A stretch of 64,000 bases of DNA from NCBI GenBank assembly GCA_003225175.1, contig QIBA01000056.1, forward strand, positions 23,790 through 87,789, given 5' to 3'. The position numbers and the translations under genes are program-made. A model generated the notes under the pieces. It did no database searches. It saw nothing but the letters and a program-made list of their open reading frames with translations, and was not told where the DNA came from. Below, one piece after another: positions 1-64,000 of the stretch (the first letter of the stretch is position 1; the number at the start of each line of letters is the position of its first letter). Origin of the DNA: Acidobacteriota bacterium. GTDB taxonomy: Bacteria > Acidobacteriota > Terriglobia > Terriglobales > Acidobacteriaceae.

Positions 1-244
1 AGGAACCGCGGCTTACGCCACCCAGCTATGTATTTTGTTTTGCGGGAGCGCCGAGGAATCGGCTAGTACGACCGAAGCGACGCCCTATAGCAACCGCGCC
101 AACGTTCTGGTAACGGTTGCCCGCTTAGCGTTTTAATTGTGAAATCCGCCAATTCGGGCGTCCTTTCGTAAGAAGATAATTCAAGATGCCATGAGTGCGA
201 GATTTTTGCAAGACCAAATTGAACGGAAGAAAGGCGAACGCGAA

Positions 245-535
245 GGTCACGAAGTCAAAAGAAAAGGTCACAAAGAAAGCTTCGTGACCTCATCTGTTTC
301 CTTCGTGACCTTCGTGTTCGCTCCTGGTTTTGAAGTACTCAATCTCCCCCATGAGACAGCGCCGCCGTCCGCTCCAGCTTTTCTCAGGAAAACGCGCGGC
401 CATCGATCGCGCGCTTGATGGTCTTGAATAGCACCGCTGAGAGCACCTGGCGGTACGTGAAGCGCTGGATCCACATATCCGCCAGGAGCCAATAATCTTC
501 GTGCTGTCGCGGATCGCGGCGTTCTAACGCAGATG
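245..535. repeat. Direct repeat copy A (~290 bp). Truncated duplicate of the last ~195 bp of the 1380..4820 gene plus ~95 bp of its downstream region
   Basis: Manual alignment of 245-535 with 1285-1575 gives ~17 mismatches over ~290 nt (~94% identity). Similarity stops abruptly at 535 and 1575. Confidence 0.8.
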
Positions 536-593
536 CCGACATTGATTTCGCCATCAACTAGTTGATAAACTGGTCTATGGAAAAGAAAGCACA

Positions 594-836
594 ATGACTA
601 CCGTAGGCGCCTTTGAGGCAAAAACAAAGCTGAATGCTCTTCTCAAGAAAGTTGCAAAAGGGGAGACGATTCAGATCACTCTCCGCGGCGTTCCGGTGGC
701 GAAGCTTGTTCCTGCCGGTTCTGAGGAGGCGCAAGATCCGCGCGACATCGTGCGTGACATCCGCGCGCTCAGAAAAGGCGTGACGCTGGGAAAAATACAG
801 ATCCGGGATTTAGTCAGGGAGGGGCGACGACATTAG
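594..836 (+). CDS. Type II antitoxin, Phd/YefM (VapB-like) family
   Basis: 80-aa protein (MTTVGAFEAKTKLNALLKKV...) typical of prevent-host-death antitoxins. Sits immediately upstream of a PIN-domain ORF. Confidence 0.75.
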   Translation: MTTVGAFEAKTKLNALLKKVAKGETIQITLRGVPVAKLVPAGSEEAQDPRDIVRDIRALRKGVTLGKIQIRDLVREGRRH

Positions 837-852
837 GCACACCAAGAGGCTG

Positions 853-1254
853 GTGCTTGACGCGTCGGTCGCCGTCGCTTGGTGTTTTGCAGACGAGGCT
901 ACCTCCTTTACCGACGGAATTCTTGACCTGCTGGCAAACGGAACGACGGTGATGGTCCCGGCGCTTTGGCCGCTTGAGGTGTCGAATGCCATATTGAGCG
1001 CCGAACGCAAGAAGCGGCTTACGGTGGCGCAGGCTACGGCATTTCTTCGTCGCGTGTCGGGACTTCCGATCTCACTCGACGCGATGCCGCTGGGGCATGC
1101 CTTCAGCGAAGTTCTCTCTGTCGCACGGCAGCACCAGCTTACGGCATACAACGCTGCATACTTGGAACTCGCACTTCGCCAAGACCTTCCCCTGGCCACT
1201 CTCGACGAGCCCCTTCGACGTTCCGCGCGGGCTGCCGGCGTGGCGCTGATGTAG
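853..1254 (+). CDS. vapC: PIN-domain ribonuclease toxin VapC
   Basis: 133-aa PIN-like ORF starting with GTG at 853, 17 bp after the antitoxin stop. Classic two-gene TA arrangement. Confidence 0.7.
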   Translation: MLDASVAVAWCFADEATSFTDGILDLLANGTTVMVPALWPLEVSNAILSAERKKRLTVAQATAFLRRVSGLPISLDAMPLGHAFSEVLSVARQHQLTAYNAAYLELALRQDLPLATLDEPLRRSARAAGVALM

Positions 1255-1284
1255 GTCAACCCCCGCTGAACGAGGCGAACACGA

Positions 1285-1575
1285 ACGTCACGAAGTCAAA
1301 AGAAAAGGCCACAAAGAAAGCTTCGTGACCTCATCTGTTTCCTTCGTGAGCTTCGTGTTCGCTCCTGGTTTTGAAGTACTCAATCGCCTCCATGAGACAG
1401 GGCCGCCGTCCGCTCCAGCTTTTCCCAGGAAAACGCGCGGCCATCGATCGCGCGCTTGATGGTCTTGAACAGCACCACTGAGAACACCTGGCGGTAGGTG
1501 AAGCGCTGGATCCAGATGTCGGCGAGGAGCCAATAATCTTCGTGCTGGCGTGGATCGCGGCGTTCCAGGGCGAAG
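1285..1575. repeat. Direct repeat copy B (intact copy, continuous with the EPS synthase gene 3' end)
   Basis: Same alignment as copy A. This copy runs uninterrupted into the 1380..4820 reading frame. Confidence 0.8.
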
Positions 1576-4500
1576 GCTAGTGATGACGCGAGGAAATCGA
1601 TGATCAGGAAGCTGACGAAATAGATCACCAGCTTCTGGAAGGTTGCGGGATTGGCGGCGTAGGGATGGAAGTGGCGATCGATCAGATACCAGACTGCGCT
1701 TACGATGAACATTACATCGATCAGCGGCGAGACCAGTGGAAGCATGATCTGGAAGATGACGATGTTGGGGAGCGCGAACCAGCCTAGCGCGCCGCGGCGG
1801 AGCAAAGCTCCACGGTTTTTCCAGACGGCCTGGAGAATGCCGAACGACCAGCGGAAGCGTTGGCGCATCAGGCCGCGGGCGCTTACCGGGGCTTCGGTGT
1901 AGGCTAGCGCGCGGTCTTCGTAGATGACGCGGTAGCCGCTGCGCAGGATATTCATTGTGAGATCGGCGTCTTCGGCTACGGTGATGGCGTGATAGCCGCC
2001 GGCTTTCTTCACGATCTCGGTGCGCCATGCGCCCAGTGCGCCGGGGACGACCGTGACGGCGCCGAGCAGGTCGAGCGCGCGGCGCTCGAAGTTCTGGCTG
2101 GTGATGTACTCGAGAGCCTGCCAGCGCGTCCAGATATTCACGCGATTTCCCACTTTGGCATTGCCGGCTACGGCGCCGATGCTGCGATCGGCAAAATGCG
2201 GAATCAGGCGGGCGATGGCTTCGCGGGCGATTACCGTATCGGCGTCGATGCCGATGTAGAAATCTTCGGTCACCTGCTCGAGGCCGTAGTTCAGGGCTTC
2301 AGCTTTGCCGGAATTGGGCTTGGTGAGAACTACTACTTTCCCGGCGCTAATTTCATTTTGGAACTTGCTGGTGGCGATCTCGAGCGTCCGATCCTTCGAG
2401 CCGTCGTCAATGACGATCACGCGCAGGTTGCGATAGCTCGACGCCAGCACCGAGCGAATCGTGCGCTCGATGACTTTTTCTTCGTTATACGCGGGGATCA
2501 ACACTGCGACCGCCGGCCTGAAGGCGGGATCGAGGTTTTGCGACGACGAGCCCCGAATGCGGTCGATGGTGGCGAGCGCGCCAATAATAAGGAGGCGTCC
2601 GGTCATGAGGATGTCGCCGAGGAAGAAGATCATCTGCACGCCGATGAGGACGATGCTGAACATCCAGAAGGCCAGGTTATCGACGCGCGCTGCCCACACT
2701 TCGCGCGGCGTGGTGAGCGGCGGCATCACCTGGGCGCGGGTCTGGTCGATGAGTTTCGAAACGGGAACGATCTCGTAGCCGCGGGCGCGGATGCCGTCGA
2801 TGATCAGCGGGAGGGCTCTCACGGTCTGCGAGCGGTCTCCGCCGCCGTCGTGAAGAAGAATGATGTTGCCCTTGTCGAGATCTTTGAAGACGTTTTCGGC
2901 GATCTCGGCTGCGCTGTAACGCGGGCTTAGCGACCAGTCGCTGGGGTCGATCTTGTCGCCCACGGTGATGTATCCCATGTCCTGGGTGAGCTCGAGCGGC
3001 TTGACTTCGTCGGCGGTGTCGGGCTCCTGGTCGATCGAGTAGGGCGGGCGGAAGAAGATCGGCTTTACGCCGAGCTTCGCAGCGAATAAGCGCTCGGTAA
3101 CGTTGATTTCCTTTTCGAAACGCCACGTGGAGATTTCGCTGATGTTGGGATGCGTGAGCGTGTGGTTGCCGATCTCGTGGCCCTCGTCGTTGATGCGCTT
3201 TACCAATCCGGGATCGTTCTCGGAGGGAATGCCGATGAGGAAGAATGTGGCGGGCGCGTGCTTGCGCCTGAGTATGTCGAGTATCTGCGGGGTGTAGGTT
3301 GCGTCGGGACCATCGTCAAAGGTGATCGCGATCTTCTTCTCTTTATAACCGTAAGCTTCGAGTTGATAGGGATTCGGCAGCCTGGTGAAGTGCTCGTCGG
3401 TGACGAGTTCCGTATCGGGATCGACCGTCACCACGCGCTTGCCCGGCGAGGGACGCTGCATGATGCGCAGGATCTCGCCCTGTCCTTCGATGGAAACATC
3501 CGGACCAGGGGGAACTTCGGCGAGTTTGGTTGCGGGATCGGAGGCGCGAGGCTTGTCCCAGATCTCCCAAAGTGAACGATCTTCGGAGCCGAGGCGCCAC
3601 AGCGCAAATGTCCGGATGCCGAGATTGCGCGCGGCGCGCATTTGATTCAACGCGGTGACAGCGTCGAGAAACCAGATCTGATGCGTGGTGCCGTCATCTT
3701 CGTCATACGCGAAGTGGGGATTCAGTGAATCGGAATCGAGATCGATAGGCGTTTCGGATTCGGCGGAACGAATCCACGCATCCTGCACGGAGAGGTTGCA
3801 GACGTTGGAGTGAGTGCCTTCAGGACACTCGACCGGCTTGTTGCCCCACTCGTATCCGTAATTTCCGATGGCAACGATGAGTTTGTCTTTGGGAATAACT
3901 TTCAGCGCCTTCTGAATGTTGCCGACAAAGAAGCTGTGACTGGCGACCGGTCCGGCTTTGCTCTCCGACTGGTGCTCGTCGTAATTCATAAGGATGAGGC
4001 CATCGGAGTTGTCGGCGAGGTACTTGTAGTTGAAGTCGTCGTCATCGGCGGGGACGTTGATGTACATCTTCAGTCCGCGGGAGTGGAGGTCGGCGGCCAT
4101 CTCGCCAATTAGCGCGTTGAAGCCGGGCTGAGCGGTGCGGGGAAAGTCCTCAAAGTCGACGGAAACGCCCTTGAACTTGGCGTCGGAAGAGAGAAAAGTG
4201 AGCAGTTGATGGCGGAAATTTGCGCGTCCATCGGCGTTATCGAAGAAGTCTCCGACGTTGTGAAGCCATTTTCCCGAAACGGGATCAAAGTTATTGACCA
4301 GCGGAAAGACCTCGACGTCCGCCTTGGTTTGGCGAATTAGCGGCATCACCTGGTCGTCAACCTGGTGAATTGAAGTGCCGCTAACGACGTCGAACATCTC
4401 GTTTGTGAGCGCGTCGGAGCCTTGCATGCGTCCGTCGGGCGTCAAAACGTGCAGCCATTCGGGGTATAAAAGGTCGATTTGACGAAGATATTCCTTCAGT

Positions 4501-4820
4501 GAAGAGTAACTACCTTTGTCCCAGGTGACGTAAAAGGCTGCGCGTAAGCCTTCATCTTCGTTTAATGGAACCTGGGAAGGCGGCTTTTTGGTCTTGCGAT
4601 GCGATCCGTGAGCGGCTCCAGCATGCTTTTTAGTGTCGCGCACAGGCTTATAAGCGCGCTTGATTTCCGGCCAAATCGTCTGCGGTAAGGCTTCAGAACG
4701 CAGCGCTGTGTACATAAAAACGGCGGCGACAAGCGTTATTACGAGCCCGGAAAGGCGCAAAAGCAGGCGCAGATTACGCCATCGCTTGAGTTGTGGGTCG
4801 TAAAAAACCGGCTTGGCCAT
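1380..4820 (-). CDS. Multidomain exopolysaccharide synthase. N-terminal TM anchor, GH18-like (beta/alpha)8 domain, CE4 NodB-type polysaccharide deacetylase, TM segments, processive family-2 glycosyltransferase (PgaC/NodC/chitin-synthase-like) with C-terminal TM channel region
   Basis: CE4 motifs TFDDGP, GNHTLTHP, FFRPPY, IILLHDGGG. GT2 motifs VIVIDDGS, GIDADT, AEDADL, QRFRWSFG (QxxRW). N-terminal domain has YVTWD...SVDFEDF resembling the GH18 DxDxE region. Hydrophobic helices at N-terminus, between CE4 and GT2, and at C-terminus. Confidence 0.85.
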   Translation of the reverse strand: MAKPVFYDPQLKRWRNLRLLLRLSGLVITLVAAVFMYTALRSEALPQTIWPEIKRAYKPVRDTKKHAGAAHGSHRKTKKPPSQVPLNEDEGLRAAFYVTWDKGSYSSLKEYLRQIDLLYPEWLHVLTPDGRMQGSDALTNEMFDVVSGTSIHQVDDQVMPLIRQTKADVEVFPLVNNFDPVSGKWLHNVGDFFDNADGRANFRHQLLTFLSSDAKFKGVSVDFEDFPRTAQPGFNALIGEMAADLHSRGLKMYINVPADDDDFNYKYLADNSDGLILMNYDEHQSESKAGPVASHSFFVGNIQKALKVIPKDKLIVAIGNYGYEWGNKPVECPEGTHSNVCNLSVQDAWIRSAESETPIDLDSDSLNPHFAYDEDDGTTHQIWFLDAVTALNQMRAARNLGIRTFALWRLGSEDRSLWEIWDKPRASDPATKLAEVPPGPDVSIEGQGEILRIMQRPSPGKRVVTVDPDTELVTDEHFTRLPNPYQLEAYGYKEKKIAITFDDGPDATYTPQILDILRRKHAPATFFLIGIPSENDPGLVKRINDEGHEIGNHTLTHPNISEISTWRFEKEINVTERLFAAKLGVKPIFFRPPYSIDQEPDTADEVKPLELTQDMGYITVGDKIDPSDWSLSPRYSAAEIAENVFKDLDKGNIILLHDGGGDRSQTVRALPLIIDGIRARGYEIVPVSKLIDQTRAQVMPPLTTPREVWAARVDNLAFWMFSIVLIGVQMIFFLGDILMTGRLLIIGALATIDRIRGSSSQNLDPAFRPAVAVLIPAYNEEKVIERTIRSVLASSYRNLRVIVIDDGSKDRTLEIATSKFQNEISAGKVVVLTKPNSGKAEALNYGLEQVTEDFYIGIDADTVIAREAIARLIPHFADRSIGAVAGNAKVGNRVNIWTRWQALEYITSQNFERRALDLLGAVTVVPGALGAWRTEIVKKAGGYHAITVAEDADLTMNILRSGYRVIYEDRALAYTEAPVSARGLMRQRFRWSFGILQAVWKNRGALLRRGALGWFALPNIVIFQIMLPLVSPLIDVMFIVSAVWYLIDRHFHPYAANPATFQKLVIYFVSFLIIDFLASSLAFALERRDPRQHEDYWLLADIWIQRFTYRQVFSVVLFKTIKRAIDGRAFSWEKLERTAALSHGGD

Positions 4821-4914
4821 GCGGAATTAGCGCCCGAGCTGCTAAGCTTTTCAGCTTCTAAGCGTTGTTTATGTCACGAAAAGTGCGCCTGGAAGATGTC
4901 AATTTCGCTGTTTA

Positions 4915-4953
4915 AAGCTTAGCAGCTTAGAGGCTTAGGAGCTTAGCAGCTTG
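4915..4953. repeat. Tandem 8-bp repeats containing GCTTAG (4.5 copies) running into the TTG start of the 4951 gene. Two inverted CTAAGC copies at 4842-4847 and 4858-4863 lie just upstream of the divergent EPS synthase start
   Basis: Read directly: aGCTTAGcaGCTTAGagGCTTAGgaGCTTAGcaGCTTg, and gCTAAGCttttcagcttCTAAGCg. Confidence 0.7.
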
Positions 4954-6330
4954 TTTTCGCGCAACAAACGGTACTTTTTAGTCCTTATTCTGCTGGGTTT
5001 AGCGCTGCGCGGATACTTCCTTCACTGGCATTTTCTCTTCCAGGGCGACTCATTAGTGTATGGCGATTTGGCCAAAAACTGGCTTCTACATGGCGTTTAT
5101 GGCGTCACGGACAGCGGGCAAGTGGTGCCGGTGGATATCCGAATGCCGGGATATCCAGCGTTTTTGGCGGCGATTTTCCGCTTATTTGGAGTTGAACACT
5201 ACGGCGCAGTAGTGCGGGTGCAGGTCGGAATCGACCTCTTTACGTGCTTTTTGATTGCGGCAGGAGCGCGCAGATTGTGGTCTGAGCGCGCGGGAAAAGT
5301 CGCTTTTGCGCTGGCGGCGCTGTGTCCATTTACCGCAAATTACGCCGCTACGCCTCTAGTAGAGACCTTAGCGATCTTTTCTGCGGCGTTTGCGCTGTTT
5401 TTTGCGCTGCGTGCAGTGCAGAAAATGCGCGCTGCGCCGTCCTGGGACGTCGCGCATTCGTTCGCGGTTGCCGACTGGATCCTTTCCGGATTGGGAATTG
5501 CAGTGAGTATTTATCTGCGTCCAGATGGCGGGCTACTGCTCCTAGCAATCGCTTTGTACCTTCTTTGGACGGCAATTTCGGCGCGGGAAATGGAATTTGT
5601 GTGGGTTGGCGTGCTGCTGGGAGTCGTTTCTTTGCTTCCATTGTTGCCTTGGACGCTGCGAAATTGGCGCACATTACAGCAAATCGAGCCATTAGCGCCC
5701 TTTTACGCGGAAATGCCGGGCGAATACGTGCCCAAAGGATTCAATCGCTGGACGAAAACCTGGATCGTCGACTTCATATCCGTCATGAATGTGTACTGGA
5801 ATGTGTCGGCGGAAGGTCCGGGAGAAGCGGTTGATATCAGCAATATCCCTGCTCGAACCTACGATAATCCAGCGCAAAAGCAGCGTACGGAGCAGCTTTT
5901 CGCTCAATACAATGAGGCTTTGACACTGAGTCCCGAAATGGATCGAGCTTTTGCCGAGCTTGCAGATACGCGTATTCGTGAGCGTCCCTTGCGATATTAC
6001 GTAGCGCTGCCGCTGGCAAGATTGGCGGATATGTGGCTGCGTCCGCGGACAGAGATGCTGAATCTGCAGCTTGATTGGTGGAACTGGGAGGATGTTCCGC
6101 AGGAATCAGCGATATCGGTGGCACTCGCGTTGCTGGACGTCTTCTACATCGTCGCCGCGTTGATGTCAGTGCGGCGCAAACTGCCGGGCTGCGGAATGTT
6201 ATGGATCTTGATCGTGTGCCGCTCAGCGCTGCTGGCGACACTTCCTAATCCTGAACCGCGGTACACGCTGGAGTGCTTTCCGGCTTTGCTGATGTTGGCG
6301 GGGGTCGGCTTGGCAAGAAAGACTGATTAA
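4951..6330 (+). CDS. Polytopic membrane glycosyltransferase, GT-C fold (ArnT/PMT, GT39/GT83-like)
   Basis: 459 aa with ~10 predicted TM helices and an N-terminal loop ...RGYFLHWHFLFQGDSLVYGDLAKNW... resembling the acidic first-loop motif of ArnT/PMT-type transferases. TTG start. Confidence 0.5.
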   Translation: MFSRNKRYFLVLILLGLALRGYFLHWHFLFQGDSLVYGDLAKNWLLHGVYGVTDSGQVVPVDIRMPGYPAFLAAIFRLFGVEHYGAVVRVQVGIDLFTCFLIAAGARRLWSERAGKVAFALAALCPFTANYAATPLVETLAIFSAAFALFFALRAVQKMRAAPSWDVAHSFAVADWILSGLGIAVSIYLRPDGGLLLLAIALYLLWTAISAREMEFVWVGVLLGVVSLLPLLPWTLRNWRTLQQIEPLAPFYAEMPGEYVPKGFNRWTKTWIVDFISVMNVYWNVSAEGPGEAVDISNIPARTYDNPAQKQRTEQLFAQYNEALTLSPEMDRAFAELADTRIRERPLRYYVALPLARLADMWLRPRTEMLNLQLDWWNWEDVPQESAISVALALLDVFYIVAALMSVRRKLPGCGMLWILIVCRSALLATLPNPEPRYTLECFPALLMLAGVGLARKTD

Positions 6331-6355
6331 CGTTGGTTAGGTCGTTCCAGCAGTC

Positions 6356-6661
6356 TTAATCCGCGACTGGCCGATCCGACATGCGGAATTGCGTTCGGAA
6401 ATGCTCGGAGAGCAGGCCGATGGCATCCCGATTGGCGTCGGCACCGGTCTGCACCAGATATTTCATGGCTTCGACGAGCAATTTCTGGCCCTGAATGTAG
6501 CGTCTATCACTGATGCGCGGAGTGCGGCGCCGCTTCGGGTCGGGGACTACGGGGAGGGTAAATAGTCTGGCCAAGCTCGATTCCTCAAATATGCGGGAGT
6601 GGATGATGAGAGTGTTAGGAGTCAAAAACTCCATCTTCCGTTGCCCAGTATAGGTGGGCAT
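6356..6661 (-). CDS. Hypothetical small protein
   Basis: 101-aa ORF in an otherwise unassigned gap. No recognizable motif. Confidence 0.3.
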   Translation of the reverse strand: MPTYTGQRKMEFLTPNTLIIHSRIFEESSLARLFTLPVVPDPKRRRTPRISDRRYIQGQKLLVEAMKYLVQTGADANRDAIGLLSEHFRTQFRMSDRPVAD

Positions 6662-6778
6662 CTACTCGGATGAAAGAGACTTTTTGTGAAGTAACTGTCA
6701 GGTAACGCTCATTAAAACAACGCGCAGTGAATACTGCAGTCCGGAGGACCAACCTCCAATTGAGATTTGTGTGACTGT

Positions 6779-7552
6779 TTACTTTCCTTTAACTGTCTTG
6801 ACGCTTCCAGAAGTATGCAACTTGAAAGCATCGTCAGGAACTTTGCCGTTCAGCTTGATATTGGTGTAGTGCGCAATGCGATAGTCGCCAGAAGGCTCCA
6901 AGAACTGCTGTTTCAATGAGATGCCGCGCGGCGCGTCAATCCAGATGACGATCTGGCTGAACATATTTTTGACGTTCGGCGCTTTCGGGGCCAGCTCCAG
7001 CTTGGCGGTTTTCACGCCATCCACATCTTCGTCACCGCCGAACTTCACGTCGAATTGCTTGAGCAGGTCGTGTCCGCCTCCTCCAAAGCCGAGTACTAGG
7101 AAGCTTTGAAACTGGTCGCGATTCTTGCCCGCGTCGTATTCGTTTATCTGCTGGATCCTTGGCTGATAGAGCCGAACCTTGCCGTCGGCGTAAAGTACAT
7201 ACTTCTGTTCCGGCGACTGAATGTTGGCCATCATTTGTGTGTCGCCTTTGCCGGTGCGCCGATAATAGACTTTCCCTTTCTGGGTATCGGTCTCGTTCAC
7301 GACTTTCTGGTATTGATCCCAAACAAAGTCCGCCTCTGCATTACGGAACTGTCCCGACGCCGTATCCATCTGCTTTAGCACAGTTTCAAGTCGAGAATTA
7401 TGGTCAGCCGCTCCGGCGCTCCTCGTTTGTGCGAAAGCAGGGAGACACGAAAGAATCGCAAGCATCAGAGTGCCCGCAAGCAGGATTTCGCGTAGGTGCG
7501 CCAGTGCTGTGCAGCAAAGATGAGTATGAACGGGATGACGCACGATGCGCAT
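6779..7552 (-). CDS. LolA-like outer-membrane lipoprotein carrier/sorting family protein (secreted)
   Basis: Signal-peptide-like MLAILSCLPAFAQ (true start probably internal, near 7465) followed by a LolA-fold-like beta-rich sequence. Confidence 0.55.
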   Translation of the reverse strand: MRIVRHPVHTHLCCTALAHLREILLAGTLMLAILSCLPAFAQTRSAGAADHNSRLETVLKQMDTASGQFRNAEADFVWDQYQKVVNETDTQKGKVYYRRTGKGDTQMMANIQSPEQKYVLYADGKVRLYQPRIQQINEYDAGKNRDQFQSFLVLGFGGGGHDLLKQFDVKFGGDEDVDGVKTAKLELAPKAPNVKNMFSQIVIWIDAPRGISLKQQFLEPSGDYRIAHYTNIKLNGKVPDDAFKLHTSGSVKTVKGK

Positions 7553-7602
7553 GACTCTCCTCTTAAAGGTCTAACCCGAAGAAGCTCTGTTCGATTCGGA
7601 GT

Positions 7603-7899
7603 TTACAGGCGGCGTGCCCAGACCCGATAACCGGTGACCTTTCCCGAATTGTCGCGCAAGGCCTCGTAGCGCGTGATCTCAATGTTTCCGGCAATCGGCG
7701 TCAGGGTTTCCTGAAGCGCCTTTTGCGCATCGGATTCGCTGGCAGCGACGCCCGACGCGTTTAACTCATAGACAAAAGCATCAGGGCCGGTGGAGCGAAC
7801 AACAATCTCGTTGGGATGCAGGCGCAGATAGTTGGGGCTGTCCTTGAAGATACTGTGCGGGGTAAGAAAGATGAAGGCGAGGATGACAGTGACCATCAC
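7603..7899 (-). CDS. Hypothetical small membrane-anchored protein
   Basis: 98 aa with one N-terminal hydrophobic helix. No motif recognized. Confidence 0.35.
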   Translation of the reverse strand: MMVTVILAFIFLTPHSIFKDSPNYLRLHPNEIVVRSTGPDAFVYELNASGVAASESDAQKALQETLTPIAGNIEITRYEALRDNSGKVTGYRVWARRL

Positions 7900-8245
7900 G
7901 TCGTAGTGAAATCCGCCGCGCGGGTGTGTCCACAGAATGTAGCTCTTGATGGTCTGACCGGGAGTCAGGAGATGTTTCCTCTATGGATTAGTGTAGAACC
8001 GGGTAGCTGAGGCTGGCAATCCGGCAGAACTCTCAGACTCTCGTGCTCGAGCTAATCGCTCAAAGCCACTCGGCCAAACCTTTAAATCCAGCAGCGCGGG
8101 CCGAGGAATGAGCAGTGCTGCAGATATCTGCTTCGCTCCTTCTACTCTGGATTTTCCATGTCATTGGCCCAGTTTCGCGTGCTAAACTGGGACCCTTAGT
8201 TCCCGGCCCAGCCTTGTCTTGGAGCCCGGTCTCTTCGTCTAGCGA

Positions 8246-8737
8246 TTGAAAGTTTTTCTGATTTTCCTCTGGCCGGGAAAGCAGAATCGAATTGTGAAAC
8301 GCAAGAATGGCGGCAAGATCCTCGTCTCGATCTGCTGCGGAGTGTTAGTAGGTGCAGCTGTAGGAGCCATCCACTGGGCGATCGTTCCTCATGAACGTGA
8401 GCTGATAACGCACATCTTTCTTGCAGACCTGGTAGCGGCGCTGAGCACGATGATCGTTTGCCTGGCGATCCAGCTACGGCAGGAAGAAGTCCATTTCGCC
8501 AGCGCCATGTCGCGCGCCGCTATCGTTTCAGAATTGAACCACCACGTAAGAAATGCGGTATTTCCGCTGTGCCTCGCAGTGCAGAAGTCCGGGGACAAAG
8601 ACGCCTCTCAGCTCGCTAATGAAGCCGTAGAGCGCATTAACGTCGCCCTCAAAGAAGCGACGGCCGATGCCATTTCGGGACGCGCGAGCTACGCCGAAGA
8701 GGCGGGAGCGAAGAACGGGAGTCTGCTCATACACTGA
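8246..8737 (+). CDS. Small membrane protein with a HisKA-like (DHp) H-box but no ATPase domain
   Basis: Two TM helices, then AAIVSELNHHVRNAVFPL resembling the xxSHELRNPL phospho-acceptor box. The protein ends ~60 aa later, with no HATPase_c. Stop overlaps the start of the next gene (ATGA). Confidence 0.5.
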   Translation: MKVFLIFLWPGKQNRIVKRKNGGKILVSICCGVLVGAAVGAIHWAIVPHERELITHIFLADLVAALSTMIVCLAIQLRQEEVHFASAMSRAAIVSELNHHVRNAVFPLCLAVQKSGDKDASQLANEAVERINVALKEATADAISGRASYAEEAGAKNGSLLIH

Positions 8738-9147
8738 TGTTTCGTGCCCTTGTAGTCGACGACGAATCTTCAATTTTGGGGCTTCTCAGAACCGTTCTGG
8801 AACTCGCCGCGTTCCATGTTGAAACTGCTACTTCCGCCAAACTAGCGACTACGCTCCTTGCTCAAGACAGCTTCGAAGTCGTTCTTACCGACATCCGAAT
8901 GGAGACTCCGACGGCAGGCTTCGATGTGATTCGAGCGGCTCGCAAGCTTCAATCCCGGCCTGCGATCGCAATCCTCACCGCGCATCCAATCTCACCTGCT
9001 GAATGGAAACCTTCCGGAGCAGATGCACTTTTCATAAAAGGCAGCGATCTGATCAATCTTCCCGACAAGCTAAAGACGCTGATGAAGCAACGGGCGCAAA
9101 GGGAGACAGCTTCAGAACCTGTTCTGCGGCGCTCCGTGAATCAATAG
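8737..9147 (+). CDS. Single-domain response regulator (CheY-like receiver)
   Basis: VVDDE acidic pocket, phospho-acceptor D in VVLTDIRM, T in ILTAH, K in FIKG. No output domain. Confidence 0.85.
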   Translation: MFRALVVDDESSILGLLRTVLELAAFHVETATSAKLATTLLAQDSFEVVLTDIRMETPTAGFDVIRAARKLQSRPAIAILTAHPISPAEWKPSGADALFIKGSDLINLPDKLKTLMKQRAQRETASEPVLRRSVNQ

Positions 9148-9206
9148 ACTTTCCAAGCAAGCATTTGTGGCGCGGCGGCTTCGGCTGTGGATGCCATTCG
9201 CGCATT

Positions 9207-10508
<1,302 letters not shown>

Positions 10509-10595
10509 TCAAGTTTGGTCAGGAGGACTGGGGACTCGGGTGATCGGGCCATCGGGTGCCCGATCACCCGATTCTTAATTTACAATTCGCTCGCA

Positions 10596-12245
10596 ATGAA
10601 ATCTCGATCTCGTCTTTTCCTGGCTCTCAGCTTCTTCCTAATCGCTCCCGCCTTTGGCTCCGCCTATCAGAATCGTCCCAAACTGATCGTAATAATCATC
10701 ATCGATCAATTCCGCGGCGACTATCTCGAACGCTACTACAATCGCTTTGGCGAAGGCGGCTTCCGCCTGCTGATGGATCACGGCGCCAATTTCACTGACT
10801 GCCACTATGACTACGCAAATACCCACACCGCTCCTGGACATGCAACCTTGTTTACCGGAGCGTACTCGGATGGACATGGCATTGGCGGGAACGAGTGGTG
10901 GGATCCGGCGCTGCGCAAAGTCGTAACCTCGGTCGAAGACAGTCGTTACCAGACGCTTAAGCCCGGTGGATCAAACGAGACCGGAGTCTCGCCGCATAAT
11001 TTGCTTGCCGACACAATCGGCGACGAGCTGCGACTCGCCACTGCTGGGAAGTCGCGTGTCTTCGGAATTTCGCTCAAAGACCGCGCCGCTGTTCTTCCTG
11101 CCGGCTACTCCGGCAGCGCCGCCTATTGGATTGATCACGAAGATGGCGCTTGGGTGAGTTCGAGCTACTACATGAAGTCTCTGCCACCGTGGATTGTGGC
11201 ATTCGAAGCGAGCGGCCCAACCAAAAAATATTTAGATAAAGAGTGGAAGGGAGCAGATGGTTCGGTTCTCGACAGCACTGCGCCCGCCATGAACGCTGCC
11301 GGACAACGACTCGGATTTTACGATCTGGTGGGCAAGACTCCGTTTGCCAACGATTATGAGTTCGACTTCGCCAAAGAACTTATCCGGCAGGAAAAGCTGG
11401 GCAGTGGATCGACGACGGATTTCTTGAGCGTCAGTTTGTCGGCAAACGATATCCTTGGACATCGCGTAGGACCTGACAGTCCCAAAATGGAAGCGATGGC
11501 TCTGGCGCTTGATCGCGAACTGGCTGAGTTCTTCGCGTTTCTCAAGCAGCAGGTAGGCCTCGAAAACGTTTGGATCGCTCTCTCCGCTGATCATGGCATC
11601 GCGCCGCTTGTGGAAAGCGCACAGACAATGCATGTTCCGGCAGCACGGCTGAACTCAGCCGGCATGGCTCAGGAAATTAATTTGAAACTGGCAGAGCGGT
11701 TTCCTCAAGCCACAGGCGGACCACGCTGTTTGCGACCTGAAGACGCCAAGCTCTGGCATCGCGAGAACACGCCGGACTTCGTAGCATCAATAAGCTGGCC
11801 GATTGCTTATCTTTGCAAAGACGATTTCGACGCTCTAAAGATCAATGAAGCGCAAGCCGAGCAAACAGTGGGCGAGGTTTTCAAGCAGCTCGGCTCCTTG
11901 CCGGCCGTTTATACACGGACGCAGCTCACGGAGGGCGCGGTCCCTCAGACCTCTTATGGGAAGCAGTACCTGCACAGTCGCGCAGAATACGGCGGGTGGT
12001 ATGTATTAGGCGAGCTGCCGCCCTTCGTCGTAGGCAACGCCACCGGGACTGACCACTCTACGCCTTACAGCTACGACACTCATGTCCCACTCGCGTTCTA
12101 CGGCACTCCCTTCAAGCCGGGAACATATCGTTCCCATGCGGAACCAGTGGACATGGTTTCGACGTTTAGCACGCTGCTCGGCATCGAGCGGCCGACGCAC
12201 TCGATTGGTAGAGTGCTCACGGAGGCCCTGAGCACGTCGCGATGA
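10596..12245 (+). CDS. Alkaline-phosphatase-superfamily (type I phosphodiesterase/nucleotide pyrophosphatase-like) secreted protein
   Basis: Signal peptide MKSRSRLFLALSFFLIAPAFG, then IIIIDQFRGDYL...HYDYANTHTAPGHATLFTG metal-site motifs. Start chosen at ATG 10596 (the listed ORF extends to 10464, overlapping serS). Confidence 0.7.
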   Translation: MKSRSRLFLALSFFLIAPAFGSAYQNRPKLIVIIIIDQFRGDYLERYYNRFGEGGFRLLMDHGANFTDCHYDYANTHTAPGHATLFTGAYSDGHGIGGNEWWDPALRKVVTSVEDSRYQTLKPGGSNETGVSPHNLLADTIGDELRLATAGKSRVFGISLKDRAAVLPAGYSGSAAYWIDHEDGAWVSSSYYMKSLPPWIVAFEASGPTKKYLDKEWKGADGSVLDSTAPAMNAAGQRLGFYDLVGKTPFANDYEFDFAKELIRQEKLGSGSTTDFLSVSLSANDILGHRVGPDSPKMEAMALALDRELAEFFAFLKQQVGLENVWIALSADHGIAPLVESAQTMHVPAARLNSAGMAQEINLKLAERFPQATGGPRCLRPEDAKLWHRENTPDFVASISWPIAYLCKDDFDALKINEAQAEQTVGEVFKQLGSLPAVYTRTQLTEGAVPQTSYGKQYLHSRAEYGGWYVLGELPPFVVGNATGTDHSTPYSYDTHVPLAFYGTPFKPGTYRSHAEPVDMVSTFSTLLGIERPTHSIGRVLTEALSTSR

Positions 12246-12248
12246 TAT

Positions 12249-12276
12249 GGTTCCGGGCCGCTCTCGGCCGGTACAC
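12249..12276. repeat. Left arm of an imperfect ~27-bp inverted repeat (partner at 12380..12406)
   Basis: ggttccgggccgctctcggccggtacac versus reverse complement of gtgtaccggaggagggcggccggaacc. The arm ends match perfectly. Confidence 0.5.
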
Positions 12277-12467
12277 TGCTGAAATATCCAGGAAAGCATT
12301 GGAGCACAAGCGTGCCTTCCGCAGATACGATTGCCGGGGGAGCTGCCTATTCCACTCGACCATCTAGATGTCTTTAGCCGTGTACCGGAGGAGGGCGGCC
12401 GGAACCACGTAATCAGAACCAGATTTTCTCCGTGACTTCGTGCCTCCGTGGTTAAATCGTCTGTAGG

Positions 12468-13415
12468 ATGAGCTCCCTCGCACTGCCGCGTAGCGGCCCC
12501 GACCTGAGCATCACTTTCTGTGGTATCACCTTTAAAAATCCAATTATCGCGGCCAGCGGAACGTTCGGATACGGCGTTGAATTCGAAGACATCGTCGCGC
12601 TCGACAAGCTCGGTGGATTCGTCGTCAAAGGACTATCACGCGACCCAATGGCCGGCAATCCGCCTCCCCGGATGTTTGAAACCGCCGCTGGCATGCTCAA
12701 CGCAATTGGCCTGCAGAACATTGGAGCAGTAGCTTTCCTTCGCGATAAACTTCCCATTCTGGCACGCAAGAAGAACATCGTAGTGATCGCGAACGTCTTC
12801 GGCTATACGCGGGAGGACTACGAAGCAGTAATTCGCGTTCTCAACGAAAGCGAGAGCATTGCAGCTTACGAACTTAACGTCTCTTGCCCGAACACAAAGC
12901 AAGGCGGCATCAGTTTCGGCAGCGATACGCATGCGTTGGAGGAAGTAGTTTCAAGCTGCAAACGGCTGGCGCGGCGTCCGCTGATCGTAAAGCTTTCGCC
13001 CAATGTGACCAGCATTCCTCTCATGGCCCGAGTAGCCGAAGAAGCCGGAGCCGACGCGCTCTCGCTTATCAATACTTTCACCGCGCTCGCGATCGATCCC
13101 GAAACGCGCAAGCCCCGAATCTCGAACTTTACCGCCGGCCTATCTGGTCCCGCAATCAAGCCAATCGCGCTCCGTATGGTGTATGAAGCCTCCAAAGCGG
13201 TGAACATCCCAGTGATCGGCATGGGCGGGATCGCAACCGGGAGTGACGTCGTTGAATTCCTGCTCGCAGGCGCTGCCGCAGTTCAGGTTGGGACGGCAAG
13301 CTACTTCGATCCGTGCGCGACAGAACACATCATCGATCAACTCTATCGCTGGTGCTTCGAACATCGCGTGAGAGATGTGAAGGAGCTGATCGGGGCACTG
13401 CAGGTGGAGGCATAG
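12468..13415 (+). CDS. pyrD: Dihydroorotate dehydrogenase catalytic subunit (class 1)
   Basis: 315 aa TIM-barrel with NVSCPNT and GGISFG motifs and an FMN-binding C-terminus IGMGGIATGSDVVEFLLAGAAAVQVGTA. Confidence 0.9.
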   Translation: MSSLALPRSGPDLSITFCGITFKNPIIAASGTFGYGVEFEDIVALDKLGGFVVKGLSRDPMAGNPPPRMFETAAGMLNAIGLQNIGAVAFLRDKLPILARKKNIVVIANVFGYTREDYEAVIRVLNESESIAAYELNVSCPNTKQGGISFGSDTHALEEVVSSCKRLARRPLIVKLSPNVTSIPLMARVAEEAGADALSLINTFTALAIDPETRKPRISNFTAGLSGPAIKPIALRMVYEASKAVNIPVIGMGGIATGSDVVEFLLAGAAAVQVGTASYFDPCATEHIIDQLYRWCFEHRVRDVKELIGALQVEA

Positions 13416-13597
13416 GACAATCGGGCGATCGAGCGAAACACGCTGTCGGCTATCGGCTGTCAGCGTTCGGCCCGTAAGGGTTGTGTGTAGCGGACCAAAA
13501 CGGCCTCCCGGCAGAACGCCGAAAGCGAATTGCCGACGGCCCCGCCTATACATCGCGATCACCGGCTCTGCGCCATGAGTGCTTCCATCTTCTTTGC

Positions 13598-13603
13598 TAT
13601 AAT
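13598..13603 (+). promoter_or_regulatory. Candidate -10 element (TATAAT) for the tRNA-Gly/tRNA-Cys transcription unit
   Basis: TATAAT lies 15 bp upstream of the tRNA-Gly 5' end. No good -35 seen. Confidence 0.3.
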
Positions 13604-13617
13604 TTAGCTAGTTCCGA

Positions 13618-13693
<76 letters not shown>

Positions 13694-13714
13694 TTTCGTC
13701 AAGTTCTAGTGTCG

Positions 13715-13738
13715 ACCCTCGCTGTTGGCGAGGGTTTT
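13715..13738 (+). terminator. Rho-independent terminator-like hairpin after tRNA-Gly
   Basis: accctcgc-tgttg-gcgagggt followed by tttt. Confidence 0.55.
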
Positions 13739-13767
13739 CGGTGTCTGAAGCCGATTCAGCGACACGG

Positions 13768-13842
13768 GGCGCGGTACCCAAGTGGTAAGGGAGAGGTCTG
13801 CAAAACCTTTATGCGTCGGTTCGATTCCGACCCGCGCCTCCA
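13768..13842 (+). tRNA. tRNA-Cys (anticodon GCA), CCA encoded
   Basis: Acceptor ggcgcgg/ccgcgcc, anticodon loop cTGCAaa, T-loop gttcgattc. Confidence 0.85.
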
Positions 13843-14016
13843 TTTTCTTTATAATCCGCTCGGCTCGTAAAGATGGCTGTCCGCTTTCGGCGATTAGCGC
13901 TCGGCCACTTTACTTTTTCGTGAACTAAATGGAAGCCTTAACTGGCCAACTTTAGCTTTCCTGAACGGAACTCTTAACTGGCCGAACGCCGAAAGCCGAG
14001 TGCCCGACAGCCATCT

Positions 14017-15294
14017 CTATTCCGGCAAAATTACAGCCTTTTCCTTCGGAATCGCTTCATAAGCGGTCTTATCAATGTTCAGGTGAGCCATTACCAGCTC
14101 GGGAGGCGTGTGCGCCAGCCATTCGGAGAGCGATAGATCCTGATACCTACTTGCCTTAAACATTTCAAGAAAACGCAGATCGGTATTGCCGGTGTTCTCA
14201 ATGTAGTGGGGCAGCGTGTTTTGCACATAGCCGACATCGCCGCCTTCGAAATCCATTGTGCGGGCGCGATGTCCGGTGGCAAGTACTGTCATTCTGCCCC
14301 TGCCGCTGATGAAATACTGCCATTCGTCGGCGTTCGGATGCCAATGGAGCTCCCGCATGCCGCCGGGATGGATGGTCACGATGGCGGCAGCAATCGTCGT
14401 TGATGCTTTGAACGTGCTGGAATCGACGATGAGAACTTCTCCGCCTCTGGTCTTTTTAGTTGGAGTTTGCTGACGCGTTCGAAACGAGAAGTCATGAGGA
14501 GAGGCGCCGAGTCTTCCCGCAGCGATCCTTTGATCCTCTTGCAGCGAATCTGGCACTGCGGCCTGAAAGATAAAGAGCTCGCCGTTGAACATCTGGCCAA
14601 CTGATTCTTTCGACATTCCGAAGTTTTTTGCGAGGACCTCCTTTGGCGTGTGGGTCACGATGTCGGACAGCAGCACGGTGCCATATTCCGAGAAGTCGCC
14701 ATCATCGAACACCAGCAGAAATTCTGCGCCATCAGGTCCGAGTCCCTGGATTGAGTGAGGAATGCCCGGCGGAAAATACCAGAGGTCTGCTTCGCCCGTG
14801 TCGCGAACAAAGCTTCGACCATCGTGATCAACGGCCGTGATTCTGGCGCTGCCGTACAGCATGAGGGCCCATTCAGCCGCGGTGTGCCAATGGAGCTCGC
14901 GGATGCCGCCAGCCGTGAGTCGCATGTTGACTCCCGCCATTGACTTCGATACTGGCAGTTCTCGCACTGTGACCTCGCGCGACCAGCCTCCCTCAAATAC
15001 CCGGCGATTCGAAAGAGAGAATGGATATTTGAAGGTCGGCACGCCACCAGCGTCGGTCACTGGCGGAACATTCACATCCGCGTTTGCCGCATCGAGCGAC
15101 TTGTTGGTTGGACCGGGATCCGAAATTCGATTCGTTCTGCCCGTCTTTACTGCTGGAGCAGCAGATTGTCCTGACGCAACATCCGTAGCTGCGAGAATCC
15201 CCGCCACGCCAGTCACTGCAGCCGATCCAAGTTCCAGAAAACTGCGACGGGAAATCTCGGTATTGTGATTGTTGTCGTCCACCACTATGGGCAC
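14017..15294 (-). CDS. Bicupin oxalate decarboxylase/oxalate oxidase family protein, Tat-secreted
   Basis: Twin-arginine motif SRRSFLELG. Two cupin domains each with ELHWH...E metal-site motifs (IRELHWHTAAEW and MRELHWHPNADEW). Confidence 0.75.
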   Translation of the reverse strand: MPIVVDDNNHNTEISRRSFLELGSAAVTGVAGILAATDVASGQSAAPAVKTGRTNRISDPGPTNKSLDAANADVNVPPVTDAGGVPTFKYPFSLSNRRVFEGGWSREVTVRELPVSKSMAGVNMRLTAGGIRELHWHTAAEWALMLYGSARITAVDHDGRSFVRDTGEADLWYFPPGIPHSIQGLGPDGAEFLLVFDDGDFSEYGTVLLSDIVTHTPKEVLAKNFGMSKESVGQMFNGELFIFQAAVPDSLQEDQRIAAGRLGASPHDFSFRTRQQTPTKKTRGGEVLIVDSSTFKASTTIAAAIVTIHPGGMRELHWHPNADEWQYFISGRGRMTVLATGHRARTMDFEGGDVGYVQNTLPHYIENTGNTDLRFLEMFKASRYQDLSLSEWLAHTPPELVMAHLNIDKTAYEAIPKEKAVILPE

Positions 15295-15695
15295 CTCGCT
15301 TGTAGCCTATGGATTTTGCGCTGAGTTTACCGCAGTGTTTCCAGGAGAATGAAGCGCGCCGCTAGTCTATATCCGTGGGACAAGAACAAAGCCAGAACTG
15401 GCCAATTTGTCCCGGCAACGATGCGCCCGAATAACTATCTCTGGCGAAGAATCAGCCCGGCCCACCAGAGGACTGCTAGACCGGAGTGCCGCTAAGAATG
15501 CGCCCATCATTAGGCGCCCCTCCGGAGCGGGAGAGAACATCAACCCTACTCCAAATCACAAAGAACACAGCGATCGTTATTCGTATCGATAGCCACGTAT
15601 TCATGAACAGTCACCTACCTCTTTTGCTTGCCGATGAATTGTTTCGATTTCTGACTAGGTGGCATCTGGTTTAAAGCGTCGCGTTTCGTTCTTTA

Positions 15696-16844
15696 TCATC
15701 GTGCCTGTGGCAGGGAAGGCATCTTTGCCGCCAGGTCCTCATCTTCTTTCTTATAGTGCTGCTCTACCTTGGCGAACTCCGCCTTCGACTCTGCCGTCTT
15801 GCCTTGTGCCTGGTAGATACGCGCTAGTCGATAATGGGCGTCGGGCTCGGATGGATCGAGTTCCATGGCTCGTTGAAGTGCGGCGATTGCGTCAGGGTAG
15901 TTCTTCTGCCGGGAGTAGATCGCTGCCAGGTCCATGTAGGCGAGCCGGAGATCGGGCTTGAGCTGGAGCGCTTTTTTCAGGAGCAGTATCGCGCCTTCGG
16001 CGTTCTGATGTCTCATCTCGACATCGCCCAGGTAAGCGACTGCCTGGGCGTGAGTTGGGTCATTGATCAGCTCGTTGTTGAATTCCTGCTTGGCTTCATC
16101 AAGCCGGTTCGCTTTTAAATAAAGATAGCCAAGTCCGAAATGGACATTCGGCTCCCGCGGGCCGACAGTTGCTGCTGCCTGAAACTCGGAAATTGCATCG
16201 ACTGTGCGATCCGAGCCGTCAAAGGCCTCGCCCAATAGCATGTGAATGGCGGCTGAGTCTGGGTTTATCCGCAGAATGTGATGGAACGTATCAATCGCGC
16301 ACGGATAATTCTTCGTCTGCAAGCAGCTCTGCGCCAATGTCTGCTGCAACTCGATGTTCGACGGATCTGCCTTCGCAGCAACTCCCAGAGTCTTCACAGC
16401 CGCCGTAAACTGCTTGGCTCCGTAGTAGCTCATTCCGAGCAGCGTTCTTGCCTGCATATTTTTCGGATCGGCCGCCAGCGCCGAGCGAAACGGCGCGATT
16501 GCTTCCTGGAACCGGCCCAGCTTGAAAAGAGCCAATCCAAGATTGAGTTGAATGCCGGCCAGCTTCGGATTGAGCGCGAGCGCTTTGCGATAGGCCCCAA
16601 CTGCCTCTTCGTATTTGCTCTGTTTCGATAAAACCACGCCTAGGCTGGCGAATGCTGCAGCGTCACGCGGATTCTGCTCCGTTACTGCGCGCCACGCCTT
16701 GGTGGCTTCGGGAAGTCTTCCTTGCTGCTCCAACATCAGGGCCTCGGAAGGAGTGGCTTGTGCATGCGCAAGCAGGGCCGAGAAAAGCACGAATGATATG
16801 GATACCAAGAATCTCATGCTCGGATGAATAGGTGAGTCTCTCAC
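15696..16844 (-). CDS. Tetratricopeptide-repeat protein with signal peptide
   Basis: Repeated ~34-aa units with the TPR consensus W-LG-Y/A-F-A-P. Confidence 0.8.
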   Translation of the reverse strand: MRDSPIHPSMRFLVSISFVLFSALLAHAQATPSEALMLEQQGRLPEATKAWRAVTEQNPRDAAAFASLGVVLSKQSKYEEAVGAYRKALALNPKLAGIQLNLGLALFKLGRFQEAIAPFRSALAADPKNMQARTLLGMSYYGAKQFTAAVKTLGVAAKADPSNIELQQTLAQSCLQTKNYPCAIDTFHHILRINPDSAAIHMLLGEAFDGSDRTVDAISEFQAAATVGPREPNVHFGLGYLYLKANRLDEAKQEFNNELINDPTHAQAVAYLGDVEMRHQNAEGAILLLKKALQLKPDLRLAYMDLAAIYSRQKNYPDAIAALQRAMELDPSEPDAHYRLARIYQAQGKTAESKAEFAKVEQHYKKEDEDLAAKMPSLPQAR

Positions 16845-17206
16845 AATGATAGAGACACAGCATGCCGCAGGCTTGTCTCAATCTCCGTTTTTTAGTTCGC
16901 GAATTTGGACAGCTCTGCCCGCCAGACTCAGGACCAATACCATGTCTCTGCGCTGGAGACGGGCAATGTGAAACCGAGGACACCGTCCTGGGTACGCCGT
17001 TGGCAAATAGGGAGCCCTGGGAAGCGGCACTGTTTGGGGACGAAACCAATGCCGTGCCTCCGGCACTCCGATCTTTCCTTTTCGACCCAGCAGTTCGTGC
17101 TGGGCTTTCTCATACCGTCGCTCCGCGACTCTTGGGCTGGATAGTCAAACCAGCCTTTGCGCCACAAACAGCGATGCAGCGTGCTGCGTCTCTGCCGAAT
17201 GAACAC

Positions 17207-17241
17207 AAAGAAAAACCCCGCCTGTGGCCGAACAGGCGGGG
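17207..17241 (-). terminator. Rho-independent terminator of the TonB-dependent receptor gene
   Basis: ccccgcctg-tggccgaa-caggcgggg, with a T-run on the minus strand (aaaaa on plus), 25 bp after the stop. Confidence 0.7.
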
Positions 17242-17266
17242 CGTGCGAGGGTTCTATACAGAGAGG

Positions 17267-20200
17267 CTAGAAGATCACCTTGGCTCCCAGTTGAAGAGTT
17301 CGGGCGTCATAGGCGCTTGTGATCTTGCCCACATCAGTACCGCCGATTGCGCTGTTGACGCCTCCACCGTTTACGTCTCCACGGAATTGGGTGTGGTTCC
17401 AAATGTTGTAGGCCTCGAAACGGAGTTCGGTATGTAGACGCTCAGTGAAGGCGATGTTCTTGAAGAGAGCCATATTCCAGTTGTCACGTCCGGGACCGCG
17501 CAACGCGTTTTTTCGCATGTTGCCGAAGATGGCGGTTGTGCTGCCCGGTATGAGGTTAATGGCAAAGGCTGACGGATCGAACCACTGAATCGTGTTGTTT
17601 CCACTCGACAGCGTTGCGGCTGTTTTCGGGTAGCTGATTGACCCAATCTGATTCGGCCGGACAGCGCAGTTCTGAACCGTCTGGCAGACATTGTTGCCGC
17701 TGACTCCAAGGTTAAGCGGCGCTCCCGATTCCATGGTCACGATTCCTGACAACTCCCATCCGCCGACGGTGTTCTTCAGCAGCGCGTTGGAACTGGAGCG
17801 GAAGAACGGAACGTTGTAGATGAAGTTGACGAAGGCAACATGCGTACGATCGAAGATCGATGGACCCCAATCGTTTTTCCAGCCGAGATACGGATTCGAT
17901 GTGTTGTTGAGATCAAAACCATCGCCGCCGGTTCCGGTGGTAGGATCCAGAGCGCGAGACCACGTGTACGCCCCCTGCAGCGAGAGGTCACGTATCTTGG
18001 ATCGCAGCTCTACCTGAAGTGAGTTGTAGTTCGAGTTCGCGCCGTTTTGGTTTAGGTTGATGCTCTTGTAGCCCAAAAAAGGAACAACCCGGTTGTACTG
18101 CGAGGCTGCCGTTGAATTAGTGATAAAGCTAGGCAGTAAGCTTGCATTTGGCAAGTTGAGTTCCTGGCGGAAGCTCAAGTACCGGTTCTGGTTTCCTACA
18201 TAGGACGTGGACAGTACAGTTTGCCGTCCAAGCTGGTGTTGAACGCCAAGACTGTATTGATAACTGGTTGGATTCTTGTAGTGCTTGGCGTCGAGCTCCT
18301 GAAGATTGTTGACTGTTACCGGAAGCGTCGCTGTACTGATATTGGCATTGGTTTGATCTACCCCGATATGCGGATCGGAAAGCGAGACATTGCTTAGCGA
18401 AGCCGATCCACCGAATAGATTATTGCCTCCAGCCTGGTACATGTCATTGCCCTGGATTCGTTCGAACATGATGCCGAGCCCTCCACGAAGCACCGTTGTT
18501 CCATGTCCAGTCAAATCATAGGCAAAGCCCAGCCGCGGTCCCCAGTTGTTCCAATGATTGTCCACTAGGCCATTGGTTACGCCCGGAGTCTTGCCCGGCA
18601 CCCCAAGACCATTTGCGTACTGCAAGAGCCCGTTGAGTGCGGGATTGGGACCGGTTGCCAGAGCAGGGCTCGCAGCTGTGCATGAAGAATTCGGAATACC
18701 AGCTCCAGAACAAATCTGTGTGCCGTTTGCGTTCGCGAACAGAGGCGCATTGGCGAGATTGTAGAGATCCGGGTAGAAGTTCGACATCTGGCCGTTGATT
18801 TCCGCCGTGTGCGGAATTCCATCCCAACGCAGGCCGAGGTTGAGGGTCAGACGCCTGGTGGCTCGCCAGTTATCCTGAACATATCCAAACCAGGAAACAC
18901 TGTTCCAGTTTCGGTCGTCTTTGAGGGCAGCTTCGCTGTAGCCGCTGGAGAGGCCAAGCAGGAAATCGGCAAAATCGTAGCCGGTGAAATTCCCGTTAAA
19001 TCCGAAGTTGCCCTGGGTGGTTGTCTGCAATGGTTGCAGCTTGCGGAAGTTCAACCATCCGCCGCCGAACTTCCACTGATGAGTTCCCCTCGTCCAGGAC
19101 AGGTCATCGCGAATTTGATAGCTGTCGGCAACATTGCTCCATGGCCACCAGTTCGCGTCGTAACGCGATCCTGTCTTTCCACCCGCGTTCAGGTTGATGA
19201 TTGGAGTGACGTCGGTCGTACTGCCAAACAGCTTATGCTGCGAGAAGCCCGTATCGGTCAACTTGTACTTGCCGGCAGGAAGAATGTTGATGCGATTGCC
19301 GCCATAGTTGAACGCTACTTCGTTGAGTAAGGTCGGGCTAATGATATTCGTTGCATGAACGACCGCGCTGTACGAGGGATTGCCGAATGTGTCGTAGACA
19401 GTAGGCAGGTTCGCGCCACCGCTCCAGCGTGTAGGAATATCGGTCTGCAGAATCTGTTCTGCAATGAAATGCCCGAAGACGGAAAACTTTTCGTTGAAGG
19501 TATGGTCAATCCTGACCAGTTCCTCTTTCACGTTCGTGGGCGAATCCGCGCCGCCAATGAATGTCCGCCCCGAAGTGGGAGCTGGGAATATTCCAGCTTT
19601 TAGCAACGCCTGCGCATTGACATCGAGCAGAGATGCGGCGATGGTGTTGTTGGGAAAGGGTTGGCCCGAACTAAGACGCGCAGCGGTAAATTTCGCCTGC
19701 TGCGCGGAAGAAAGCGTGGAGAAGTTCGGTACGTGCAGGTTCGTTTGGCCGGTATTTAGAACGCCGCCGAAGTTGAGAGCTTCGTTCATGTTTCCGGCAT
19801 ACGTGCTGGGGAATGGGACATTCGTCCTCAGGGCTCCACCCTGGATCAGATCGCGCCATTCCATGTTGTAGAAGAAGAAAGTCTTGGGATCGGAGCCGCT
19901 CTTGAACTTCACTGGCCCACCGACGTTGAAGCCGTAAGTGTTAAACCGCAGCTTCGGCATCTTGTTTTCTGAACCATTCGCGTTAAATCTGGGAGTGAAA
20001 AAGTTTCGAGCGTTGAATGCATCGTTGCGCCCGAACCACCAGCCCGAGGCATGCAAGGTCCTGGTACCGGACTTGAGCGCTGAAGTCACGGTTGCCGAAG
20101 ATGACAGCCCATATTCCGCGCTGTAGTTGGACGTCAACTGCCGGAACTCGGCAATGGCATCGATCGAAGGCATCACAATCGCGCCGGAACCACCTCTATC

Positions 20201-20848
20201 TGCAGCTTCTGCGCCGTCGATCATGTACAGATTATGGGCCACACGTTGACCGTTGAAAGCAACGTTCTGGTCGCCGCCCATCGGAGTCGGAACCTGAAAG
20301 TCTCCCTGCAGGCTACTCGCCCCCGGAGTGAGATTGACAATTGAGTAGAGGCTGCGGCCGTTGGTCTCGAGCTGCGTGATCTGCTCACCAGTGATCACGC
20401 TACTGACTTCGCCGCTGTCGGTCTTGACCGCAATGGAAGCCGCTTCGACTGTGATCGAGGTCTGAGTTGTGCCAACCTTCAGACCGAAATCGACGCGCCG
20501 GCGGTCTCCTACGTTCAGAACGACGCCGGTCGTATCGGCCAGACCGAAGCCGGCCGCCTGGACCTTGACATCATACGTGCCGATCGGAAGCGCGGTTGCC
20601 ACATACTGCCCGGCGTCATTGGTGGCAAGATTACGAACCTGCCCGGTCGCCATATTCGTGATTGTGATCGTGGCATTTGGGATGACAGCGCCTGAGCTGT
20701 CGCTGACCGTGCCAACCAGTGTGGCTTCCTGCGCGAGGGCCTGAGTTGCAAGTATTCCCAGAAACACACTGAGGGCGAGGAGAAGGTGCCTGCGGCGGGA
20801 CGTCGCGGCCTGAATAAGTCTCTCGGCATGCGTGGACGAAAGCTTCAT
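17267..20848 (-). CDS. TonB-dependent outer-membrane receptor with N-terminal carboxypeptidase-regulatory-like domain
   Basis: 1193 aa. Signal peptide, TVSDSSGAVIPNATITITNMATGQ...TNDAGQY (CarboxypepD_reg), plug and 22-strand barrel. C-terminal aromatic residue (…AKVIF). Confidence 0.9.
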   Translation of the reverse strand: MKLSSTHAERLIQAATSRRRHLLLALSVFLGILATQALAQEATLVGTVSDSSGAVIPNATITITNMATGQVRNLATNDAGQYVATALPIGTYDVKVQAAGFGLADTTGVVLNVGDRRRVDFGLKVGTTQTSITVEAASIAVKTDSGEVSSVITGEQITQLETNGRSLYSIVNLTPGASSLQGDFQVPTPMGGDQNVAFNGQRVAHNLYMIDGAEAADRGGSGAIVMPSIDAIAEFRQLTSNYSAEYGLSSSATVTSALKSGTRTLHASGWWFGRNDAFNARNFFTPRFNANGSENKMPKLRFNTYGFNVGGPVKFKSGSDPKTFFFYNMEWRDLIQGGALRTNVPFPSTYAGNMNEALNFGGVLNTGQTNLHVPNFSTLSSAQQAKFTAARLSSGQPFPNNTIAASLLDVNAQALLKAGIFPAPTSGRTFIGGADSPTNVKEELVRIDHTFNEKFSVFGHFIAEQILQTDIPTRWSGGANLPTVYDTFGNPSYSAVVHATNIISPTLLNEVAFNYGGNRINILPAGKYKLTDTGFSQHKLFGSTTDVTPIINLNAGGKTGSRYDANWWPWSNVADSYQIRDDLSWTRGTHQWKFGGGWLNFRKLQPLQTTTQGNFGFNGNFTGYDFADFLLGLSSGYSEAALKDDRNWNSVSWFGYVQDNWRATRRLTLNLGLRWDGIPHTAEINGQMSNFYPDLYNLANAPLFANANGTQICSGAGIPNSSCTAASPALATGPNPALNGLLQYANGLGVPGKTPGVTNGLVDNHWNNWGPRLGFAYDLTGHGTTVLRGGLGIMFERIQGNDMYQAGGNNLFGGSASLSNVSLSDPHIGVDQTNANISTATLPVTVNNLQELDAKHYKNPTSYQYSLGVQHQLGRQTVLSTSYVGNQNRYLSFRQELNLPNASLLPSFITNSTAASQYNRVVPFLGYKSINLNQNGANSNYNSLQVELRSKIRDLSLQGAYTWSRALDPTTGTGGDGFDLNNTSNPYLGWKNDWGPSIFDRTHVAFVNFIYNVPFFRSSSNALLKNTVGGWELSGIVTMESGAPLNLGVSGNNVCQTVQNCAVRPNQIGSISYPKTAATLSSGNNTIQWFDPSAFAINLIPGSTTAIFGNMRKNALRGPGRDNWNMALFKNIAFTERLHTELRFEAYNIWNHTQFRGDVNGGGVNSAIGGTDVGKITSAYDARTLQLGAKVIF

Positions 20849-20908
20849 TGCCAGCCTCCGGAATGGAGATTTTGTGCTTACGACATATCGACTAAAACCT
20901 TACAGATC

Positions 20909-20932
20909 AAAATCTAAATCGATTTAGATTTT
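20909..20932. promoter_or_regulatory. 24-bp perfect palindrome, putative LacI-family operator
   Basis: aaaatctaaatcgatttagatttt, ~60 bp upstream of the TonB-dependent receptor start and downstream of the LacI gene. Near-identical half-sites recur at 39737-39758. Confidence 0.6.
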
Positions 20933-21038
20933 CTCGGCTGGAAACTCTGGCATGGGCTGGGTATTGTTGTCAAATGTTTTTTGCGAAGCCATCTCTCTTT
21001 TATCGCAGCTGGCTCGGCGATGCGACGACGTGTGGATT

Positions 21039-22157
21039 CTACTCGCCGACGGCGTTGTGACCTTGCGAGTTACTGATTGGCGTCTTTTTTGCGCCGGCTG
21101 CCAAAGCGCGCGTCGATTCACGCACGACGAGCATAGGTTCCACCAGGATTTCACGGGACTTTTCTTCAGAATTTTCGATCCGCTTGATTAGCGTGCTGGC
21201 CGCCAGCTCACCCATCCGGATCAGCGGCTGGCGAATGGTCGTTAATCGGGGAACGTTGAAGGCGGCTTGGTCGATATCATCGAAGCCGATCACCGACACG
21301 TCTTTGGGAACCTTCAGGCCGGCATCGCGAAATGCCCGGATCGCTCCGATGGCTGAACCATCATTGAAAGCAACGAGCGCTGTGAAATCGCGTGAAGCCT
21401 TCAACAGCTCTTTGGCTGCATGGTATCCCAAATCGGCCATCGTGGTGTTATTGCACTCGGGATACTTGCCAAGACTGCGGGTCAATCTCGGCGCGATCGG
21501 GATCTTGAGGTCCGCGGCAGCTTTCTGCACGCTCTCCCAGCGATCGTCCGTATCGCCGTTGCCCTCAGGACCACGGAAGAATGCGATCGTACGATGTCCC
21601 AACGAGCGAAGATGCTTTAGAGCTAGACGGGCGGCGCGAGCGTTGTCGATGACGATACTGCTCACGTCGGGAGCTTCCGTGATGTCAGAAACCGCAACCA
21701 CGGGTACAGGTAGCCGCCGCCCGAGTGGAGTGTTGATAAAGATCATGCCCTCGACACCGCGATCCAACAGCGTGTCGGGCGATTTCTCAATCAGCTCCGG
21801 TGCGCCGCGGTGGCTGACAACGAAGTAGAAGTATCCCTGTTGTGCGAGACGTTTCTCAATGCCGCTAATCAGCGATGACGAAAATTCGTCGCCGATATCC
21901 GGGACCAGCACGGCGACACAGTAAGTGCGTTTTCCATGCAAGTACCGGGCAAAGACGTTGGGTCGGTAATTGAACTGCCGCACCGCCTCCCAAATTCGTT
22001 GCTTCGTCTTTTCTGCAATGGTGGCAGCCAGAGGAGAGTCGCTGATCACGACGGAGATGGTGGTGGGCGAGAGATCCAGATGTTTGGCGAGATGCTTGAG
22101 CGTTACTCGATCGCCGTTCCCATTACGGGAGGTAGAACTATGATTTCTTCCCGCCAT
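21039..22157 (-). CDS. LacI-family transcriptional regulator
   Basis: N-terminal HTH VTLKHLAKHLDLSPTTISVVIS plus a periplasmic-binding-protein-like sugar-binding core. Confidence 0.9.
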   Translation of the reverse strand: MAGRNHSSTSRNGNGDRVTLKHLAKHLDLSPTTISVVISDSPLAATIAEKTKQRIWEAVRQFNYRPNVFARYLHGKRTYCVAVLVPDIGDEFSSSLISGIEKRLAQQGYFYFVVSHRGAPELIEKSPDTLLDRGVEGMIFINTPLGRRLPVPVVAVSDITEAPDVSSIVIDNARAARLALKHLRSLGHRTIAFFRGPEGNGDTDDRWESVQKAAADLKIPIAPRLTRSLGKYPECNNTTMADLGYHAAKELLKASRDFTALVAFNDGSAIGAIRAFRDAGLKVPKDVSVIGFDDIDQAAFNVPRLTTIRQPLIRMGELAASTLIKRIENSEEKSREILVEPMLVVRESTRALAAGAKKTPISNSQGHNAVGE

Positions 22158-22311
22158 TGGCCTTGAGTCTTGGTTCCGAGAGTATCACGATTCGCAGCAT
22201 TAGCCTGACATGCAGAAGCCAATCAGGCAAGCATCGACGCATAATTGTGGGCCCTTTTGTCGCATATTCGAGCGATTTGACGCGCAGGCTATGGGAAGGT
22301 TCGAACATCTT

Positions 22312-23403
22312 TTACCGCATTCCAGAACCATGTCGTGAGAGTAGATCCAAAACCACGCCATAGGCCGGCTTGGGACGATACTGCTGGTCGAAGAGAGTAC
22401 CCGCTCCATATCCCGGGAAGGAGCGGGTAATCCAGGAGTGGGCATCGCTAAACCCCCATACCTGAATTGCCGTGCAGCCGCGCACTGCCAGACAAGCCCG
22501 AACGACGTTGCCGTATTGTTGCGCCTGCCGCTCCAGATCATGCGGATTGGCCTGTCCAGCGCTGTCCAAGGGGAGGCGTATGTCGAGTTCGGTAATTTGG
22601 ACCTCAAGTCCAAGATCCGTAAAGGCACGCATAGTCCTTTCGAGTCTTGCTAAAGCGGTCGAATCCAGAGCGAAATGACATTGGAATCCGATGCCATCAA
22701 TCGGCACGCCGCGTTTCTTGAAGTCGCGAGCCATGGCCAGAATCGCTTCGAATTTTGGACCACCGCCTTCGAATGCGTAGTCGTTGTAGAACAGCTTGGC
22801 CTTGGGATCAGCCGCGTGAGCGAGCACGAATGCGCGTTCGATGTAGCCGTACGGACCTTCGGCTCCGATTCCGGGTGAGTCATACCAGATCGTCGACCGG
22901 AGGCTACCATCTGGATGAAAAGCTTCATTGACTACGTCCCATGCATATACCGACCCGGCAAAGTGCTTAACCACCGTTTGTATGTGATCAGCCATGAGCT
23001 GCGAAAGTTCATTCCACGTCCAGTTTCCACTGCCGAGCCATTTCGGGACCGCCTGATGCCATAATAGAGTGTGGCCGCGAACTGCCATCTTGTTCTGTTG
23101 CGCAAAACGAACAAGTTCGTCGGCGGGCCCAAAATCAAATTGATCTCGCGCCGGGCGCAGTAAGGACCATTTCATTTCATTCTCGGGCTCAAGCTGATCG
23201 AACTCACGCGCCAGCGTCGTAGCATAGCGGCTGTCCTCGATGATGAAGCCCGGTCTGACGGCGCTTCCAAGATGTATCTTGGCGTGGGCAGCGTTGCGCA
23301 GAGTTCTCGTATCTGTAGAACTTCCGAGCAGGCAGACTACAGCGGCCACAGGTAAGACAAACATTTCGAGCTGACTCCTTCGTTCCTTTAGTTTGCAGCG
23401 CAA
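22312..23403 (-). CDS. GH10 endo-1,4-beta-xylanase, secreted
   Basis: Signal peptide. Catalytic motifs WDVVNEAF (acid/base) and ITELDIR (nucleophile). Confidence 0.9.
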   Translation of the reverse strand: MRCKLKERRSQLEMFVLPVAAVVCLLGSSTDTRTLRNAAHAKIHLGSAVRPGFIIEDSRYATTLAREFDQLEPENEMKWSLLRPARDQFDFGPADELVRFAQQNKMAVRGHTLLWHQAVPKWLGSGNWTWNELSQLMADHIQTVVKHFAGSVYAWDVVNEAFHPDGSLRSTIWYDSPGIGAEGPYGYIERAFVLAHAADPKAKLFYNDYAFEGGGPKFEAILAMARDFKKRGVPIDGIGFQCHFALDSTALARLERTMRAFTDLGLEVQITELDIRLPLDSAGQANPHDLERQAQQYGNVVRACLAVRGCTAIQVWGFSDAHSWITRSFPGYGAGTLFDQQYRPKPAYGVVLDLLSRHGSGMR

Positions 23404-23470
23404 ACTAGGTCTTGATCTTCTGCTCTGTCAAGTGTTTTACTGAACGGCCTTTGGAGGAACTCGTCCAATC

Positions 23471-26155
23471 GTGAGAAACCGACGATCTTTATCGATGGTG
23501 AACAGTCAGCTATTGGTTTTTCTACTCTCGCTCGTACAATGCTCCGCACTTTTCGCGCAACAATCTAACTCGGATTTCCCTTACAAGAATCCTGACCTGC
23601 CGATCGCACAGCGCGTTGATGACCTGATCTCTCGAATGACGCTCGAAGAGAAGGTCTCGCAGCTCGGCCACACCGCAGATGCCGTTCCCCGATTGGGAAT
23701 TCCTGAGTACAACTGGTGGAACGAAGGATTGCACGGCGTAGCGCGAGCTGGTAATGCCACCGTCTTTCCGCAGGCGATCGGCATGGCGGCTACCTTCGAC
23801 GAGTCCTTAATGCATCGCATCGGAAATGTTATTAGCACGGAATTTCGGGCGAAGTACTATCACGATCAGCATCCCGACGGCAGCACTGACTGGTATCGCG
23901 GTCTGAGCATCTGGTCTCCAAACATTAACATCTTTCGCGATCCACGCTGGGGGCGCGGCCAGGAAACTTACGGTGAAGATCCGTTCCTGACTTCCCGAAT
24001 GGGAATTGCATTTGTCACTGGTTTGCAGGGCGACGATCCCAAATACCTGAAAACAGTTGCCACTTCCAAGCACTTTGCTGTCCACAGCGGACCGGAGCCA
24101 ACTCGGCACAGTGTCGATGTTAAGGCCTCGCGTCATGATATGGAAGACACCTATCTTCCCGCATTCCGCGCAACCGTGGTCGAAGCCAAAGCGCAGTCGG
24201 TGATGTGCGCGTACAACTCACTCAACGGCCAGCCGGCCTGCGCGAACACCGATCTGCTCGAAGAGCACCTGCGGCACGATTGGGGTTTTCAAGGATACGT
24301 AGTCTCCGACTGCGGCGCGGTAACGGACATCTTCAACGGGCATCACTTCAGCAAATCCATGGAAGAAGGCGTGAGTGTGGCGCTCAAGACAGGCACCGAT
24401 CTTATCTGCGGCAATCCCCGCTCGCGCGTAAAGACTGAGCGCGACGCGATACTCCAAGCGGTTCAGCAGGGCCTGATGACTCAGGCCGATCTGGATCGTG
24501 CTCTGCGTCGATTGTTCTCAGCGCGTTTTCGTCTAGGCATGTTCGATCCTCCCTCGCTGGTGCCCTATTCCAACATTGCTTTTGAGGATAACGACAGCGA
24601 AGCTCATCGCCAGCTCGCGGTGCAAGCCGCGCGTGAATCGCTCGTCCTCCTGAAGAATCAGAACCACTTTCTGCCACTCGGGAAGCGGTACTCAACGATC
24701 GCAGTGATTGGTCCGGACGCAGATAATCTTGATGCCCTGGTCGGCAACTACAATGGAACGCCGTCCAGGCCGGTGACGATCCTCGAAGGCATTCGCCGCC
24801 GCTTTTCACAATCGAAGGTGATTTACGCAGAGGGAACAGGTCTTACTGGACCTGTGATGCATGCCATTCCTTCCGACGCTCTTTTCACTGACAATTCCCG
24901 AAGAGAGCATGGGCTTAAGGGAGAGTACTTCGCAAACGTCGAGTTGAAAGACGCGCCGGTCATGACTCGCACTGATAGCACGGTGAACTTCGCCTGGGGA
25001 GATCAGGGAATTTCGCCGCAGTTGCCGAAGAACTATTCCGTACGCTGGACCGGCGTTCTCGTTGCACCGCAAACTGGCGACTACCTGATCGGATTCGCTG
25101 GCCAGGACGGATTCCGTCTTTGGGTGGATGATCAGTTGATCGCGGAAGAATGGACGATTCATCATCCTGCCGACACATTGACGAAGCCGATGCACCTCGA
25201 GAAGGGCCACGCGTATAAGGTTAAGATCGAGTATTTCCAAACGATTCGCAGCGCTGAGGCGCGCTTTGTCTGGAGCATGCCGGGGCAAGACGGGAAGGAT
25301 GCTGTCGATGCCGCGCAGCAGGCCGATCTCGTCATCATGGTGCTCGGTCTCTCGCCACGCATTGAAGGCGAAGAGATGAACGTTCACACCGAAGGATTCG
25401 CCGGGGGAGATCGCACCAGCCTCGATCTACCTGCGCCGCAACAAAAGCTTCTTGAACGAATTCACGCGATCGGCAAGCCGATCATTCTGGTGCTCACGAG
25501 TGGAAGCGCGGTGGCCGTAAATTGGGCTGATCACTATATTCCCGCGATTCTTCAATCCTGGTATCCGGGAGGGGAAGGTGGAACGGCGGTCGCGGAGGCG
25601 ATTGCCGGAGACTTCAGTCCCAGCGGCCGGTTGCCGATAACGTTCTACAAATCGGTTCTTCAACTTCCGCCATTCGAGGACTACTCAATGGCCAACCGAA
25701 CCTACCGCTACTTTCGCGGCGACGCTCTGTATCCCTTCGGATACGGCCTGAGCTACACAACGTTCGCATATCGCAACCCGGAGGTCGACAAGCAGAGCAT
25801 CGCTGCCAATGAGTCGGTGACGATCTCCGTCGATATCGCCAACACCGGCCGGAGAGAAGGTGATGAGATCGCGCAACTATACATAACCCATAACGGGATT
25901 GCCGGAGCGCCTCTGCGTGCATTGCAAGGCTTTCAGCGTGTACATTTAGCGCCAGGCGAGCAAAACAGGGTTTCGTTTAGGCTGCGGGAGCGCGATTTGA
26001 GCGTTGTGGATCAAGATGGGAAACGCCGTATTATTCCCGGAAAGGTCAACGTGTGGATCGGTGGAGGACAACCCATAACGGTGCCGGGCAGGCCCCTGCC
26101 CCCTGGAGCGAGAGCGCAGTTCACAATCACGAGTGAAGCAACTTTGCCCGACTAA
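23471..26155 (+). CDS. GH3 beta-glucosidase/beta-xylosidase with inserted PA14 domain
   Basis: 894 aa. GH3 motifs KHFAVHSGPE and GYVVSDCGAV. PA14-like insertion GLKGEYFANVELKD...WTGVL. C-terminal Fn3-like domain. Confidence 0.9.
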   Translation: MRNRRSLSMVNSQLLVFLLSLVQCSALFAQQSNSDFPYKNPDLPIAQRVDDLISRMTLEEKVSQLGHTADAVPRLGIPEYNWWNEGLHGVARAGNATVFPQAIGMAATFDESLMHRIGNVISTEFRAKYYHDQHPDGSTDWYRGLSIWSPNINIFRDPRWGRGQETYGEDPFLTSRMGIAFVTGLQGDDPKYLKTVATSKHFAVHSGPEPTRHSVDVKASRHDMEDTYLPAFRATVVEAKAQSVMCAYNSLNGQPACANTDLLEEHLRHDWGFQGYVVSDCGAVTDIFNGHHFSKSMEEGVSVALKTGTDLICGNPRSRVKTERDAILQAVQQGLMTQADLDRALRRLFSARFRLGMFDPPSLVPYSNIAFEDNDSEAHRQLAVQAARESLVLLKNQNHFLPLGKRYSTIAVIGPDADNLDALVGNYNGTPSRPVTILEGIRRRFSQSKVIYAEGTGLTGPVMHAIPSDALFTDNSRREHGLKGEYFANVELKDAPVMTRTDSTVNFAWGDQGISPQLPKNYSVRWTGVLVAPQTGDYLIGFAGQDGFRLWVDDQLIAEEWTIHHPADTLTKPMHLEKGHAYKVKIEYFQTIRSAEARFVWSMPGQDGKDAVDAAQQADLVIMVLGLSPRIEGEEMNVHTEGFAGGDRTSLDLPAPQQKLLERIHAIGKPIILVLTSGSAVAVNWADHYIPAILQSWYPGGEGGTAVAEAIAGDFSPSGRLPITFYKSVLQLPPFEDYSMANRTYRYFRGDALYPFGYGLSYTTFAYRNPEVDKQSIAANESVTISVDIANTGRREGDEIAQLYITHNGIAGAPLRALQGFQRVHLAPGEQNRVSFRLRERDLSVVDQDGKRRIIPGKVNVWIGGGQPITVPGRPLPPGARAQFTITSEATLPD

Positions 26156-26451
26156 ATGGCCGACACATTGCCTCTGGAAAACACCGTGCTACTCTCTGCA
26201 GCTTCGAGCTGCACCAAGACGAACAGCGAATTAAACAGTGAATTTTTTCGCATCGGGACAGTAGAGCAACGGATAATTTCTCGCAACTCCCATTATGGCA
26301 ATCGATTGCAGCGACCTCAACTTCTTCGAGCACACGTCAGAACAGTGAATAACAGCGTATAAACAGCGAATTTTAAGATCGCAAATCCGTTGCTCGCCTT
26401 GCGCACTCTTCTCCCGGTCCCGGCAGCTTGGTTTCTATTCTGACAAAAAAA

Positions 26452-26489
26452 TTGAGGAGTTGCCAAGCGAGGGCTCACCTGGCAACTCC
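26452..26489 (-). terminator. Strong minus-strand terminator-like hairpin inside a long convergent intergenic region
   Basis: 12-bp perfect stem gaggagttgcca/tggcaactcctc, loop 14 nt, followed on the minus strand by TTTTTTT. Confidence 0.55.
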
Positions 26490-26764
26490 TCGGTAAGGGG
26501 TGCGTGCAAGACCCCTAAACCGAAGAAGCCGTTCCTGGAACTCAGGGACCTGCCGCCCGCCCCCGGCCGGGTGTCTGTCTTCGATACCAGAATCACCGGT
26601 CCTCTAAATAGAAATGTCTAACTTCACATCCTCATTCTCGTGACACTAGGCGAAAACCCGCGTGGGGGCTCAATGTAGTTCGATGTGCGGACAAACTAGC
26701 TAAGCCTAGAAGCCGTTACTCTCAGGTTTCTTGGGTTAGCTCTCGTGAATTGCAAAAGCTCTTT

Positions 26765-26797
26765 TCGTGGCTTGCGTTTCGCTGGTTTTCGAAACGC
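26765..26797 (-). terminator. Terminator hairpin 20 bp after the stop of the second TonB-dependent receptor
   Basis: 12-bp perfect stem gcttgcgtttcg/cgaaacgcaagc with an 8-nt loop. Confidence 0.6.
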
Positions 26798-26817
26798 AAG
26801 CTCCAATCGAGCCCCTG

Positions 26818-29800
26818 TTAGAAAATCACTCTAGCCGCCAGCCAGATTTGTCGAGCACCGTGATCTGGACCGAAGAAACCGCCCGGCTGCAGACCGCCGG
26901 TAATTGCACCGAACGTCGATGTTGGCGAGCCAGTGTTACACACGGCCCCCAGGGTCGCGTTAGCCGGACAATTGTTGGCCGTCGGGTTGGCGAAGTGAGG
27001 CGTGTTCGTGAAGTTGATCGCATCCGCTCGGAGTTGCACGGCGAAGCGCTCGGTCAACTTGATCTGACGAGCCAGGCTCAGGTTCATACCGAAATACCCC
27101 GGGCCACGGAACTCGTTACGGTTGGTGTTTCCGAGGTGAGCGTTAGCGTTGCTAGTGATAAGCGGCGCCGCGAACGCGCTCGGGTCGAAGTACCTGCAAC
27201 TCAAGTCGCTCAAGGCGCAAATGCCGTCGCGGTTGGGCTTGCCATTCAGAACAGTGAACTTGCCGACCAGGTCGCATGTTTGTGTGGATCCGACAGCATT
27301 CAAGGCGCCCGGGCAGTTGACGGTGAACGGCAGACCGGTGAGGTAGTTGATTAGCGGGCTGATCTGCCAACCGCCGAGGATAGCGTTGCCGATGCCCGTC
27401 TGCGCCCACCGTTCTCCCTTCCCAAACGGCAATTGCATGACGCCGTAGATGGAGATGTTGTGGGTACGGTCATACCCGGCTACCGCACGCCCCTTCTCCC
27501 AGTAGGCAGGGAACGCGAAAGCTACGCTGCCCAAATCATCATTGTCGGCGTAGTCGATTGCCTTCGACCATGTCCAGGACAGTCCGGCCATCGACCCATC
27601 GTGGAATCGCCGTGTGAGTTTGGTCTGCATCGAGTCGTAGAAGCTGTTCTTGAAAGGAACCAGCCCCGTGATGCCTCCGGTGATAGTCTTGCCCAGCGCC
27701 TGGCTCAACAGTCCACCTGCGTTGCCGGTGCCAGCGGGCGAAGCGTTCATGTTCAGTTGCACCAGAGGACGGATGCCACGCGCCCCAACGTAGCCAGTGT
27801 CGAGCACGAACCCCTTCCACTCTTGCTGCAGGGTGAAGTTGAAGTTGTGGATGTATCCGCGACGGAAGGGCTGGGGGATTGTAGTCGTACCGATGTTGAG
27901 AGGTAACGGGATGACACCGCTGCTGAGATCGGGAAGGGGCGTCAGCACGACGCCCGTTGGAAGTGTCTTGGCGCCGCTCGCGACTGTGGCATTCAAACCA
28001 GTAAGGCTTGTTACCGCAATAGCGTTGGAATTTCCAGTGATGTTGTCCACGAACACGTTTGCGGGATACGCGTTGCGGAAGTCGCGCCAGTTGTTGGAAT
28101 CGGCATTCATGCCGTAACCAGTACGGACCACGGTTGAAGAGGTTAGCCGATAGGCGAAGCCGACACGCGGCAGGAACTGCCCACTACCAACATCAACACC
28201 GTCATCCCGCGGAATATTGCCGTAGCCGCCGATCAGCACGTTCCCAGTCTTCAGATCGAGATAACGCAGTCCCTTGCCATTATCGCTGTATCCGAAGGGG
28301 TAGGCCTCCCAGCGGACTCCGAGTGTCGCTGTCAGCTTAGGCGTCACCTGCCACTGGTCGCGGAGGTACCAGGCCCATTGAGACCATCGCAGCGCGTTCG
28401 GATTCTGTAGTGCAATCGCCTTTCCGCTACGGTCCGACAGACCTAACATGAAATCGGCCCACTGATTAAACCAGGTAGCGGTAGTTCCGGTTAGGGAGGT
28501 GGACATGCCGTTGAAGTCAAAAGCTCCACGAGGCGTGTTGAAGGTGCCGACTTGCGGCTGGAAGTGATTCATCTGGGAGTGGTTCCACTCAATGCCGCCG
28601 CGGAATCCGTGTCTGCCACGCGTCCAACTCAGGTTGGCGCCGGTAACATAGCTGCCATCGCGGAAGACGAACGGGTTGGCAGGCTGCGCATTGCCGAGAT
28701 TCAGTCCGACGGGAAAGATGAACCCCGGAAGACCGAAATAAAGGCTTGGATTACCCAGGGTTCCCGCATCGTTCGTGCCGGGAATCCTCAGGTCATTCAG
28801 TCCCTTTGCCGAAGTGAGGTCGAAGGTGGAACCAAGCCGCAGACGGGTGAAACCGAAGTTCCAGTCCAGCAGCATGTTCGGACTAAACGTGTGTGTCGCG
28901 CCCAACCCTACGCTTTGAACCAAGCCCGGCGCATCGCCGAGCTGTCCACCGTTTGTGGCGTCCCCGACCGCTTCTCCCAGAAGAGGAGGATCAAAAACGA
29001 GGGTCTTCGAGAAGCTGTAGCGGCCAAAGACATTTGTCTTATCGCTCACAACATAATTGATTTTTCCGTCGGCGCTGTCGCGATTAAAGAGCGCCGTGCT
29101 GCTGCCGACGAAGTTGTTCGTGAGCGTCGATGTCGCGAATTCCTTCGCGATTTGTGGTTGCAATAGCTTGATCATCGCCGACGAAGCAGGGTCGATGCGA
29201 TTCGGACAGATCATGTTCGGAACGCCATTGCAGGAGATCTGCTGTTTTCCCGCGCCGGTCGCATCGCCGGTGGCCGGGTCATAAATAATCGGGTTCCCGG
29301 GCAGATTGCGGAAATCACCCGTCGCCATCGCAGCCGTGGGGAGTGTTCGCGTATCCGGCCCAGCCAACTGCCGCTGCGTGGTGCGCTCGTAATCGACGAA
29401 GAAGAACAGCTTATCTTTCTTAATGGGTCCGCCGAATTGGCCGCCAAACTGGTTCTGGTTGTTCCTGTTCTTCTTCGGGAACCTGATGGTGTTCGTCTGG
29501 AAATAGTCGCGCGCCGCAAAATTCTGGTCAAAATGGAACCAGTGGGCGGTGCCGTGAAATGAGTTCGTGCCCGACTTGATCTGCACGTTCATGGCGGCGC
29601 CGCCAGCCTGACCCTGCTCGGCGTCGAACGAGTTGGTCACCACGTTCACAGTCTCGATCGCGTCCGCTGGCGGGACATAGGCCACATTCGATGGAAGCCA
29701 GGGATAGATGTCCTGGGCACCGTCAATGCGCGTGTTGTTCGCCGTCTGTGACTGCCCATTTACGTTGGCGAAGATCGCACGCTGCGGGTTCCCGGCGAGC

Positions 29801-30372
29801 GAGTTCGTCTCGGCGGGTAATGCTGCACCGGGAATAATGCGCAGCAGCGTCTGGAAATTACGTCCCTGAGAACCTGAAATCGGAAGGTTATTGATCTGCT
29901 GAGCCGTGAGGTCGGTATGCACATCGGCCTTATCGGTCTGCAATATTTCTTGCGCGGCATTCACCTCTACCGTAGTTTCAGTTTGGGCAAGGTTGAGCTG
30001 AGCATCAGCGCGCTTGATGTTGTTTACCGTGACGCCGACGTTCTGCAGAGCAACTGTCGCAAAACCGGTTGATGTAATCGACACCTTGTAGTTGCCTTGC
30101 TGCAAATCAGAGAAGCGATATACGCCGTTGGCATCGGTGGTCGTAGTTCGGGCGAGACCAGTCTGCGTGTTTACGGCCTCGACCTTGGCGTTCGGCACTA
30201 CTGCGCCGGAAGGATCGGTCACGTTGCCCGTCAGTGTGCCGTAGAGCACTTGCCCCCATGCAGTGGAGGAGACCATCAGGCATACGAGTAGCAGAATGAA
30301 ACAGGCTACAACGGCTGACTTGTAAGTTGTTGAGGGCCCAAGCGTCTCATGCACCACACTTCGTCTCGTCAT
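26818..30372 (-). CDS. TonB-dependent outer-membrane receptor (CarboxypepD_reg + plug + barrel), second copy
   Basis: 1184 aa. N-terminus GTLTGNVTDPSGAVVPNAKVEAVNTQTG...DANGVYRF. Ends ...AARVIF. Confidence 0.9.
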   Translation of the reverse strand: MTRRSVVHETLGPSTTYKSAVVACFILLLVCLMVSSTAWGQVLYGTLTGNVTDPSGAVVPNAKVEAVNTQTGLARTTTTDANGVYRFSDLQQGNYKVSITSTGFATVALQNVGVTVNNIKRADAQLNLAQTETTVEVNAAQEILQTDKADVHTDLTAQQINNLPISGSQGRNFQTLLRIIPGAALPAETNSLAGNPQRAIFANVNGQSQTANNTRIDGAQDIYPWLPSNVAYVPPADAIETVNVVTNSFDAEQGQAGGAAMNVQIKSGTNSFHGTAHWFHFDQNFAARDYFQTNTIRFPKKNRNNQNQFGGQFGGPIKKDKLFFFVDYERTTQRQLAGPDTRTLPTAAMATGDFRNLPGNPIIYDPATGDATGAGKQQISCNGVPNMICPNRIDPASSAMIKLLQPQIAKEFATSTLTNNFVGSSTALFNRDSADGKINYVVSDKTNVFGRYSFSKTLVFDPPLLGEAVGDATNGGQLGDAPGLVQSVGLGATHTFSPNMLLDWNFGFTRLRLGSTFDLTSAKGLNDLRIPGTNDAGTLGNPSLYFGLPGFIFPVGLNLGNAQPANPFVFRDGSYVTGANLSWTRGRHGFRGGIEWNHSQMNHFQPQVGTFNTPRGAFDFNGMSTSLTGTTATWFNQWADFMLGLSDRSGKAIALQNPNALRWSQWAWYLRDQWQVTPKLTATLGVRWEAYPFGYSDNGKGLRYLDLKTGNVLIGGYGNIPRDDGVDVGSGQFLPRVGFAYRLTSSTVVRTGYGMNADSNNWRDFRNAYPANVFVDNITGNSNAIAVTSLTGLNATVASGAKTLPTGVVLTPLPDLSSGVIPLPLNIGTTTIPQPFRRGYIHNFNFTLQQEWKGFVLDTGYVGARGIRPLVQLNMNASPAGTGNAGGLLSQALGKTITGGITGLVPFKNSFYDSMQTKLTRRFHDGSMAGLSWTWSKAIDYADNDDLGSVAFAFPAYWEKGRAVAGYDRTHNISIYGVMQLPFGKGERWAQTGIGNAILGGWQISPLINYLTGLPFTVNCPGALNAVGSTQTCDLVGKFTVLNGKPNRDGICALSDLSCRYFDPSAFAAPLITSNANAHLGNTNRNEFRGPGYFGMNLSLARQIKLTERFAVQLRADAINFTNTPHFANPTANNCPANATLGAVCNTGSPTSTFGAITGGLQPGGFFGPDHGARQIWLAARVIF

Positions 30373-30438
30373 GGAGATCTCCTCTTCGTACTGGATACAG
30401 CAGAATCCGCGACACTATATGGGCTCGGCCCAACTCCT

Positions 30439-31656
30439 CTACTCCACTGCTTTCTTTCTGGCCAGCAGAGCGGGTTGGCCGATTTCCAAGCGCGCCGAGG
30501 CGCCAAAATGTTTTTGCAGCACGAGTGCGACGGTTCCGCGCAGACGCGCCATGTTTCCTTCCGCCGGGCGAATGCGCGGAGGCTTTCCAAACAGCATTCC
30601 GTTTTTGACTTCCGCTTCCACAATGGGAGCGAAACGCGCCCACTGTGCCGTGCATTCTCCAACCACCACGATCTCCTCGGGAGCGAGGCCAGCGACCAGC
30701 ATGCGCACACCGCGTCCGATTCCTCGCGCCATCTGCTCGAGAGCGGTAATAGCCAGCGCGTCTCCGGCGCTTGATAAAGCGAGAAGATCTGCAAAGCTGA
30801 GCTCTTCTGAACCTCTCCCGGAGGCGTGGTAGTAACGCAGCGCGGCGCGGTTGGAGCCGTAAACTTCCCAGCATCCCCGCCCACCGCAGGTGCATGCCGG
30901 TCCCGTGGGATCAAGAGCTACGTGGCCGAATTCACCAGTCATGCCGTGGGCTCCGCGCATGAGTTGTCCATTCAGGAAAATGCCCGTGCCGATTCCCTCG
31001 GAGATCGTGATTACAACCATGTCGCGAATCTTTTCGGCATGCCCAAACCAGACTTCCGCGAGAACGCACGCGTTAGCAGCGTTCTCCAGCTCCACAGAGA
31101 GTCCCGTGATCTTTTCTACGGAGCTCTTCAAATCGAATTCTTTCCATTTCAAATTGGGAGCAAAGATCACTCGCTTGGTGGATTCGTCGTATCGTCCTGG
31201 CAGGCTGATTCCGATCCCTTCAAATACCAATTTGGGATGAGCCTGGATCAACTCCTGAACTCGCGCCGCAATCTGCTTCGCTCCCGCAGCCGCATCGGCC
31301 GGGGTGGTAAAGGCTACTTGAGACAGAAAGTGCCCATTGATATCGCCGAGCGCGACGGTTGTCTGCGCCGGCCGGATATCGGCAACGAGAATCGCCCGCC
31401 TTTCGTTTAATCGCAGAAACGTGGGCCGGCGGCCTCTTGGCAAGCGTCCGGTAGGTCCATTGATCACCCACTTCTCTTCGATCAGTTGTTCGGTGATCAG
31501 CGACACCGTGCTGCGCTGCAGCCCCGAGACTCGAGCCAGGTCGGCTCGCGAGATCGGCTGCCTGTGACGGATGAGGTTCAGCACAACGCTGCGGTTAATG
31601 TCGCGCGCCGTTTCGCTGGATGCTACTTGCGTATTGGTAAAGTCGAGTCGCCGCAT
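30439..31656 (-). CDS. ROK-family transcriptional regulator (NagC/XylR-like)
   Basis: N-terminal wHTH ISRADLARVSGLQRSTVSLI. ROK sugar-kinase fold with zinc motif CTCGGRGCWE. Confidence 0.85.
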   Translation of the reverse strand: MRRLDFTNTQVASSETARDINRSVVLNLIRHRQPISRADLARVSGLQRSTVSLITEQLIEEKWVINGPTGRLPRGRRPTFLRLNERRAILVADIRPAQTTVALGDINGHFLSQVAFTTPADAAAGAKQIAARVQELIQAHPKLVFEGIGISLPGRYDESTKRVIFAPNLKWKEFDLKSSVEKITGLSVELENAANACVLAEVWFGHAEKIRDMVVITISEGIGTGIFLNGQLMRGAHGMTGEFGHVALDPTGPACTCGGRGCWEVYGSNRAALRYYHASGRGSEELSFADLLALSSAGDALAITALEQMARGIGRGVRMLVAGLAPEEIVVVGECTAQWARFAPIVEAEVKNGMLFGKPPRIRPAEGNMARLRGTVALVLQKHFGASARLEIGQPALLARKKAVE

Positions 31657-31933
31657 GGACGAACTGTATCCCAGATGCGCCCTGTGAATTAAATTCGCGC
31701 CCCGAACTTTATGCAGTCAGCCCAGACATTGTCAAGACTGGGGTGAAGAGAATCTTAGAATTTTCATTTCGCAAAAATCGCTGAGCTGCGCGCTTCAAGT
31801 AATCGCAAACTTTTTGGTAAGCCCTGACGGGCTACTCAGAAAGTCCTTAAAATATACGGCTTTATTGGATTTCTGAGAAGCGCACTGGGAGGTGATCTGC
31901 AGCGCTGAAGGGGGTCTTCATCCGGCCTCCTTC

Positions 31934-31963
31934 TTGACAGGCCCTTTTGTCCCGATGTATATA
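31934..31963 (+). promoter_or_regulatory. Candidate sigma-70-type promoter (TTGACA-18-TATATA) for the CE15 gene
   Basis: Read directly. Sits ~110 bp upstream of the 32073 start. Confidence 0.35.
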
Positions 31964-31979
31964 CTCGCGGCCTTTTGTT

Positions 31980-32003
31980 GTTGAACCGAACTAACTGTTC
32001 AAC
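31980..32003. promoter_or_regulatory. Palindrome GTTGAAC-N10-GTTCAAC between the candidate promoter and the CE15 start. Candidate repressor (ROK) operator
   Basis: Perfect 7-bp inverted arms read directly. Confidence 0.4.
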
Positions 32004-32072
32004 CTGTACGGATTTCGCTATTCGAATCTGGGTGCACAAAGTCGCGCACAACCCCCAGGAGGAAAAAGGACC

Positions 32073-34007
32073 ATGTCGTCCATATCACCAAGCGTAGAAA
32101 AGATGACCACGATGCCTAAATTTCACAACAATTTCAGTCTTGCAAAACTATCTATTTCGCTGATCTTGGTTCTGTTGGTGTCGGCTACCGCAGTAGGAGC
32201 ATTCGCGCAGGAGGATACGTCTAATAGCGCAACTACTCCGTTGGTCTACGACGTCGAGAATACCGGCGCGAACTTTGCGGCGCCTAGCTTCCCGAACTTC
32301 GCTCAACTTCCAATCATTCGGCCTTTGCCAGACCCGTTTCGGTTTGTCGACGGAACCCGCGACACTTCTTTGGCAAACTGGGAGCGTCGGCGTCAAGAGA
32401 TCAAGGCTTCCATCGAGAAATACGAAATCGGCCCTAAGCCTGACTGCTCCGACTGCACTATTAGCGCGACGTACACGCCGGCGACGGCGCCGGCTAAAGG
32501 TACTCTGACCGTGACTGTTACCAGGAACGGCAAGTCGATGACTTTGAGGTCGGGCGTTTACATTCCAACCGGAATGGGCAATGGCCCGTTCCCAGCGTTG
32601 ATCGCCATGACGTTCTTTGCCAGCAACTCTGGGTTTAACAGAGGCAGCCTGCCAGCCAGCGTCTTCTCCACGCGCCCAATCGCTAGCATCGATTTCGTCC
32701 ACAACAACGTAACCACATACGGCCGTCCGAGCGCCACCGACGGCTTCTACACGCTCTACCCTGAACTTTGCGCTGGATCATCTTGCGCCGGCGGCAGCAA
32801 CTCGGGTCAATACGCCGCCTGGTCGTGGGGAGTGAGCCGTCTCATCGACGGCATCATCCTTGCTTCTCAGTCGTCCACCAATCGGCTACCTGTCGACATC
32901 AAGCACCTGGCCGTCACCGGATGCTCCTATGCCGGCAAAATGGCACTCTTTGCCGGTGCACTCGATGAGCGGGTTGCGCTGACGATCGCTCAGGAAAACG
33001 GTGGCGGTGGCGCTCCAGCCTGGCGTGTCACGGATGAGATAGAGGCGGATCATGCCTCCGAAGACATCGCCCGTACGGACTACAATTGGTTCGCCAGCCC
33101 GATGAGGCAGTTCTCTGGCGTCAATCGTTACAAGATGCCGACAGATCATCACGAATTGATGGCCCTGGTGGCGCCTCGTGCGCTATTGGAAACCGGCAAC
33201 ACGGATTTCTATTGGCTATCCAATCGATCCAACTATGTCTCAGCACGCGCGACGCAACGGGTCTATAACGCATTCGGTATCGGAGACCGCTTTGGCTTCT
33301 ATATCGACGGCGCACATAACCACTGTGCAACACTCCCCGCCGAGGCCCCGGCAGTCGCGGCCTTTGTCGACAAATTCATGGTGGGCGATGCGGCGGCCAA
33401 TACAGATGTAGAGGTATTCCCGACAAATCCGCCGCTCACCTACGACTATACGAAGCTCGACTACGCCCGCTGGACCACATGGTGGGGAACCAATGATCCG
33501 AAATTCCCGAACGATTGGAACCCGGGAGACGGTACGGTCGTTTTGGGCATGACTCGTCCGATGACTGTCGATTCTGGTGCGACTGTTTTGGGAGGCTATG
33601 ACTTGTACATGCCCGACGGCCATCCAGCGACGACGGTTTCTCTGGCGGGCGCAAGCATGAATACCGACGTCTACTGTGCCGATGGCACTTCCTACACGCT
33701 CAATATTCACCTTCCTGATCAGTTCTACTCGATACCGGCGAACGACGATTCCTGGTTCCCATCACCCAACCAGAAGAGCCCATCGGTCTGGCAGGGCTCG
33801 GCGACGGCCGCCGTTTGCCCCGGTGGAGTTGCGAAGAACGCCTTCTTTAGTGCATTGGGTGAAGGCCCGGCGTTCACGTTTGGAGGGCCTGGCTTCCGAA
33901 CCACCGACACCACGGATCCTCTCAATGTCAGGTTCCACTGCGACGCCGGCAACAACGGCGCTGGCGGAAGCTGGAGCCCGACGACAATCGTTAACTACCC
34001 GCAATAG
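32073..34007 (+). CDS. CE15 glucuronoyl esterase-like secreted alpha/beta hydrolase with C-terminal extension
   Basis: Signal peptide. N-terminal LPDPFRFVDGTRDTSLANWERRRQEI, then VTGCSYAGKMALFAGALDERVALTIAQENGGGGAPAWRV matching the CE15 G-C-S-R-x-G-K nucleophile region. Confidence 0.6.
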   Translation: MSSISPSVEKMTTMPKFHNNFSLAKLSISLILVLLVSATAVGAFAQEDTSNSATTPLVYDVENTGANFAAPSFPNFAQLPIIRPLPDPFRFVDGTRDTSLANWERRRQEIKASIEKYEIGPKPDCSDCTISATYTPATAPAKGTLTVTVTRNGKSMTLRSGVYIPTGMGNGPFPALIAMTFFASNSGFNRGSLPASVFSTRPIASIDFVHNNVTTYGRPSATDGFYTLYPELCAGSSCAGGSNSGQYAAWSWGVSRLIDGIILASQSSTNRLPVDIKHLAVTGCSYAGKMALFAGALDERVALTIAQENGGGGAPAWRVTDEIEADHASEDIARTDYNWFASPMRQFSGVNRYKMPTDHHELMALVAPRALLETGNTDFYWLSNRSNYVSARATQRVYNAFGIGDRFGFYIDGAHNHCATLPAEAPAVAAFVDKFMVGDAAANTDVEVFPTNPPLTYDYTKLDYARWTTWWGTNDPKFPNDWNPGDGTVVLGMTRPMTVDSGATVLGGYDLYMPDGHPATTVSLAGASMNTDVYCADGTSYTLNIHLPDQFYSIPANDDSWFPSPNQKSPSVWQGSATAAVCPGGVAKNAFFSALGEGPAFTFGGPGFRTTDTTDPLNVRFHCDAGNNGAGGSWSPTTIVNYPQ

Positions 34008-34207
34008 TGTGTTGGAAGAGCGGGGCGGGATTCCACATCCCGCGCCTCACGCTTCTATTTGGAATCTTTATCAAGGCCCTGTCGTTCAGGCATCCTCCTT
34101 GTTCTACCGTCATCCCGACCCCGACCTTGGAGGAGGAGTGATCTGCTTTTTGCTGTCACCAACCACGCCAGGCCCAAAACAGGACCGGAGTGTAATCTAT
34201 CAAGCTT

Positions 34208-35434
34208 ATGGCCTCGCGCATCGCCGTCATACTCCTCTACCTGAGTTTCGGATTTTCCCAAGCTCTCGCTCAAACGCATTGGGTCGGTTCCTGGGCTGCA
34301 TCGCAGCAGCTAGCTGAGCCTAAGAACTCCCTCGCTGCCGACGATCTCACCGACGTCACGCTTCGCCAGATCGTTCACTTGTCCGTTGGCGGCCGCGAAC
34401 TGCGGGTGCGTCTATCAAACCGTTTTGGGACTGCGCCTCTGTACTTCAGTGGTATTCACATCGCGAAGGCCGTATCGGCCGGATCCGACAAGATTGTTGC
34501 GGGAAGCGATAAGGCACTCAGCTTTTCAGGAAGAGCCGACATAACGATTCCTGCCGGCGCCGATTATCTCTCTGATCCCATCGCCATTTCTGCCCCCGAT
34601 CTATCCGATTGGGCAATTACATTGCACTCCGACGCGCTCCCTGCGGAGCAGACTGGGCATCCCGGTTCACGTACGACGTCTTATCTGGGGCACGGAGATC
34701 AAGTTTCCGCATCTGAGATTCCGGATGCGAAGAAGATTGAGCACTGGTATTTCATTGCGGGAATCGATGTTGCCGCTCCACCCCAAGTCGGGTCGATCGT
34801 GACTCTAGGCGATTCCATCACCGATGGGCACGGCGCGACCACGAACGGCAACGATCGCTGGCCCGATGTGCTGGCCAAGCTCGTTGAAGCGTCTAACAAG
34901 AAGAAGCTGGCGGTGCTGAACCATGGCATTGGAGGAAACCGCCTGCTGAACGATGGCTTAGGACCGAATGCGCTGGCGCGGTTCGACCATGACGTTCTCG
35001 CGCAGGCCGGCGTGCGCTACCTGATCATTCTCGAAGGAATCAACGACATCGGTGTGCTTACGCGCGACGCTGACGCTCCCGATACGGAACACGAGATACT
35101 CGTCCGCCGCATGATTGCCGCATACGAGCAGTTGATTGCGCGCGCGCATACGCATGGCATTAAGGTCATCGGAGCAACGCTTCTGCCGTTCGTTGGAGGT
35201 GGTTATTACCATCCTGGCCCGAGGACCGAGCAAGACCGCCAAGCGGTGAATCGCTGGATCCGCACTCGGGGGCACTTTGACGCGGTGGTTGATCTGGACA
35301 AGGTAACGCGCGATCCAGCGCACCCGGAGCGCTTGCTGCCGGCATTCGACTCCGGCGATCACCTTCATCCCTCGCCTGCGGGCTATCGCGCGATGGCAGA
35401 GGCGATTCCAGCCTCGTTGTTCAGTTTGAAATAA
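34208..35434 (+). CDS. SGNH/GDSL-family esterase (possible acetyl-xylan esterase) with N-terminal beta-sandwich domain
   Basis: Signal peptide. Block I IVTLGDSITDG (Ser), block III GGNRLLND, block V DHLHPS (His). Confidence 0.75.
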   Translation: MASRIAVILLYLSFGFSQALAQTHWVGSWAASQQLAEPKNSLAADDLTDVTLRQIVHLSVGGRELRVRLSNRFGTAPLYFSGIHIAKAVSAGSDKIVAGSDKALSFSGRADITIPAGADYLSDPIAISAPDLSDWAITLHSDALPAEQTGHPGSRTTSYLGHGDQVSASEIPDAKKIEHWYFIAGIDVAAPPQVGSIVTLGDSITDGHGATTNGNDRWPDVLAKLVEASNKKKLAVLNHGIGGNRLLNDGLGPNALARFDHDVLAQAGVRYLIILEGINDIGVLTRDADAPDTEHEILVRRMIAAYEQLIARAHTHGIKVIGATLLPFVGGGYYHPGPRTEQDRQAVNRWIRTRGHFDAVVDLDKVTRDPAHPERLLPAFDSGDHLHPSPAGYRAMAEAIPASLFSLK

Positions 35435-38400
35435 CGCTCGGCGAAGCTGAGGAATGTTGGCCAGTTAGGGCCGGTGGTGTGTCCGCCGCTATGGGAACGA
35501 AACGCGATGTCACCATCGATGACAGCCGTCTCGAGCGGAGGGAATTCTGTTGCTCCGAGATCCTTTTTGCCTAGCAACCGGTAAACCGGGCCGGCGTCCA
35601 CTGCGCCGAGGAACATCCCCTTCGCATCTACCCAGCCGCCTTCAACTGTCGGCGCACCGGTGCTGATAAATACTGGGCGCGGAGCGCAGAGCGCGATCAG
35701 TTCGTGGGCATCGACCGGAAGATCGTTGGGCGTGAGAGGTCCGGCATACTTCAGGAAGTTGCCCGCCATCCAGTGATACTCGCTCGCAGAAGCTATGTTC
35801 TCGACCTGCTCGCCGAACCTTCTGCGCATGATCTTCGCGCCACCCTCGCCCGAAGAGCCAATGAACCCGATCGCGAAACGACGGTCATATGCCATAGTCA
35901 CGAGCGCAGCCTTCCCATACCGGGATAGGCCTTCAATGCCTACTCGCCTGGCGTCGACAGAATTGTCGGTCTGGAAGTAGTCGAGCGCGCGGCTGGCGCC
36001 CCAGGCCCAGGCGCGCAGTGCGCCCCAATCGTCGAGGCCGCGTGGCTGCCCCTTATTCACCAGACCGATGATGCCCTGGGTGAGGCCTTCACCGCTATCA
36101 GCCTGAATCGTCGTAGGAATCACGACGGCGTATCCCCATCCTTTTGCCAAAACCTGCTGCCGCCATGTAGAGCCATTAGCAGGATTGGCCGCGGGAAAAC
36201 GTCGCGCCATCGCAGCGAGGAATTCCGGAGTGAATCCAAACTCCATGATCACCGGCACGGGGCCTGTCGCATTCGCCGGAGTGCTCAGCGTTAGCTGAAT
36301 ATCGACTCCGATGAACGGATAAGCCGAGTTGTCCACGTGCCCATTGAGTTTCTTTGTGATTACCGGCACGTCGCCATTCATCTCCTGGGAGATGTTGGCG
36401 AGCTCCCAGTTCAGTTTAGGAATACTGTGCGGAAGGCGTCCGTAGATCTCGCGGTCAAAGCCTTCGACGATTTCCGGGCGCCGCCTCTTCCACCACGCAT
36501 CTGCTGTTGTAACCTTCTTCCCATTTTTGAGCGTGAGCGGATTGGGCAGCCGATATGGCGGAACCTTCGACTCGTCGGTATTCGCTGCATTTGGCGCTGC
36601 AGGATTCCCGCTGGGCCCAGGACGCAGCGAAGTTATGTGCAACAAATCCAGCAATCGCTGATGATCTTGATCTGAGGTGAGGTGCACCGGCTCGGGCAGG
36701 CTCGCTAGTTTTGCAGCGGACGGGTGAATCTCGACATAATCGAGCGCCGCCGGATCGCCACCGTCAGGTAAGCCCTCGATGCGAATTTTTTCGCCTGTGT
36801 GCAGAACGAGGCGGAGTTGCCGGCGAGTTGATGCATCCCCATCGAGCTGTCGGGCTGGGAAGCGATCATTCGCAGTCCACTCGCTAAGCACGTTGCCGTC
36901 AGCGAGTAGTCTGTACTTCGCCTCACCGCTGGGCATATCGAAGTACTGCACATCTATGTCATACGATCCAGCACTACCATTGAACGTGAATTCCGCGGCA
37001 CATGATTTCGTATTACTTGTGCACTCGACGGCTTTTCCTTTCGACGCCGTCTCGGGCGGAGAGATATCGAGCGGAGTGTATGCATTCAATTGCATCGCGT
37101 CGGCTTCGACACGCTCGCGATAGTGCCCGACTCTTCCGGCGACATCGGGAATGCCTGAGAGGCGCAGGAACCAATTCGTAACCGCATCTCGCCAAACAAT
37201 GGCATGCCCGCTTTGGTATTCAAGGCGATCCAGAACAGCCTGGTAGCGTTCGCCGTCAACCCGCCCCTTGAGCCGCTCCCAGTCGCGCACGAACTGATGC
37301 GCCCGCTCTGCCCCGTCGTAATGAGAGTCGTAGATGTGCTGGATGACCGTCTTGCCAGAGGACAATCGATGCGTGTAGGCCACGTGATGAAAGAACAGCA
37401 GCAGCTCATCGGGCGTGCTCTTCAGTGATTCATATATCTTTCCCACTTCAGGGCTGTACTGCGCCGTGTAGCCTGTACCTGTCGCTACAGTCCTGTCCAT
37501 GCCTACTCCATCGTGATCTGCGCGATGCCACTGTCCCCAACCGTTTCGCTCGGAAGACTCGACGCCGGGCCCGTAGTGAGTTCCCACGATGTTCGTCAGC
37601 GTTCCGATGCCGAGTGGCCCCGTGTAGCTCTCATAGACATTCCACGATGCAAGCTGCATATTCACGATCGTGTTCACTACGAGCGGATCGCTGCCGAATG
37701 TGAGCCGTGTCCACTCCTCCACGATTCGCCGAACGCCCAGATCAGGATTCCAGGCGAGCCGGGCGAAGCCGTAGAGGTTTGCCATGGCCAGAGGATGACC
37801 GAGCCAGTTCGGTTCCATTCCCACATTGGCAACGCCGACGAAGCCACCCATTGGATGGCGGTAGGTTTTTCCGGCGACAATTTCCTTCGTGAACGAACTC
37901 TTATGATTCGCATGCAGATCGAAGTCGAGGACCTGCTTCCACATCGGCGGCAGGAAACAGAGATGCCGCTGCTGCCCTAGATACTCCTGCGTGATCTGAA
38001 GCTCGATGGCCTCGTTCGTCTTTTCGAGTCCGCTGAACAGCGGAGAGACAGGCTCTCTCACCTGAAAATCGATGGGACCGTGTTTGATCTGAATAATTAC
38101 GTTGTCGTCAAACTTGCCGTCGAGCGGATGGAAGTTGTCGTAGGCCGCCTTCGCGCGATCGTTCTTCAGATTCGTCCAATCGAGATGGTGGTTATAGACG
38201 AATGCACGGTAGAAGACGATCCCGTGGTGAGGCTTGAGAGCTCGCGCAATCACGTTCGCCGCATCGGCCGGTGTGCGACCGTAAGTCGCGGGTCCGAGGC
38301 GTCCCTCGGAATCGGCCTTCACGACGAATCCGCCAAAGTCTGGAATCAGACGATAGATCTCATCAACTTTGCCGCTCCACCAAGCCTGTACTCGAGAATC

Positions 38401-39216
38401 GACCGGATCAAAAGTATCCAGACCTCCGATCACCTTCGGACTGCTGAAGTCCACCGACAGTGAGAGCGTCACACCCCACGGACGAAAGACGTCCGCAATG
38501 CGCGCGAGCTGAGGAAGGAATTCGGGAGTGAGCACTCGCGGATCGGCGTTGACGTTGTTGACGGTGCATCCATTGATGCCGACCGAAGCCAGCAAACGCG
38601 CATATTCCGCGGCCCGGGTGAGATCGCCGCGCACGCTTCCGTTCTCAAAGAAGACTGATGGACCGGCGTAGCCGCGCTCGATGCGTCCATCGAGATTGTC
38701 CCATTGATCGATCCAGCGCAGCGGCGCATACGGCTGCTGAACCTCATCCAGATATTCGATGCTTTCGCCGAGCGCGATCCGACGAAGAAGCGCGAAGGCT
38801 CCATACAAAACGCCTCGCTCCGTTAAACCTACAACCAGGATGGAATCCACGCCGCGTACTTGCCGCTTTGTCAGCCAGAAACCATCGCCTTGGATCTGCG
38901 GGGGCTGGACATCGGATGCTGCCGAGTGAAGCGCGGCCGTCGTTCCCAAAATGATCGCAGGTTCGGATGAGAGCTCTGCTGCAGCGCGAAAGGGTCGATC
39001 GAGCATTCCGCTGGCCCCTCGAATCACTTCTTGCTGCGCATTCAGAAGCGCTGGAGAATTCCCTAGAGCTACTACGGCACTTGGGATTGTCTGGTACTGC
39101 TGCGCAACTCGTTGTTCCAGGCGCGAGTATCGAAGCCACGCATCTTCGCCACTCTCGGCAGGCAACAGAGCCGGCAGAGCGAGAATGACAAATGTTACAA
39201 ATAGCAGGTGCTTCAC
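35383..39216 (-). CDS. Fusion protein: GH67 alpha-glucuronidase + beta-sandwich domain + C-terminal CE15 glucuronoyl esterase
   Basis: 1277 aa. Signal peptide, GH67-like N-terminal ~700 aa (…GFWLTKRQVRGVDSILVVG…, …GCTVNNVNAD…). C-terminal 400 aa with PPYRLPNPLTLKNGKKVTTADAWWKRRRPEI and GIEGLSRYGKAALVTMAYDRRFAIGFIGSSGEGG matching CE15. Confidence 0.75.
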   Translation of the reverse strand: MKHLLFVTFVILALPALLPAESGEDAWLRYSRLEQRVAQQYQTIPSAVVALGNSPALLNAQQEVIRGASGMLDRPFRAAAELSSEPAIILGTTAALHSAASDVQPPQIQGDGFWLTKRQVRGVDSILVVGLTERGVLYGAFALLRRIALGESIEYLDEVQQPYAPLRWIDQWDNLDGRIERGYAGPSVFFENGSVRGDLTRAAEYARLLASVGINGCTVNNVNADPRVLTPEFLPQLARIADVFRPWGVTLSLSVDFSSPKVIGGLDTFDPVDSRVQAWWSGKVDEIYRLIPDFGGFVVKADSEGRLGPATYGRTPADAANVIARALKPHHGIVFYRAFVYNHHLDWTNLKNDRAKAAYDNFHPLDGKFDDNVIIQIKHGPIDFQVREPVSPLFSGLEKTNEAIELQITQEYLGQQRHLCFLPPMWKQVLDFDLHANHKSSFTKEIVAGKTYRHPMGGFVGVANVGMEPNWLGHPLAMANLYGFARLAWNPDLGVRRIVEEWTRLTFGSDPLVVNTIVNMQLASWNVYESYTGPLGIGTLTNIVGTHYGPGVESSERNGWGQWHRADHDGVGMDRTVATGTGYTAQYSPEVGKIYESLKSTPDELLLFFHHVAYTHRLSSGKTVIQHIYDSHYDGAERAHQFVRDWERLKGRVDGERYQAVLDRLEYQSGHAIVWRDAVTNWFLRLSGIPDVAGRVGHYRERVEADAMQLNAYTPLDISPPETASKGKAVECTSNTKSCAAEFTFNGSAGSYDIDVQYFDMPSGEAKYRLLADGNVLSEWTANDRFPARQLDGDASTRRQLRLVLHTGEKIRIEGLPDGGDPAALDYVEIHPSAAKLASLPEPVHLTSDQDHQRLLDLLHITSLRPGPSGNPAAPNAANTDESKVPPYRLPNPLTLKNGKKVTTADAWWKRRRPEIVEGFDREIYGRLPHSIPKLNWELANISQEMNGDVPVITKKLNGHVDNSAYPFIGVDIQLTLSTPANATGPVPVIMEFGFTPEFLAAMARRFPAANPANGSTWRQQVLAKGWGYAVVIPTTIQADSGEGLTQGIIGLVNKGQPRGLDDWGALRAWAWGASRALDYFQTDNSVDARRVGIEGLSRYGKAALVTMAYDRRFAIGFIGSSGEGGAKIMRRRFGEQVENIASASEYHWMAGNFLKYAGPLTPNDLPVDAHELIALCAPRPVFISTGAPTVEGGWVDAKGMFLGAVDAGPVYRLLGKKDLGATEFPPLETAVIDGDIAFRSHSGGHTTGPNWPTFLSFAERYFKLNNEAGIASAIAR

Positions 39217-39341
39217 TCAAATCCTTCGCTGTCACAAAGTAAACCAAAACTGAAGCAAGAGGCTACACAGTTGCCTTCGTGCCCTCCGCCTTTATTCTTC
39301 CTTTATCCTTCGTGACATTAGTGTTCGCTCCTTCCCGCCGT

Positions 39342-39623
39342 TCACTGCCCCGCATCATGCGGAACCGTGACATTTACCGACGAGCTAGTCTTCGAGCCCG
39401 CCGAATCTGTCACGGTCACAGTGAGAATATATGCACGATCATTGCTCGAGTTGCCGGTTCTCTCGGAGCGTAGCAAGACATTATGTGCATCCTGAATTAC
39501 GCAATCTGTCGCGGTGTTGCCATCGCCAGTTCCGTTACTGAACTGATTGCTGCTGACGCTCACGACAGGCGCTAGTTGTGTATCGCAATTGTCGCTAATG
39601 CTGTATGAAAGAACGGCGTTCAT
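39342..39623 (-). CDS. Orphan Ig-like (HYR-like) domain fragment. Possible gene remnant
   Basis: 93 aa with DNCD...TDC...AYILTVTVTDSAGSKTSSSVNVTV resembling hyalin-repeat/adhesin beta-sandwich domains. No signal peptide or partner domain. Confidence 0.3.
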   Translation of the reverse strand: MNAVLSYSISDNCDTQLAPVVSVSSNQFSNGTGDGNTATDCVIQDAHNVLLRSERTGNSSNDRAYILTVTVTDSAGSKTSSSVNVTVPHDAGQ

Positions 39624-39736
39624 CAGCTTATGGTTCGGCGGTCACAGCACGGCGGAATTCACCGCAAGCGCAGCGTGGCTCGGCTATGGCTGTTTGGACA
39701 AAAGGGAACGGCAAGCTTGATGGGTCGTCGAAAGAC

Positions 39737-39758
39737 TTATCTAAATCGCTTTAGATAA
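39737..39758. promoter_or_regulatory. Palindrome ttATCTAAAtcgcTTTAGATaa, second copy of the putative LacI operator
   Basis: Shares ATCTAAA-N4-TTTAGAT with 20909-20932. Lies 60 bp downstream of the second LacI gene and upstream of the minus-strand GH67-CE15 transcription unit. Confidence 0.55.
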
Positions 39759-39817
39759 TTGTTTTTGCCCCCGAACTAATTCGGGTCAATGTAAATACCA
39801 TTCAGGAGAGCTGGAAG

Positions 39818-40885
39818 TCAACCTGACCGGACGCCGTTCGCCTCTCGGAAGAGATGAAGGTTGGAACGCAGGATAATGGAAGGATTCAAATATTGCGAAC
39901 GCGCTAGCTCTGCACCGTGCAGAAGATGTTCCACCAGGCTGCGAATAGCAAGTTGTCCTTGGACGTATGGCTGCTGATGAATGGATGCTGCGATTGCGCC
40001 TCGCTCGAAGTAAGGAATCATCTTGCGGAAGAGATCGGTAGCAATGAGCCGTACCCGGTCCCCACACTTCGCGGCGCTGAGTGCGCGACAAACCGGCAAA
40101 CAATTTACGGTGTTCACATAAATCCCGGCGAGATCACGTTCGCTTTCGACCAGGTGCATAGTCTTGCGAAAACTCTCGTCCGGATGTTCGTGCGCCTCAA
40201 TCACTGCGACGATCTCGCCGCCGGAAGAACGCTCGCGAAAGCTTGCGATGAACCCTTCAGTCTTCTGACTGTGATCCACCGTCTTCAGCATTCCTGTCAC
40301 GATCGCCACCTTGGCCCCCGCTCCGACGAAATTTGCCATAAGCTCGCCGGCGATCAAGCCGTTCAGCCGTGGCTCAATGCAAACCACTGACGAGCGGCGA
40401 CTCACGGGAGCATCGGTGGAGACACAAACGACGCGCGTCCCGCGCTGCTCTGCGATATCGATTAGGGACGTCATCGCCTCAGGATTTCCCGGTGTAACGA
40501 CGATGCCGTTTACTGCCGACCTGAGCAGCTTGTTGAATGCAGACTGTTCGCCACGTCCTAATTCCGGAACCGCAAGCGGAAGGAACTCGACCCCACGGCC
40601 AGCATAACGATCGGCCTCGTCGCGAATTCCATCCCATAGTTCGTCGTAGAAATACGCGATCTCTCTGGGAACACATATGCCGATGCGAACGTGTCTGCCG
40701 GTGGAAAGTGCCCGTGCAGCAGGGTTGGCCTTGTACCCGATTTGCCGGGCAATTTTCAGAATCCGTTTAAGGGTTTGCGGACTTATGCCGGGGCGGCCGT
40801 GCAGCGCACGGTCCACGGTGCCAATCGAGACCTCCGCCAATTTGGCAATCAGCGGAATGCCGCTCTGCTTTCTCGCCTTCCTCAT
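39818..40885 (-). CDS. LacI-family transcriptional regulator (second copy)
   Basis: HTH IAKLAEVSIGTVDRALHGRPGISPQTLKRILKIARQIGY plus a PBP-like sugar-binding domain. Confidence 0.9.
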   Translation of the reverse strand: MRKARKQSGIPLIAKLAEVSIGTVDRALHGRPGISPQTLKRILKIARQIGYKANPAARALSTGRHVRIGICVPREIAYFYDELWDGIRDEADRYAGRGVEFLPLAVPELGRGEQSAFNKLLRSAVNGIVVTPGNPEAMTSLIDIAEQRGTRVVCVSTDAPVSRRSSVVCIEPRLNGLIAGELMANFVGAGAKVAIVTGMLKTVDHSQKTEGFIASFRERSSGGEIVAVIEAHEHPDESFRKTMHLVESERDLAGIYVNTVNCLPVCRALSAAKCGDRVRLIATDLFRKMIPYFERGAIAASIHQQPYVQGQLAIRSLVEHLLHGAELARSQYLNPSIILRSNLHLFREANGVRSG

Positions 40886-40888
40886 CTG

Positions 40889-43122
40889 CTACTTCACTTC
40901 CAGGGGGACCGAGGTCAGGTCAGCGGAGTTGGGACCAACCATGATCTTGAAGGTCCCTGGCTCAACTATGCGCTTCATCTCACGATTGTAGAAAGGCAGC
41001 TCTTCCGGCCCAATCTGGAACGTCACCGTGCGAGTCTCGCCTGCCTTGATTGAGACGCGCTCGAATCCTTTTAGCTCTTTGATCGGACGTGTAACCGAGC
41101 TAACTTCATCGCGGATATACAACTGCACGACCTCATCGCCGGCACGGCTGCCTGCATTTGTCACGTCAACCGATACCTTCGCCGTTCCGTTTACAGAAAT
41201 CGAGCTGGGCTCGACTCGCACATTGCTGTAATTGAACTTTGTGTAGCTGAGTCCATAGCCGAACGGAAAGAGTGGAGAGTTGTCCGTAAATAAATAAGGA
41301 CGGCGCGCCGATGGCTTCTGATAATAGTAGTCAGGCAGTTGACCAACGGAGCGCGGGACCGTAATGGGGAGCCTGCCGGCAGGATTGTAATCGCCGAATA
41401 GAATCTCGGCCATGGCAATACGCCTAGAGCGAGGAGGCGGGAGACCAGCTCGTCTTGTCGTCCGAAGAGATCCAGGTTGTCGCGATCGCCCAGATGGTTA
41501 TTCGACCATCCCTCCCGCGAGGTTTGTTCGTTCTCTCCGACAACCACAATTCCGATATCGGCTTCTGACAGCACTTCGACGGCGTCGCTGATACGTTTTT
41601 CATCCAGCTTAGGAACGGCCGGCACTACTTTGTCTTCTTCCCAAACCGGTTTGCTCTCCGTGATTCGGCACCCTTCCGCATACAGTACCTCGGCTCTGCC
41701 GCCTACTCTGTTCTTGATTCCTTCGAGGATGCTGACATCGTGACGCGGCGTTCCGCTGTAACCACCAAGGTGAGGCTCACCCGCGTTTGGGCCGATCACA
41801 GCGATGCGTTTGAACTTTGCCAGATCAAGCGGAAGAAGCTGGTTATCGTTCTTGAGCAGAGTGATGGCCTCGCGCGCCGCCTGCAGAGCGAGTTCCCGAG
41901 CCTGTGCAGGCGAAGCGGACAGCACCGCCATCTGCGAGTCTGCGTACGGTTTTTCGAACAAGCCCAATTCGAATTTTGCTCGCAGGACTCGTGCCACCGA
42001 TTCGTTGATGAGTGACTCAGGAATCTGGCCGCTGCGCACGAGGGATGGCAATGTCTTGTAGCAACGCAAAAACGGGAGTTCAATGTCGACTCCTGCAGTG
42101 ATCGCCAGTTTCGCAGCCTGCTCGCAGTTTGCGGCGACATGATGGACGGTTATCAACTGCTCAATGGCGAAATAATCAGAGACCACCAGATTCTTAAAAC
42201 CAAACTCGCCCCGCAAGACGTTGCGCAGCAGCCAGGTGTTGCTGTGATTGGGAATGCCGTCAAGCTCGTTGTAAGACGGCATGATCGCGCGTGCATTGCC
42301 CTTGGCAATTCCGGCTTCAAATGGAGGGAGAAAATATTCGCGCACCGTGCGCTCGGAATAATTCGCGGGAGCCACATTCGCTCCGGCCTCAGGCTGACTG
42401 TGCACCGCGAAATGCTTCAGTGTGGCAAAGACATGATTGGCATCTACCGTCGGACCGTCGCCCTGCAAACCCTTGACCGCAGCGACTCCCATTCGGCCGG
42501 CAAGATATGGGTCTTCGCCGTAGGTCTCCTCAGTGCGTCCCCAACGTGGATCCCGCGCCAGATCCACAACGGGCATCAGGCACTCATGGGCACCTCGAGA
42601 CCGCGCCTCCCGAGCAGTGGCATCAAAGATGCGGCGCACGAGTGCGTCATCCCAGCTGGCAGCGAGCCCAATCGCCTGGGGATACGAAGTCGCGTCGGCC
42701 GCCACAAGGCCGTGCAGGCACTCTTCATGAAACATCAGCGGAATTCCTAATCGCGTGCTCTCAACGGCGATCCGCTGCAGCCGATTCGTGAAGTCCGCCA
42801 TTTCACGCGGCCCGCGATTCTCGCTCGGTCGAGTAACTTGTCCTAAACCATTTCTTAGCAGCTGCCGGGCTTTGGCCTCGTTAAACTCGCCTTTCTCATC
42901 AACGAAGAATTCTTCAGGAAGAAGATCCTGCGAATGGTTTTGCCAGGTCGATTCGAGTTGCGCAACTTTCTCTTCCAGAGTCATGCGGCTTAGCAGGTCA
43001 GTGACGCGCGTCTCGATCGGCAAGGCCGAATTTTTGTAGGACGGCATTGTTTGCTGGGCACCGAGAGCAGACAAGAAAAGCACGCAGACAATTACTATCC
43101 AAAAGTCTCTCCGACGATTCAT
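40889..43122 (-). pseudogene. GH3 beta-glucosidase gene disrupted by an internal deletion/frameshift (ORFs 41191..43122 and 40889..41413 are in different frames)
   Basis: The upstream ORF carries the GH3 catalytic domains (KHFAVHSQPEAG, VVSDYFAIE). The downstream ORF starts at (A)IAEILFGDYNPAGRLPITVP, the Fn3-like C-terminus. About 38 residues expected between ...LLALG and ...AIAEILFGDY (compare the intact GH3 at 23471) are missing, and the frames differ. Confidence 0.6.
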
Positions 43123-43418
43123 TCCGGTCTCTCTCCCGACGACACTCTCTACAACTCCGAAGCGGGATAGTTATACCGTTAACGTACACGAATTGCACTT
43201 CTCTTTTGTTAGGCGTTCTGGTAATAATTGCCGGGCCTCACTCTTCGAGACCGTTTTTCGCGGCGAGTATTGGCGCGCTGCTTTATGGCGAGGCTCGGGA
43301 ATTGGAAGTTCGCCAGGAACATGAAGAATTGCATTCAGGAGACCGGAAAGAGCGCCATTCTTGTCATTGCGGTAACCCTGGGCCATGCTCGGACGAAGAA
43401 GGCGCGCGCGAGGACACA

Positions 43419-44939
43419 GTGTCTTTGAACCTTCTTGGCATCGACGTGGGAACTGGCGGGACTCGCGCTCTACTGATCGAGGAAACTGGGCGAGTCATGG
43501 CTTCAGCCACGGCGGACCATCGTCCTTTTGCATCACCTCAAACAGGATGGGCTGAGCAGGAGCCAGAAGATTGGTGGCGCGCCTGCTGTCAGGCGGTCCG
43601 ACAAGTCATTTCTCAATCTAGAATCACAGCTTCAAAGATCTCGGCGGTTGGTTTCTCCGGCCAGATGCACGGAGCTGTGCTGCTTGATGCCGACGGCCAT
43701 CCTTTGCGTCCTTCATTGATCTGGTGTGATCAACGAAGTACGGAAGAAGCCGCCGAAATTACGCAGCGCATCGGCGCTGAACGGCTCATTCAGTTGACTT
43801 GCAATCCGGCGCTGACCAACTTCACTCTGACTAAGCTTCTTTGGGTGCGCAAACGTGAGCCCCACATCTTCGAGAGGTTCCGGATGTTGCAGCTTCCCAA
43901 AGACTACGTCCGCCTTCGGCTCACAGGCGAGTACGCCATGGATATGGCCGACGCTTCAGGCACGCTATTGCTGGACGTAGCCAATCGCCGTTGGTCTGCC
44001 GAGGTAGCGAGCGCAACCGGGATCAACATGGCAGCGCTGCCAAAGCTCGTCGAATCGCCGGAGGTTTGTGGCACGGTTTCGAAGCATGGAGCTGAGGCGA
44101 CTGGTCTTGCCGCTGGCACTCCGGTTGTGGCTGGCGCTGGGGACCAGGCGGCGGGAGCAGTGGGACTGGGCGTTGTCGCCCCCGGGGCGGTACACGCAAC
44201 CATCGGGACGTCAGGAGTTGTATTCGCATCTACATCGAGTCCCAAAATGGATCCACATGGCCGTCTGCACACCTTCTGCCATGCTGTTCCAGGTCGCTGG
44301 CACGTGATGGGCGTAACTCAGGCCGCTGGCCTGTCTCTGCGCTGGTTCCGGGATCACTTCGTGCCGACGTCATCTGGCAATCGCGATCCATACGATGTCC
44401 TCGCTGAGGAAGCCTCCTCTGTAGGTCCAGGATCAGACGGCGTTCTCTGGGCTCCTTACTTGATGGGCGAGCGCACACCTCATCTTGATCCCGAGGCTCG
44501 CGCGGCGCTGGTGGGCCTCTCTGCGAATCATCGCCGTGCTCACGTCGTGCGAGCCATCATGGAGGGAGTGGCTTTCAGTCTGCGCGACTCGTTCTCGATC
44601 TTCGAAGAGCTGCAAGTACCAGTTACAAACATTCGTCTCGGAGGCGGAGGAGCACGTTCGCCCCTGTGGCGGCAGATCCAGGCTGACGTCTATTCTCACA
44701 ATGTGGAAATTGTGGAGGCGGAAGAGGGAGCCGCATACGGCGCCGCGCTTCTGGCGGGCGCCGGCGCCAAAGTATGGAATACAGTGGATGAAGCCTGCCG
44801 CAGTGCTGTCCGGGTTAAGAGCGTAGTTGGCCCAAATCGGGAGGCAGCCCAGATTATGCAGCGGCAATACGCAACGTATCGCCGAATTTATCCAGCACTG
44901 CGACACATCCGCGATTCATATTCGAGTCAAACAGCCTAG
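43419..44939 (+). CDS. xylB: Xylulokinase (FGGY family)
   Basis: [18 protein letters not shown] (FGGY N-terminal motif) and [12 protein letters not shown]. Start placed at GTG 43419. The in-frame ORF extends to 43047 but has a non-homologous N-terminal extension. Confidence 0.85.
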
Positions 44940-44958
44940 CGATTCGCAAGGAGACTTC

Positions 44959-46122
44959 ATGCCCAGTAATGATTATCAACCCAAGCCCGAGCACAAATTC
45001 TCTTTCGGATTGTGGACGATTGGGAATCGCGGACGCGATCCTTTTGGCGAGGCTGTGCGCCCGACGATCCCGCCGAACGACATTGTTGCTCTGCTGGCTG
45101 AAGTAGGAGCATGGGGCGTGAATCTTCACGACAATGACCTCGTTCCAATCGATGCCAGTCCGTCGGAGCACGACCGCATTGTGCGCGAGTTTAAAAAAGC
45201 GTGCGAGCGCCATGGCGTCGTCGTGCCGATGGCCACCGTGAGCCTTTTTTACGACCCTGTATTTCGTGACGGCGCGTTCACAGCTAATGATCCCGAGGTC
45301 CGCGCTTATGCTGTGCAAAAAACTATGCGCGCCATGGACCTCGGCGCGGAACTCGGAGCGAAGATCTTTGTGCTCTGGGGCGGACGTGAAGGCACGGAAA
45401 CAGATGCATGCCGCCGTCCTGACCACGCGGTTAAGAACCTGCGCGAGTCCATCAACTATCTTTGCGAGTACAACATCGATAAGAAGTATGCATACAAGTT
45501 TGCGCTCGAAGCCAAGCCGAACGAGCCGCGAGGCGACATCTATATGCCGACTACAGGGGCATACCTGGGACTAATTACCTCGCTCGATCATCCTGAGATG
45601 GTCGGGGTAAATCCCGAAGTGGCACACGAGCACATGGCTGGTCTTAATTTCGTCCACGCCGTCGCCCAAGCGTGGGAAGCGGGAAAGCTCTTTCACATCG
45701 ATCTGAACGATCAATATCCCGGGCGCTATGATCAGGATCTGCGCTTTGGATCAGCGACACCCAAAGCTATGTTCTGGCTCGTGAAGTTTCTCGAAGACGT
45801 AGGCTACGAGGGTCCTCGACACTTTGACGCTCATGCGTATCGTACTGAAGATATCTCGGGCGTGAAGGACTTCGCGCGCGGATGCATGCGCACCTACCTC
45901 ATTCTTAGAGAGAAGGCCAGTCGCTGGAATGCCGATAAGGAAATTCGCGAGATTCTGGCTGAGGTAAACGGTACTCCATCAGGTCATGTAGGAAAATACT
46001 CGAGCCAGAATGCGAAGTCTTTGTTGAGCAAGTCTTTCGATCGCGCAACGCTTTCCAAAAAAGGACTCCAGTATGAGCGCCTCGATCAGCTTACGATCGA
46101 CCTTTTACTTGGAGCGCGTTGA
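44959..46122 (+). CDS. xylA: Xylose isomerase
   Basis: [18 protein letters not shown] and a metal-binding TIM barrel. Start at ATG 44959, preceded by AAGGAGA. Confidence 0.9.
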
Positions 46123-46230
46123 CAGCCAGCATTATTTCGCCTGGCATGGATTCGTACGGCACGGCTTGGGCGAAGCGGAGCCGTGCCCCCCCATACGAAC
46201 CTAAATCTGAGACTTCCAACGGAATCACCG

Positions 46231-47070
46231 CTAGCTTCCGCCTAGCACCAACGGCAACCCGTTCTTTTGATTGCCGACGATCACCACTTTTGCATTCGGC
46301 GAGGCTGCGAACTTCTCAGTGGCTTCGATCCCCTTCCACTCAAGCAGTCCTGGCGTGATTCCTTGCGCCACGATTGTCTGGAAGTCTTTAATGCCCTGTG
46401 CCTCGATGCGCTTGCGGTCAGCTTCCTGTTTCTCTTTTTGCAGTTTGAATTGCATGGCGAGAGACTCTTGTTCGGATGCCTGCTTCAATTCGATAGAACG
46501 CTTCAGCGATTCAGGAAGCTGGATGTCTCGCAGCAGGATCTTCTCAACAACAATTCCTCTGGCGGAGAGTTGCGACGCCAGGTTCGATTCGATTTCTTTT
46601 GCGACTAGTTCTCTTTCCCCAGTGTAGAGCGCGTTTGCTCCGTGGGATGAAGTTGCCTCGCGAATCGCGGAGCGCATCGTGGGCTCCACAATCTTGATTT
46701 GATAGTCAGCTCCTAGATGCTGGTAAACATCGGCCGCCTTGTCTTTGTCGAGATGAAAGAGCAGCGAGGCCTCTAATGTCATTATCAATCCTTCGCTGGA
46801 CGGAACCGATGCGGTCTCCTTTTGTTCCTGAGTCCTGACTGACAGTTGGTTGGAAGATTTAAGTGGATCGACCAGGTGAATGCCTTCCGGCAAAACATCG
46901 CCTGTGACTCGGCCAAACTTGGTCAGCACACCGACATTTCCGGTGTCTACCTTCGTAATCGCGCATGCTCCCATAAAGAAGAGGAGCACGAGAATCAAAG
47001 CCGTCACCAGCACACGTGACAAACCTCCAACGCTCATCTGCCTCCGGCTTCCGTAATCTGCCATGTTCAT
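46231..47070 (-). CDS. SPFH/band-7 (prohibitin/stomatin-like) membrane protein
   Basis: N-terminal TM followed by an SPFH domain (TKVDTGNVGVLTKFGRV...). Confidence 0.8.
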   Translation of the reverse strand: MNMADYGSRRQMSVGGLSRVLVTALILVLLFFMGACAITKVDTGNVGVLTKFGRVTGDVLPEGIHLVDPLKSSNQLSVRTQEQKETASVPSSEGLIMTLEASLLFHLDKDKAADVYQHLGADYQIKIVEPTMRSAIREATSSHGANALYTGERELVAKEIESNLASQLSARGIVVEKILLRDIQLPESLKRSIELKQASEQESLAMQFKLQKEKQEADRKRIEAQGIKDFQTIVAQGITPGLLEWKGIEATEKFAASPNAKVVIVGNQKNGLPLVLGGS

Positions 47071-47241
47071 TGCTTTCCTCCCATCAGATTAAGCCATGAT
47101 TCCGCATAGAGGAGATAAGCGGAAGTGCCTTAATGGAGACTGACCGGATATCTCTTGCGATTGCGGTTTTACGCAATGATTTCCCGAAGAGAACCTGCAT
47201 CTATGGCGGACAATACAAATAGCTGGTTTCTATGAAGTCGT

Positions 47242-48486
47242 TTGTCGTGTAACGGCTTTCGGACTGCGGTGAACTCTATCTCCACTACGATCGACCGAGA
47301 CGTGAGCGCCTATCGGGGCGCTCTCCAGGTGCTCGTGACGGCCTTCATTGCGCTCTTCTGCATCGTTGGACTATCGCTCTGGGGACTGCCGTTCTTTTAT
47401 GACTTTATGGTGCGGCAGTTTGGATGGACGCGCGCACAGGTCACCTCGGGAAATGCCATCAGTAAACTGATCGTGGGCCCTGCATTCGGATTCTTTGCGG
47501 GATGGATGGTCGATCGTTTCGGCCCGCGTCAGCTGATGATGGTAGGGATTCTGCTCGCCGGATCGGCGCTGGTGGGACTGGGTGGCATTTCCAGTTTAGG
47601 AATGTTCTACGTTTTTTACGTGTTCAATGCCCTGGGATACGTCTGCGCCGGGCCGCTGCCGAACCAGGTACTGCTCTCCCGCTGCTTCGAGAGATCCAGG
47701 GGCAAGGCGATGGGAATCGCCTATCTGGGAATTGGACTGGGTGGTGCCGTGTCACCGTGGATCTCGCATCTGCTGGTGCAGCGATTCGGATGGCAAGCCG
47801 CGTTGAAGCTGCTGGGCGTTTTGATCGTGGTTCTCGCATTTCCCCTGGCCCTCTCAGTGCGAGATGTGCCCGCGCAGCGCTCGATTTCACCGACCACAAC
47901 TTCGCATTCCGGAGTTCGGGCGGCATTTAAGAGAACAGCGCTGTATCTGCTTATCGCAGCCAGCATGTGCTCGATCGCCGCGGTCAGCGGAACGCAGCAA
48001 AATCTCAAATTGTTCTTGAGCCTCGATCAGCACTATTCTCAGGAGGCCGCGACTCGCATCCTTTCTCTTGTGCTCACGTTCAGCATGGTTGGACGGCTCT
48101 TAATGGGATGGTTAGCCGATCATTTTTCGGTTAAGTACGTAATGCTTTTGATTTACACGCTAGTGGCAAGTGCAATTCCATTTCTATTTCTTGCTCCTGC
48201 TACGGTACCGATGTATGCATTCGCCATACTATTTGGCATTGGGCTCGGCGGAGATTACATGATCATTCCCCTGATGACCGCGGAGATTTTCGGCTTGCAG
48301 ATTTTGGGCACGCTGCTGGGAGTGATACTCACAGCAGACGGAGTTGCTGAAGCTGTTTCTCCATGGGTTGTGGGAGATTTGCGCGATATCTCTGGCAGCT
48401 ACACCGCAGGATTTAGTCTGCTGGTGGCCATAGCGCTGCTGGGCGCCGGCATTGCGATGATGTTGCCGAAGAAAGCCAAAGCATGA
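47242..48486 (+). CDS. MFS transporter
   Basis: 12 predicted TM helices. MFS signature [11 protein letters not shown] after TM2. Confidence 0.8.
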
Positions 48487-50024
48487 ACACGAATGCGATC
48501 GCACGAATCGGGAGCATGCACACGGTGGAACGCTTTGAAACCCACTTGAGGTCTTTAGGTGTAGAGATCCCATGCGATCGTGAAGTGCTCAGCGGTTCCG
48601 ATTCACCGCTGGCCAGGCCTCTTGAAAGTGGAGGAATCCGCATCGCGAATCGCATCGCAGTCCAGCCCATGGAAGGGTGGGACGGTGCCGCCGATGGCAA
48701 TCCCACGGAGCAGACACTACGCCGCTGGCAAAGGTTTGGGCGCAGCGGCGCAAAACTGGTCTGGGGCGGAGAGGCGGTCGCGGTTTCGCACGCCGGCCGT
48801 GCTAGTCCGAATCAACTTGTGGCCGCTGAACACTCGCGCAAGGGACTGGAACGCCTGCGCTCCGCGCTACTTGCCGAACATCGGCAGACCACCGGCTCCG
48901 ACGATGGATTGCTGGTCGGCCTGCAGCTCACGCATTCCGGACGTTTCAGTCGTCCTAACCTGAAGGAGCGTGCTGAGCCGCGAATCCTCTATCGGCATCC
49001 TATTTTGGATCGGCGGACGGGACTGCCCAACGATTATCCCATCCTCAGCGATTTCGACATTGAGCAAATCATTGGCGAGTTCCATCGCGCCGCGAGTATT
49101 GCATGGGAGCTCGGCTTCGACTTTGTCGATGTGAAGCACTGCCATGGATACCTCGGACACGAGTTTCTGAGCGCCCACACCCGGGAGGGAAAGTACGGCG
49201 GCAGCTTCGGGAATCGCACGAGATTCTTGCACGAGGTGGTAGAAGGCATTCGCGCGTCGGCGCCGGGCTTGCAGGTCGGAGTGCGACTCTCAGCTTTTGA
49301 CGTTGTGCCCTTCAAGCCGGATCCAGAGCTATCGTCGTCGGGAAAGCCGGGACCCGGCATTCCCGAAGACTACGGCCAACTGCTTCCCTACAGATTCGGC
49401 TTTGGAGTAAACCAGCAGCTGCCGATTGAACCAGACTTGCGCGAGCCCATCGAGTTTCTCTCGTTACTCAAGGAACTGGACATTCGGCTTGTGAATCTCA
49501 CGGCGGGAAGTCCTTATTACAACCCACATGTTCAGAGGCCTGCATTGTATCCGCCTTCCGACGGGTACTTGCCGCCTGAAGATCCGCTGGCCGGCGTCGC
49601 TCGACAATTGACCATTGCACGGGATCTGAAAGCGCATTTCCCCGAAATCATATTTGTGGGCTCCGGCTACAGTTATCTACAGGATTTTCTTCCGGCAGTG
49701 GCTCAGGCAGCAGTTCGTGAGGATTGGATCGATTTCATTGGTCTCGGCAGAGTCGTACTCTCGTACCCCGAGATTCTGTGGGACGCGTTACAAGGTCAAC
49801 CCATGCAGCGCAAGCGAATTTGCCGCACTTTCAGCGATTGCACCACGGCTCCGCGGAATGGCTTACCTTCAGGTTGCTATCCACTGGATCCCTACTATAA
49901 AGATTCCGAATTGGGAGAACTCTTGAGAAACGCCAAGACGAAATCCAATCCCGCAACTCGACCAAATCTCGATGTCGCATCGGAAGCTTTAACCTCCATC
50001 CAGGAAGCAGGAAATGACAATTGA
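48483..50024 (+). CDS. NADH:flavin oxidoreductase, Old Yellow Enzyme-like (TIM-barrel FMN enzyme)
   Basis: [14 protein letters not shown]...[20 protein letters not shown]... Typical OYE motifs. ATGA overlap with the MFS stop. Confidence 0.75.
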
Positions 50025-51033
50025 TTCCATCCGCGACCGGCAGAAGCTGCGGCGCAAGGTCACCGGCATCGCGGCCGCGTTGCTTCCATATTCATCGGAA
50101 GGCATGATTGCGGTCGAAGCCTTTCAGCAACATCTTGTGTCAACGCAGCGCGCGGGCCTGATGAATGCTGTGAATATGGACACCGGCTACGTGAACTATC
50201 TCAGTGCTTCAGAAAAGCAGGATGTCCTGCGATGGACGCGAGAGGCTCTGGGCAAAGACACTTTTGTAGCCGGGGCATATATAGAAGGAGAAGCTGGCGA
50301 TATAGTCGCGCTTTATCGGCGCGCGATGGATCGGATCATCAACTTCGGCGGCACTCCGATTCTATTTCAGACGGCCCGGCTGCAGGGCAAATCGGCGCGC
50401 GAAAAGATCGCGGTTTATGCGGCTTTGTGCAAAGGATACGAGAGTGTTTTGGCGTTTGAACTCGGTAACATATTCGCGCCAAACGGGGAGATCTTCGACG
50501 ATGAGACGGTAAAGGGATTGCTGGATATTCCCGAAATGAAAGGGATGAAGCACTCCTCCCTCGATCGCATTCGGGAATTCAGCCGTTTGGCGTTGCGCGA
50601 CGAGAGACGTCCGGACTTCGCGATCTACACCGGCAACGATCTGGGCATCAACATAATCGAATACGGCTCAGACTACCTGCTTGGACTTGCAACATTCGCT
50701 CCGGAGAAGTTCGCCGAACGCGACCGCCTTTGGGAGGCTGGGGCACCAGCATATTACGCCCTCTCGGACGCTCTGCAGCATCTGGGCAACATCGCCTTTC
50801 GCGACCCGGTTCCCGCCTACAAGCATTCTGCAGCAGTCTTTCTGCACTTGATGGGCAGGATTCCGTCTGACCGGGCGCATCCAAAAAATCCGCTTCGGCC
50901 GAAATGGGAAAGCGAAATGCTGCTCGACTGTGCGCGACGTTTGGATCTCCGTTCCGAGTCGGGAGCTGATGTGACTGTCAGCGGGTCAAGAACGACGGAC
51001 CGGCACAAGGTTGTGTCCGATCAGCGGGTTTAA
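50014..51033 (+). CDS. Dihydrodipicolinate synthase/N-acetylneuraminate-lyase family class I aldolase-like protein
   Basis: (beta/alpha)8 DHDPS-family-like N-terminus [15 protein letters not shown]. Overlaps the upstream gene by 11 nt. Confidence 0.5.
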
Positions 51034-51477
51034 CCGACGAGGAGGCCGGAACCATTGCGCCTGGTGGTCCGGGGATGGACACTCGACCCGAGAGAGACGT
51101 CCTTCCCGGACCAGGTGGTCATAAGCGTCCTGCCAACTCGGAACTTCGGAGCTCTCCGGATTCCAATGTGCATAAGAAGCTTCATCACACCACTTCGGAA
51201 GCCGAGGCATGACAGAAGCGTGCGCGCCAGATCTGCGGAAGGTTTTCATCGCCTTTTCACTCTCCCAAGCACTGAGAGCCAGAACGTGCGGCGAGCATCC
51301 ACTAACAATCGTCCGCCAAGAAATCCCGGCGCCCGTACTACTTGGCGTTGGGCAAGATAATTCCTCCAAAAGAACAACCGGAGAAACCAGAGTGATCGGA
51401 CCCGAAGCTGCGTGACCGAGGCAAACATCAAGTGATTTTATTCGCGCACATCTACAAACGTTTGCCTTGGTCGCTGC

Positions 51478-53625
51478 CTAGGTCAAGCGAATCGGCAGCT
51501 TTCTAACGCGCTGTCCTGTCGCCGCGAAGATGGCGTTGGTCACCGCCGGAGCGATCGGAGGCACTCCTGGTTCTCCACAGCCCGTGGGTCGATTGTCGTT
51601 GGTTAGAACGAATACCTCGGTTTCAGGCGATTCGAATATGCGCGCGATAGGGTAATCGTCAAAATTTCCCTGCTCTACCGCCCCGTCCTTCACAGTGATC
51701 TCTCCATACAGAGCGGCAGCAAGACCGAAGACAATCCCCCCTTCCATTTGAGCTTTCACTCCATCAGGATTCACGGCACGTCCGCAGTCCACCACACAAG
51801 TAACGCGATGTACCTGGAGATTTCCGTTATTCACTGACACTTCCGCAAGTTGCGCGACGTAGGTATCGAATGAATAGTGCGCCGCAAATCCGCGAGCGCC
51901 GCCTTTGGGCGCCGGCTTGCCCCAGTCGCCACGTGTAGCTGCCTCCTGAATCACGGCGCGCATGCGATGCGGATCGAACTCCGGTTCCTTGCTGTTGGGA
52001 TTCACTTCCCGATCCGGGAGCAGCGCCAGTCGGAACTGCACCGGATCTTGTTTGGCGGCATGCGCGAGTTCGTCGACGAAGCTCTGCACTACGAATCCAT
52101 TGAAGGAGTTCGCTACGGAGCGCCACCAGGCGCGTGGAACGCTGGTTGCCGCGGCAGCGTACTCCAGCTGGATATTGGGAATCGCATAGGGCAGATCGAT
52201 CGCGCCTTCGATCTCCTGCCCCTCTGATTTGCCGCCCCAGAAATCGCGGATAGATGTAGAGACAATCCGGTGGTGCCAGGCGATGAGGCGATTGTTTTCA
52301 TCGAGCGCTCCAGCCATCTTGTGATAGTTCGCCGGACGATAGAAGTCGAAGCGCATATCGTCCTCGCGCGTCCAGACCACCTGCACAGCTTTGCCGATCG
52401 CCTTCGAAACTAGCGCCGCTTCAACAGCAAAATCGAGCTGATAACGCCGACCGAACCCACCGCCGCTCAACACTGTGTGCCCGACGATCGACTTGGATGA
52501 AAGCCCCGTCGCCTGGGCCACGGCGCCTGCAATCCACTCCGGAGACTGTGTTGGCGCCCAGACCTCGGCTCCATCGGAGCGCACGTGCACCGTACAATTC
52601 ATCGGCTCCATCGTTGCATGCGCGAGAAACGGCATCTCGTAGTCTGCCTCGACCTTCTTCGCGGACTTCGCGATCACATCCGTAGCGTTTCCTTCATTGC
52701 GCAGCACTTTTCCTGGATTATTCGCCAACGCGACCATGCGCTGGCGCAGCGCATCGCTTGTGTCTTCGGGTTTAGCGCCGTCCCAGTTCACGACCAATGC
52801 ATCTCGTCCTCTTATCGCTGCCCAGGTATTCTCTGCCACAACAGCGACTCCCGCCCGCGTATGGGCATTCGAGACTTCAGGAATCGAAATCACATCGATG
52901 ACGCCTGGAACGGCCTTTGCTTTGGCGGCATCGAAGTTCTTGAGCTTGCCTCCGTAATAGGGACAACGAGCAATGACCGCCCTCACCATCCCAGCCACGT
53001 GGACATCGAGTCCAAATTGAGCAGAACCATCGCACTTGGATGGAATCTCAACCCGAGGCACGGGCTTGCCGATGTAAATGAACTCTTTCGGATCCTTCAG
53101 CGGAACTGATTTCAAATCGGGAATCGGCAGCTTGGATGCAGCCTCAGCCAGCTGGCCGTAAGTTGCCTTCTGCGATCCGGAATACACAATGCCTTTCGCT
53201 GTACGGCAGCTTTCGCGCGAGACGTTCCAGTGTTGCGCGGCTGCGGAGATGAGCATCTGTCGGGCAGCCGCTCCCGCCTGGCGCATGGGAGTAAATTGAC
53301 CTATCGTGCTGCCGCTCCCGCCCGTACTCATGTCATAAGTGTCCGGATTTGTGTCGGCATGGATAACCCGCACGAGATTCCAGTCCACGTCGGCTTCGTC
53401 CGCGAGGATCATGGGCAGTGTGGTCATGATCCCCTGACCAATCTCGCACTTGGCAAGCATGAGCGTGACGCTGTTGTCTGGAGCGATCTTCAACCATGCG
53501 TTTAGCGGATTCGCCATAGGCTTGGCCTCTTTCTGGCACGCTACATCCAAGGGCAGCGAAAATCCAATGACCAGCGCAGCGCCACCGCGGATGAAGTCGC
53601 GACGAGTTACAACGTTGGCGCTCAT
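51478..53625 (-). CDS. Molybdopterin-binding large subunit of a xanthine-dehydrogenase-family hydroxylase (IorB/aldehyde oxidase type), Tat signal
   Basis: Start placed at [18 protein letters not shown] (twin-arginine), followed by aldehyde-oxidase/xanthine-dehydrogenase Mo-binding domains. ATGA overlap with the small subunit. Confidence 0.8.
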
Positions 53626-54125
53626 GCGAGTTCTCCTTTCGCAGCACGCGTCAGTTCGGCCCTTGTGATTTCGGCAGCACGATGAACCGCTCGGCGGATG
53701 CGAACGTAGGTTCCACATCGGCACAGATTGCCCGAGAGCGCCTCGTTGATATCGTCGTCAGTGGGCTGTGGCTTGCGCGCGAGCAGTTCGGCAGCCGCCA
53801 TGATGAATCCCGACTGGCAGTAGCCGCATTGCGGGACCTGCTCGGCGATCCAGGCCTGCTGTACTGCGGAAAGATGGTTACGATCCGGAGACAAGCCTTC
53901 GATCGTCGTAACACGTTTGCCTTGCACCGTCGAGAGCGGAGTAATGCACGAGCGCGTCGCGCGTCCGTTCAGGTGGACGGTGCACGCCGCACAAAGCCCG
54001 CGGCCACATCCAAACTTAGTGCCCGTAAGATTCAGGTTATCGCGAAGAACCCAGAGAAGAGGAGTCTGAGGATCGGCATCGACGTCTTGCGTCTTGCCAT
54101 TCACGTTGAGGGCGATAGGAGACAC
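53622..54125 (-). CDS. (2Fe-2S)-binding small subunit of the molybdenum hydroxylase (IorA type)
   Basis: Two [2Fe-2S] motifs, [11 protein letters not shown] and [10 protein letters not shown]...CRCGTY. Confidence 0.85.
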
Positions 54126-54308
54126 GTGTACCTCCTGATCCTCCTTAGCAATTGACGTGAGCCGAAGAGATTCGTCTCACATCAATCTGTGCAAAGGGTG
54201 GCACGAAGTATACGACCTGTTTGGCGTTATGGACGAGACCAGGACTGAGTGCCAAAACGAAAGCCCGGTCCGTATAGGGGGACCGGGCACGAGACAGGAC
54301 AGCAATGC

Positions 54309-57300
54309 CTAGAACGTCAGCCGCATCCCAAGCTGGATCTGCCGCGGTGGTCCCGCCGTAGTCGGATGTCCGTAGTCACCACTGGAGATGTTGGTGTTAT
54401 TCACTAGCTCCGAGGTTTGCGAACTAAACCGGAAATTCGTGTGATTGAAAGCGTTTACGACGTCTGCGCGAAATTGCAGCTTCAGATCCTCTCTGCCGAG
54501 TCCAAATTCCTTGCGCAGAGAGAAATCCCATTTGTACAGACCCGGTCCGCGCACCAGACCAGCGCCGCTGTTGCCCAAGCGGCCGTCAGGAGCCGGAGCA
54601 AATGCAGCGCTATTAAACCATTGCGTCGCGTTGGGCCCGTCGATCTGAACTGGCCCACCAAGGTAATCAGCACGGCGCCGCGAGGACGAGGGCAGGGTCA
54701 AACCAGCAAATGTGCTATTGCCGGTCACGGTGAAGGGCCCGCCAGTCTGTAGCTGGGTCAAACCGCCAAGTTCCCAGCCTCCCAGCGTCTCTCCTAGAAA
54801 ACCGCTCTCACTGCGGAAGGACGGCAAGCGATAATTGAACGTAGTAACGAAAATGTGGCGGTGATCGAAGAGAGCCGGACCATAGTTCAAAAAGCGCATG
54901 GTGGCATCTTCGATATTGTCGCTGGCACCGCTGTTGCGAACGTCTTCATTGCCGCCCCCGCTGTCGGTGAGATTTTTCGACCAGGTGTAACTGCCAGTCA
55001 GCGTGAGGTCTCCTTTACGCTTCGTCGCATAGATCTGCAAAGCGTTGTAGTTGGAGATGGCATCGCTCAGGAACATGTTGATGGTGGAGTAGCCCTTATA
55101 TGCCCTGAGCGCATCCAGAGCCGTAGCCTTTTGTGTTGATGGCAGCGTCTGATTGGCTAGCATGGTTGCGATGCTTGGCATGTTGATGTCGGGTTTGCGC
55201 ATCAAGTGTCGCGCCTGATTGCCAACATATGCGACTTCAAGAAAAACATCAGACGGCAATTCACGCTGCACACTCAGGCTATAAGTCATGCTGTAGGCCT
55301 GCTTCAGATTTGGATCGATGGCCGAAATGCTCAATCCGCCTGCCTTTGGCGCCGCTCCACCGGCGGGATTGGAAAGACTTGCTGTATTGAAGACCGCACT
55401 GCTTGAGAATGGCGGATTGCCGACCTCATCGAAGATCATGTTGCCTTCGGGTGTGTCATAGAAAAGGCCGATACCGCCGCGAACTGAAGTCTTGTTGTCG
55501 TTGAAGGGTTGGAGAGCAAAACCAAAACGCGGCGCCCACGTGCTCTGACCTTGATAGAGCCCGCGCGTTGCGCCATCCGGAATTGCACTGGGTGCGCCAC
55601 CGCTGCCGGCTCGGATGAGGCCATTGAAGGGATTGCCGCCCTTCGTCGTATCGATGGTGCCGTCAAGCTTGAGTGTCACCGCCTTTGATGGATCGTAGAG
55701 CGCAGGATCGAAGTTCGTCAGGTTATTTGCCTGCGTGTACCATGGGACGAAGTACTGATAACGGACTCCCACCTCCAGGCTGAGATTGCGCAGCACCTTC
55801 CAGTTGTCAGTCACGTAAGCGTGATATTGCGTAAAACGGAAGTGCCCGACGGGATCGTCGGAGGCTTCTTCATATTTATTGAAGTTACCCATCAAAGCAT
55901 CGGCGAGCGAATTGCCGGATGAATTGGAGCCGGTCCCGGTAAAGGTGATCGCCCCTGCATACAGCGAACGCGCGTTCTGATCTTTGCGATTCCGAATGAC
56001 CAGCACTCCGGTCTTCAGCGTGTGTGCCCCGTGGCTCCAAGTGAGGTTGTCCCCCGGCGCTATGTCGGTTGTCGGAGAGAGCAACGCGTGTGACTGGCCC
56101 TTGAGAGTCTGAAAGGTGGACATCATGATGTCGGGAATGCTGTTGCGAAAGCGTCCCCCACCGTTGGGGAACAACTGCGGAAATACGAAACCGTAGGTGC
56201 TGCGCTTCCACGAGTCACCTACCGGATTCAGGCGTTGCCCATTCCAGGAAGCATTGATCTTGGCTTCGTTCACCAGCGTCGGCGTGATCGTCCAGGTGTG
56301 CGCTACTTGGTAGCTCGTGCCCGGACGCCTGCGGTCTTCAGGGCAGCTTGGTACGTCGGTAGCGCAGGAAAACCCGCTGGGCAGCAGGATGCTGAACTCG
56401 TCATGAATGTAGCGCAGATAAATGTTGTGCTTCTGCGTCAGCGAGAGATCGACGCGCGCGAAGTCCTCTCGGGAGTCGAACGGTTGAGCGTTCTGATAGA
56501 TTGTGTTGCTCCCCGTGCCGGTGTTAGTGAACGAGGCTGCCTGCTGTTCCATCGCGCCATAAAGCTTTGCGATTGCTGCTCCATCTGCGGTGATGCATTG
56601 CGGGCTGAGTACGTTATTCGTAATTGTGCAGCCGGCGGGAGCACTTGCGGGCTTGGTCAGCTTTAAGGTGTTGTACTTCCAATCGCGGAAGTCGCCAGAG
56701 AGCTCGGCCGTCGTAGGCATCGTCACCTTGACCGGAGCCGTCGAGGAGCGCAAGTACTTCCACTGCTCGCCGACGTAGAAGAAGAGCTTGTCGCGCTTAA
56801 TGGGACCACCTAACTGCCAGGTGGGGTTGTTGAAGCGCAGCGGCGGCTTGATCGCCGCTCCGCTGACTTGATCCCGGGAGAAGTAGTTCACTGCATCCAG
56901 ATAATCGTTGCGAAAATATTCGGAAATACCGCCGTGAAGACGGTTGCTTCCACTCTTTGTCACTACGTTAACGGCGGCGCCGGCGGAGCGTCCGTACTCG
57001 GCGGAAAAATTGGAGGTTTTTACGCTTACCTCCTGGACGAAATCGAGGCCAACGTTGTTGATCAAACTGCCATTGGAACCTGAATCCAGATTGAAGCCGC
57101 CGTCCACGGTATGCAGGTTTTGATCGCTGCGGATGCCGTTGACCGAAAATGGGCTCGCTGTAAGACCAGTAGTAACCGCCATCTCGTCCTCATCCGTGAC
57201 CGCGGCACCCGGCATCAGCGTGACCAATTGCCCGTAGTTGCGGCCATTGAGCGGCAGGGTTTCCACCTGCTGCGCGTCCACAACCCGCGAGATCTCACCC

Positions 57301-57725
57301 GAAGTTGTGTTCACGGTCTCGCCTGTTCCCGTCACTTCAACGGTTTCGGTGACGGCGCCCGGCTTCAGGGTGAAGTCCACGGTCACGCGTGCATCGGGAT
57401 CGATGTGATAGCCAGTCCTTATTTCTCTGCCGAAGCTCTTTTGCTCTGCGGCCAGACTGTAATTTCCAACCGGGAGGTCGGTTACTACATAAAAGCCTCT
57501 GGCATCCGTTGTAACGGTGCGCGTGAGCCCAGTTCCCAAATTGACCACGGCGACTGTTACTCCGGGAATGGCCGCACCGGAAGTATCCACTACCGTTCCG
57601 GAGAAGCGGCCGGTGATGGTCATTTGCGCGGCCACGGAGCGTACTACCGCCATCCACGCAGCACCTGCCAACACACACGCAAGAACGCCACGCAGCGTTC
57701 TGGATTTCAAATCGATCGCTGACAT
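54309..57725 (-). CDS. TonB-dependent outer-membrane receptor (CarboxypepD_reg type), third copy
   Basis: 1138 aa. GTVVDTSGAAIPGVTVAVVNLGTGLTRTVTTDARGFY. Ends ...MRLTF. Confidence 0.9.
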   Translation of the reverse strand: MSAIDLKSRTLRGVLACVLAGAAWMAVVRSVAAQMTITGRFSGTVVDTSGAAIPGVTVAVVNLGTGLTRTVTTDARGFYVVTDLPVGNYSLAAEQKSFGREIRTGYHIDPDARVTVDFTLKPGAVTETVEVTGTGETVNTTSGEISRVVDAQQVETLPLNGRNYGQLVTLMPGAAVTDEDEMAVTTGLTASPFSVNGIRSDQNLHTVDGGFNLDSGSNGSLINNVGLDFVQEVSVKTSNFSAEYGRSAGAAVNVVTKSGSNRLHGGISEYFRNDYLDAVNYFSRDQVSGAAIKPPLRFNNPTWQLGGPIKRDKLFFYVGEQWKYLRSSTAPVKVTMPTTAELSGDFRDWKYNTLKLTKPASAPAGCTITNNVLSPQCITADGAAIAKLYGAMEQQAASFTNTGTGSNTIYQNAQPFDSREDFARVDLSLTQKHNIYLRYIHDEFSILLPSGFSCATDVPSCPEDRRRPGTSYQVAHTWTITPTLVNEAKINASWNGQRLNPVGDSWKRSTYGFVFPQLFPNGGGRFRNSIPDIMMSTFQTLKGQSHALLSPTTDIAPGDNLTWSHGAHTLKTGVLVIRNRKDQNARSLYAGAITFTGTGSNSSGNSLADALMGNFNKYEEASDDPVGHFRFTQYHAYVTDNWKVLRNLSLEVGVRYQYFVPWYTQANNLTNFDPALYDPSKAVTLKLDGTIDTTKGGNPFNGLIRAGSGGAPSAIPDGATRGLYQGQSTWAPRFGFALQPFNDNKTSVRGGIGLFYDTPEGNMIFDEVGNPPFSSSAVFNTASLSNPAGGAAPKAGGLSISAIDPNLKQAYSMTYSLSVQRELPSDVFLEVAYVGNQARHLMRKPDINMPSIATMLANQTLPSTQKATALDALRAYKGYSTINMFLSDAISNYNALQIYATKRKGDLTLTGSYTWSKNLTDSGGGNEDVRNSGASDNIEDATMRFLNYGPALFDHRHIFVTTFNYRLPSFRSESGFLGETLGGWELGGLTQLQTGGPFTVTGNSTFAGLTLPSSSRRRADYLGGPVQIDGPNATQWFNSAAFAPAPDGRLGNSGAGLVRGPGLYKWDFSLRKEFGLGREDLKLQFRADVVNAFNHTNFRFSSQTSELVNNTNISSGDYGHPTTAGPPRQIQLGMRLTF

Positions 57726-57961
57726 TTCACCCTCTCGTTTTGTAAAGAGCAGAGACGCGGGTTCAGCTTGGTGATTGCAGCAACGCTCGCTGCGCTAGTT
57801 CATGTCTGATCGCAGCTAAGCCGCAGAAGACTCCAGCGTCGTGCTATACCGCATTACGGTACAATGTATCGTATTCCGCAAATCGGCGGCGAGCATACTG
57901 GTCGAAGTGGGTGCCTCTTGTCAAGACTGAAGTATGGGTTCACTGCGGCCGGGAACTTGGG

Positions 57962-58207
57962 TCAGTGTTTTATTGGTCCCGATGTACCTTGTCCGGAGAA
58001 AATGCCGGCAGGCAGACTGGCTGCGTTCGGAGTTGAATACTGAATCCACTCTCTGCGATGCGCGATTACTGCCTGTCCCGCTTGAACATCGAGGGTTCCG
58101 TCCTGTTGCTGCACGCGCACTGTTCCTTTGAGCACGATCGTAAATTCATCAAACTGGGGACGCTGCCCCGGTTCTTCCCATCCTACCGGACTGCGCATAT
58201 GCGCCAC
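57962..58207 (-). CDS. Cupin-fold fragment (possibly the C-terminal half of a frameshifted cupin gene together with ORF 58183..58494)
   Basis: FDEFTIVLKGTVRVQQQDGTLDVQAGQAVIAHRREWIQYS resembles cupin motif 2. No intact motif 1. Confidence 0.3.
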   Translation of the reverse strand: MAHMRSPVGWEEPGQRPQFDEFTIVLKGTVRVQQQDGTLDVQAGQAVIAHRREWIQYSTPNAASLPAGIFSGQGTSGPIKH

Positions 58208-58689
58208 ACTGGCAGCCCGTCTTGCTGTTCACGAGGCCAATATATTCGTCGATCAACTTTGGTTTCGTTCCTGCCGCCTGAATGGGCATAAGTTGAGAGA
58301 TGAGGGTCGGCAAATTTTGTTTTCCTCAACGACGACTCCAATTTCGTTAGAGCAACCGAGAACAACCGACAAATCTTGCAATGGCTCTCGTTTTCGGAGT
58401 ACCAAATAGAGTTCGACTTTGGAGGCGACAAGCACAAGGATGCAGTGGGCTCCGACTCCGCAACAAATCCCGCGACGCAGGAACTATTGTGCAACTCAGA
58501 CGCGACCCGTTTCAGTCGAAGCCGGTGACTGAAGAGTCAAAACCGCAAGCTTCCGGTTTGGCGAACCGCAAGATCTTGCGTTTTAGAACGGAGAAGTATG
58601 GCCGAAAATCTTATAACGTGTTAATCGAATGTACTTACGAAACGGCGTTCGGGGAGGGCGGAGGGGTACGGTCCCGGTAAGCGCATCGC

Positions 58690-58703
58690 TGCATAATACT
58701 GCA
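58690..58703. promoter_or_regulatory. TGCATAATACTGCA (TGCA-N6-TGCA), candidate BoxR/BzdR-type operator upstream of boxC
   Basis: Read directly, 72 bp upstream of the boxC start. A -10 TATAAT at 58737-58742 and SD AGGAG at 58763-58767 follow. Confidence 0.5.
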
Positions 58704-58774
58704 CACGCATTTTCAATTCTTGCGCTTGACATGCTTTATAATGCATCTCTATTTTAGAAGTCTAGGAGTTCTCA

Positions 58775-60511
58775 ATGGATACCGCGCTCGCCGTTGATCC
58801 AGACAAGCAGACACAATTCGTCGATTTTCAGACGCATGCTTCCCGCTACCAGCATTGGCAGCTTAAGTTCGCCGGACCGATTGCCAGCTTAATAATGGAC
58901 ACGAAAGAGGAAGGGGGCATCCGTCCTGGATACAAGCTTAAACTGAACTCCTACGATCTAGGCGTTGACATCGAGTTGCACGATGCTTTGCAGCGCATCC
59001 GCTTCGAACATCCTGAGGTTCGCGCTGTGGTCCTCACCAGCGCCAAGCAACGCGTCTTCTGCTCTGGCGCAAACATTTATATGCTCGGCAGTTCATCTCA
59101 CGCGTCGAAAGTGAACTTCTGCAAATTCACCAATGAGACGCGCAACGGGATTGAAGATGCCAGCCGCAACTCCAGCATCAAGTTCTTGGCGGCATGCAAC
59201 GGAACCACCGCAGGCGGAGGCTACGAGCTGGCCCTTGCCTGCGACGAGATCATTCTGATCGATGATCGTTCTTCAGCCGTGAGCCTGCCTGAGGTTCCGC
59301 TGCTGGGCGTCCTTCCCGGAACGGGAGGGCTGACGCGTGTAACCGATAAGCGCAAAGTCCGCCGCGATCTTGCAGACATTTTTTGTACGGTGCCGGAAGG
59401 CATTCAAGGCCAGCGAGCAAAAGACTGGCGGCTGGTTGATGAGGTCGTGAAACCGGCGCAGTGGAATGACCATATCCAGAAGCGCGCCCAGGAACTGGCC
59501 GCGCACAGCGACCGTCCGCAAAACGAGAGCGGAGTGGAACTCACGCCGCTCAAGCGCAGCGTCGACGACCACGGCTATCACTATGAGCACGTCGATGTGA
59601 CTTTCGATCCTGAGGGACGCAGCGCGACGATTGCGGTTCGTGCTCCGCAATCGGTTACCGCGAAATCCCTTTCTGAAATCAAGCAAGCAGGCGCGAGCTG
59701 GTGGCCGCTGCAGATGGCCCGTGAGCTCGACGATGCCATTCTGAGCCTGCGCACTAATGAACTTGGACTTGGTCTGTGGATTTTAAAAACCAGCGGCAAT
59801 GCGGACGCGGTGCTCGAGATCGATCGTCAACTGATTAAACATCGCGGTAACTGGTTCGTCCGGGAGGTGATCAGTATGCTGCGTCGCACTCTCGCGCGGC
59901 TCGATGTCGCTTCCCGATCGATGTATGCCGTCATTGAAGAGGGCTCCTGCTTTGCCGGAACGTTGTTCGAGCTGGCTTTAGCCGCCGATCGCAGCTACAT
60001 GCTGAACAATTCCGATAATCCTGAAGGCACGTTCATCGCGCTGTCGGAGATTAATTTCGACTTATGCCGGGATGTAGAGACGCAGTCCGCCGCGGCGGAC
60101 GTCTCCCGATGCTGCCTGTTGGAATCAGTCAGTGGAGTACCGCGACTGATCTCGCGGTTCTATGGTGACCAGAAGAAGATCGAAGCTCTGCGTGCTCTGA
60201 TCGGCAAGAAGGTTTCTGCGGAGGAAGCCGCTGAAGCAGGTTTAATAACCGCCGCTCCCGACGATCTGGATTGGCCCGCCGAGCTTCGCCTGGCGATCGA
60301 ATCTCGCGTGGCGCTCTCACCCGATGCACTCACCGGTCTCGAAGCCAATCTTCGCTTCGCTCAGCCCGAATCGATGCTCACGCGAATCTTCGGTCGCCTC
60401 TCGGCATGGCAGAACTGGATTTTTATCCGTCCGAACGCAGTTGGACAGACCGGAGCGTTGAAGGTGTACGGAAGTGGGAACAAAGCAAAGTTCAACTGGG
60501 AGCGGGTGTAA
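58775..60511 (+). CDS. boxC: Benzoyl-CoA-dihydrodiol lyase (crotonase-superfamily ring-cleaving enzyme)
   Basis: 578 aa. Crotonase fold with VVLTSAKQRVFCSGANIYMLG and ACNGTTAGGGYELALACD. Full-length similarity to BoxC. Confidence 0.8.
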   Translation: MDTALAVDPDKQTQFVDFQTHASRYQHWQLKFAGPIASLIMDTKEEGGIRPGYKLKLNSYDLGVDIELHDALQRIRFEHPEVRAVVLTSAKQRVFCSGANIYMLGSSSHASKVNFCKFTNETRNGIEDASRNSSIKFLAACNGTTAGGGYELALACDEIILIDDRSSAVSLPEVPLLGVLPGTGGLTRVTDKRKVRRDLADIFCTVPEGIQGQRAKDWRLVDEVVKPAQWNDHIQKRAQELAAHSDRPQNESGVELTPLKRSVDDHGYHYEHVDVTFDPEGRSATIAVRAPQSVTAKSLSEIKQAGASWWPLQMARELDDAILSLRTNELGLGLWILKTSGNADAVLEIDRQLIKHRGNWFVREVISMLRRTLARLDVASRSMYAVIEEGSCFAGTLFELALAADRSYMLNNSDNPEGTFIALSEINFDLCRDVETQSAAADVSRCCLLESVSGVPRLISRFYGDQKKIEALRALIGKKVSAEEAAEAGLITAAPDDLDWPAELRLAIESRVALSPDALTGLEANLRFAQPESMLTRIFGRLSAWQNWIFIRPNAVGQTGALKVYGSGNKAKFNWERV

Positions 60512-60547
60512 CGTGGATCCGGGCGGATCCATGTCGGAGATGTCGCA

Positions 60548-61972
60548 ATGAACATCGATTACGCACAACTGATCCCCAACAACGTCAACCTCGCCAGCGA
60601 CCGCACGTTGCAGCGCGCGCTGGAGCGCTGGCAGCCGGCATTCCTTGGCTGGTGGAACGACACTGGCCCGGCCAGCACTTCGGATCTTCAGGTCTATTTG
60701 CGCACCGCCATCAGCGTGGAAAAAGACGGTTGGGCTAACTTCGGCTACGTACGCATGCCCGAGTATCGCTGGGGCATATTTCTGGTTCCCCGCGATGACA
60801 ATCGCAAGATCCATTTTGGCGATCATCAAGGCGAGGCCGCATGGCAAGACGTTCCCGGCGAATATCGCTCGACATTGCGCCGCATCATTGTTACGCAAGG
60901 TGACACCGAACCGGCATCGGTAGAGCAACAGCGCCTGCTCGGAAAAACTGCACCTTCGCTCTACGACATGCGCAATCTTTTCCAAGTGAATGTCGAAGAG
61001 GGACGACATCTATGGGCGATGGTCTACCTTCTCCATCGCTATTTCGGGAAAGATGGGCGCGAAGAAGCCGAGTACTTGCTCGAGCGCCGCTCGGGCGATA
61101 CGAATAATCCGCGTATTCTCACGGCCTTTAACGAGCAGACCCGTCACTGGCTCGCATTCTTCATGTTTGCTTTCTTCACCGATCGCGACGGTAAGTTCCA
61201 ACTGTCGTCGCTCGCGGAGTCAGCATTCGATCCGCTCTCGCGCACCTGCCGCTTCATGCTGACCGAAGAGGCGCACCACATGTTTGTCGGCGAGTCGGGA
61301 GTCGCTCGCACGGTGCAACGCACCTGTGAGTTAATGAAGCAACATGGCCTCAGTGATCCCAACGAGGGACGCCAGTTCGGAGTAATCGATCTGTACACGC
61401 TGCAGAAGTTTGTGAACTTCCACTACAGCGTGACGCTCGATCTGTTCGGCTCGGACATTTCTTCAAACGCCGCTACCTATTACACCACCGGCTTGAAAGG
61501 CCGCTATGAGGAAGGCAAGCGCAGCGACGACCACCGGCTTGCTTCCGATGACTACAAGGTGCTCGACATGGAGAAGGGCCAAATCATCGAGAAGCGGGTT
61601 CCCGCGCTGACCGCGCTCAACGCTCGTTTGCGTGACGACTATATAGATGAGATTCAGGGCGGGCTCAATCGGTGGAACCGCATTCCCGAACAGTTGGGAA
61701 TCCCATTTCGGTTCAAGCTGCCGCACATGGGCTTTCACCGTAAGATTGGGAACTTCGCTGGACAATTTATCAGTCCAGACGGTCAGGTAATCCCCGAAGC
61801 TGACTGGAATCGACAGCGCGACAACTGGATGCCCTCGGAGAGCGACCATCAATACATCCAATCGCTTATGGGGCAGGTGGTCGAACCGGGCAAGTTCGCC
61901 AACTGGATCGCCCCACCCGCTCGCGGAATCAACGGCAAACCAATTGACTTCGAGTATGTGAGGTTTAACTAG
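60548..61972 (+). CDS. boxB: Benzoyl-CoA 2,3-epoxidase oxygenase component (di-iron)
   Basis: 474 aa. N-terminus MNIDYAQLIPNNVNLASDRTLQRALERW characteristic of BoxB. EExxH di-iron motifs (LTEEAHHMF). Confidence 0.85.
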   Translation: MNIDYAQLIPNNVNLASDRTLQRALERWQPAFLGWWNDTGPASTSDLQVYLRTAISVEKDGWANFGYVRMPEYRWGIFLVPRDDNRKIHFGDHQGEAAWQDVPGEYRSTLRRIIVTQGDTEPASVEQQRLLGKTAPSLYDMRNLFQVNVEEGRHLWAMVYLLHRYFGKDGREEAEYLLERRSGDTNNPRILTAFNEQTRHWLAFFMFAFFTDRDGKFQLSSLAESAFDPLSRTCRFMLTEEAHHMFVGESGVARTVQRTCELMKQHGLSDPNEGRQFGVIDLYTLQKFVNFHYSVTLDLFGSDISSNAATYYTTGLKGRYEEGKRSDDHRLASDDYKVLDMEKGQIIEKRVPALTALNARLRDDYIDEIQGGLNRWNRIPEQLGIPFRFKLPHMGFHRKIGNFAGQFISPDGQVIPEADWNRQRDNWMPSESDHQYIQSLMGQVVEPGKFANWIAPPARGINGKPIDFEYVRFN

Positions 61973-62028
61973 CGAGTCGCTACTGGCTTCTCGCTGCTAG
62001 CAGCCCTCGCCGGCGTACGAGATGCAAG

Positions 62029-62550
62029 TTGCTGTACAACGCGCGAGTCACAACAGATTTTCACAGTTCGTCGGGCGAGAGCGCTCGGTACTCCGGACTA
62101 CAGATCTTGATAACGATGACACAGAACAGTCTCAATACTGACCACGTACTGTCAGCCACGACGACGTCAGAGTGCTCCATTCATTTGGACGATCTGCGCA
62201 ACTTCGCGGCACGGCTTCGTTCCATTTCAGAACGTGCTCGCAAGCTTCTCGTGCACATCGCAGAGATGGCATACCACGGACGCGGGCAGGATCGGAGGAC
62301 CGATGTTGCTTACCTTCCTGAGCTGTACGAATCCACAGGCCTGGATGTTGAATCCATGTATGCGCTGTTGAAAGAGCTGCAGGCTGCACAATTTGTTGTT
62401 GTCGAGGATCAATATCCGTTTGAGGACGTCAAAATACTGTCGTGTGGATCAGGATGGAATGCTTTAGCCGCGATCTCAAGTCTTGCTGAAGCGAAAAGAA
62501 TTCCCTTACGCGACGTTATTGCCGACGTCCATTTTGAGCTGTTGCAATGA
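62029..62550 (+). CDS. Hypothetical protein, translationally coupled to boxR (ATGA overlap)
   Basis: 173-aa ORF with no recognizable motif. True start may be the internal M at 62116. Confidence 0.4.
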   Translation: MLYNARVTTDFHSSSGESARYSGLQILITMTQNSLNTDHVLSATTTSECSIHLDDLRNFAARLRSISERARKLLVHIAEMAYHGRGQDRRTDVAYLPELYESTGLDVESMYALLKELQAAQFVVVEDQYPFEDVKILSCGSGWNALAAISSLAEAKRIPLRDVIADVHFELLQ

Positions 62551-63491
62551 GTAGAGTGTCCCACTACGGAACGGAGCTGGTGCAACCAACCGGTCGACCG
62601 GAGACTAAACCGCCAGAGCAGAGCGACTCCGAATACTTGCGTTTATTGGGCGAGAATGTTCGCGCAGCCCGTGCGCGCCGCGGGATGACGCGAAAGATGC
62701 TGGCCACCGACTCCAGCGTCTCGGAGCGATTTCTCGCGCAACTCGAGAGCGGAACCGGGAACGCTTCGGTGCTGATCCTACGGCAGATTTCGCAGGCGCT
62801 CAATCTGTCGCTTGAGGCTATGCTGCCCGGCGCACACGAACATTCTGTCGAAATGGAACGCGCTCTGAGTCTTCTGCAGCGACTGGAGCCGCTTGAGTTG
62901 CGCGAGGCACAAGAGCTTCTATTCCAGCGATTCGGCAAAAAGAGGAGTGAGAATGATCGCCGTCATCGCATCGCGCTCATTGGTCTTCGCGGCGCCGGAA
63001 AATCTACTATCGGCAAGCTCCTTAGCAGGAAATTGGAGCTGCCTTTCTTCGAGCTCGATGGGCTGATTGAACAGACCAGCGGCATCTCCCTAAGCATGAT
63101 CTTCGACCTCTACGGACAGAGCGGATTTCGACGATTCGAACGACGCTGCCTGGACAACCTGCTGAGCACGCAGCAGAGATTTATCGTCGCAACCGGCGGC
63201 AGTCTGGTGTCGGAACCCTCTACATATGACCTGCTGCTCACGAGCTGCTACACGATCTGGCTTCGGGCTACGCCGCAGGACCACATGTCCCGTGTGATTG
63301 CGCAAGGCGACATACGGCCCATGGCGCAGAGTGCCGAAGCAATGTCGGATTTAGAACGCATTCTCGCGGAGCGCGACGAGCTGTACAGAAGAGCCGATGC
63401 GTCGATCGATACCAATGGAAAGTCCGTAGAGGAAGTGATTCAGGAATGCTTCCACAATCTTGAATCCATGTTGGACGTTGCGCGCAAATAG
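62547..63491 (+). CDS. boxR: BoxR/BzdR-type regulator: N-terminal XRE HTH + C-terminal shikimate-kinase-like domain
   Basis: HTH LGENVRAARARRGMTRKMLATDSSVSERFLAQLESG. P-loop IGLRGAGKSTIG and shikimate-kinase-like fold. Confidence 0.8.
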   Translation: MSRVSHYGTELVQPTGRPETKPPEQSDSEYLRLLGENVRAARARRGMTRKMLATDSSVSERFLAQLESGTGNASVLILRQISQALNLSLEAMLPGAHEHSVEMERALSLLQRLEPLELREAQELLFQRFGKKRSENDRRHRIALIGLRGAGKSTIGKLLSRKLELPFFELDGLIEQTSGISLSMIFDLYGQSGFRRFERRCLDNLLSTQQRFIVATGGSLVSEPSTYDLLLTSCYTIWLRATPQDHMSRVIAQGDIRPMAQSAEAMSDLERILAERDELYRRADASIDTNGKSVEEVIQECFHNLESMLDVARK

Positions 63492-63547
63492 CACAAACTC
63501 GAATCCGGGCGGGGGAGCACCCGAATCGACGTGGTCTTGCGTCAGGA

Positions 63548-64000
63548 CTAATGTGTGATCGAGATTCGAATTCGCGAGGCTCCAATGTACTTGTCGGCGC
63601 CGCCATAGTAGATCCACCACTCGTCTTTGCTTTTGTCTTTCACCATGCCTTCCGTGAATACCACATTAGGAACCTGACCTACGCGCTGCCAGTCGGTTTG
63701 CGGGCGCAGGAACGGCGTTTCTGCTCGCGCGATCAGCTTGCTCGGATCAGTCTTGTCGAACAGAGCCCACGCCGTGGTGTACACCAGCTTATCGTCAGCA
63801 GCGTTGTAGATAAGTAGGATTCCAGCATCGGTGACGATCGGCGGCGGACCAGGTTCCATAACTCTCGAATCGAATGCACCGGCTCGGCGAGGCAGCACCG
63901 GCTGCGCTGTCGCATCGCTCCAATGAAGCAGATCCCCGGAGAATGCCAATCCCATGTAGTCGCGCTTGTCGGACGCAGTTCCAAGATAGTACATCCACCA
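63548..64000 (-). CDS. GH130/GH43-like beta-propeller glycosidase/phosphorylase, C-terminal part (gene continues past the window end)
   Basis: ...WWIYYGGADKYIGAS at the C-terminus resembles the GH130 YYGAAD motif. ORF is open to the window edge. Confidence 0.45.
   Translation of the reverse strand, partial: WWMYYLGTASDKRDYMGLAFSGDLLHWSDATAQPVLPRRAGAFDSRVMEPGPPPIVTDAGILLIYNAADDKLVYTTAWALFDKTDPSKLIARAETPFLRPQTDWQRVGQVPNVVFTEGMVKDKSKDEWWIYYGGADKYIGASRIRISITH

Follow-up and report, generated by a model that had tools for sequence, protein, structure and literature searches.

A probable xylan and glucuronoxylan utilisation neighbourhood with two Oar-type TonB-dependent transporters in a soil Terriglobales acidobacterium

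SusD-independent uptake of xylo-oligosaccharides through TonB-dependent receptors is already established in Proteobacteria, where CUT loci were defined and receptors induced by xylan or xylose were shown (Blanvillain 2007, PMC1790865). The CUT loci of Xanthomonas and Caulobacter combine a TonB-dependent transporter (TBDT) with CAZymes for xylan and have no SusD, as at the locus described here, which in contrast to a Bacteroidota PUL is arranged like a partial CUT locus. The novelty implied for such uptake in a preliminary description of this DNA was therefore overstated. The general design is known from other bacteria, and what is new is a previously undescribed fused GH67-CE15 side-chain enzyme and an outer-membrane transporter accompanied by a conserved gene for a helper-like partner.

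We analysed a window of 64,000 nucleotides from contig QIBA01000056.1. With a probability of about 0.7, we read positions 17267-46122 as a xylan and glucuronoxylan utilisation neighbourhood of a soil Terriglobales acidobacterium, with an organisation like that of a partial CUT locus and with the regulators and mechanism proposed below. Pfam, NCBIfam and PDB sequence searches identified two TBDTs (TBDR1 and TBDR2), a GH10, two GH3, a GH67, two CE15 domains, an SGNH esterase, xylB and xylA, two LacI regulators and one ROK regulator (Table 1). Every gene family in the preliminary description was thus recovered at the position given for it, including the two large receptors and the three regulators (Pfam, with NCBIfam for ROK), and its carboxypeptidase-regulatory-like domain is present as PF13620 at the N terminus of both receptors. 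[quoted passage not shown] Breakdown had also been called complete. The debranching and xylose catabolism genes are indeed coherent, but apart from the disrupted GH3b, no inner-membrane sugar transporter and, by NCBIfam, no uronate or glucuronate catabolism genes were found at the locus. By NCBIfam, the MFS gene closest to the locus (47242-48486) belongs to the lactate/oxalate-formate type, so the locus is without a sugar permease. By inspection, all locus hydrolases carry an N-terminal signal sequence, which is absent from XylA and XylB.

Table 1. Features of the locus and its flank, in window positions
Feature	Position	Strand	Basis
Exported all-TPR protein, 382-aa ORF, downstream neighbour of TBDR1	15696..16844	-	Pfam TPR families to 1e-46
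Terminator-like hairpin, 11-bp GC-rich stem and T-run, directly past TBDR1 stop codon	17215..17242	-
TBDR1, Oar-type TonB-dependent transporter, 1,193 aa	17267..20848	-	Pfam
Operator A1, perfect palindrome ATCTAAATCGATTTAGAT, LacI type, CG centre	20912..20929	.
LacI-family regulator 1 (LacI1), 372 aa, directly upstream of TBDR1	21039..22157	-	Pfam LacI and Peripla_BP_3
GH10 endo-xylanase, single catalytic domain, N-terminal signal sequence	22312..23403	-	Pfam PF00331 1.7e-102
GH3, PA14 insert and Fn3-like domain, 894 aa, signal peptide, beta-xylosidase-like	23471..26155	+	Pfam
Strong terminator-like hairpin, 17-bp stem and T-run, downstream of TBDR2	26454..26491	-
TBDR2, Oar-type TonB-dependent transporter, 1,184 aa, second gene of ROK-TBDR2 unit	26818..30372	-	Pfam
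ROK-family regulator, 405 aa, MarR-like wHTH and ROK domain, NagC/Mlc/XylR type	30439..31656	-	Pfam, NCBIfam
Conserved promoter TTGACA-18-TAAAGT overlapping operator C, imperfect palindrome CATAAAGTTCGGGGCGCGAATTTAATT, candidate ROK operator	31687..31735	-
CE15-B (fungal-like) glucuronoyl esterase, 644 aa, signal peptide	32073..34007	+	Pfam GCE_fung 7.7e-59
FjoAcXE/PbeAcXE-like acetyl-xylan esterase, CBM-like N-terminal domain and SGNH domain, 408 aa, signal peptide	34208..35434	+	PDB search
GH67-CE15 fusion protein, 1,277 aa	35383..39216	-	Pfam, PDB sequence search
93-aa ORF, C-terminal remnant of larger repeat protein	39342..39623	-
Operator A2, ATCTAAATCGCTTTAGAT, just past LacI2 stop codon, upstream of GH67-CE15 gene (about 520 bp from gene start)	39739..39756	.
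LacI-family regulator 2 (LacI2), 355 aa, downstream of GH3b	39818..40885	-	Pfam
GH3b, beta-xylosidase-like, disrupted in this sequence	40889..43122	-	Pfam
Operator B, ACCGTTAACGTACACGAA, core CGTTAACG, in divergent GH3b/xylB promoter region	43175..43192	.
xylB xylulokinase, 506 aa, GTG start	43419..44939	+	NCBIfam TIGR01312, 565 bits vs cutoff 380
xylA xylose isomerase, Arthrobacter/actinomycete type, 387 aa	44959..46122	+	NCBIfam TIGR02631, 510.7 bits vs cutoff 447

The fusion protein consists of a signal peptide, a GH67 alpha-glucuronidase (residues 24-695), a beta-sandwich (about 699-834) and a bacterial-type CE15 glucuronoyl esterase (about 848-1262) with the nucleophile motif GLSRYGK. Residues equivalent to E285, D364 and E392 of AguA, which we take to be the GH67 catalytic residues, are conserved in the alignment. 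The same architecture was found in about 30 independent clusters (ENA, JGI, NCBI, Logan), and we therefore regard the fusion as real; three more clusters have an added SGNH domain. A related contig (L006) has, upstream of its fusion gene, an intact copy of the repeat protein of which a remnant is left in the window.

The standalone CE15 has its catalytic domain at about residues 52-478 (motif GCSYAGK), followed by a C-terminal domain (about 480-644) that had no Pfam match. Its best PDB match is PrCE15 (8TRX, 1.6e-91), and both proteins have Tyr in place of the oxyanion Arg, which counts against the proposed role of the window enzyme. The SGNH protein, earlier put forward as a candidate acetyl-esterase, matches PDB 7TOG at 1.1e-105 over both domains, as an acetyl-xylan esterase of the FjoAcXE type would. 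It differs from the FjoAcXE family in two signature residues, with GDSI for GNSI and His for Arg193, which also counts against its proposed role. According to PMC9105624, from which the family properties were taken, esterases of this type boost the release of MeGlcA by alpha-glucuronidase about tenfold.

For the intact GH3, the best PDB matches were the xylan 1,4-beta-xylosidases 7VC6 and 7ZB3. The GH3b deletion, located at 41421/41422, costs the protein about 35 aa and causes a frameshift, leaving two overlapping ORFs. A metagenome scaffold that is 99.6-100% identical to the window (L001) has those 106 bp and encodes an intact GH3b of 779 aa, which matches 7ZB3 at 7.9e-206; the xylB gene call in this scaffold agrees with ours. 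L004 and L013 share the gene order GH3b-LacI2-LacI1 with the window.

Both transporters have the Oar architecture, and downstream of each gene comes a terminator-like hairpin, not a co-transcribed gene. TBDR1 comprises a signal peptide, a CarboxypepD_reg NTE (43-123; Pfam 2.5e-19), the TonB-box-like sequence TSITVEAA, a Plug (144-251) and an OMP_b-brl_4 barrel (258-1186; 8e-185). TBDR2 has an NTE at 46-126, ETTVEVNA as its TonB-box-like sequence, a divergent plug that scores 21.5 bits against a cutoff of 23.9, and the same type of barrel, and its AF2 model (pLDDT 64) fits the TBDT fold. The adjacency of LacI1 and TBDR1 is kept in three related Terriglobales contigs (L013, L019, L023). GH3b and xylAB lie close to TBDR1 in L013 and L033, and in L032 a GH3b-like gene is found near a TBDR1-like gene, with TBDR1-like identity down to about 43-50%. 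The ROK gene immediately precedes that of the TBDR2 orthologue in L004, L006, L007, L008 and L011, where the SGNH gene also adjoins the pair; in L005 the order is TBDR2-like, TPR+vWA, ROK, with one TPR+vWA gene intervening. GH67, with or without CE15, adjoins ROK/TBDR2 in L004, L005, L006 and L011, and this linkage holds wherever the contig reaches far enough, L007 and L008 being short contigs in which GH67 was undetected. TBDR2 identity ranges from 40 to 92% across these six ROK-linked loci. Neutral xylo-oligosaccharides are the probable substrates of TBDR1, given its ties to LacI regulators, xylAB and GH3, and MeGlcA-decorated aldouronic acids are the probable substrates of TBDR2, which is tied to ROK, GH67, the acetyl-xylan esterase and CE15.

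Operator-like palindromes are common to the TBDT promoters and the enzyme and xyl promoters. Operator A1 closely follows a conserved promoter (TTGACA-N17-CAGAGT), 64 bp ahead of the ATG start codon of TBDR1, and is conserved upstream of TBDR1 orthologues in L019, L023, L013 and L012; the equivalent of A2 in L012 lies upstream of GH10-GH67/CE15. Operator A gave four strand-matches at two sites in the window, against 0.14 expected. The operator B element GTGTACGTTAACGG recurs in the spacer between xylB/xylA and GH3b in L004, L013 and L033, and L032 has it ahead of the GH3b-like gene, giving five xyl/GH3b promoter regions in total, and a related palindrome is present upstream of distant TBDR1-like genes. 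Operator C is near-identical in six loci (the window, L004, L006, L007, L008, L011), and outside this training set L005, L009 and L010 have matches immediately ahead of their TBDR2 homologues. Expression would probably be governed by three repressor/operator pairs. LacI1 probably binds the TCTAAAnCGnTTTAGA sites at TBDR1 and upstream of GH67-CE15, LacI2 probably binds GTGTACGTTAACGG at the GH3b/xylBA promoter region, and ROK probably binds the AAAGTTCG-N-CGAATTT element at ROK-TBDR2. The locus genes are predicted to be co-induced by xylan.

In the mechanism that we propose, GH10, presumably exported, would cut xylan to oligosaccharides, and the two TBDTs would bring the products over the outer membrane. 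The MeGlcA branch would then be stripped in order in the periplasm: CE15 would take ester-linked lignin alcohols off the uronic carboxylate, the FjoAcXE-like esterase would take the 3-O-acetyl group off the branched xylose, and GH67 would then take MeGlcA off the non-reducing end. With CE15 and GH67 fused, the de-esterified intermediate would be channelled. Xylose would be released by the GH3 beta-xylosidases and imported by an unlinked permease, and XylA and XylB would lead it into the pentose-phosphate pathway.

The locus had been called SusD-less, which is literally correct, as every ORF of at least 300 aa in the whole window fell into a family other than SusD. This wording hides, however, a conserved exported TPR protein whose gene sits just outside the stretch originally described, which began at 17267. 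The protein likely starts at M10 and has a signal peptide ending AHA|Q. It is 66% and 56% identical to the products of genes directly downstream of the TBDR1 orthologues in L012 and L014, and the TPR gene directly follows a TBDR1-family gene in 15 of the 16 metagenome loci that were informative, despite divergence to 34-50% (TBDR1) and 41-57% (TPR) identity. The TBDR1 system thus lacks SusD and yet is possibly not partner-less. SusD is itself built on TPR-like helices, and in some lineages there is a further TPR protein, which has a CarboxypepD_reg-like domain, so that one could see here a functional SusD counterpart, an unrelated helical-repeat partner serving TBDR1 in substrate delivery or as a lid. 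We consider this very doubtful. Its sequence is that of a canonical TPR solenoid close to the consensus, with only generic TPR matches in the PDB sequence search and no SusD match there or in Pfam, the copies in the window and L012 have no lipobox cysteine, a terminator-like hairpin separates the two genes, and in L013 the TPR gene is absent downstream of TBDR1. A periplasmic role in assembly, coupling to TonB/NTE or as a chaperone is at least as likely.

The direction of transport deserves similar scrutiny, as Oar, the only characterised TBDT with a PF13620 NTE outside SusC, is needed for protein secretion and not for import (PMC6434023). With Myxococcus Oar and PopC as the model, the transporters here, which are "Oar-type" by shared architecture, could move Sec-exported xylanolytic enzymes such as GH10 and CE15 from the periplasm to the outside. 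The signal peptides on the hydrolases agree with this, the neighbouring genes encode no alternative route for secretion across the outer membrane, and by Foldseek the TBDR2 model (pLDDT 64) is at least as near to other TBDTs as to SusC. Nevertheless, an uptake step is required because the substrates of GH67 and GH3 are oligosaccharides and xylAB is cytoplasmic, and the two TBDTs are its sole candidates in the locus. Their promoters carry operators of the sugar-regulator type, as do the enzyme and xyl promoters, and by analogy the xylan- or xylose-induced TBDTs of CUT loci would be a precedent for import (PMC1790865). We therefore infer import and regard export as quite unlikely. Nor is the locus one unit built around its receptors, as first described; it is a mosaic of at least 5-6 transcription units on both strands, rearranged in close relatives and containing a gene remnant, and it may accordingly not be co-regulated as a single unit. 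Recently shuffled small operons could simply have become adjacent in this lineage, with TBDT substrates that are unrelated (other glycans, sugar acids or lignin-derived aromatics). Gene order does vary among relatives of 71-92% identity, the remnant (39342-39623) and the GH3b deletion point the same way, TBDR1 shares only about 26% identity with TBDR2, and TBDR2 homologues at about 65% identity or less (L009, L010) lie away from xylan genes, beside SDR and enolase-superfamily genes or unrelated ones. We still find a chance neighbourhood unlikely, and favour a xylan utilisation system, since each TBDT is found with a recurring set of partners in many independent contigs, operator A ties TBDR1 to GH67-CE15 or GH10 in two lineages, and a CGTTAACG-type palindrome ties distant TBDR1-like genes to xylA/GH3b.

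The feature between 17267 and 46122 is real and coherent, and largely as it was preliminarily described: ORF listing and profile searches bore out the gene content reported for it (see the table below). Its best-supported reading is a partial system of the CUT type, that is, a carbohydrate-use locus built on TonB-dependent transporters (TBDTs), of which it encodes two, TBDR1 and TBDR2. Homologues of its genes bear the names of Terriglobales or Acidobacteria bacterium MAGs, and 'Acidobacteria bacterium gp1 AA112' was the closest genome match.

Genes, predicted operators and terminator-like hairpins at the xylan locus (window positions)
Feature	Position	Strand	Remarks
Exported all-TPR protein	15696-16844		382 aa; directly downstream of TBDR1, outside the interval first described
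Terminator-like hairpin	17215-17242		directly after TBDR1
TBDR1	17267-20848	-	1,193 aa
Operator A	20912-20929		palindrome ATCTAAATCGNTTTAGAT; 64 bp upstream of TBDR1
LacI regulator (LacI1)	21039-22157	-
GH10	22312-23403	-
GH3 with PA14 insert	23471-26155	+
Terminator-like hairpin	26454-26491		directly after TBDR2
TBDR2	26818-30372	-	1,184 aa
Operator C	ROK-TBDR2 promoter		TTGACA-18-CATAAAGTTCGGGGCGCGAATTTAAT
ROK regulator	30439-31656	-
Standalone CE15	32073-34007	+	644 aa
SGNH esterase	34208-35434	+	408 aa
GH67 protein (GH67-CE15 fusion)	35383-39216	-	1,277 aa
Operator A, second site	39739-39756		ATCTAAATCGNTTTAGAT; upstream of GH67-CE15
Second LacI regulator (LacI2)	39818-40885	-
GH3 (GH3b)	40889-43122	-
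Operator B	43175-43192		GTGTACGTTAACGG; divergent GH3b/xylB region
xylB	43419-44939	+	TIGR01312, 565 (cutoff 380)
xylA	44959-46122	+	TIGR02631, 510.7 (cutoff 447)

The scores of xylA and xylB exceed the NCBIfam equivalog cutoffs, and a PDB sequence search returned beta-xylosidases as the closest solved relatives of both GH3 proteins. By inspection, all hydrolases and esterases of the locus have N-termini resembling signal peptides, and XylA and XylB have none. The second GH3 gene is present as described but is split into two overlapping ORFs, with 106 bp missing at 41421/41422 relative to L001, a 99.6-100% identical metagenome scaffold in which GH3b is intact and encodes a 779-aa beta-xylosidase-like protein. 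A programmed frameshift was ruled out, as approximately 35 codons are absent and not one base. Since L001 is itself flawed, with an N-run in LacI2 and a frameshift that splits the gene for the standalone CE15, the GH3b deletion may be either biological or an assembly artefact, and both assemblies carry local defects or strain variants.

The description of the locus as encoding complete utilisation did not hold, since neither a sugar permease nor uronate-catabolism genes are found there. The sole nearby permease, an MFS gene at 47242-48486, has its best NCBIfam matches in the L-lactate and oxalate/formate MFS families. Of the elements that define a CUT locus (PMC1790865), the TBDR gene, carbohydrate-degrading enzymes and sugar-related regulator are present and the inner-membrane sugar transporter is absent, so that by this definition the locus is only a partial one.

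The reported lack of a SusD gene is correct, since throughout the 64-kb window all ORFs of at least 300 aa fell into non-SusD families and both TBDT genes are directly followed by terminator-like hairpins. The susD-like lipoprotein gene adjoining a TBDT gene that marks a Bacteroidota polysaccharide-use locus (PUL) is thus absent from the window. Both transporters have the architecture of the Oar subclass as defined in PMC6434023 (signal peptide, PF13620 N-terminal CarboxypepD_reg domain or NTE, plug with TonB box, and barrel). Pfam placed the NTE at residues 43-123 and the plug at 144-251 in TBDR1, and the NTE at 46-126 in TBDR2, whose plug scored 21.5 bits, under the cutoff. The NTE belongs to the same clan as that of SusC-type proteins (PF13620/PF13715), the barrel is PF25183, the transporters fall outside the SusC/RagA type, and neither matched the NCBIfam SusC/RagA models. 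An AF2 model of TBDR2 from a 56-sequence alignment (mean pLDDT 64, plug unresolved) is uninformative on lids or extra domains; Foldseek with this low-confidence model returned a generic TBDT fold, with PfeA and FepA at the top and SusC at rank 41 behind siderophore TBDTs. A third Oar-type TBDT (54309-57725, minus strand; 1,138 aa, 29% identical to TBDR1) adjoins a molybdopterin-binding oxidoreductase subunit (51478-53724) and has no CAZyme neighbours.

Related metagenome and genome loci were compared for genes that accompany the two transporters. The ROK to TBDR2 order is kept in L004, L006, L007, L008 and L011, and L005 has the order TBDR2-like, TPR+vWA, ROK; TBDR2 identity over these six loci ranges from 40% to 92%. 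An SGNH gene of the FjoAcXE type adjoins ROK-TBDR2 in all of them except L005. GH67 or GH67-CE15 adjoins TBDR2 in L004, L005, L006 and L011, and was not detected near it on the short contigs L007 and L008 (10.1 and 11.7 kb). GH10 adjoins TBDR2 in L004 and L011, and GH115 is found in one TBDR2 locus. A genome-contig search with TBDR2 returned only three loci. Among TBDR2 homologues at approximately 65% identity the xylan context is gone; one of them still adjoins ROK, SDR and enolase-superfamily dehydratase genes, a neighbourhood that suggests sugar-acid metabolism. For TBDR1, the LacI1 to TBDR1 order is kept in L013, L019 and L023, and L013 has a contiguous xylA-xylB<>GH3b-LacI2-LacI1-TBDR1 arrangement. 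The TBDR1 gene lies a few kb from GH10(CBM4_9)-GH67/CE15 in L012 and adjoins a CE15 gene and an SGNH/CE4 gene in L014. A GH3b-like gene is near the TBDR1-like genes of L033 (~50% identity; also xylA) and L032 (~43% identity). Despite shuffled gene order, both transporter families thus recur in the company of xylan/xylose genes.

Conserved operator-like palindromes were found in the promoters of the locus. Operator A occurs twice in the window where 0.14 sites are expected by chance. At TBDR1 it lies just downstream of a conserved TTGACA-N17-CAGAGT promoter, also in the TBDR1 orthologue promoters of L012, L013, L019 and L023. An additional copy is located upstream of GH10-GH67/CE15 in L012, and the operator is absent from loci without TBDR1. 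L004, L013 and L033 have operator B in the matching spacer as well, and L032 has it ahead of its GH3b-like gene; AACCGTTAACGTTAACGGT, a related palindrome, is located upstream of distant TBDR1-like genes (L030, L033 and L040). Operator C (31687-31713) is near-identical in L004, L006, L007 and L008, and L011 has two recognisable copies. With a matrix made from these elements, sites were also found directly upstream of the TBDR2 homologues in L005, L009 and L010, three loci that had been left out of matrix building. From adjacency we infer which regulator acts on which operator. On sequence grounds, the three operators argue for sugar-responsive control of both TBDTs.

The convergent spacer of 662 bp that separates GH3-PA14 from the TBDR2 terminator contains an array (26222-26371) of five copies of AACAGYGWAT (26222, 26234, 26341, 26351 and 26362), which occurs nowhere else in the window, with an inverted repeat, GCAACGGAT...ATCCGTTGC, beside it. 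Candidate explanations are a binding array for a regulator, a gene for a small RNA and a miniature mobile element.

The TPR gene downstream of TBDR1 has counterparts in the same place after the TBDR1 orthologues of L012 and L014 (66% and 56% identical). A metagenome scan with the TPR protein gave 38 loci, and the true homologues preceded by 600 bp of sequence or more, 16 in number, were taken as informative. In 15 of these 16, the 3' end of a TBDR1-family gene lies upstream on the same strand, mostly across a gap of 120-430 bp, and the pairing survives as identity drops to 34-50% for the TBDT and 41-57% for the TPR protein. The TPR protein carries a signal of the signal peptidase I type and lacks a lipobox, and in Pfam and PDB searches it matched generic TPR solenoids only and not SusD, so it is not a SusD homologue and is probably not surface-anchored. 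Possible roles are assembly factor, NTE or TonB coupling, chaperone and substrate delivery, and the conserved pair may point to an accessory factor for transporters of the Oar type. An extra TPR protein with a CarboxypepD_reg-like N-terminal domain is encoded in L014, L032 and L033, this second accessory gene following the TBDR1-TPR pair (L033:7126-8217, L032:2714-3760, L014:14900-15880). The TPR+vWA protein of L005 was rejected as an orthologue on account of its different architecture. In L033, an SSF sodium:solute symporter gene (8357-10186) adjoins xylA and is a candidate for the inner-membrane transporter missing from the window. The spacer between the TBDR1 stop and the TPR gene has a match to the Rfam Acido-Lenti-1 sRNA (17086-17130, plus strand; 38.5 bits, gathering score 37), which recurs in the identical contig L015 and in none of 16 other TBDR1-TPR loci, and was therefore rejected as part of the pair.

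The GH67-CE15 fusion has all three Pfam GH67 domains (67N, 67M and 67C). In a PDB sequence search its GH67 domain was near Geobacillus AguA (7.6e-225), and alignment with AguA 1K9D showed that the segments KADSE, GPIDFQ and ITQEY, with the catalytic Glu (acid) and Asp/Glu (base) residues, are kept. The CE15 part has the GxSRxGK nucleophile motif and the catalytic His of its family. Approximately 30 independent 90%-identity clusters contain the fusion, those named by source being Terriglobales MAGs, and three further clusters add an SGNH domain, reaching 1,573 aa; the majority of relatives are 842-aa GH67 proteins without CE15. A representative-set search with the C-terminal 878 aa of the fusion returned many multidomain CE15 proteins and was uninformative on the spread of GH67-CE15. 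GH67 is expected to require the free carboxylate exposed by CE15. Since its substrates are also limited to oligosaccharides whose non-reducing end carries MeGlcA (PMC5329029), the fusion is chemically reasonable.

No paper naming a GH67-CE15 protein was found in the literature searched. Multicatalytic CE15 enzymes on record include CkXyn10C-GE15A, BeCE15A-Rex8A, CesA CE3-CE15 and OtCE15C-GH106, with GH10, CE3, GH8 and GH106 as known partners, and the CE15 review terms the joining of CE15 to an oligosaccharide-specific domain 'puzzling' (PMC10154605). Like these enzymes, the window protein joins CE15 to another xylan-active catalytic domain, and it shares an oligosaccharide-specific partner with the CE15-GH8 Rex fusion. 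It differs in that the partner is a GH67 alpha-glucuronidase, which has as its target the sugar that carries the ester cleaved by CE15, and in the extra SGNH domain of some of its relatives. A natural fusion of this kind bears on the open question of whether the substrates of glucuronoyl esterases are polymeric lignin-carbohydrate complexes or oligosaccharides, and it would be a ready-made bifunctional debranching enzyme for biomass work.

The related proteins P0030, P0031 and P0032 (L005:10001-14509) are GH67 + CE15 + SGNH triple fusions of 1,280-1,573 aa; P0032 (1,280 aa) reaches only 81% query coverage and is without the GH67 N-terminal domain. Their SGNH domain is only approximately 25% identical to the FjoAcXE-like esterase of the window. 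The triple-fusion gene of L005 is directly followed by genes for a TBDT, the TPR+vWA protein and ROK. Near the window fusion, a 93-aa ORF (39342-39623, minus strand) is what remains of the C-terminus of a large repeat/adhesin-like protein. In L006 the gene for this protein lies intact ahead of the fusion gene and shares 76% nucleotide identity with the remnant. This remnant is a mark of the rearrangement that put the GH3b-LacI2 block beside GH67-CE15.

The standalone CE15 falls in the fungal-like CE15-B group. The crystallised PrCE15 from Piromyces is its nearest solved relative (1.6e-91), and both have an unusual GCSYAGK motif, with Tyr in place of the transition-state Arg, a change also present in most anaerobic-fungal glucuronoyl esterases. 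Its last 165 aa (residues 480-644), rich in Gly, Thr and Pro and with four Cys, did not match any Pfam family and may represent a binding module not yet classified. For the presumed SGNH acetyl-esterase, the SGNH assignment stood, whereas the generic label gives way to the two-domain FjoAcXE/PbeAcXE family (PMC5863359, PMC9105624), which the protein matches over its full length (7TOG, 1.1e-105). It shares with that family the CBM-like N-terminal and SGNH domains, the GHPGSR loop of the MeGlcA-carboxylate-binding Arg139 and the catalytic DxLHP motif (GDHLHP). It differs in having, at the catalytic Ser, GDSI for the proposed signature GNSI (LGDSITDGHG against LGNSITDGRG in PbeAcXE) and His for Arg193. 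Esterases of the FjoAcXE type remove 3-O-acetyl from xylose bearing 2-O-MeGlcA and raise the yield of alpha-glucuronidase approximately tenfold (PMC9105624).

In a partial CUT-type system, GH10 would cut xylan outside the cell or at its surface and both TBDTs would import the products in a TonB-dependent manner. In the periplasm, the MeGlcA branch would be stripped by CE15, then the acetyl-xylan esterase, then GH67; the GH3 enzymes would free xylose, to be catabolised by XylA and XylB. Since the conserved company of TBDR2 consists only of MeGlcA-branch enzymes, a division is suggested in which TBDR2 takes aldouronic acids and TBDR1 neutral oligosaccharides. The main rival is that the TBDTs export rather than import, as does Oar of Myxococcus xanthus, the only characterised TBDT with a PF13620 NTE outside SusC, which is required for PopC secretion (PMC6434023). 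Oar shares with the window proteins an architecture of signal peptide, PF13620 NTE, TonB box, plug and large barrel. Its gene adjoins those of a dedicated Ton system and it functions in protein export in development, whereas the window TBDTs sit in probably sugar-regulated CAZyme clusters. Export is less likely than import because the locus needs an uptake step and the regulatory evidence counts against it.

A bolder proposal is a glycan uptake system of the Terriglobales' own, in which an Oar-type TBDT has, instead of SusD, a dedicated exported TPR protein as its partner (plus, in some lineages, the second CarboxypepD_reg-TPR protein), and in which the fusion, with or without SGNH, would mean that lignin-carbohydrate esters are split in the periplasm, on aldouronic-acid oligosaccharides that have been imported, and not on external polymer. 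We consider this proposal rather improbable as a whole. The class that fits the locus best is that of CUT-like xylan systems, here in another phylum. For Xanthomonas and Caulobacter, xylan loci with TBDTs and no SusD are established (Blanvillain et al. 2007, PMC1790865), and like those of Xanthomonas campestris and Caulobacter crescentus, where the TBDTs respond to xylan and xylose, the window locus is multipartite, with SusD-less TBDTs beside xylanolytic CAZymes and sugar regulators, more than one TBDT per polysaccharide, and operator motifs common to TBDT and enzyme promoters. It differs in its 1,190-aa Oar/PF25183 transporters with a CarboxypepD_reg NTE, the TBDTs there being of the classical proteobacterial type, in having ROK in an operon with one TBDT, in its CE15 and FjoAcXE-type esterases, and in the conserved TPR partner gene. 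Bacteroidota xylan PULs, the source of FjoAcXE and several CE15 enzymes, likewise co-localise TBDTs having a carboxypeptidase-regulatory-like NTE with GH10, GH3, GH67, CE15, acetyl-xylan esterase and a regulator. In contrast to those PULs, the window has no SusD-like lipoprotein, its PF25183 barrels have no SusC/RagA NCBIfam match, its regulators are LacI and ROK instead of HTCS or ECF-anti-sigma, and its enzymes are without lipoprotein signals.

Acidobacteriota rank with the most abundant bacteria in soil, and giant Oar-type TBDTs are numerous in their genomes. That TBDTs as such abound in this phylum and presumably import oligosaccharides has been noted in general terms only. The literature searched contained neither a xylan-responsive acidobacterial TBDT nor an assigned substrate for any giant Oar-type one. 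This locus and its relatives offer specific transporter-substrate hypotheses with predicted regulators and operators, namely MeGlcA-decorated xylo-oligosaccharides for TBDR2 and xylo-oligosaccharides for TBDR1. They extend the CUT/PUL paradigm to another phylum and do not overturn current concepts. Three findings deserve follow-up: the fusion of GH67 to CE15, the operon of ROK and TBDR2 together with its conserved operator, and the conserved TBDT-TPR pair.

Elsewhere in the window, a 1,146-aa protein (1380-4820, minus strand) has polysaccharide deacetylase and family-2 glycosyltransferase domains, suggesting an exopolysaccharide synthase/deacetylase fusion, and its gene adjoins that of a PMT_2-like membrane protein (4951-6330).

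What the first reader, a model, noticed from the sequence alone, without database searches (positions are those of the whole stretch)
20909..20932. Shared palindromic operator ATCTAAATCG-N-TTTAGAT at both LacI paralogs of the xylan locus
A perfect 24-bp palindrome (aaaatctaaatcgatttagatttt) lies between the first LacI gene and the receptor gene it precedes. A second copy with identical 9-bp half-sites (ttatctaaa tcgc tttagataa, 39737-39758) lies just downstream of the second LacI gene, ahead of the GH67-CE15 transcription unit. The AT-rich palindromes stand out in GC-rich DNA. One xylan-responsive regulon may be controlled by two LacI paralogs through the same operator
Basis: seen in the sequence. 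Interest (0 to 1): 0.6.

Follow-up and report, generated by a model that had tools for sequence, protein, structure and literature searches.

The report
Xylan-locus repressor operator, two copies
The two AT-rich palindromes are real, conserved binding sites of the ordinary LacI-repressor type in a soil acidobacterium's xylan-degradation locus, but comparison with related genomes indicates that only the first LacI gene uses them, while the second LacI has its own different site.

Summary
A perfect 24-bp palindrome lies at 20909-20932. A 10-of-11 copy lies at 39737-39758. They share the 18-mer ATCTAAATCG-N-TTTAGAT. They are the only two such sites in the 64-kb window, and chance expects about 0.06.

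The sites have the standard LacI-family operator form: an even palindrome with a central CG. Site 1 is centred 72 bp upstream of a TonB-dependent receptor gene.

- The two LacI proteins are only distantly related (26% identity over the N-terminal 128 residues) and have different recognition helices.
- In nine distinct LacI1-ortholog loci, the window included, the motif always sits next to LacI1. That includes loci with no LacI2 within 10 kb where it precedes GH67-CE15 and ROK-receptor genes.
- All nine distinct LacI2 loci, the window included, instead carry an invariant, different element, GTGTACGTTAACGG, in the promoter of the xylB / GH3-LacI2 divergon. Three of them lack the palindrome entirely.
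- Site 2 lies beside LacI2 only through gene order. It is the operator of the next unit, a GH10 gene now deleted to a remnant, followed by GH67-CE15.

This is a new member of a known kind. No binding was tested.

The parts
20909..20932 (.). Operator O1, copy 1: perfect 24-bp palindrome AAAATCTAAATCGATTTAGATTTT (conserved core 20912-20929). Its centre is 72 bp upstream of the receptor gene's ATG.
   Evidence: Conserved in orthologous LacI1-receptor spacers: L003, L076, L001, L007, L212 (alignment A3) and L216.
20892..20905 (-). Second, degenerate palindrome CTGTAAGGTTTTAG, 22 bp centre to centre from O1. Its right half GGTTTTAG is invariant in orthologs, and in L007/L212 it reads CTAAAAGGTTTTAG. 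Possible auxiliary operator; this is inferred.
   Evidence: Alignment A3; sequences.
20944..20973 (-). Conserved promoter-like block upstream of O1: TTGACA (20968-20973), an 18-nt spacer, then TGC-CAGAGT (20944-20952). Inferred from conservation only.
   Evidence: TTGACAAC and TG-N-CAGAGT are invariant in 8 aligned sequences. The consensus sigma-70 scan did not call it, because the -10 hexamer matches only 3 of 6.
17267..20848 (-). TonB-dependent receptor of the acidobacterial type (TBDR1). It is the gene directly downstream of O1 copy 1 and the conserved partner of LacI1.
   Evidence: Pfam OMP_b-brl_4 8e-185, CarboxypepD_reg, Plug. The LacI1-receptor pair is conserved in L001, L003, L007, L076, L212, L216.
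21039..22157 (-). LacI1, the LacI-family repressor proposed to bind O1.
   Evidence: Pfam LacI HTH plus Peripla_BP_1/3. Full-length match to CcpA, PurR, RbsR and LacI structures. The HTH aligns to PurR and the hinge Leu is kept. Motif co-localisation in 9 of 9 distinct loci, the window included.
39737..39758 (.). Operator O1, copy 2: TTATCTAAATCGCTTTAGATAA (core 39739-39756). It lies 60 bp after the LacI2 stop, ahead of the GH10 remnant and GH67-CE15.
   Evidence: The orthologous site in L005/L006 lies 94 bp upstream of an intact 991-aa CBM-GH10 gene.
39345..39689 (-). Remnant (C-terminal 115 residues) of a CBM-GH10-CLIPPER xylanase gene. About 2.65 kb has been deleted relative to L005. This explains the 530-bp gap between site 2 and GH67-CE15.
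   Evidence: tblastn 70% identity to residues 878-991 of the L005 protein, and a blastn junction at the start codon. ORF 39342-39623 has weak Ig-like Pfam hits.
35383..39216 (-). GH67 alpha-glucuronidase fused to a CE15 glucuronoyl esterase. Probable target of O1 copy 2.
   Evidence: Pfam. In L213/L214 an O1 site lies 31 bp upstream of the orthologous gene.
39818..40885 (-). LacI2, a distantly related LacI-family regulator. It is last in the GH3-LacI2 operon, divergent from xylB-xylA. Proposed xylose/xyloside regulator with its own operator.
   Evidence: Synteny with xylB/xylA in 9 of 9 distinct loci, the window included.
43176..43189 (-). O2: GTGTACGTTAACGG, an imperfect CG-centred palindrome immediately followed by TATAAC. 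It lies 60 bp upstream of the GH3 start in the xylB / GH3-LacI2 divergent region. Candidate LacI2 operator; this is inferred.
   Evidence: Identical in the window, L001, L005, L007, L008, L209-L212. Allowing up to 1 mismatch, it occurs nowhere else in 1.73 Mb of fetched DNA except one site in L200.

Best explanation
The two palindromes are operators (O1) of one LacI-family repressor, LacI1 (21039-22157). A LacI1 dimer would bind each 18-bp site, with its hinge-helix leucine at the central CG. This would block transcription of (a) the TonB-dependent receptor unit next to lacI1 and (b) the xylanase-remnant / GH67-CE15 unit 19 kb away. A xylan-derived sugar would then release the repressor. LacI2 is a separate, distantly related regulator of the xylB-xylA / GH3-LacI2 divergon and has its own operator (O2). 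Site 2 sits beside lacI2 only because lacI2 ends the preceding operon. Shown here: the sequences, their non-random occurrence, their conservation, and their co-localisation with LacI1 orthologs and with LacI-family genes in other phyla. Inferred: binding by LacI1, repression, promoter positions, the identity of the effector, and the assignment of O2 to LacI2.
For: The form is that of a LacI operator: an even palindrome of 18-24 bp with a CG centre and A/T tracts at positions 3-5 from the centre, the same register as the cre site. Ravcheev et al. [quoted passage not shown] Site 1 is at 72 bp.

Footprint: in eight aligned LacI1-receptor spacers the core C-AAA-C-TTTAG and a TTGACAAC / TG-N-CAGAGT block are invariant while the flanks drift. 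The change ATCGAT to AACGTT keeps the symmetry.

Search starting from the regulator: 9 of 9 distinct LacI1-ortholog loci, the window included, carry the site next to LacI1. In L213/L214, which have no LacI2 within 10 kb, sites lie 31 bp upstream of GH67/CE15 and 29 bp upstream of ROK-receptor. Among 80 metagenome loci with LacI1 homologs of 44-63% identity, 28 have a CTAAA-N-CG-N-TTTAG-type site adjacent. Site density is 0.58 per kb adjacent against 0.020 per kb elsewhere. None of these loci contains a LacI2 homolog.

Search starting from the motif: 30 of 120 exact matches in other genomes lie within 400 bp of the end of a LacI-family gene, mostly 10-270 bp upstream of its start. Random positions in the same loci give 7.4%.

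LacI2: O2 is present in 9 of 9 distinct LacI2 loci, the window included, and O1 is absent from 3 of them. LacI1 keeps the PurR-type hinge Leu.
Against: No binding or expression data exist. Whole genomes were not available, so LacI2 could be present elsewhere in the genomes that supplied the LacI1-only loci. The helix-turn-helix sequence alone does not exclude LacI2: Chloroflexi LacI proteins with a helix TVSRALAG, similar to LacI2's TVDRALHG, sit next to the identical 18-mer. In the window there is no O1 site upstream of lacI1 itself or of GH10, GH3a, ROK-receptor 2 or CE15-GDSL, so most of the xylan locus is not under O1 here. Site 2 is about 530 bp from the next intact start codon. The proposed promoter is not recognised by a consensus sigma-70 scan. 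The assignment of O2 to LacI2 rests on synteny only.
Confidence: 0.75

Rival explanations
1. One reading: both LacI1 and LacI2 bind O1, so two regulators converge on one operator.
For: Each site lies just downstream of a LacI gene. LacI-family proteins with quite different recognition helices sit next to the identical 18-mer in other phyla. Two LacI1-clade paralogs of 43% identity in one acidobacterial genome bin (L102, L107) each have the exact motif beside them. Operator sharing among LacI proteins is therefore not implausible.
Against: LacI1 and LacI2 share 26% identity over the N-terminus only. LacI2 loci have their own invariant element O2 in 9 of 9 distinct loci, the window included. O1 is absent from the three LacI2 loci that lack LacI1-regulon genes. 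A site downstream of lacI2 cannot autoregulate it. In L001, L007 and L212 the same position is the upstream region of lacI1.
Confidence: 0.1
2. O1 is bound by another regulator of the locus, for example the ROK-family protein (30439-31656), and LacI1 is a bystander.
For: In L209 and L213/L214 an O1 site lies 29-38 bp upstream of the ROK gene. ROK repressors also use AT-rich palindromes (general knowledge).
Against: The window has no O1 upstream of its own ROK gene. L003, L216 and L001 have O1 with no ROK gene within 10 kb. Across phyla the exact motif is associated with LacI-family genes. The CG-centred even palindrome is the LacI hallmark.
Confidence: 0.05
3. LacI2 alone binds O1, and LacI1 uses some other site.
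For: Site 2 and its L005 ortholog directly follow lacI2.
Against: O1 is present in loci without LacI2 (L003, L076, L213, L216). It is absent from three LacI2 loci. O2 is conserved with LacI2.
Confidence: 0.03
4. The palindromes act as RNA hairpins, as terminators of the LacI genes or as 5'-UTR structures, and not as protein-binding DNA.
For: Both lie just downstream of a LacI stop codon. The hairpins fold better than shuffled sequence (z -2.4 and -2.8). Symmetry-preserving substitutions would also fit a stem.
Against: The stems are all A-U except the loop-closing region, with energies of only -8.2 and -6.8 kcal/mol. The terminator scan finds nothing at either site. Site 2 has no U-tract. In other genomes the same motif sits upstream of LacI genes and inside promoter spacers (TTGACA-motif-TATAAT, L065).
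Confidence: 0.02

Closest known systems
LacI/GalR-family operators as catalogued by comparative genomics (Ravcheev et al. 2014, PMC4052901), such as the CcpA cre site TGAAAGCGCTTTCA and the PurR box
   Same: An even palindrome with a CG centre and A/T tracts at positions 3-5 from the centre, 18 bp of conserved length. It lies 30-140 bp upstream of the target start codon and next to the regulator gene. The regulon is local and concerns sugar use.
   Different: The outer half-site is ATCTAAA rather than TGAAA or GCAAA. The regulator belongs to no named NCBIfam equivalog. The paper never mentions Acidobacteria (0 occurrences in its main text). In the window the regulator gene itself has no site upstream, so it is not autoregulated here, although it is in L001, L007 and L212.
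LacI-type XylR with the xyl-box (TGGTAGCGCTAACA) of Xanthomonas and Caulobacter, which controls xylan/xylose genes including TonB-dependent transporters (as summarised in PMC10380989)
   Same: A LacI-family repressor acts through a 14-bp CG-centred palindrome placed in front of several separate xylan and xylose transcription units, including outer-membrane TonB-dependent receptors.
   Different: The operator sequence differs. Here the work appears to be split between two unrelated LacI proteins: LacI1/O1 for the receptor and glucuronoxylan enzymes, and LacI2/O2 for xylAB and GH3, with a ROK regulator as well. No orthology to XylR was shown and the effector is unknown.
E. coli lac operator O1 as a downstream roadblock
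   Same: If the conserved TTGACA / TG-N-CAGAGT block is the promoter, O1 copy 1 is centred at about +17, just downstream of the transcription start, as lacO1 is at +11.
   Different: There is no evidence for tetramerisation or looping. The two O1 copies are 18.8 kb apart. Only a degenerate second palindrome lies 22 bp away.

Membership tests
LacI-family operator | Even palindrome of 16-22 bp | tested here: met
   The shared core is 18 bp. Site 1 is palindromic over 24 bp and site 2 over 22 bp with one mismatched pair.
LacI-family operator | Central CG step | tested here: met
   Both sites are centred on CG. The centre is kept in nearly all orthologous sites. The exceptions are the distal L007 site, with a CC centre, and the auxiliary palindrome downstream of the main site, which has a GG centre in the window and its orthologs.
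LacI-family operator | [quoted passage not shown] | tested here: met
   Site 1 is 72 bp upstream of the receptor ATG. Site 2 is about 530 bp from GH67-CE15, but its ortholog in L005 is 94 bp upstream of the intact GH10 gene that has been deleted in the window.
LacI-family operator | Conserved co-localisation with a LacI-family regulator gene across genomes | tested here: met
   9 of 9 distinct LacI1-ortholog loci, the window included. 28 of 80 loci with more distant homologs, a 29-fold enrichment in site density. 30 of 120 hits from the motif-first search are next to a LacI gene.
LacI-family operator | Specific binding by the repressor and release by an effector | not testable with these tools
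   This needs gel-shift, DAP-seq or reporter assays.
   26% identity over 128 N-terminal residues and no alignment of the effector domains. The recognition helices are SPTTISVVIS and SIGTVDRALH.
   It is absent from LacI2 loci L008, L210 and L211. It is present in LacI1 loci that lack LacI2. LacI2 loci carry O2 instead.
Xanthomonas/Caulobacter XylR xyl-box | Operator sequence TGGTAGCGCTAACA | tested here: not met
   O1 is CTAAATCGATTTAG and O2 is GTGTACGTTAACGG. The xyl-box sequence is taken from PMC10380989. The system works in a similar way but is not a member.
Intrinsic terminator | G+C-rich stem followed by a U-tract | tested here: not met
   No terminator is called at either site. The A-U stems give -8.2 and -6.8 kcal/mol.
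ROK-family repressor operator | The motif co-occurs with the ROK gene | tested here: inconclusive
   It lies upstream of ROK in L209 and L213 but not in the window. O1 loci L001, L003 and L216 have no ROK gene within 10 kb.

The most novel reading that the evidence does not exclude
In Acidobacteria, and perhaps more widely, several non-orthologous LacI-family repressors may recognise essentially the same 18-bp operator, ATCTAAA-N-CG-N-TTTAGAT. Two 43%-identical paralogs in one genome bin each sit beside an exact copy. The same 18-mer sits in front of LacI genes with dissimilar recognition helices in Bacteroidota, Chloroflexi, Actinobacteria and PVC bacteria. If LacI2 or other paralogs also bind O1 in this genome, receptor-based polysaccharide loci would be under combinatorial control by several sugar sensors through one shared site.
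Probability: 0.12. Interest if true: 0.5.

Novelty: new member of a known kind. Interest (0 to 1): 0.3.

Why it matters
Almost nothing has been tested experimentally about gene regulation in soil Acidobacteria, which are major plant-polymer degraders. My literature searches found no paper on LacI regulation of their xylan loci. This analysis gives a concrete, testable regulon. LacI1 with operator O1 would control a TonB-dependent receptor and glucuronoxylan-debranching enzymes (GH10, GH67-CE15, and in relatives ROK-receptor and GH3). A separate LacI2/O2 module would control xylose catabolism. It also supplies a conserved promoter-like block (TTGACAAC ... TG-N-CAGAGT) that could help in annotating acidobacterial promoters. 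The mechanism itself is textbook LacI-type repression, so the value lies in annotation and experimental design, not in a new concept.

Tried and rejected
1. Relaxed searches of the window (14-mer with 3 mismatches, and a weight matrix) for more O1 sites upstream of GH10/GH3a, ROK-receptor 2, CE15-GDSL or lacI1 found none above background.
2. A consensus sigma-70 and terminator scan at both sites found no promoter and no terminator at the palindromes. The promoter proposal therefore rests on conservation only.
3. I tried to assign the operator from recognition-helix residues. I abandoned this because LacI proteins with dissimilar helices sit beside the identical 18-mer in other phyla.
One acidobacterial hit (L045) lies at the 3' end of an integrase gene and is probably chance.
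5. NCBIfam gave no equivalog name for either LacI.
6. Two literature searches for LacI regulation of acidobacterial xylan loci found nothing relevant.
7. The RNA-hairpin and terminator reading was rejected on energetics and context.

Full report
**Observation**

The sequence at 20909-20932 is AAAATCTAAATCGATTTAGATTTT, a perfect 24-bp palindrome. The sequence at 39737-39758 is TTATCTAAATCGCTTTAGATAA, where 10 of 11 positions per arm pair. The shared pattern ATCTAAA-N4-TTTAGAT has two perfect matches in the window. With up to two mismatches there are three matches, against a mean of 0.06 in dinucleotide-preserving shuffles; no shuffle reached three. An independent palindrome scan found only nine 24/25-bp near-palindromes in the 64 kb, and these are the only two with related sequence. 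A weight matrix built later from acidobacterial sites scores them 31.4 and 29.2 bits; the next best position scores 10.6. Window G+C is 53-59%.

**Context**

The window comes from an acidobacterium. The receptors are of the CarboxypepD_reg/OMP_b-brl_4 type, and homologs are annotated Terriglobales or Acidobacteriaceae. Reading along the minus strand:
- GH3 (disrupted) then LacI2 (39818-40885)
- site 2
- a 93-codon ORF (39342-39623)
- the GH67-CE15 fusion (35383-39216)
- further on, GH10 (22312-23403) then LacI1 (21039-22157)
- site 1
- TonB-dependent receptor TBDR1 (17267-20848), then a TPR protein and a cupin protein

Between these lie GH3a, a second receptor with a ROK regulator, CE15 and GDSL genes. 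xylB and xylA are divergent from GH3-LacI2.

Site 1 is centred 72 bp upstream of the TBDR1 start codon and 106 bp after the LacI1 stop. Site 2 lies 60 bp after the LacI2 stop and about 530 bp before GH67-CE15.

**The two LacI proteins are not close paralogs**

- BLASTP aligns only the N-terminal 128 residues, at 26% identity.
- LacI1 has Peripla_BP_1/3-type effector domains and matches CcpA, PurR, RbsR and LacI structures over its full length.
- LacI2 has a Peripla_BP_4 domain that is closer to periplasmic sugar-binding proteins.
- The recognition helices differ: LacI1 reads LSPTTISVVISDSP, with a three-residue insertion relative to PurR, and LacI2 reads VSIGTVDRALHGRP. Both keep the hinge-helix leucine that inserts at a central CG in PurR and LacI (the role of that Leu is established knowledge).

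**Which regulator the motif follows**

I fetched the loci of LacI1 and LacI2 homologs.

*LacI1 loci*
- L003/L004 (91% identity): Band7-DUF4337-LacI1-[ATCTAAATCGATTTAGAT]-TBDR1. No LacI2 or xylan genes lie within 10 kb.
- L076 (91%): GH3a-GH10-LacI1-[exact site]-TBDR1.
- L216 (85%): LacI1-[CCTAAAACGATTTAGT]-TBDR1.
- L001 (81%), L007 and L212: GH3-LacI2-[AATCGATTTAG-type site]-LacI1-[site]-TBDR1. Here the position just downstream of LacI2 is the upstream region of lacI1.
- L213/L214 (78%): GH3-LacI1-GH10-[TCTAAACCGTTTTAGA, 31 bp upstream]-GH67/CE15 ... [CCTAAAGCGTTTTAGT, 29 bp upstream]-ROK-receptor. No LacI2 lies within 10 kb.
- L215 (64%): LacI1 sits inside a GH115/GH8/CE15/GH3/GH31/GH51 xylan cluster with sites in adjacent spacers.

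Counting the window, all nine distinct LacI1 loci have the site next to LacI1.

*LacI2 loci*
- All nine distinct loci (the window, L001, L005, L007, L008, L209-L212) keep synteny with xylB-xylA.
- All carry an invariant, different element, GTGTACGTTAACGG (O2; window 43176-43189). It is immediately followed by TATAAC-like hexamers in the divergent promoter region.
- Allowing up to one mismatch, O2 occurs nowhere else in 1.73 Mb of fetched DNA except one site in L200.
- The O1 palindrome is absent from the three LacI2 loci that hold only xylAB with or without GH3 (L008, L210, L211).
- Where O1 is present near LacI2, it always precedes lacI1, a GH10/GH67-CE15 unit (L005), or ROK-receptor (L209).

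**Phylogenetic footprint**

In eight aligned LacI1-receptor spacers the invariant columns fall into three blocks:
- TTGACAAC
- TG-N-CAGAGT, 18 nt further on
- the operator core C-AAA-C-TTTAG

The flanks vary. L001 and L212 carry CTAAAACGTTTTAG in place of CTAAATCGATTTAG, a change on both arms that keeps the dyad.

A second, degenerate palindrome (window 20892-20905, CTGTAAGGTTTTAG) lies 22 bp away. Its right half is invariant, and it reads CTAAAAGGTTTTAG in L007 and L212.

If the conserved block is the promoter, which is inferred because the consensus scan does not call it, then O1 is centred near +17. That is a roadblock position like lacO1.

**Broader searches**

*Starting from the regulator.* Among 80 metagenome loci with LacI1 homologs of 44-63% identity, 28 have a (A/T/G)CTAAA-N-CG-N-TTTAG site within 300 bp upstream or 500 bp downstream of the gene, often facing a receptor gene. 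Density is 0.58 sites per kb there against 0.020 per kb elsewhere. No LacI2 homolog is present in any of these loci.

- 30 of them have a LacI-family gene whose end lies within 400 bp, mostly with the motif 10-270 bp upstream of its start. Random positions in the same loci give 7.4%.
- They include Bacteroidota, Chloroflexi (for example TTGACA-TCTAAAACGTTTTAGAT-TATAAT in L065), Leifsonia, PVC bacteria and Acidobacteria.
- Among the Acidobacteria, L102 and L107 are two 43%-identical LacI1-clade paralogs from one genome bin.

The motif is a widely used LacI-type operator. This also means it is not unusual.

**Site 2 and gene decay**

The 93-codon ORF between site 2 and GH67-CE15 is the C-terminal remnant of a 991-aa CBM-GH10-CLIPPER xylanase that is intact in L005. 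It shows 70% identity to residues 878-991, and the DNA alignment shows a deletion of about 2.65 kb starting at the start codon. In L005 the orthologous site is 94 bp upstream of that gene. The neighbouring GH3 gene is also disrupted: residues 1-568 and 606-780 lie in different frames.

**Rivals**

- An RNA hairpin or terminator role is unlikely. The stems are A-U with energies of -8.2 and -6.8 kcal/mol, no terminator is called, and elsewhere the motif sits in promoters.
- The ROK regulator is unlikely. O1 occurs without ROK in several loci and is absent upstream of the window's own ROK gene.
- LacI2 cross-binding cannot be excluded from sequence. Chloroflexi LacI proteins with a LacI2-like helix sit beside the same 18-mer.

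**Comparison with known systems**

The form matches the LacI-family rule of even palindromes with a CG centre, 30-140 bp upstream (PMC4052901). The logic resembles the LacI-type XylR with its xyl-box in Xanthomonas and Caulobacter (PMC10380989). The operator sequence differs, and the task here appears to be divided between two unrelated LacI proteins. Neither protein reaches any NCBIfam equivalog cut-off. I found no literature on this in Acidobacteria.

**Verdict**

The operator reading is well supported by comparative evidence. The part about two LacI paralogs sharing one operator is not supported: O1 most likely belongs to LacI1 alone (confidence about 0.75), and LacI2 has its own site. This is a new member of a known kind, of modest interest.

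Noticed in passing
window 43176-43189 (minus strand), with TATAAC at 43170-43175: GTGTACGTTAACGG is invariant in all nine distinct LacI2 loci (the window included), in the xylB / GH3-LacI2 divergent promoter region. It appears to occupy the spacer between the -35 and -10 elements. Candidate operator of LacI2, acting as a xylose regulator.
   Followed up: partly
window 39345-39689 (minus strand): C-terminal remnant of a 991-aa CBM-GH10-CLIPPER xylanase that is intact in L005. About 2.65 kb has been deleted, starting at the start codon, while the upstream operator was kept.
   Followed up: yes
window 40889-43122 (minus strand), break near 41416-41422: The GH3 gene upstream of LacI2 is split into two frames and lacks about 37 codons relative to its 780-aa orthologs. 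It is either a pseudogene or an assembly error.
   Followed up: partly
window 20892-20905: A second, degenerate O1-like palindrome with a GG centre lies 22 bp (about two helical turns) downstream of site 1. Its half-site GGTTTTAG is invariant across orthologs. It may be an auxiliary operator or a 5'-UTR element.
   Followed up: partly
window 20944-20973; also 31700-31740 upstream of ROK; L209 16420-16460: A recurrent promoter-like block, TTGACAA(C), then about 17-18 nt, then (TG-N)CAGAGT or CATAAAGT, lies upstream of receptor and ROK operons. It may reflect an acidobacterial promoter variant with a weak -10 element.
   Followed up: no
window 31686-31696: An 11-bp palindrome, GAATTAAATTC, lies between the ROK promoter-like block and the ROK start. 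It is partly conserved in L209 (GAATTAATCC). Possible ROK autoregulatory site. In L209 and L213 an O1 site also precedes ROK, but not in the window.
   Followed up: no
L007 12560-12640 and 12760-12840; L212 likewise: The promoter-operator module upstream of TBDR1 is duplicated in tandem. One copy in L007 has a CC-centred palindrome (TCTAAAACCTTTTAGA).
   Followed up: no
L102 (6012) and L107 (5246), both from the acidobacterial genome bin SZAS KAN-5: Two 43%-identical LacI1-clade paralogs in one genome each sit beside an exact ATCTAAANCGNTTTAGAT site. This suggests possible operator sharing or cross-talk among paralogs.
   Followed up: partly
L023, L043, L063, L081, L085, L105 and others (Verrucomicrobiota / PVC genome bins): The same 18-mer recurs many times per genome with identical flanks (ATATGATCTAAACCGGTTTAGATGTCGAA), 19 bp upstream of ORFs with weak LacI-like matches. 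This may be a large regulon or a repeated promoter cassette.
   Followed up: no
L045 4189-4206: An exact motif match in an Acidobacteriales genome bin lies at the 3' end of a phage-type integrase gene with no LacI gene nearby. It is probably a chance match.
   Followed up: partly

Follow-up and report, generated by a model that had tools for sequence, protein, structure and literature searches.

A boxC-boxB locus in an Acidobacteriota genome that lacks a linked boxA and carries a hitherto undescribed winged-helix gene in the boxA position

We analysed a 64,000-nt stretch of the genome of a soil member of the Acidobacteriota (the window), in which four genes on the same strand between positions 58775 and 63491 encode BoxC, BoxB, a 144-aa protein and a BzdR/BoxR-type regulator. 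The first of these, boxC (58775..60511, + strand), encodes a protein with an ECH_1 domain that matched TIGR03222 over its full length (residues 16-578 covered) at 894 bits, against a cut-off of 712. It adjoins boxB (60548..61972, +), which begins 36 nt after the end of boxC and encodes the 474-aa oxygenase component of the diiron benzoyl-CoA 2,3-epoxidase. This protein scored 858 bits against TIGR03225 (cut-off 499; residues 3-473 of 474) and 795 bits against the solved BoxB of A. evansii (PDB 3PER; residues 3-474). The diiron-ligand motifs GDTE, NVEEGRH, TDRDG and LTEEAHH were identical at the ligand positions in the 3PER alignment; we take the A. evansii ligands to be E120, E150, H153, D211, E240 and H243 (numbering per Rather et al. 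2011). BoxB of this locus is predicted to epoxidise benzoyl-CoA. The identities that an earlier, sequence-only reading of this DNA had given to BoxC and BoxB were therefore right, both scores being at equivalog level.

BoxC opens the ring of the benzoyl-CoA epoxide to yield 3,4-dehydroadipyl-CoA semialdehyde and formate. It relieves the product inhibition of BoxB and co-purifies with it (PMC4498308); the diiron epoxidase and BoxC encoded here would act jointly on benzoyl-CoA. A similar arrangement is known for the phenylacetyl-CoA epoxidase PaaABCE, another diiron acyl-CoA ring epoxidase of the BoxB superfamily (weak PaaA_PaaC match; 4MUD match), which likewise needs the next pathway enzyme to relieve product inhibition (PMC4498308). 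The Paa enzyme has a dedicated reductase, PaaE, and structural subunits, whereas BoxB is a monomer specific for benzoyl-CoA (PMC4498308). No paa genes were found in the window.

Downstream of boxB lies a gene for an acidic winged-helix protein of 144 aa (62116..62550, +) that belongs to an uncharacterised family; with the alternative TTG start at 62029, the protein would be 173 aa long. Its stop codon shares an ATGA overlap with the start of boxR (62547..63491, +), which encodes a 314-aa protein with an XRE-type HTH (HTH_3, residues 38-90), a shikimate-kinase-like effector domain (SKI, residues 148-305) and the P-loop GLRGAGKST. The score against NF006015 (384 bits, cut-off 204) and this pair of domains uphold the BzdR/BoxR type proposed earlier, the same architecture being found in BzdR/BoxR of Azoarcus sp. 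CIB. The regulator is ~51% identical to a betaproteobacterial BoxR (51% to the Mycetohabitans regulator encoded beside boxC), and its gene differs from its Azoarcus counterparts in being translationally coupled to the upstream winged-helix gene. An Rfam scan of positions 57000-64000 matched zero RNA families, and a terminator scan gave no signal beyond shuffled expectation.

Upstream of boxC, the palindrome TGCATAATACTGCA (58690..58703, 72-85 nt upstream of the boxC start) is a candidate BoxR operator of the form TGCA-N6-TGCA. The operator form described for BzdR/BoxR is TGCA(N6)TGCA, and in the corresponding promoters the spacing between TGCA repeats is 6 nt, or else 1 or 15 nt (PMC6449761, PMC6678401); in Azoarcus sp. 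CIB, as here, the repeats that are 6 nt apart lie near and inside the promoter. The candidate operator was kept at the same place in the orthologous loci L092 (TGCACAATACTGCA) and L094 (TGCAGCATAATGCA); in L096 it has one mismatch. In 64 kb the motif occurs twice, close to the number expected by chance, so its support comes from position and conservation and not from its count. A consensus scan placed a promoter-like site, TTGACA-18 nt-TATTTT (58726..58755, +), at 10/12 matches, a consensus match only. A third TGCA (58742-58745) falls inside the spacer of this site and is also conserved in orthologous promoters, and the promoter block CTTGACATG...TGCATCTCTA was kept in L092 and L096. The candidate operator overlaps the putative boxC promoter region. 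BoxR would bind TGCA-N6-TGCA plus the spacer TGCA upstream of boxC and, acting as a benzoyl-CoA-responsive repressor, would silence the whole operon, including boxR itself, until benzoyl-CoA accumulates.

Divergent from boxC is a pseudogene of a small EutQ-like cupin (57973..58322, - strand) interrupted by two frameshifts. Three frames of this region matched, by tblastn, the intact 118-165-aa orthologues of L092, L094 and L096, and the central 81-aa ORF gave a weak Cupin_2 match. The same frame breaks were present in independent metagenome assemblies (L001-L010). The degraded cupin remnant noted from the sequence is real; the gene is intact in L092, L094, L096, L121, L130, L132 and L146. The neighbourhood also contains hemicellulose and lignin-carbohydrate esterase genes, which fit the use of plant-derived aromatic acids.

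A tblastn search of the 64-kb window (E<1e-5) with Mycetohabitans BoxA, benzoate-CoA ligase, DUF4863 and alpha/beta hydrolase and with Cupriavidus BoxD found no counterpart of any of these proteins. The 8.5 kb downstream of the window contain genes for GH130, a TPR protein, a TonB-dependent receptor and hypothetical proteins, and the 8.6 kb upstream of its start contain no box genes; boxA, the ligase gene and boxD are thereby all absent within ~80 kb. The sequence-only reading had found boxA and the ligase missing nearby and would have taken the cluster for an ordinary one had they been present just outside the window. Neither gene is in the window or within ~8.5 kb beyond either end. A 2Fe-2S and molybdopterin protein pair encoded within the window (51478-54125) was considered as a box partner and rejected, as it is an IorAB-like two-subunit oxidoreductase that is absent from the syntenic locus L094, and nothing was found that ties the pair to BoxB.

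In the canonical betaproteobacterial cluster (Aromatoleum/Azoarcus evansii, Paraburkholderia, Cupriavidus and the Mycetohabitans plasmid NZ_CP132745.1), boxR and boxC-boxB-boxA are divergent from (DUF4863)-bclA/boxD. Common to that cluster and the present locus are equivalog-level BoxC and BoxB, the boxC-boxB order, the type of regulator and the TGCA-N6-TGCA type of operator. In contrast, our locus has no boxA after boxB, no ligase, boxD, DUF4863 or lactonase-type hydrolase gene nearby, an extra winged-helix gene between boxB and boxR, a small cupin as divergent neighbour, and a boxR that closes the operon, where the canonical cluster has it as a separately transcribed first gene. Of the components of a complete box cluster (bclA, boxA, boxB, boxC, boxD, boxR), the ligase, BoxA and BoxD are not found with boxB-boxC. 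The earlier description of an unusual gene order is therefore correct for the missing boxA and for the small gene plus boxR after boxB, but not for boxC-boxB itself, which follows the canonical boxCBA order of 58/58 proteobacterial loci and of the literature (PMC6449761). The locus is a known system, here without boxA and with a previously undescribed winged-helix gene in the boxA position.

A genome survey found boxA within reach (10 kb) in 0/13 acidobacterial species loci versus 58/58 other loci (Fisher p = 1.7e-14, with loci counted as independent and phylogeny ignored). Other pathway genes were adjacent in acidobacterial loci, namely the ligase gene in 10/15, boxR in 11/15 and boxD in 5/15. 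Among 49 metagenome loci related to the one studied here, none had boxA within 10 kb, none had the ligase gene and one had boxD. Even in L021, L025 and L026, where the genes for ligase, BoxD, BoxR, BoxC and BoxB lie together, boxA is missing. The lack of a linked boxA is a phylum-wide acidobacterial pattern, seen across the 13 species loci and 49 metagenome loci.

The same module as in the window was present in 10 near-identical soil contigs, in diverged Terriglobales contigs and in the 49 metagenome loci. Other Acidobacteriota loci (Vicinamibacterales, 'Acidiferrales', Solibacter; L014-L016, L021, L023-L028, L038) also carry boxC-boxB without boxA, and their BoxB proteins fall in the same clade; unlike in the window, boxR usually lies upstream of boxC, with the ligase gene and boxD adjacent, and the winged-helix gene is missing. 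A three-subunit 4-hydroxybenzoyl-CoA-reductase-like molybdenum enzyme is encoded after boxB in L014, L015, L021, L025, L026, L028 and L038, preceded by an amidohydrolase in six of them. In L016, L023, L024 and L065, the genes after boxB encode a transposase, a tannase, a malate-synthase-like protein, a TPR protein or unknowns, and the unknown ORFs of L023 and L024 show no relation to the winged-helix family. All-against-all ORF clustering of 17 loci recovered as recurrent genes those for the ligase, BoxD, BoxR, the amidohydrolase and the molybdenum enzyme; no FNR-type or ferredoxin gene was conserved near acidobacterial box clusters, and no candidate alternative reductase lay next to them.

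BoxA (TIGR03224) combines two [4Fe-4S] ferredoxin motifs with an FAD/NADPH-binding FNR-like domain. Among 1.84 billion representative proteins there were ~10 full-length BoxA-like clusters at 50% identity. The divergent clusters P0245, P0247, P0269, P0405 and P0408 are encoded beside P450, Rieske or acyl-CoA dehydrogenase genes and never beside boxB, and P0257, on a 5-kb contig, adjoins LysR and enoyl-CoA hydratase genes. The contexts of seven BoxA-like clusters included no acidobacterial box locus, which is not proof of absence, and any acidobacterial BoxA that shares more than 50% identity with the proteobacterial protein would fall unseen into the two canonical representative clusters. The best 120 word-index matches in a protein-collection search with BoxA were all from Burkholderiaceae.

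The complete 11.85-Mb chromosome of Nonomuraea gerenzanensis carries boxB and boxC and yielded no BoxA match at E<=1e-12. Its boxB-(paaX-like)-boxC locus resembles the present one in this lack of a BoxA homologue and differs from it in gene order, in having a PaaX-type regulator instead of BoxR, and in a BoxB that is only 59% identical. Our literature search on boxA-less box clusters, or on box genes in Acidobacteria, found nothing specific; incomplete clusters without BoxA have been reported for some Burkholderiaceae chromosomes.

We consider it probable that, taken as a whole, this is a functional, vertically inherited four-gene Terriglobales operon, boxC-boxB-winged-helix gene-boxR, whose BoxB works without a dedicated BoxA. 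For acidobacterial BoxB in general, our reading, held with slightly less assurance, is that no dedicated BoxA serves it and that its two electrons would come from a reductase encoded at another locus, probably a general one of the NAD(P)H-ferredoxin or flavodoxin type. An alternative electron donor had been raised by the sequence-only reading and is plausible; it gains support from the phylum-wide lack of linked boxA and from the BoxA-free complete actinomycete genome with boxB and boxC. That other pathway genes cluster in Acidobacteriota and boxA never does also counts for a BoxA-independent BoxB. An unlinked electron source would be tolerable because BoxA would act catalytically, through transient contact, whereas BoxC must stay with BoxB. 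Formation of benzoyl-CoA and oxidation of the semialdehyde would fall to unlinked enzymes. Against this reading, no candidate reductase lay beside any acidobacterial box cluster, and BoxB is not known to take electrons from anything but BoxA.

Alternatively, this may be an ordinary but dispersed pathway, with normal boxA, ligase and boxD genes at other genome loci and only their linkage changed, a possibility that we take seriously without expecting it to be right. The ligase gene and boxD are also unlinked in the Terriglobales subclade; as a working pathway requires both at some other place, dispersal itself is real. Moreover, BoxA is needed in small amounts only (PMC4498308), so its co-transcription is not essential. 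Against a normal boxA elsewhere stand its absence from the 10-kb surroundings of every acidobacterial species and metagenome locus surveyed, the fully clustered ones included, the lack of a separate boxB-associated BoxA-like lineage among the representative clusters, and the existence of a complete genome that has boxB and boxC but lacks BoxA.

The 144-aa winged-helix protein had zero Pfam or NCBIfam matches above threshold and no match in a PDB sequence search, and 36 family members compared with HTH families gave only faint, inconsistent matches (E>0.007). Its predicted structure is a generic winged-helix fold. The hitherto uncharacterised family comprises >200 members with family-specific invariant motifs. 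MarR/ArsR-type and other winged-helix domains are only 3-19% identical to the protein, which, unlike MarR/ArsR-type proteins, is acidic, with net negative charge on the recognition helix (-1) and wing (-3) and a family median pI of 5.3. In metagenome loci, boxB lay upstream of the winged-helix gene in 34/35 cases and boxR downstream in 41/42. The gene directly follows boxB also in L011-L013, where boxR lies at a distance or is not seen nearby, and its translation is often coupled to that of boxB (L092, L096). The non-basic helix and wing argue, in a suggestive way only, against plain DNA binding; a protein-binding accessory of BoxB/BoxC or of BoxR is more likely than a DNA-binding repressor of the classical kind. 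The idea that the small ORF is a reductase, a ferredoxin or DUF4863 in disguise was rejected on its lack of similarity, its lack of conserved Cys and its winged-helix fold; compared with BoxA, it is dissimilar, much shorter (144 aa versus ~410 aa) and without conserved Cys.

That Acidobacteriota and at least some Actinomycetota run BoxB without any BoxA, on a non-dedicated or as yet unrecognised donor of electrons, with the Terriglobales winged-helix protein as a new BoxB/BoxC coupling or adaptor protein or a modulator of BoxR, is a bolder proposal that we find rather unlikely. We judge it distinctly unlikely that the small protein replaces BoxA, be it as an electron carrier or as a coupling or adaptor protein for a general reductase. 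Its gene does occupy the boxA position irrespective of where boxR lies, its frequent coupling to boxB and its acidic, non-basic 'recognition' helix would suit such a role, and other diiron monooxygenases have small effector proteins to which it may be likened. However, conserved Cys and other cofactor-binding motifs are absent from the family, and the protein is therefore no electron carrier; the generic winged-helix fold fits a regulator as well; and because the other acidobacterial subclade lacks the winged-helix gene as well as boxA, the protein is not a general solution.

Recent horizontal acquisition, also proposed in the sequence-only reading, did not withstand comparison. A partial box cluster newly received from Proteobacteria would account for the missing genes, BoxB is 66-70% identical to Burkholderiales enzymes, and the box pathway is best known from Betaproteobacteria (PMC6449761); we nevertheless regard this origin as very improbable. 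The GC content of the box genes (0.55-0.57) is the same as that of the rest of the window. In a neighbour-joining tree built without support values, acidobacterial BoxB forms one clade, with the BoxB of the window deep inside a Terriglobales subclade. The nearest genome loci agree with the Acidobacteria-like genome that had been proposed, and so do the source names 'Acidobacteria bacterium' and 'Terriglobales'. Across Terriglobales contigs, synteny extends over the box module and its GH130-TPR-TonB neighbours, even though the winged-helix proteins of the syntenic lineages are only 55-67% identical, and no mobile-element genes flank the module. Purifying selection is strong on all four genes (dN/dS 0.03-0.15 against L094 and L092; 0.03 for boxB, 0.05 for boxC against L094 and 0.15 for boxR). 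The frameshifted cupin next door and the local lack of essential partner genes might suggest that the box genes are a decaying, non-functional remnant left after loss of boxA, the ligase gene and boxD, but with four intact, full-length ORFs, conserved BoxB metal-ligand motifs, these low dN/dS values and a module conserved in dozens of diverged contigs, such decay is hardly credible.

The box pathway, worked out in Betaproteobacteria, is usually treated as a unit of four enzymes (ligase, BoxAB, BoxC and BoxD), and metagenome surveys score it by the joint presence of boxA and boxB. If Acidobacteriota, a very abundant soil phylum, keep BoxB and BoxC under strong selection without linked, and possibly without any, boxA, such surveys under-count the aerobic benzoyl-CoA degraders of soil. 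The electron supply to BoxB would then be more flexible than the textbook scheme. For the winged-helix family, with its >200 members encoded almost always between boxB and boxR, the locus offers a handle on function.

Four same-strand ORFs make up the interval 58775-63491 (+), and family-model scores above the respective cut-offs confirmed that it encodes boxC, boxB, a further ORF and a BzdR/BoxR-type regulator, as the sequence-only reading had proposed. BoxC (58775-60511, +) matched TIGR03222 at 894 bits (cut-off 712), BoxB (60548-61972, +) matched TIGR03225 at 858 bits (cut-off 499), and the regulator (62547-63491, +), with its HTH_3 and shikimate-kinase-like domains, matched NF006015 at 384 bits (cut-off 204). 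Over its full length, window BoxB aligned with the solved structure of the A. evansii enzyme (PDB 3PER; 795 bits), and the metal-ligand motifs GDTE, EEGRH, TDRDG and TEEAHH are identical between the two. The third ORF (+) encodes a 144-aa winged-helix protein that no Pfam or NCBIfam model matches; its ATG start at 62116 was favored over an alternative TTG at 62029 by gene callers and by the lengths of homologues, and its stop codon overlaps the boxR start. The locus recurs in ten soil-metagenome contigs. Long-read MAGs place acidobacterial box loci on contigs 0.9-2.9 Mb in length (CAVTSS010000015, CAVRVJ010000001, CAWBGX010000003, CAVZWO010000004). That the operon is a decaying remnant is contradicted by dN/dS ratios against L094, a diverged Terriglobales locus (boxC 0.05, boxB 0.03, winged-helix gene 0.06, boxR 0.15), rough as these values are with dS near saturation.

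A GH130 gene lies 3' of the operon and converges with it; on the 5' side, a 1-kb gap is followed by a divergent TonB-dependent receptor. The degraded cupin noted upstream was borne out: an 81-aa ORF at 57962-58207 (-) represents the central part of a small EutQ-like cupin, and matching intact orthologues (118-165 aa) align to 57973-58322 in three successive reading frames. Across 13.4 kb, the near-identical soil contig L001 shows 3 substitutions and 0 indels relative to the window, and the cupin stretch is identical in two further assemblies, so the frameshifts are real. Diverged relatives have an intact cupin gene, oriented divergently from boxC.

Queries for the missing pathway genes were taken from loci that were annotated or verified by HMM: BoxA, benzoate-CoA ligase, DUF4863 and alpha/beta hydrolase from a Mycetohabitans plasmid, and BoxD from Cupriavidus. 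None matched within the 64-kb window (tblastn, E<1e-5). The 8.5 kb 3' of the window encode GH130, a TPR protein, a TonB receptor and hypothetical genes, with neither boxA nor the ligase, and no box genes occur in the 8.6 kb ahead of the window start. The reported absence of boxA and ligase nearby thus extends past both edges, and the two genes do not lie just beyond the window.

To place this layout, reference proteins were mapped onto each of 80 loci from a BoxB scan that took one genome per species. Wherever a proteobacterial locus extended beyond boxB, the order was boxC-boxB-boxA, mostly with boxR directly upstream and a divergent ligase or boxD gene, which is the published arrangement (PMC6449761). 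The boxC-boxB order in the window is therefore normal, and its description as unusual does not hold. What differs is boxA linkage: the gene was found in 0 of 13 acidobacterial loci that extend 1.5 kb or more past boxB versus 58 of 58 other loci (Fisher p = 1.7e-14, a test that treats loci as independent despite their shared ancestry). Across 15 acidobacterial loci, adjacent genes included the ligase (10/15), boxR (11/15) and boxD (5/15). Pathway genes do cluster in Acidobacteriota, yet boxA is never among them.

Other arrangements were seen in the same scan. At L065, from an alphaproteobacterial-labelled Reyranella MAG (10001-18289), boxC-boxB is followed by 6.9 kb without boxA, and its BoxB branches deepest within the main clade; this locus is possibly a further boxA-less lineage or a binning error. 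Some Burkholderiales MAG loci (L019, L029, L030 and L035) have the order boxB-boxA-boxB2, in which the second BoxB paralogue is 57-59% identical to window BoxB and sits on a deep branch of its own in the tree.

The sequence-only reading had also raised horizontal acquisition. A recent import is contradicted by three features: GC over the operon (0.55-0.57) equals that of the whole window; acidobacterial BoxB sequences form one clade (neighbour-joining, a tree without support values) with two branches, Terriglobia including the window, and Vicinamibacterales, 'Acidiferrales' and Solibacter; and the operon recurs with its GH130-TPR-TonB neighbours in Terriglobales contigs whose winged-helix proteins are only 55-67% identical to that of the window. 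In seven loci of the second branch (L014, L015, L021, L025, L026, L028 and L038) a three-subunit molybdenum enzyme directly follows boxC-boxB (e.g., L025, 11458-16336), preceded by an Amidohydro_2 gene in 6/7 (not seen in L014). By a wide margin, 4-hydroxybenzoyl-CoA reductase is its closest match (alpha 787 bits, cut-off 994; beta 263; gamma 175), which suggests that 4-hydroxybenzoate is funnelled into an aerobic box pathway in these bacteria.

How, then, is BoxB supplied with electrons? We think it somewhat probable that acidobacterial BoxB has no dedicated BoxA. The alternative, to which we give appreciably less credence, is that BoxA is encoded elsewhere in the genome. In favor of this alternative, ligase and boxD are likewise unlinked in the Terriglobales subclade, no candidate substitute reductase occurs near any acidobacterial box locus, and a clustered search would miss any acidobacterial BoxA that shares over 50% identity with its proteobacterial counterparts. 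Against it stand the phylum-wide lack of linkage and a complete 11.85-Mb chromosome, that of Nonomuraea gerenzanensis (a chromosome record, NZ_LT559118.1, within a plasmid collection), which carries boxB and boxC (59% and 54% protein identity) and no BoxA homologue at E<=1e-12, with hits listed down to generic CysJ-like domains. At this locus (L098, 5639774-5661174), an opposite-strand paaX-like regulator gene separates boxB from boxC, and ABC and MFS transporter genes flank them. An unlinked BoxA is also disfavored by an exhaustive search through 1.84 billion representative proteins, which yielded only ~10 full-length BoxA-like clusters, two of them canonical proteobacterial BoxA. Five divergent clusters lie beside P450, Rieske or acyl-CoA dehydrogenase genes, not boxB; a sixth, P0257, has LysR and enoyl-CoA hydratase genes as neighbors on a contig too short to give a clear context.

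BoxA-like reductases also occur in other company. On metagenome contigs L100-L103, genes for proteins of BoxA architecture (2x[4Fe-4S] plus FNR-like domain; 41-49% identity) adjoin either cytochrome P450 and small Fer4_15 ferredoxin genes or Rieske oxygenase genes, indicating that such reductases serve other oxygenases. Three plasmid records, H46-H48 (Rhizobium leguminosarum NZ_CP030763.1; Cupriavidus necator N-1 NC_015727.1; Cupriavidus sp. KK10), encode full-length BoxA or BoxA-like proteins (59% and 46% identity) on replicons where the same collection search found no BoxB match; 'orphan' BoxA-like reductases thus exist as well. BoxC co-purifies with BoxB and relieves its product inhibition (PMC4498308), which makes boxC-boxB an indivisible core.

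For the small protein following BoxB, searches found more than 207 homologues of ~140 aa. None of them has a name or a Pfam domain, and the family shares the invariant motifs AYHGRGQ, YLPELxE(S/A)xGLDV and YPFE(D/E); sequence searches with the family gave only faint winged-helix matches. No cysteine is conserved across the family, so the protein cannot be an electron carrier. The family is acidic (median pI 5.3), with net negative charge on the 'recognition' helix and wing, and is thus atypical for a DNA-binding repressor. In 49 metagenome loci its neighbors were boxB upstream (34/35) and boxR downstream (41/42). Loci L011-L013 have shorter homologues (93-107 aa) directly after boxB, with boxR 4 kb off or not found, and the gene is missing from the Vicinamibacterales, 'Acidiferrales' and Solibacter branch.

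BzdR and BoxR recognise TGCA repeats 6 nt apart, also 1 or 15 nt, with the betaproteobacterial consensus ATGCACTATAGTGCAT (PMC6449761, PMC6678401). Upstream of boxC we found a candidate operator, TGCATAATACTGCA, at 58690, and a promoter-like TTGACA-18 nt-TATTTT at 58726-58755 with another TGCA within the spacer. The motif is short and its 2 copies in 64 kb are near chance expectation; the case for a putative BoxR operator rests on position and conservation, not copy number, as these elements are kept in the otherwise diverged L092 and L094 promoters and, with one mismatch, in L096 (all diverged Terriglobales). Expression of the operon would be autoregulated and benzoyl-CoA-inducible.

The rest of the window is rich in hemicellulose-utilisation genes. 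The neighbourhood at 14017-44939 contains a bicupin, TPR proteins, CarboxypepD_reg-type TonB receptors, a GH10 xylanase, two GH3, a GDSL esterase, LacI and ROK regulators, an FGGY kinase and a CE15 glucuronoyl esterase (32073-34007). One GH3 glycosidase, at 40889-43122 (-), appears to be split into two overlapping ORFs of 643 aa (the GH3 N domain with part of the C domain) and 174 aa (end of GH3_C and an Fn3-like domain), and may, like the cupin, reflect a frameshift or pseudogene. At 51478-54125 (-), between a 339-aa gene and a TonB receptor, lies an IorAB-like two-subunit molybdopterin oxidoreductase (2Fe-2S subunit, 167 aa; large subunit, 715-748 aa). This pair is missing from the otherwise syntenic L094 locus, and therefore marks an insertion/deletion difference between close lineages.

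The operon belongs to the known box system and shows a new arrangement that is lineage-wide: no boxA, a gene of a new winged-helix family, and boxR last. The surrounding hemicellulose genes are circumstantially in keeping with a soil-dwelling saprotroph exposed to aromatic acids of plant origin.
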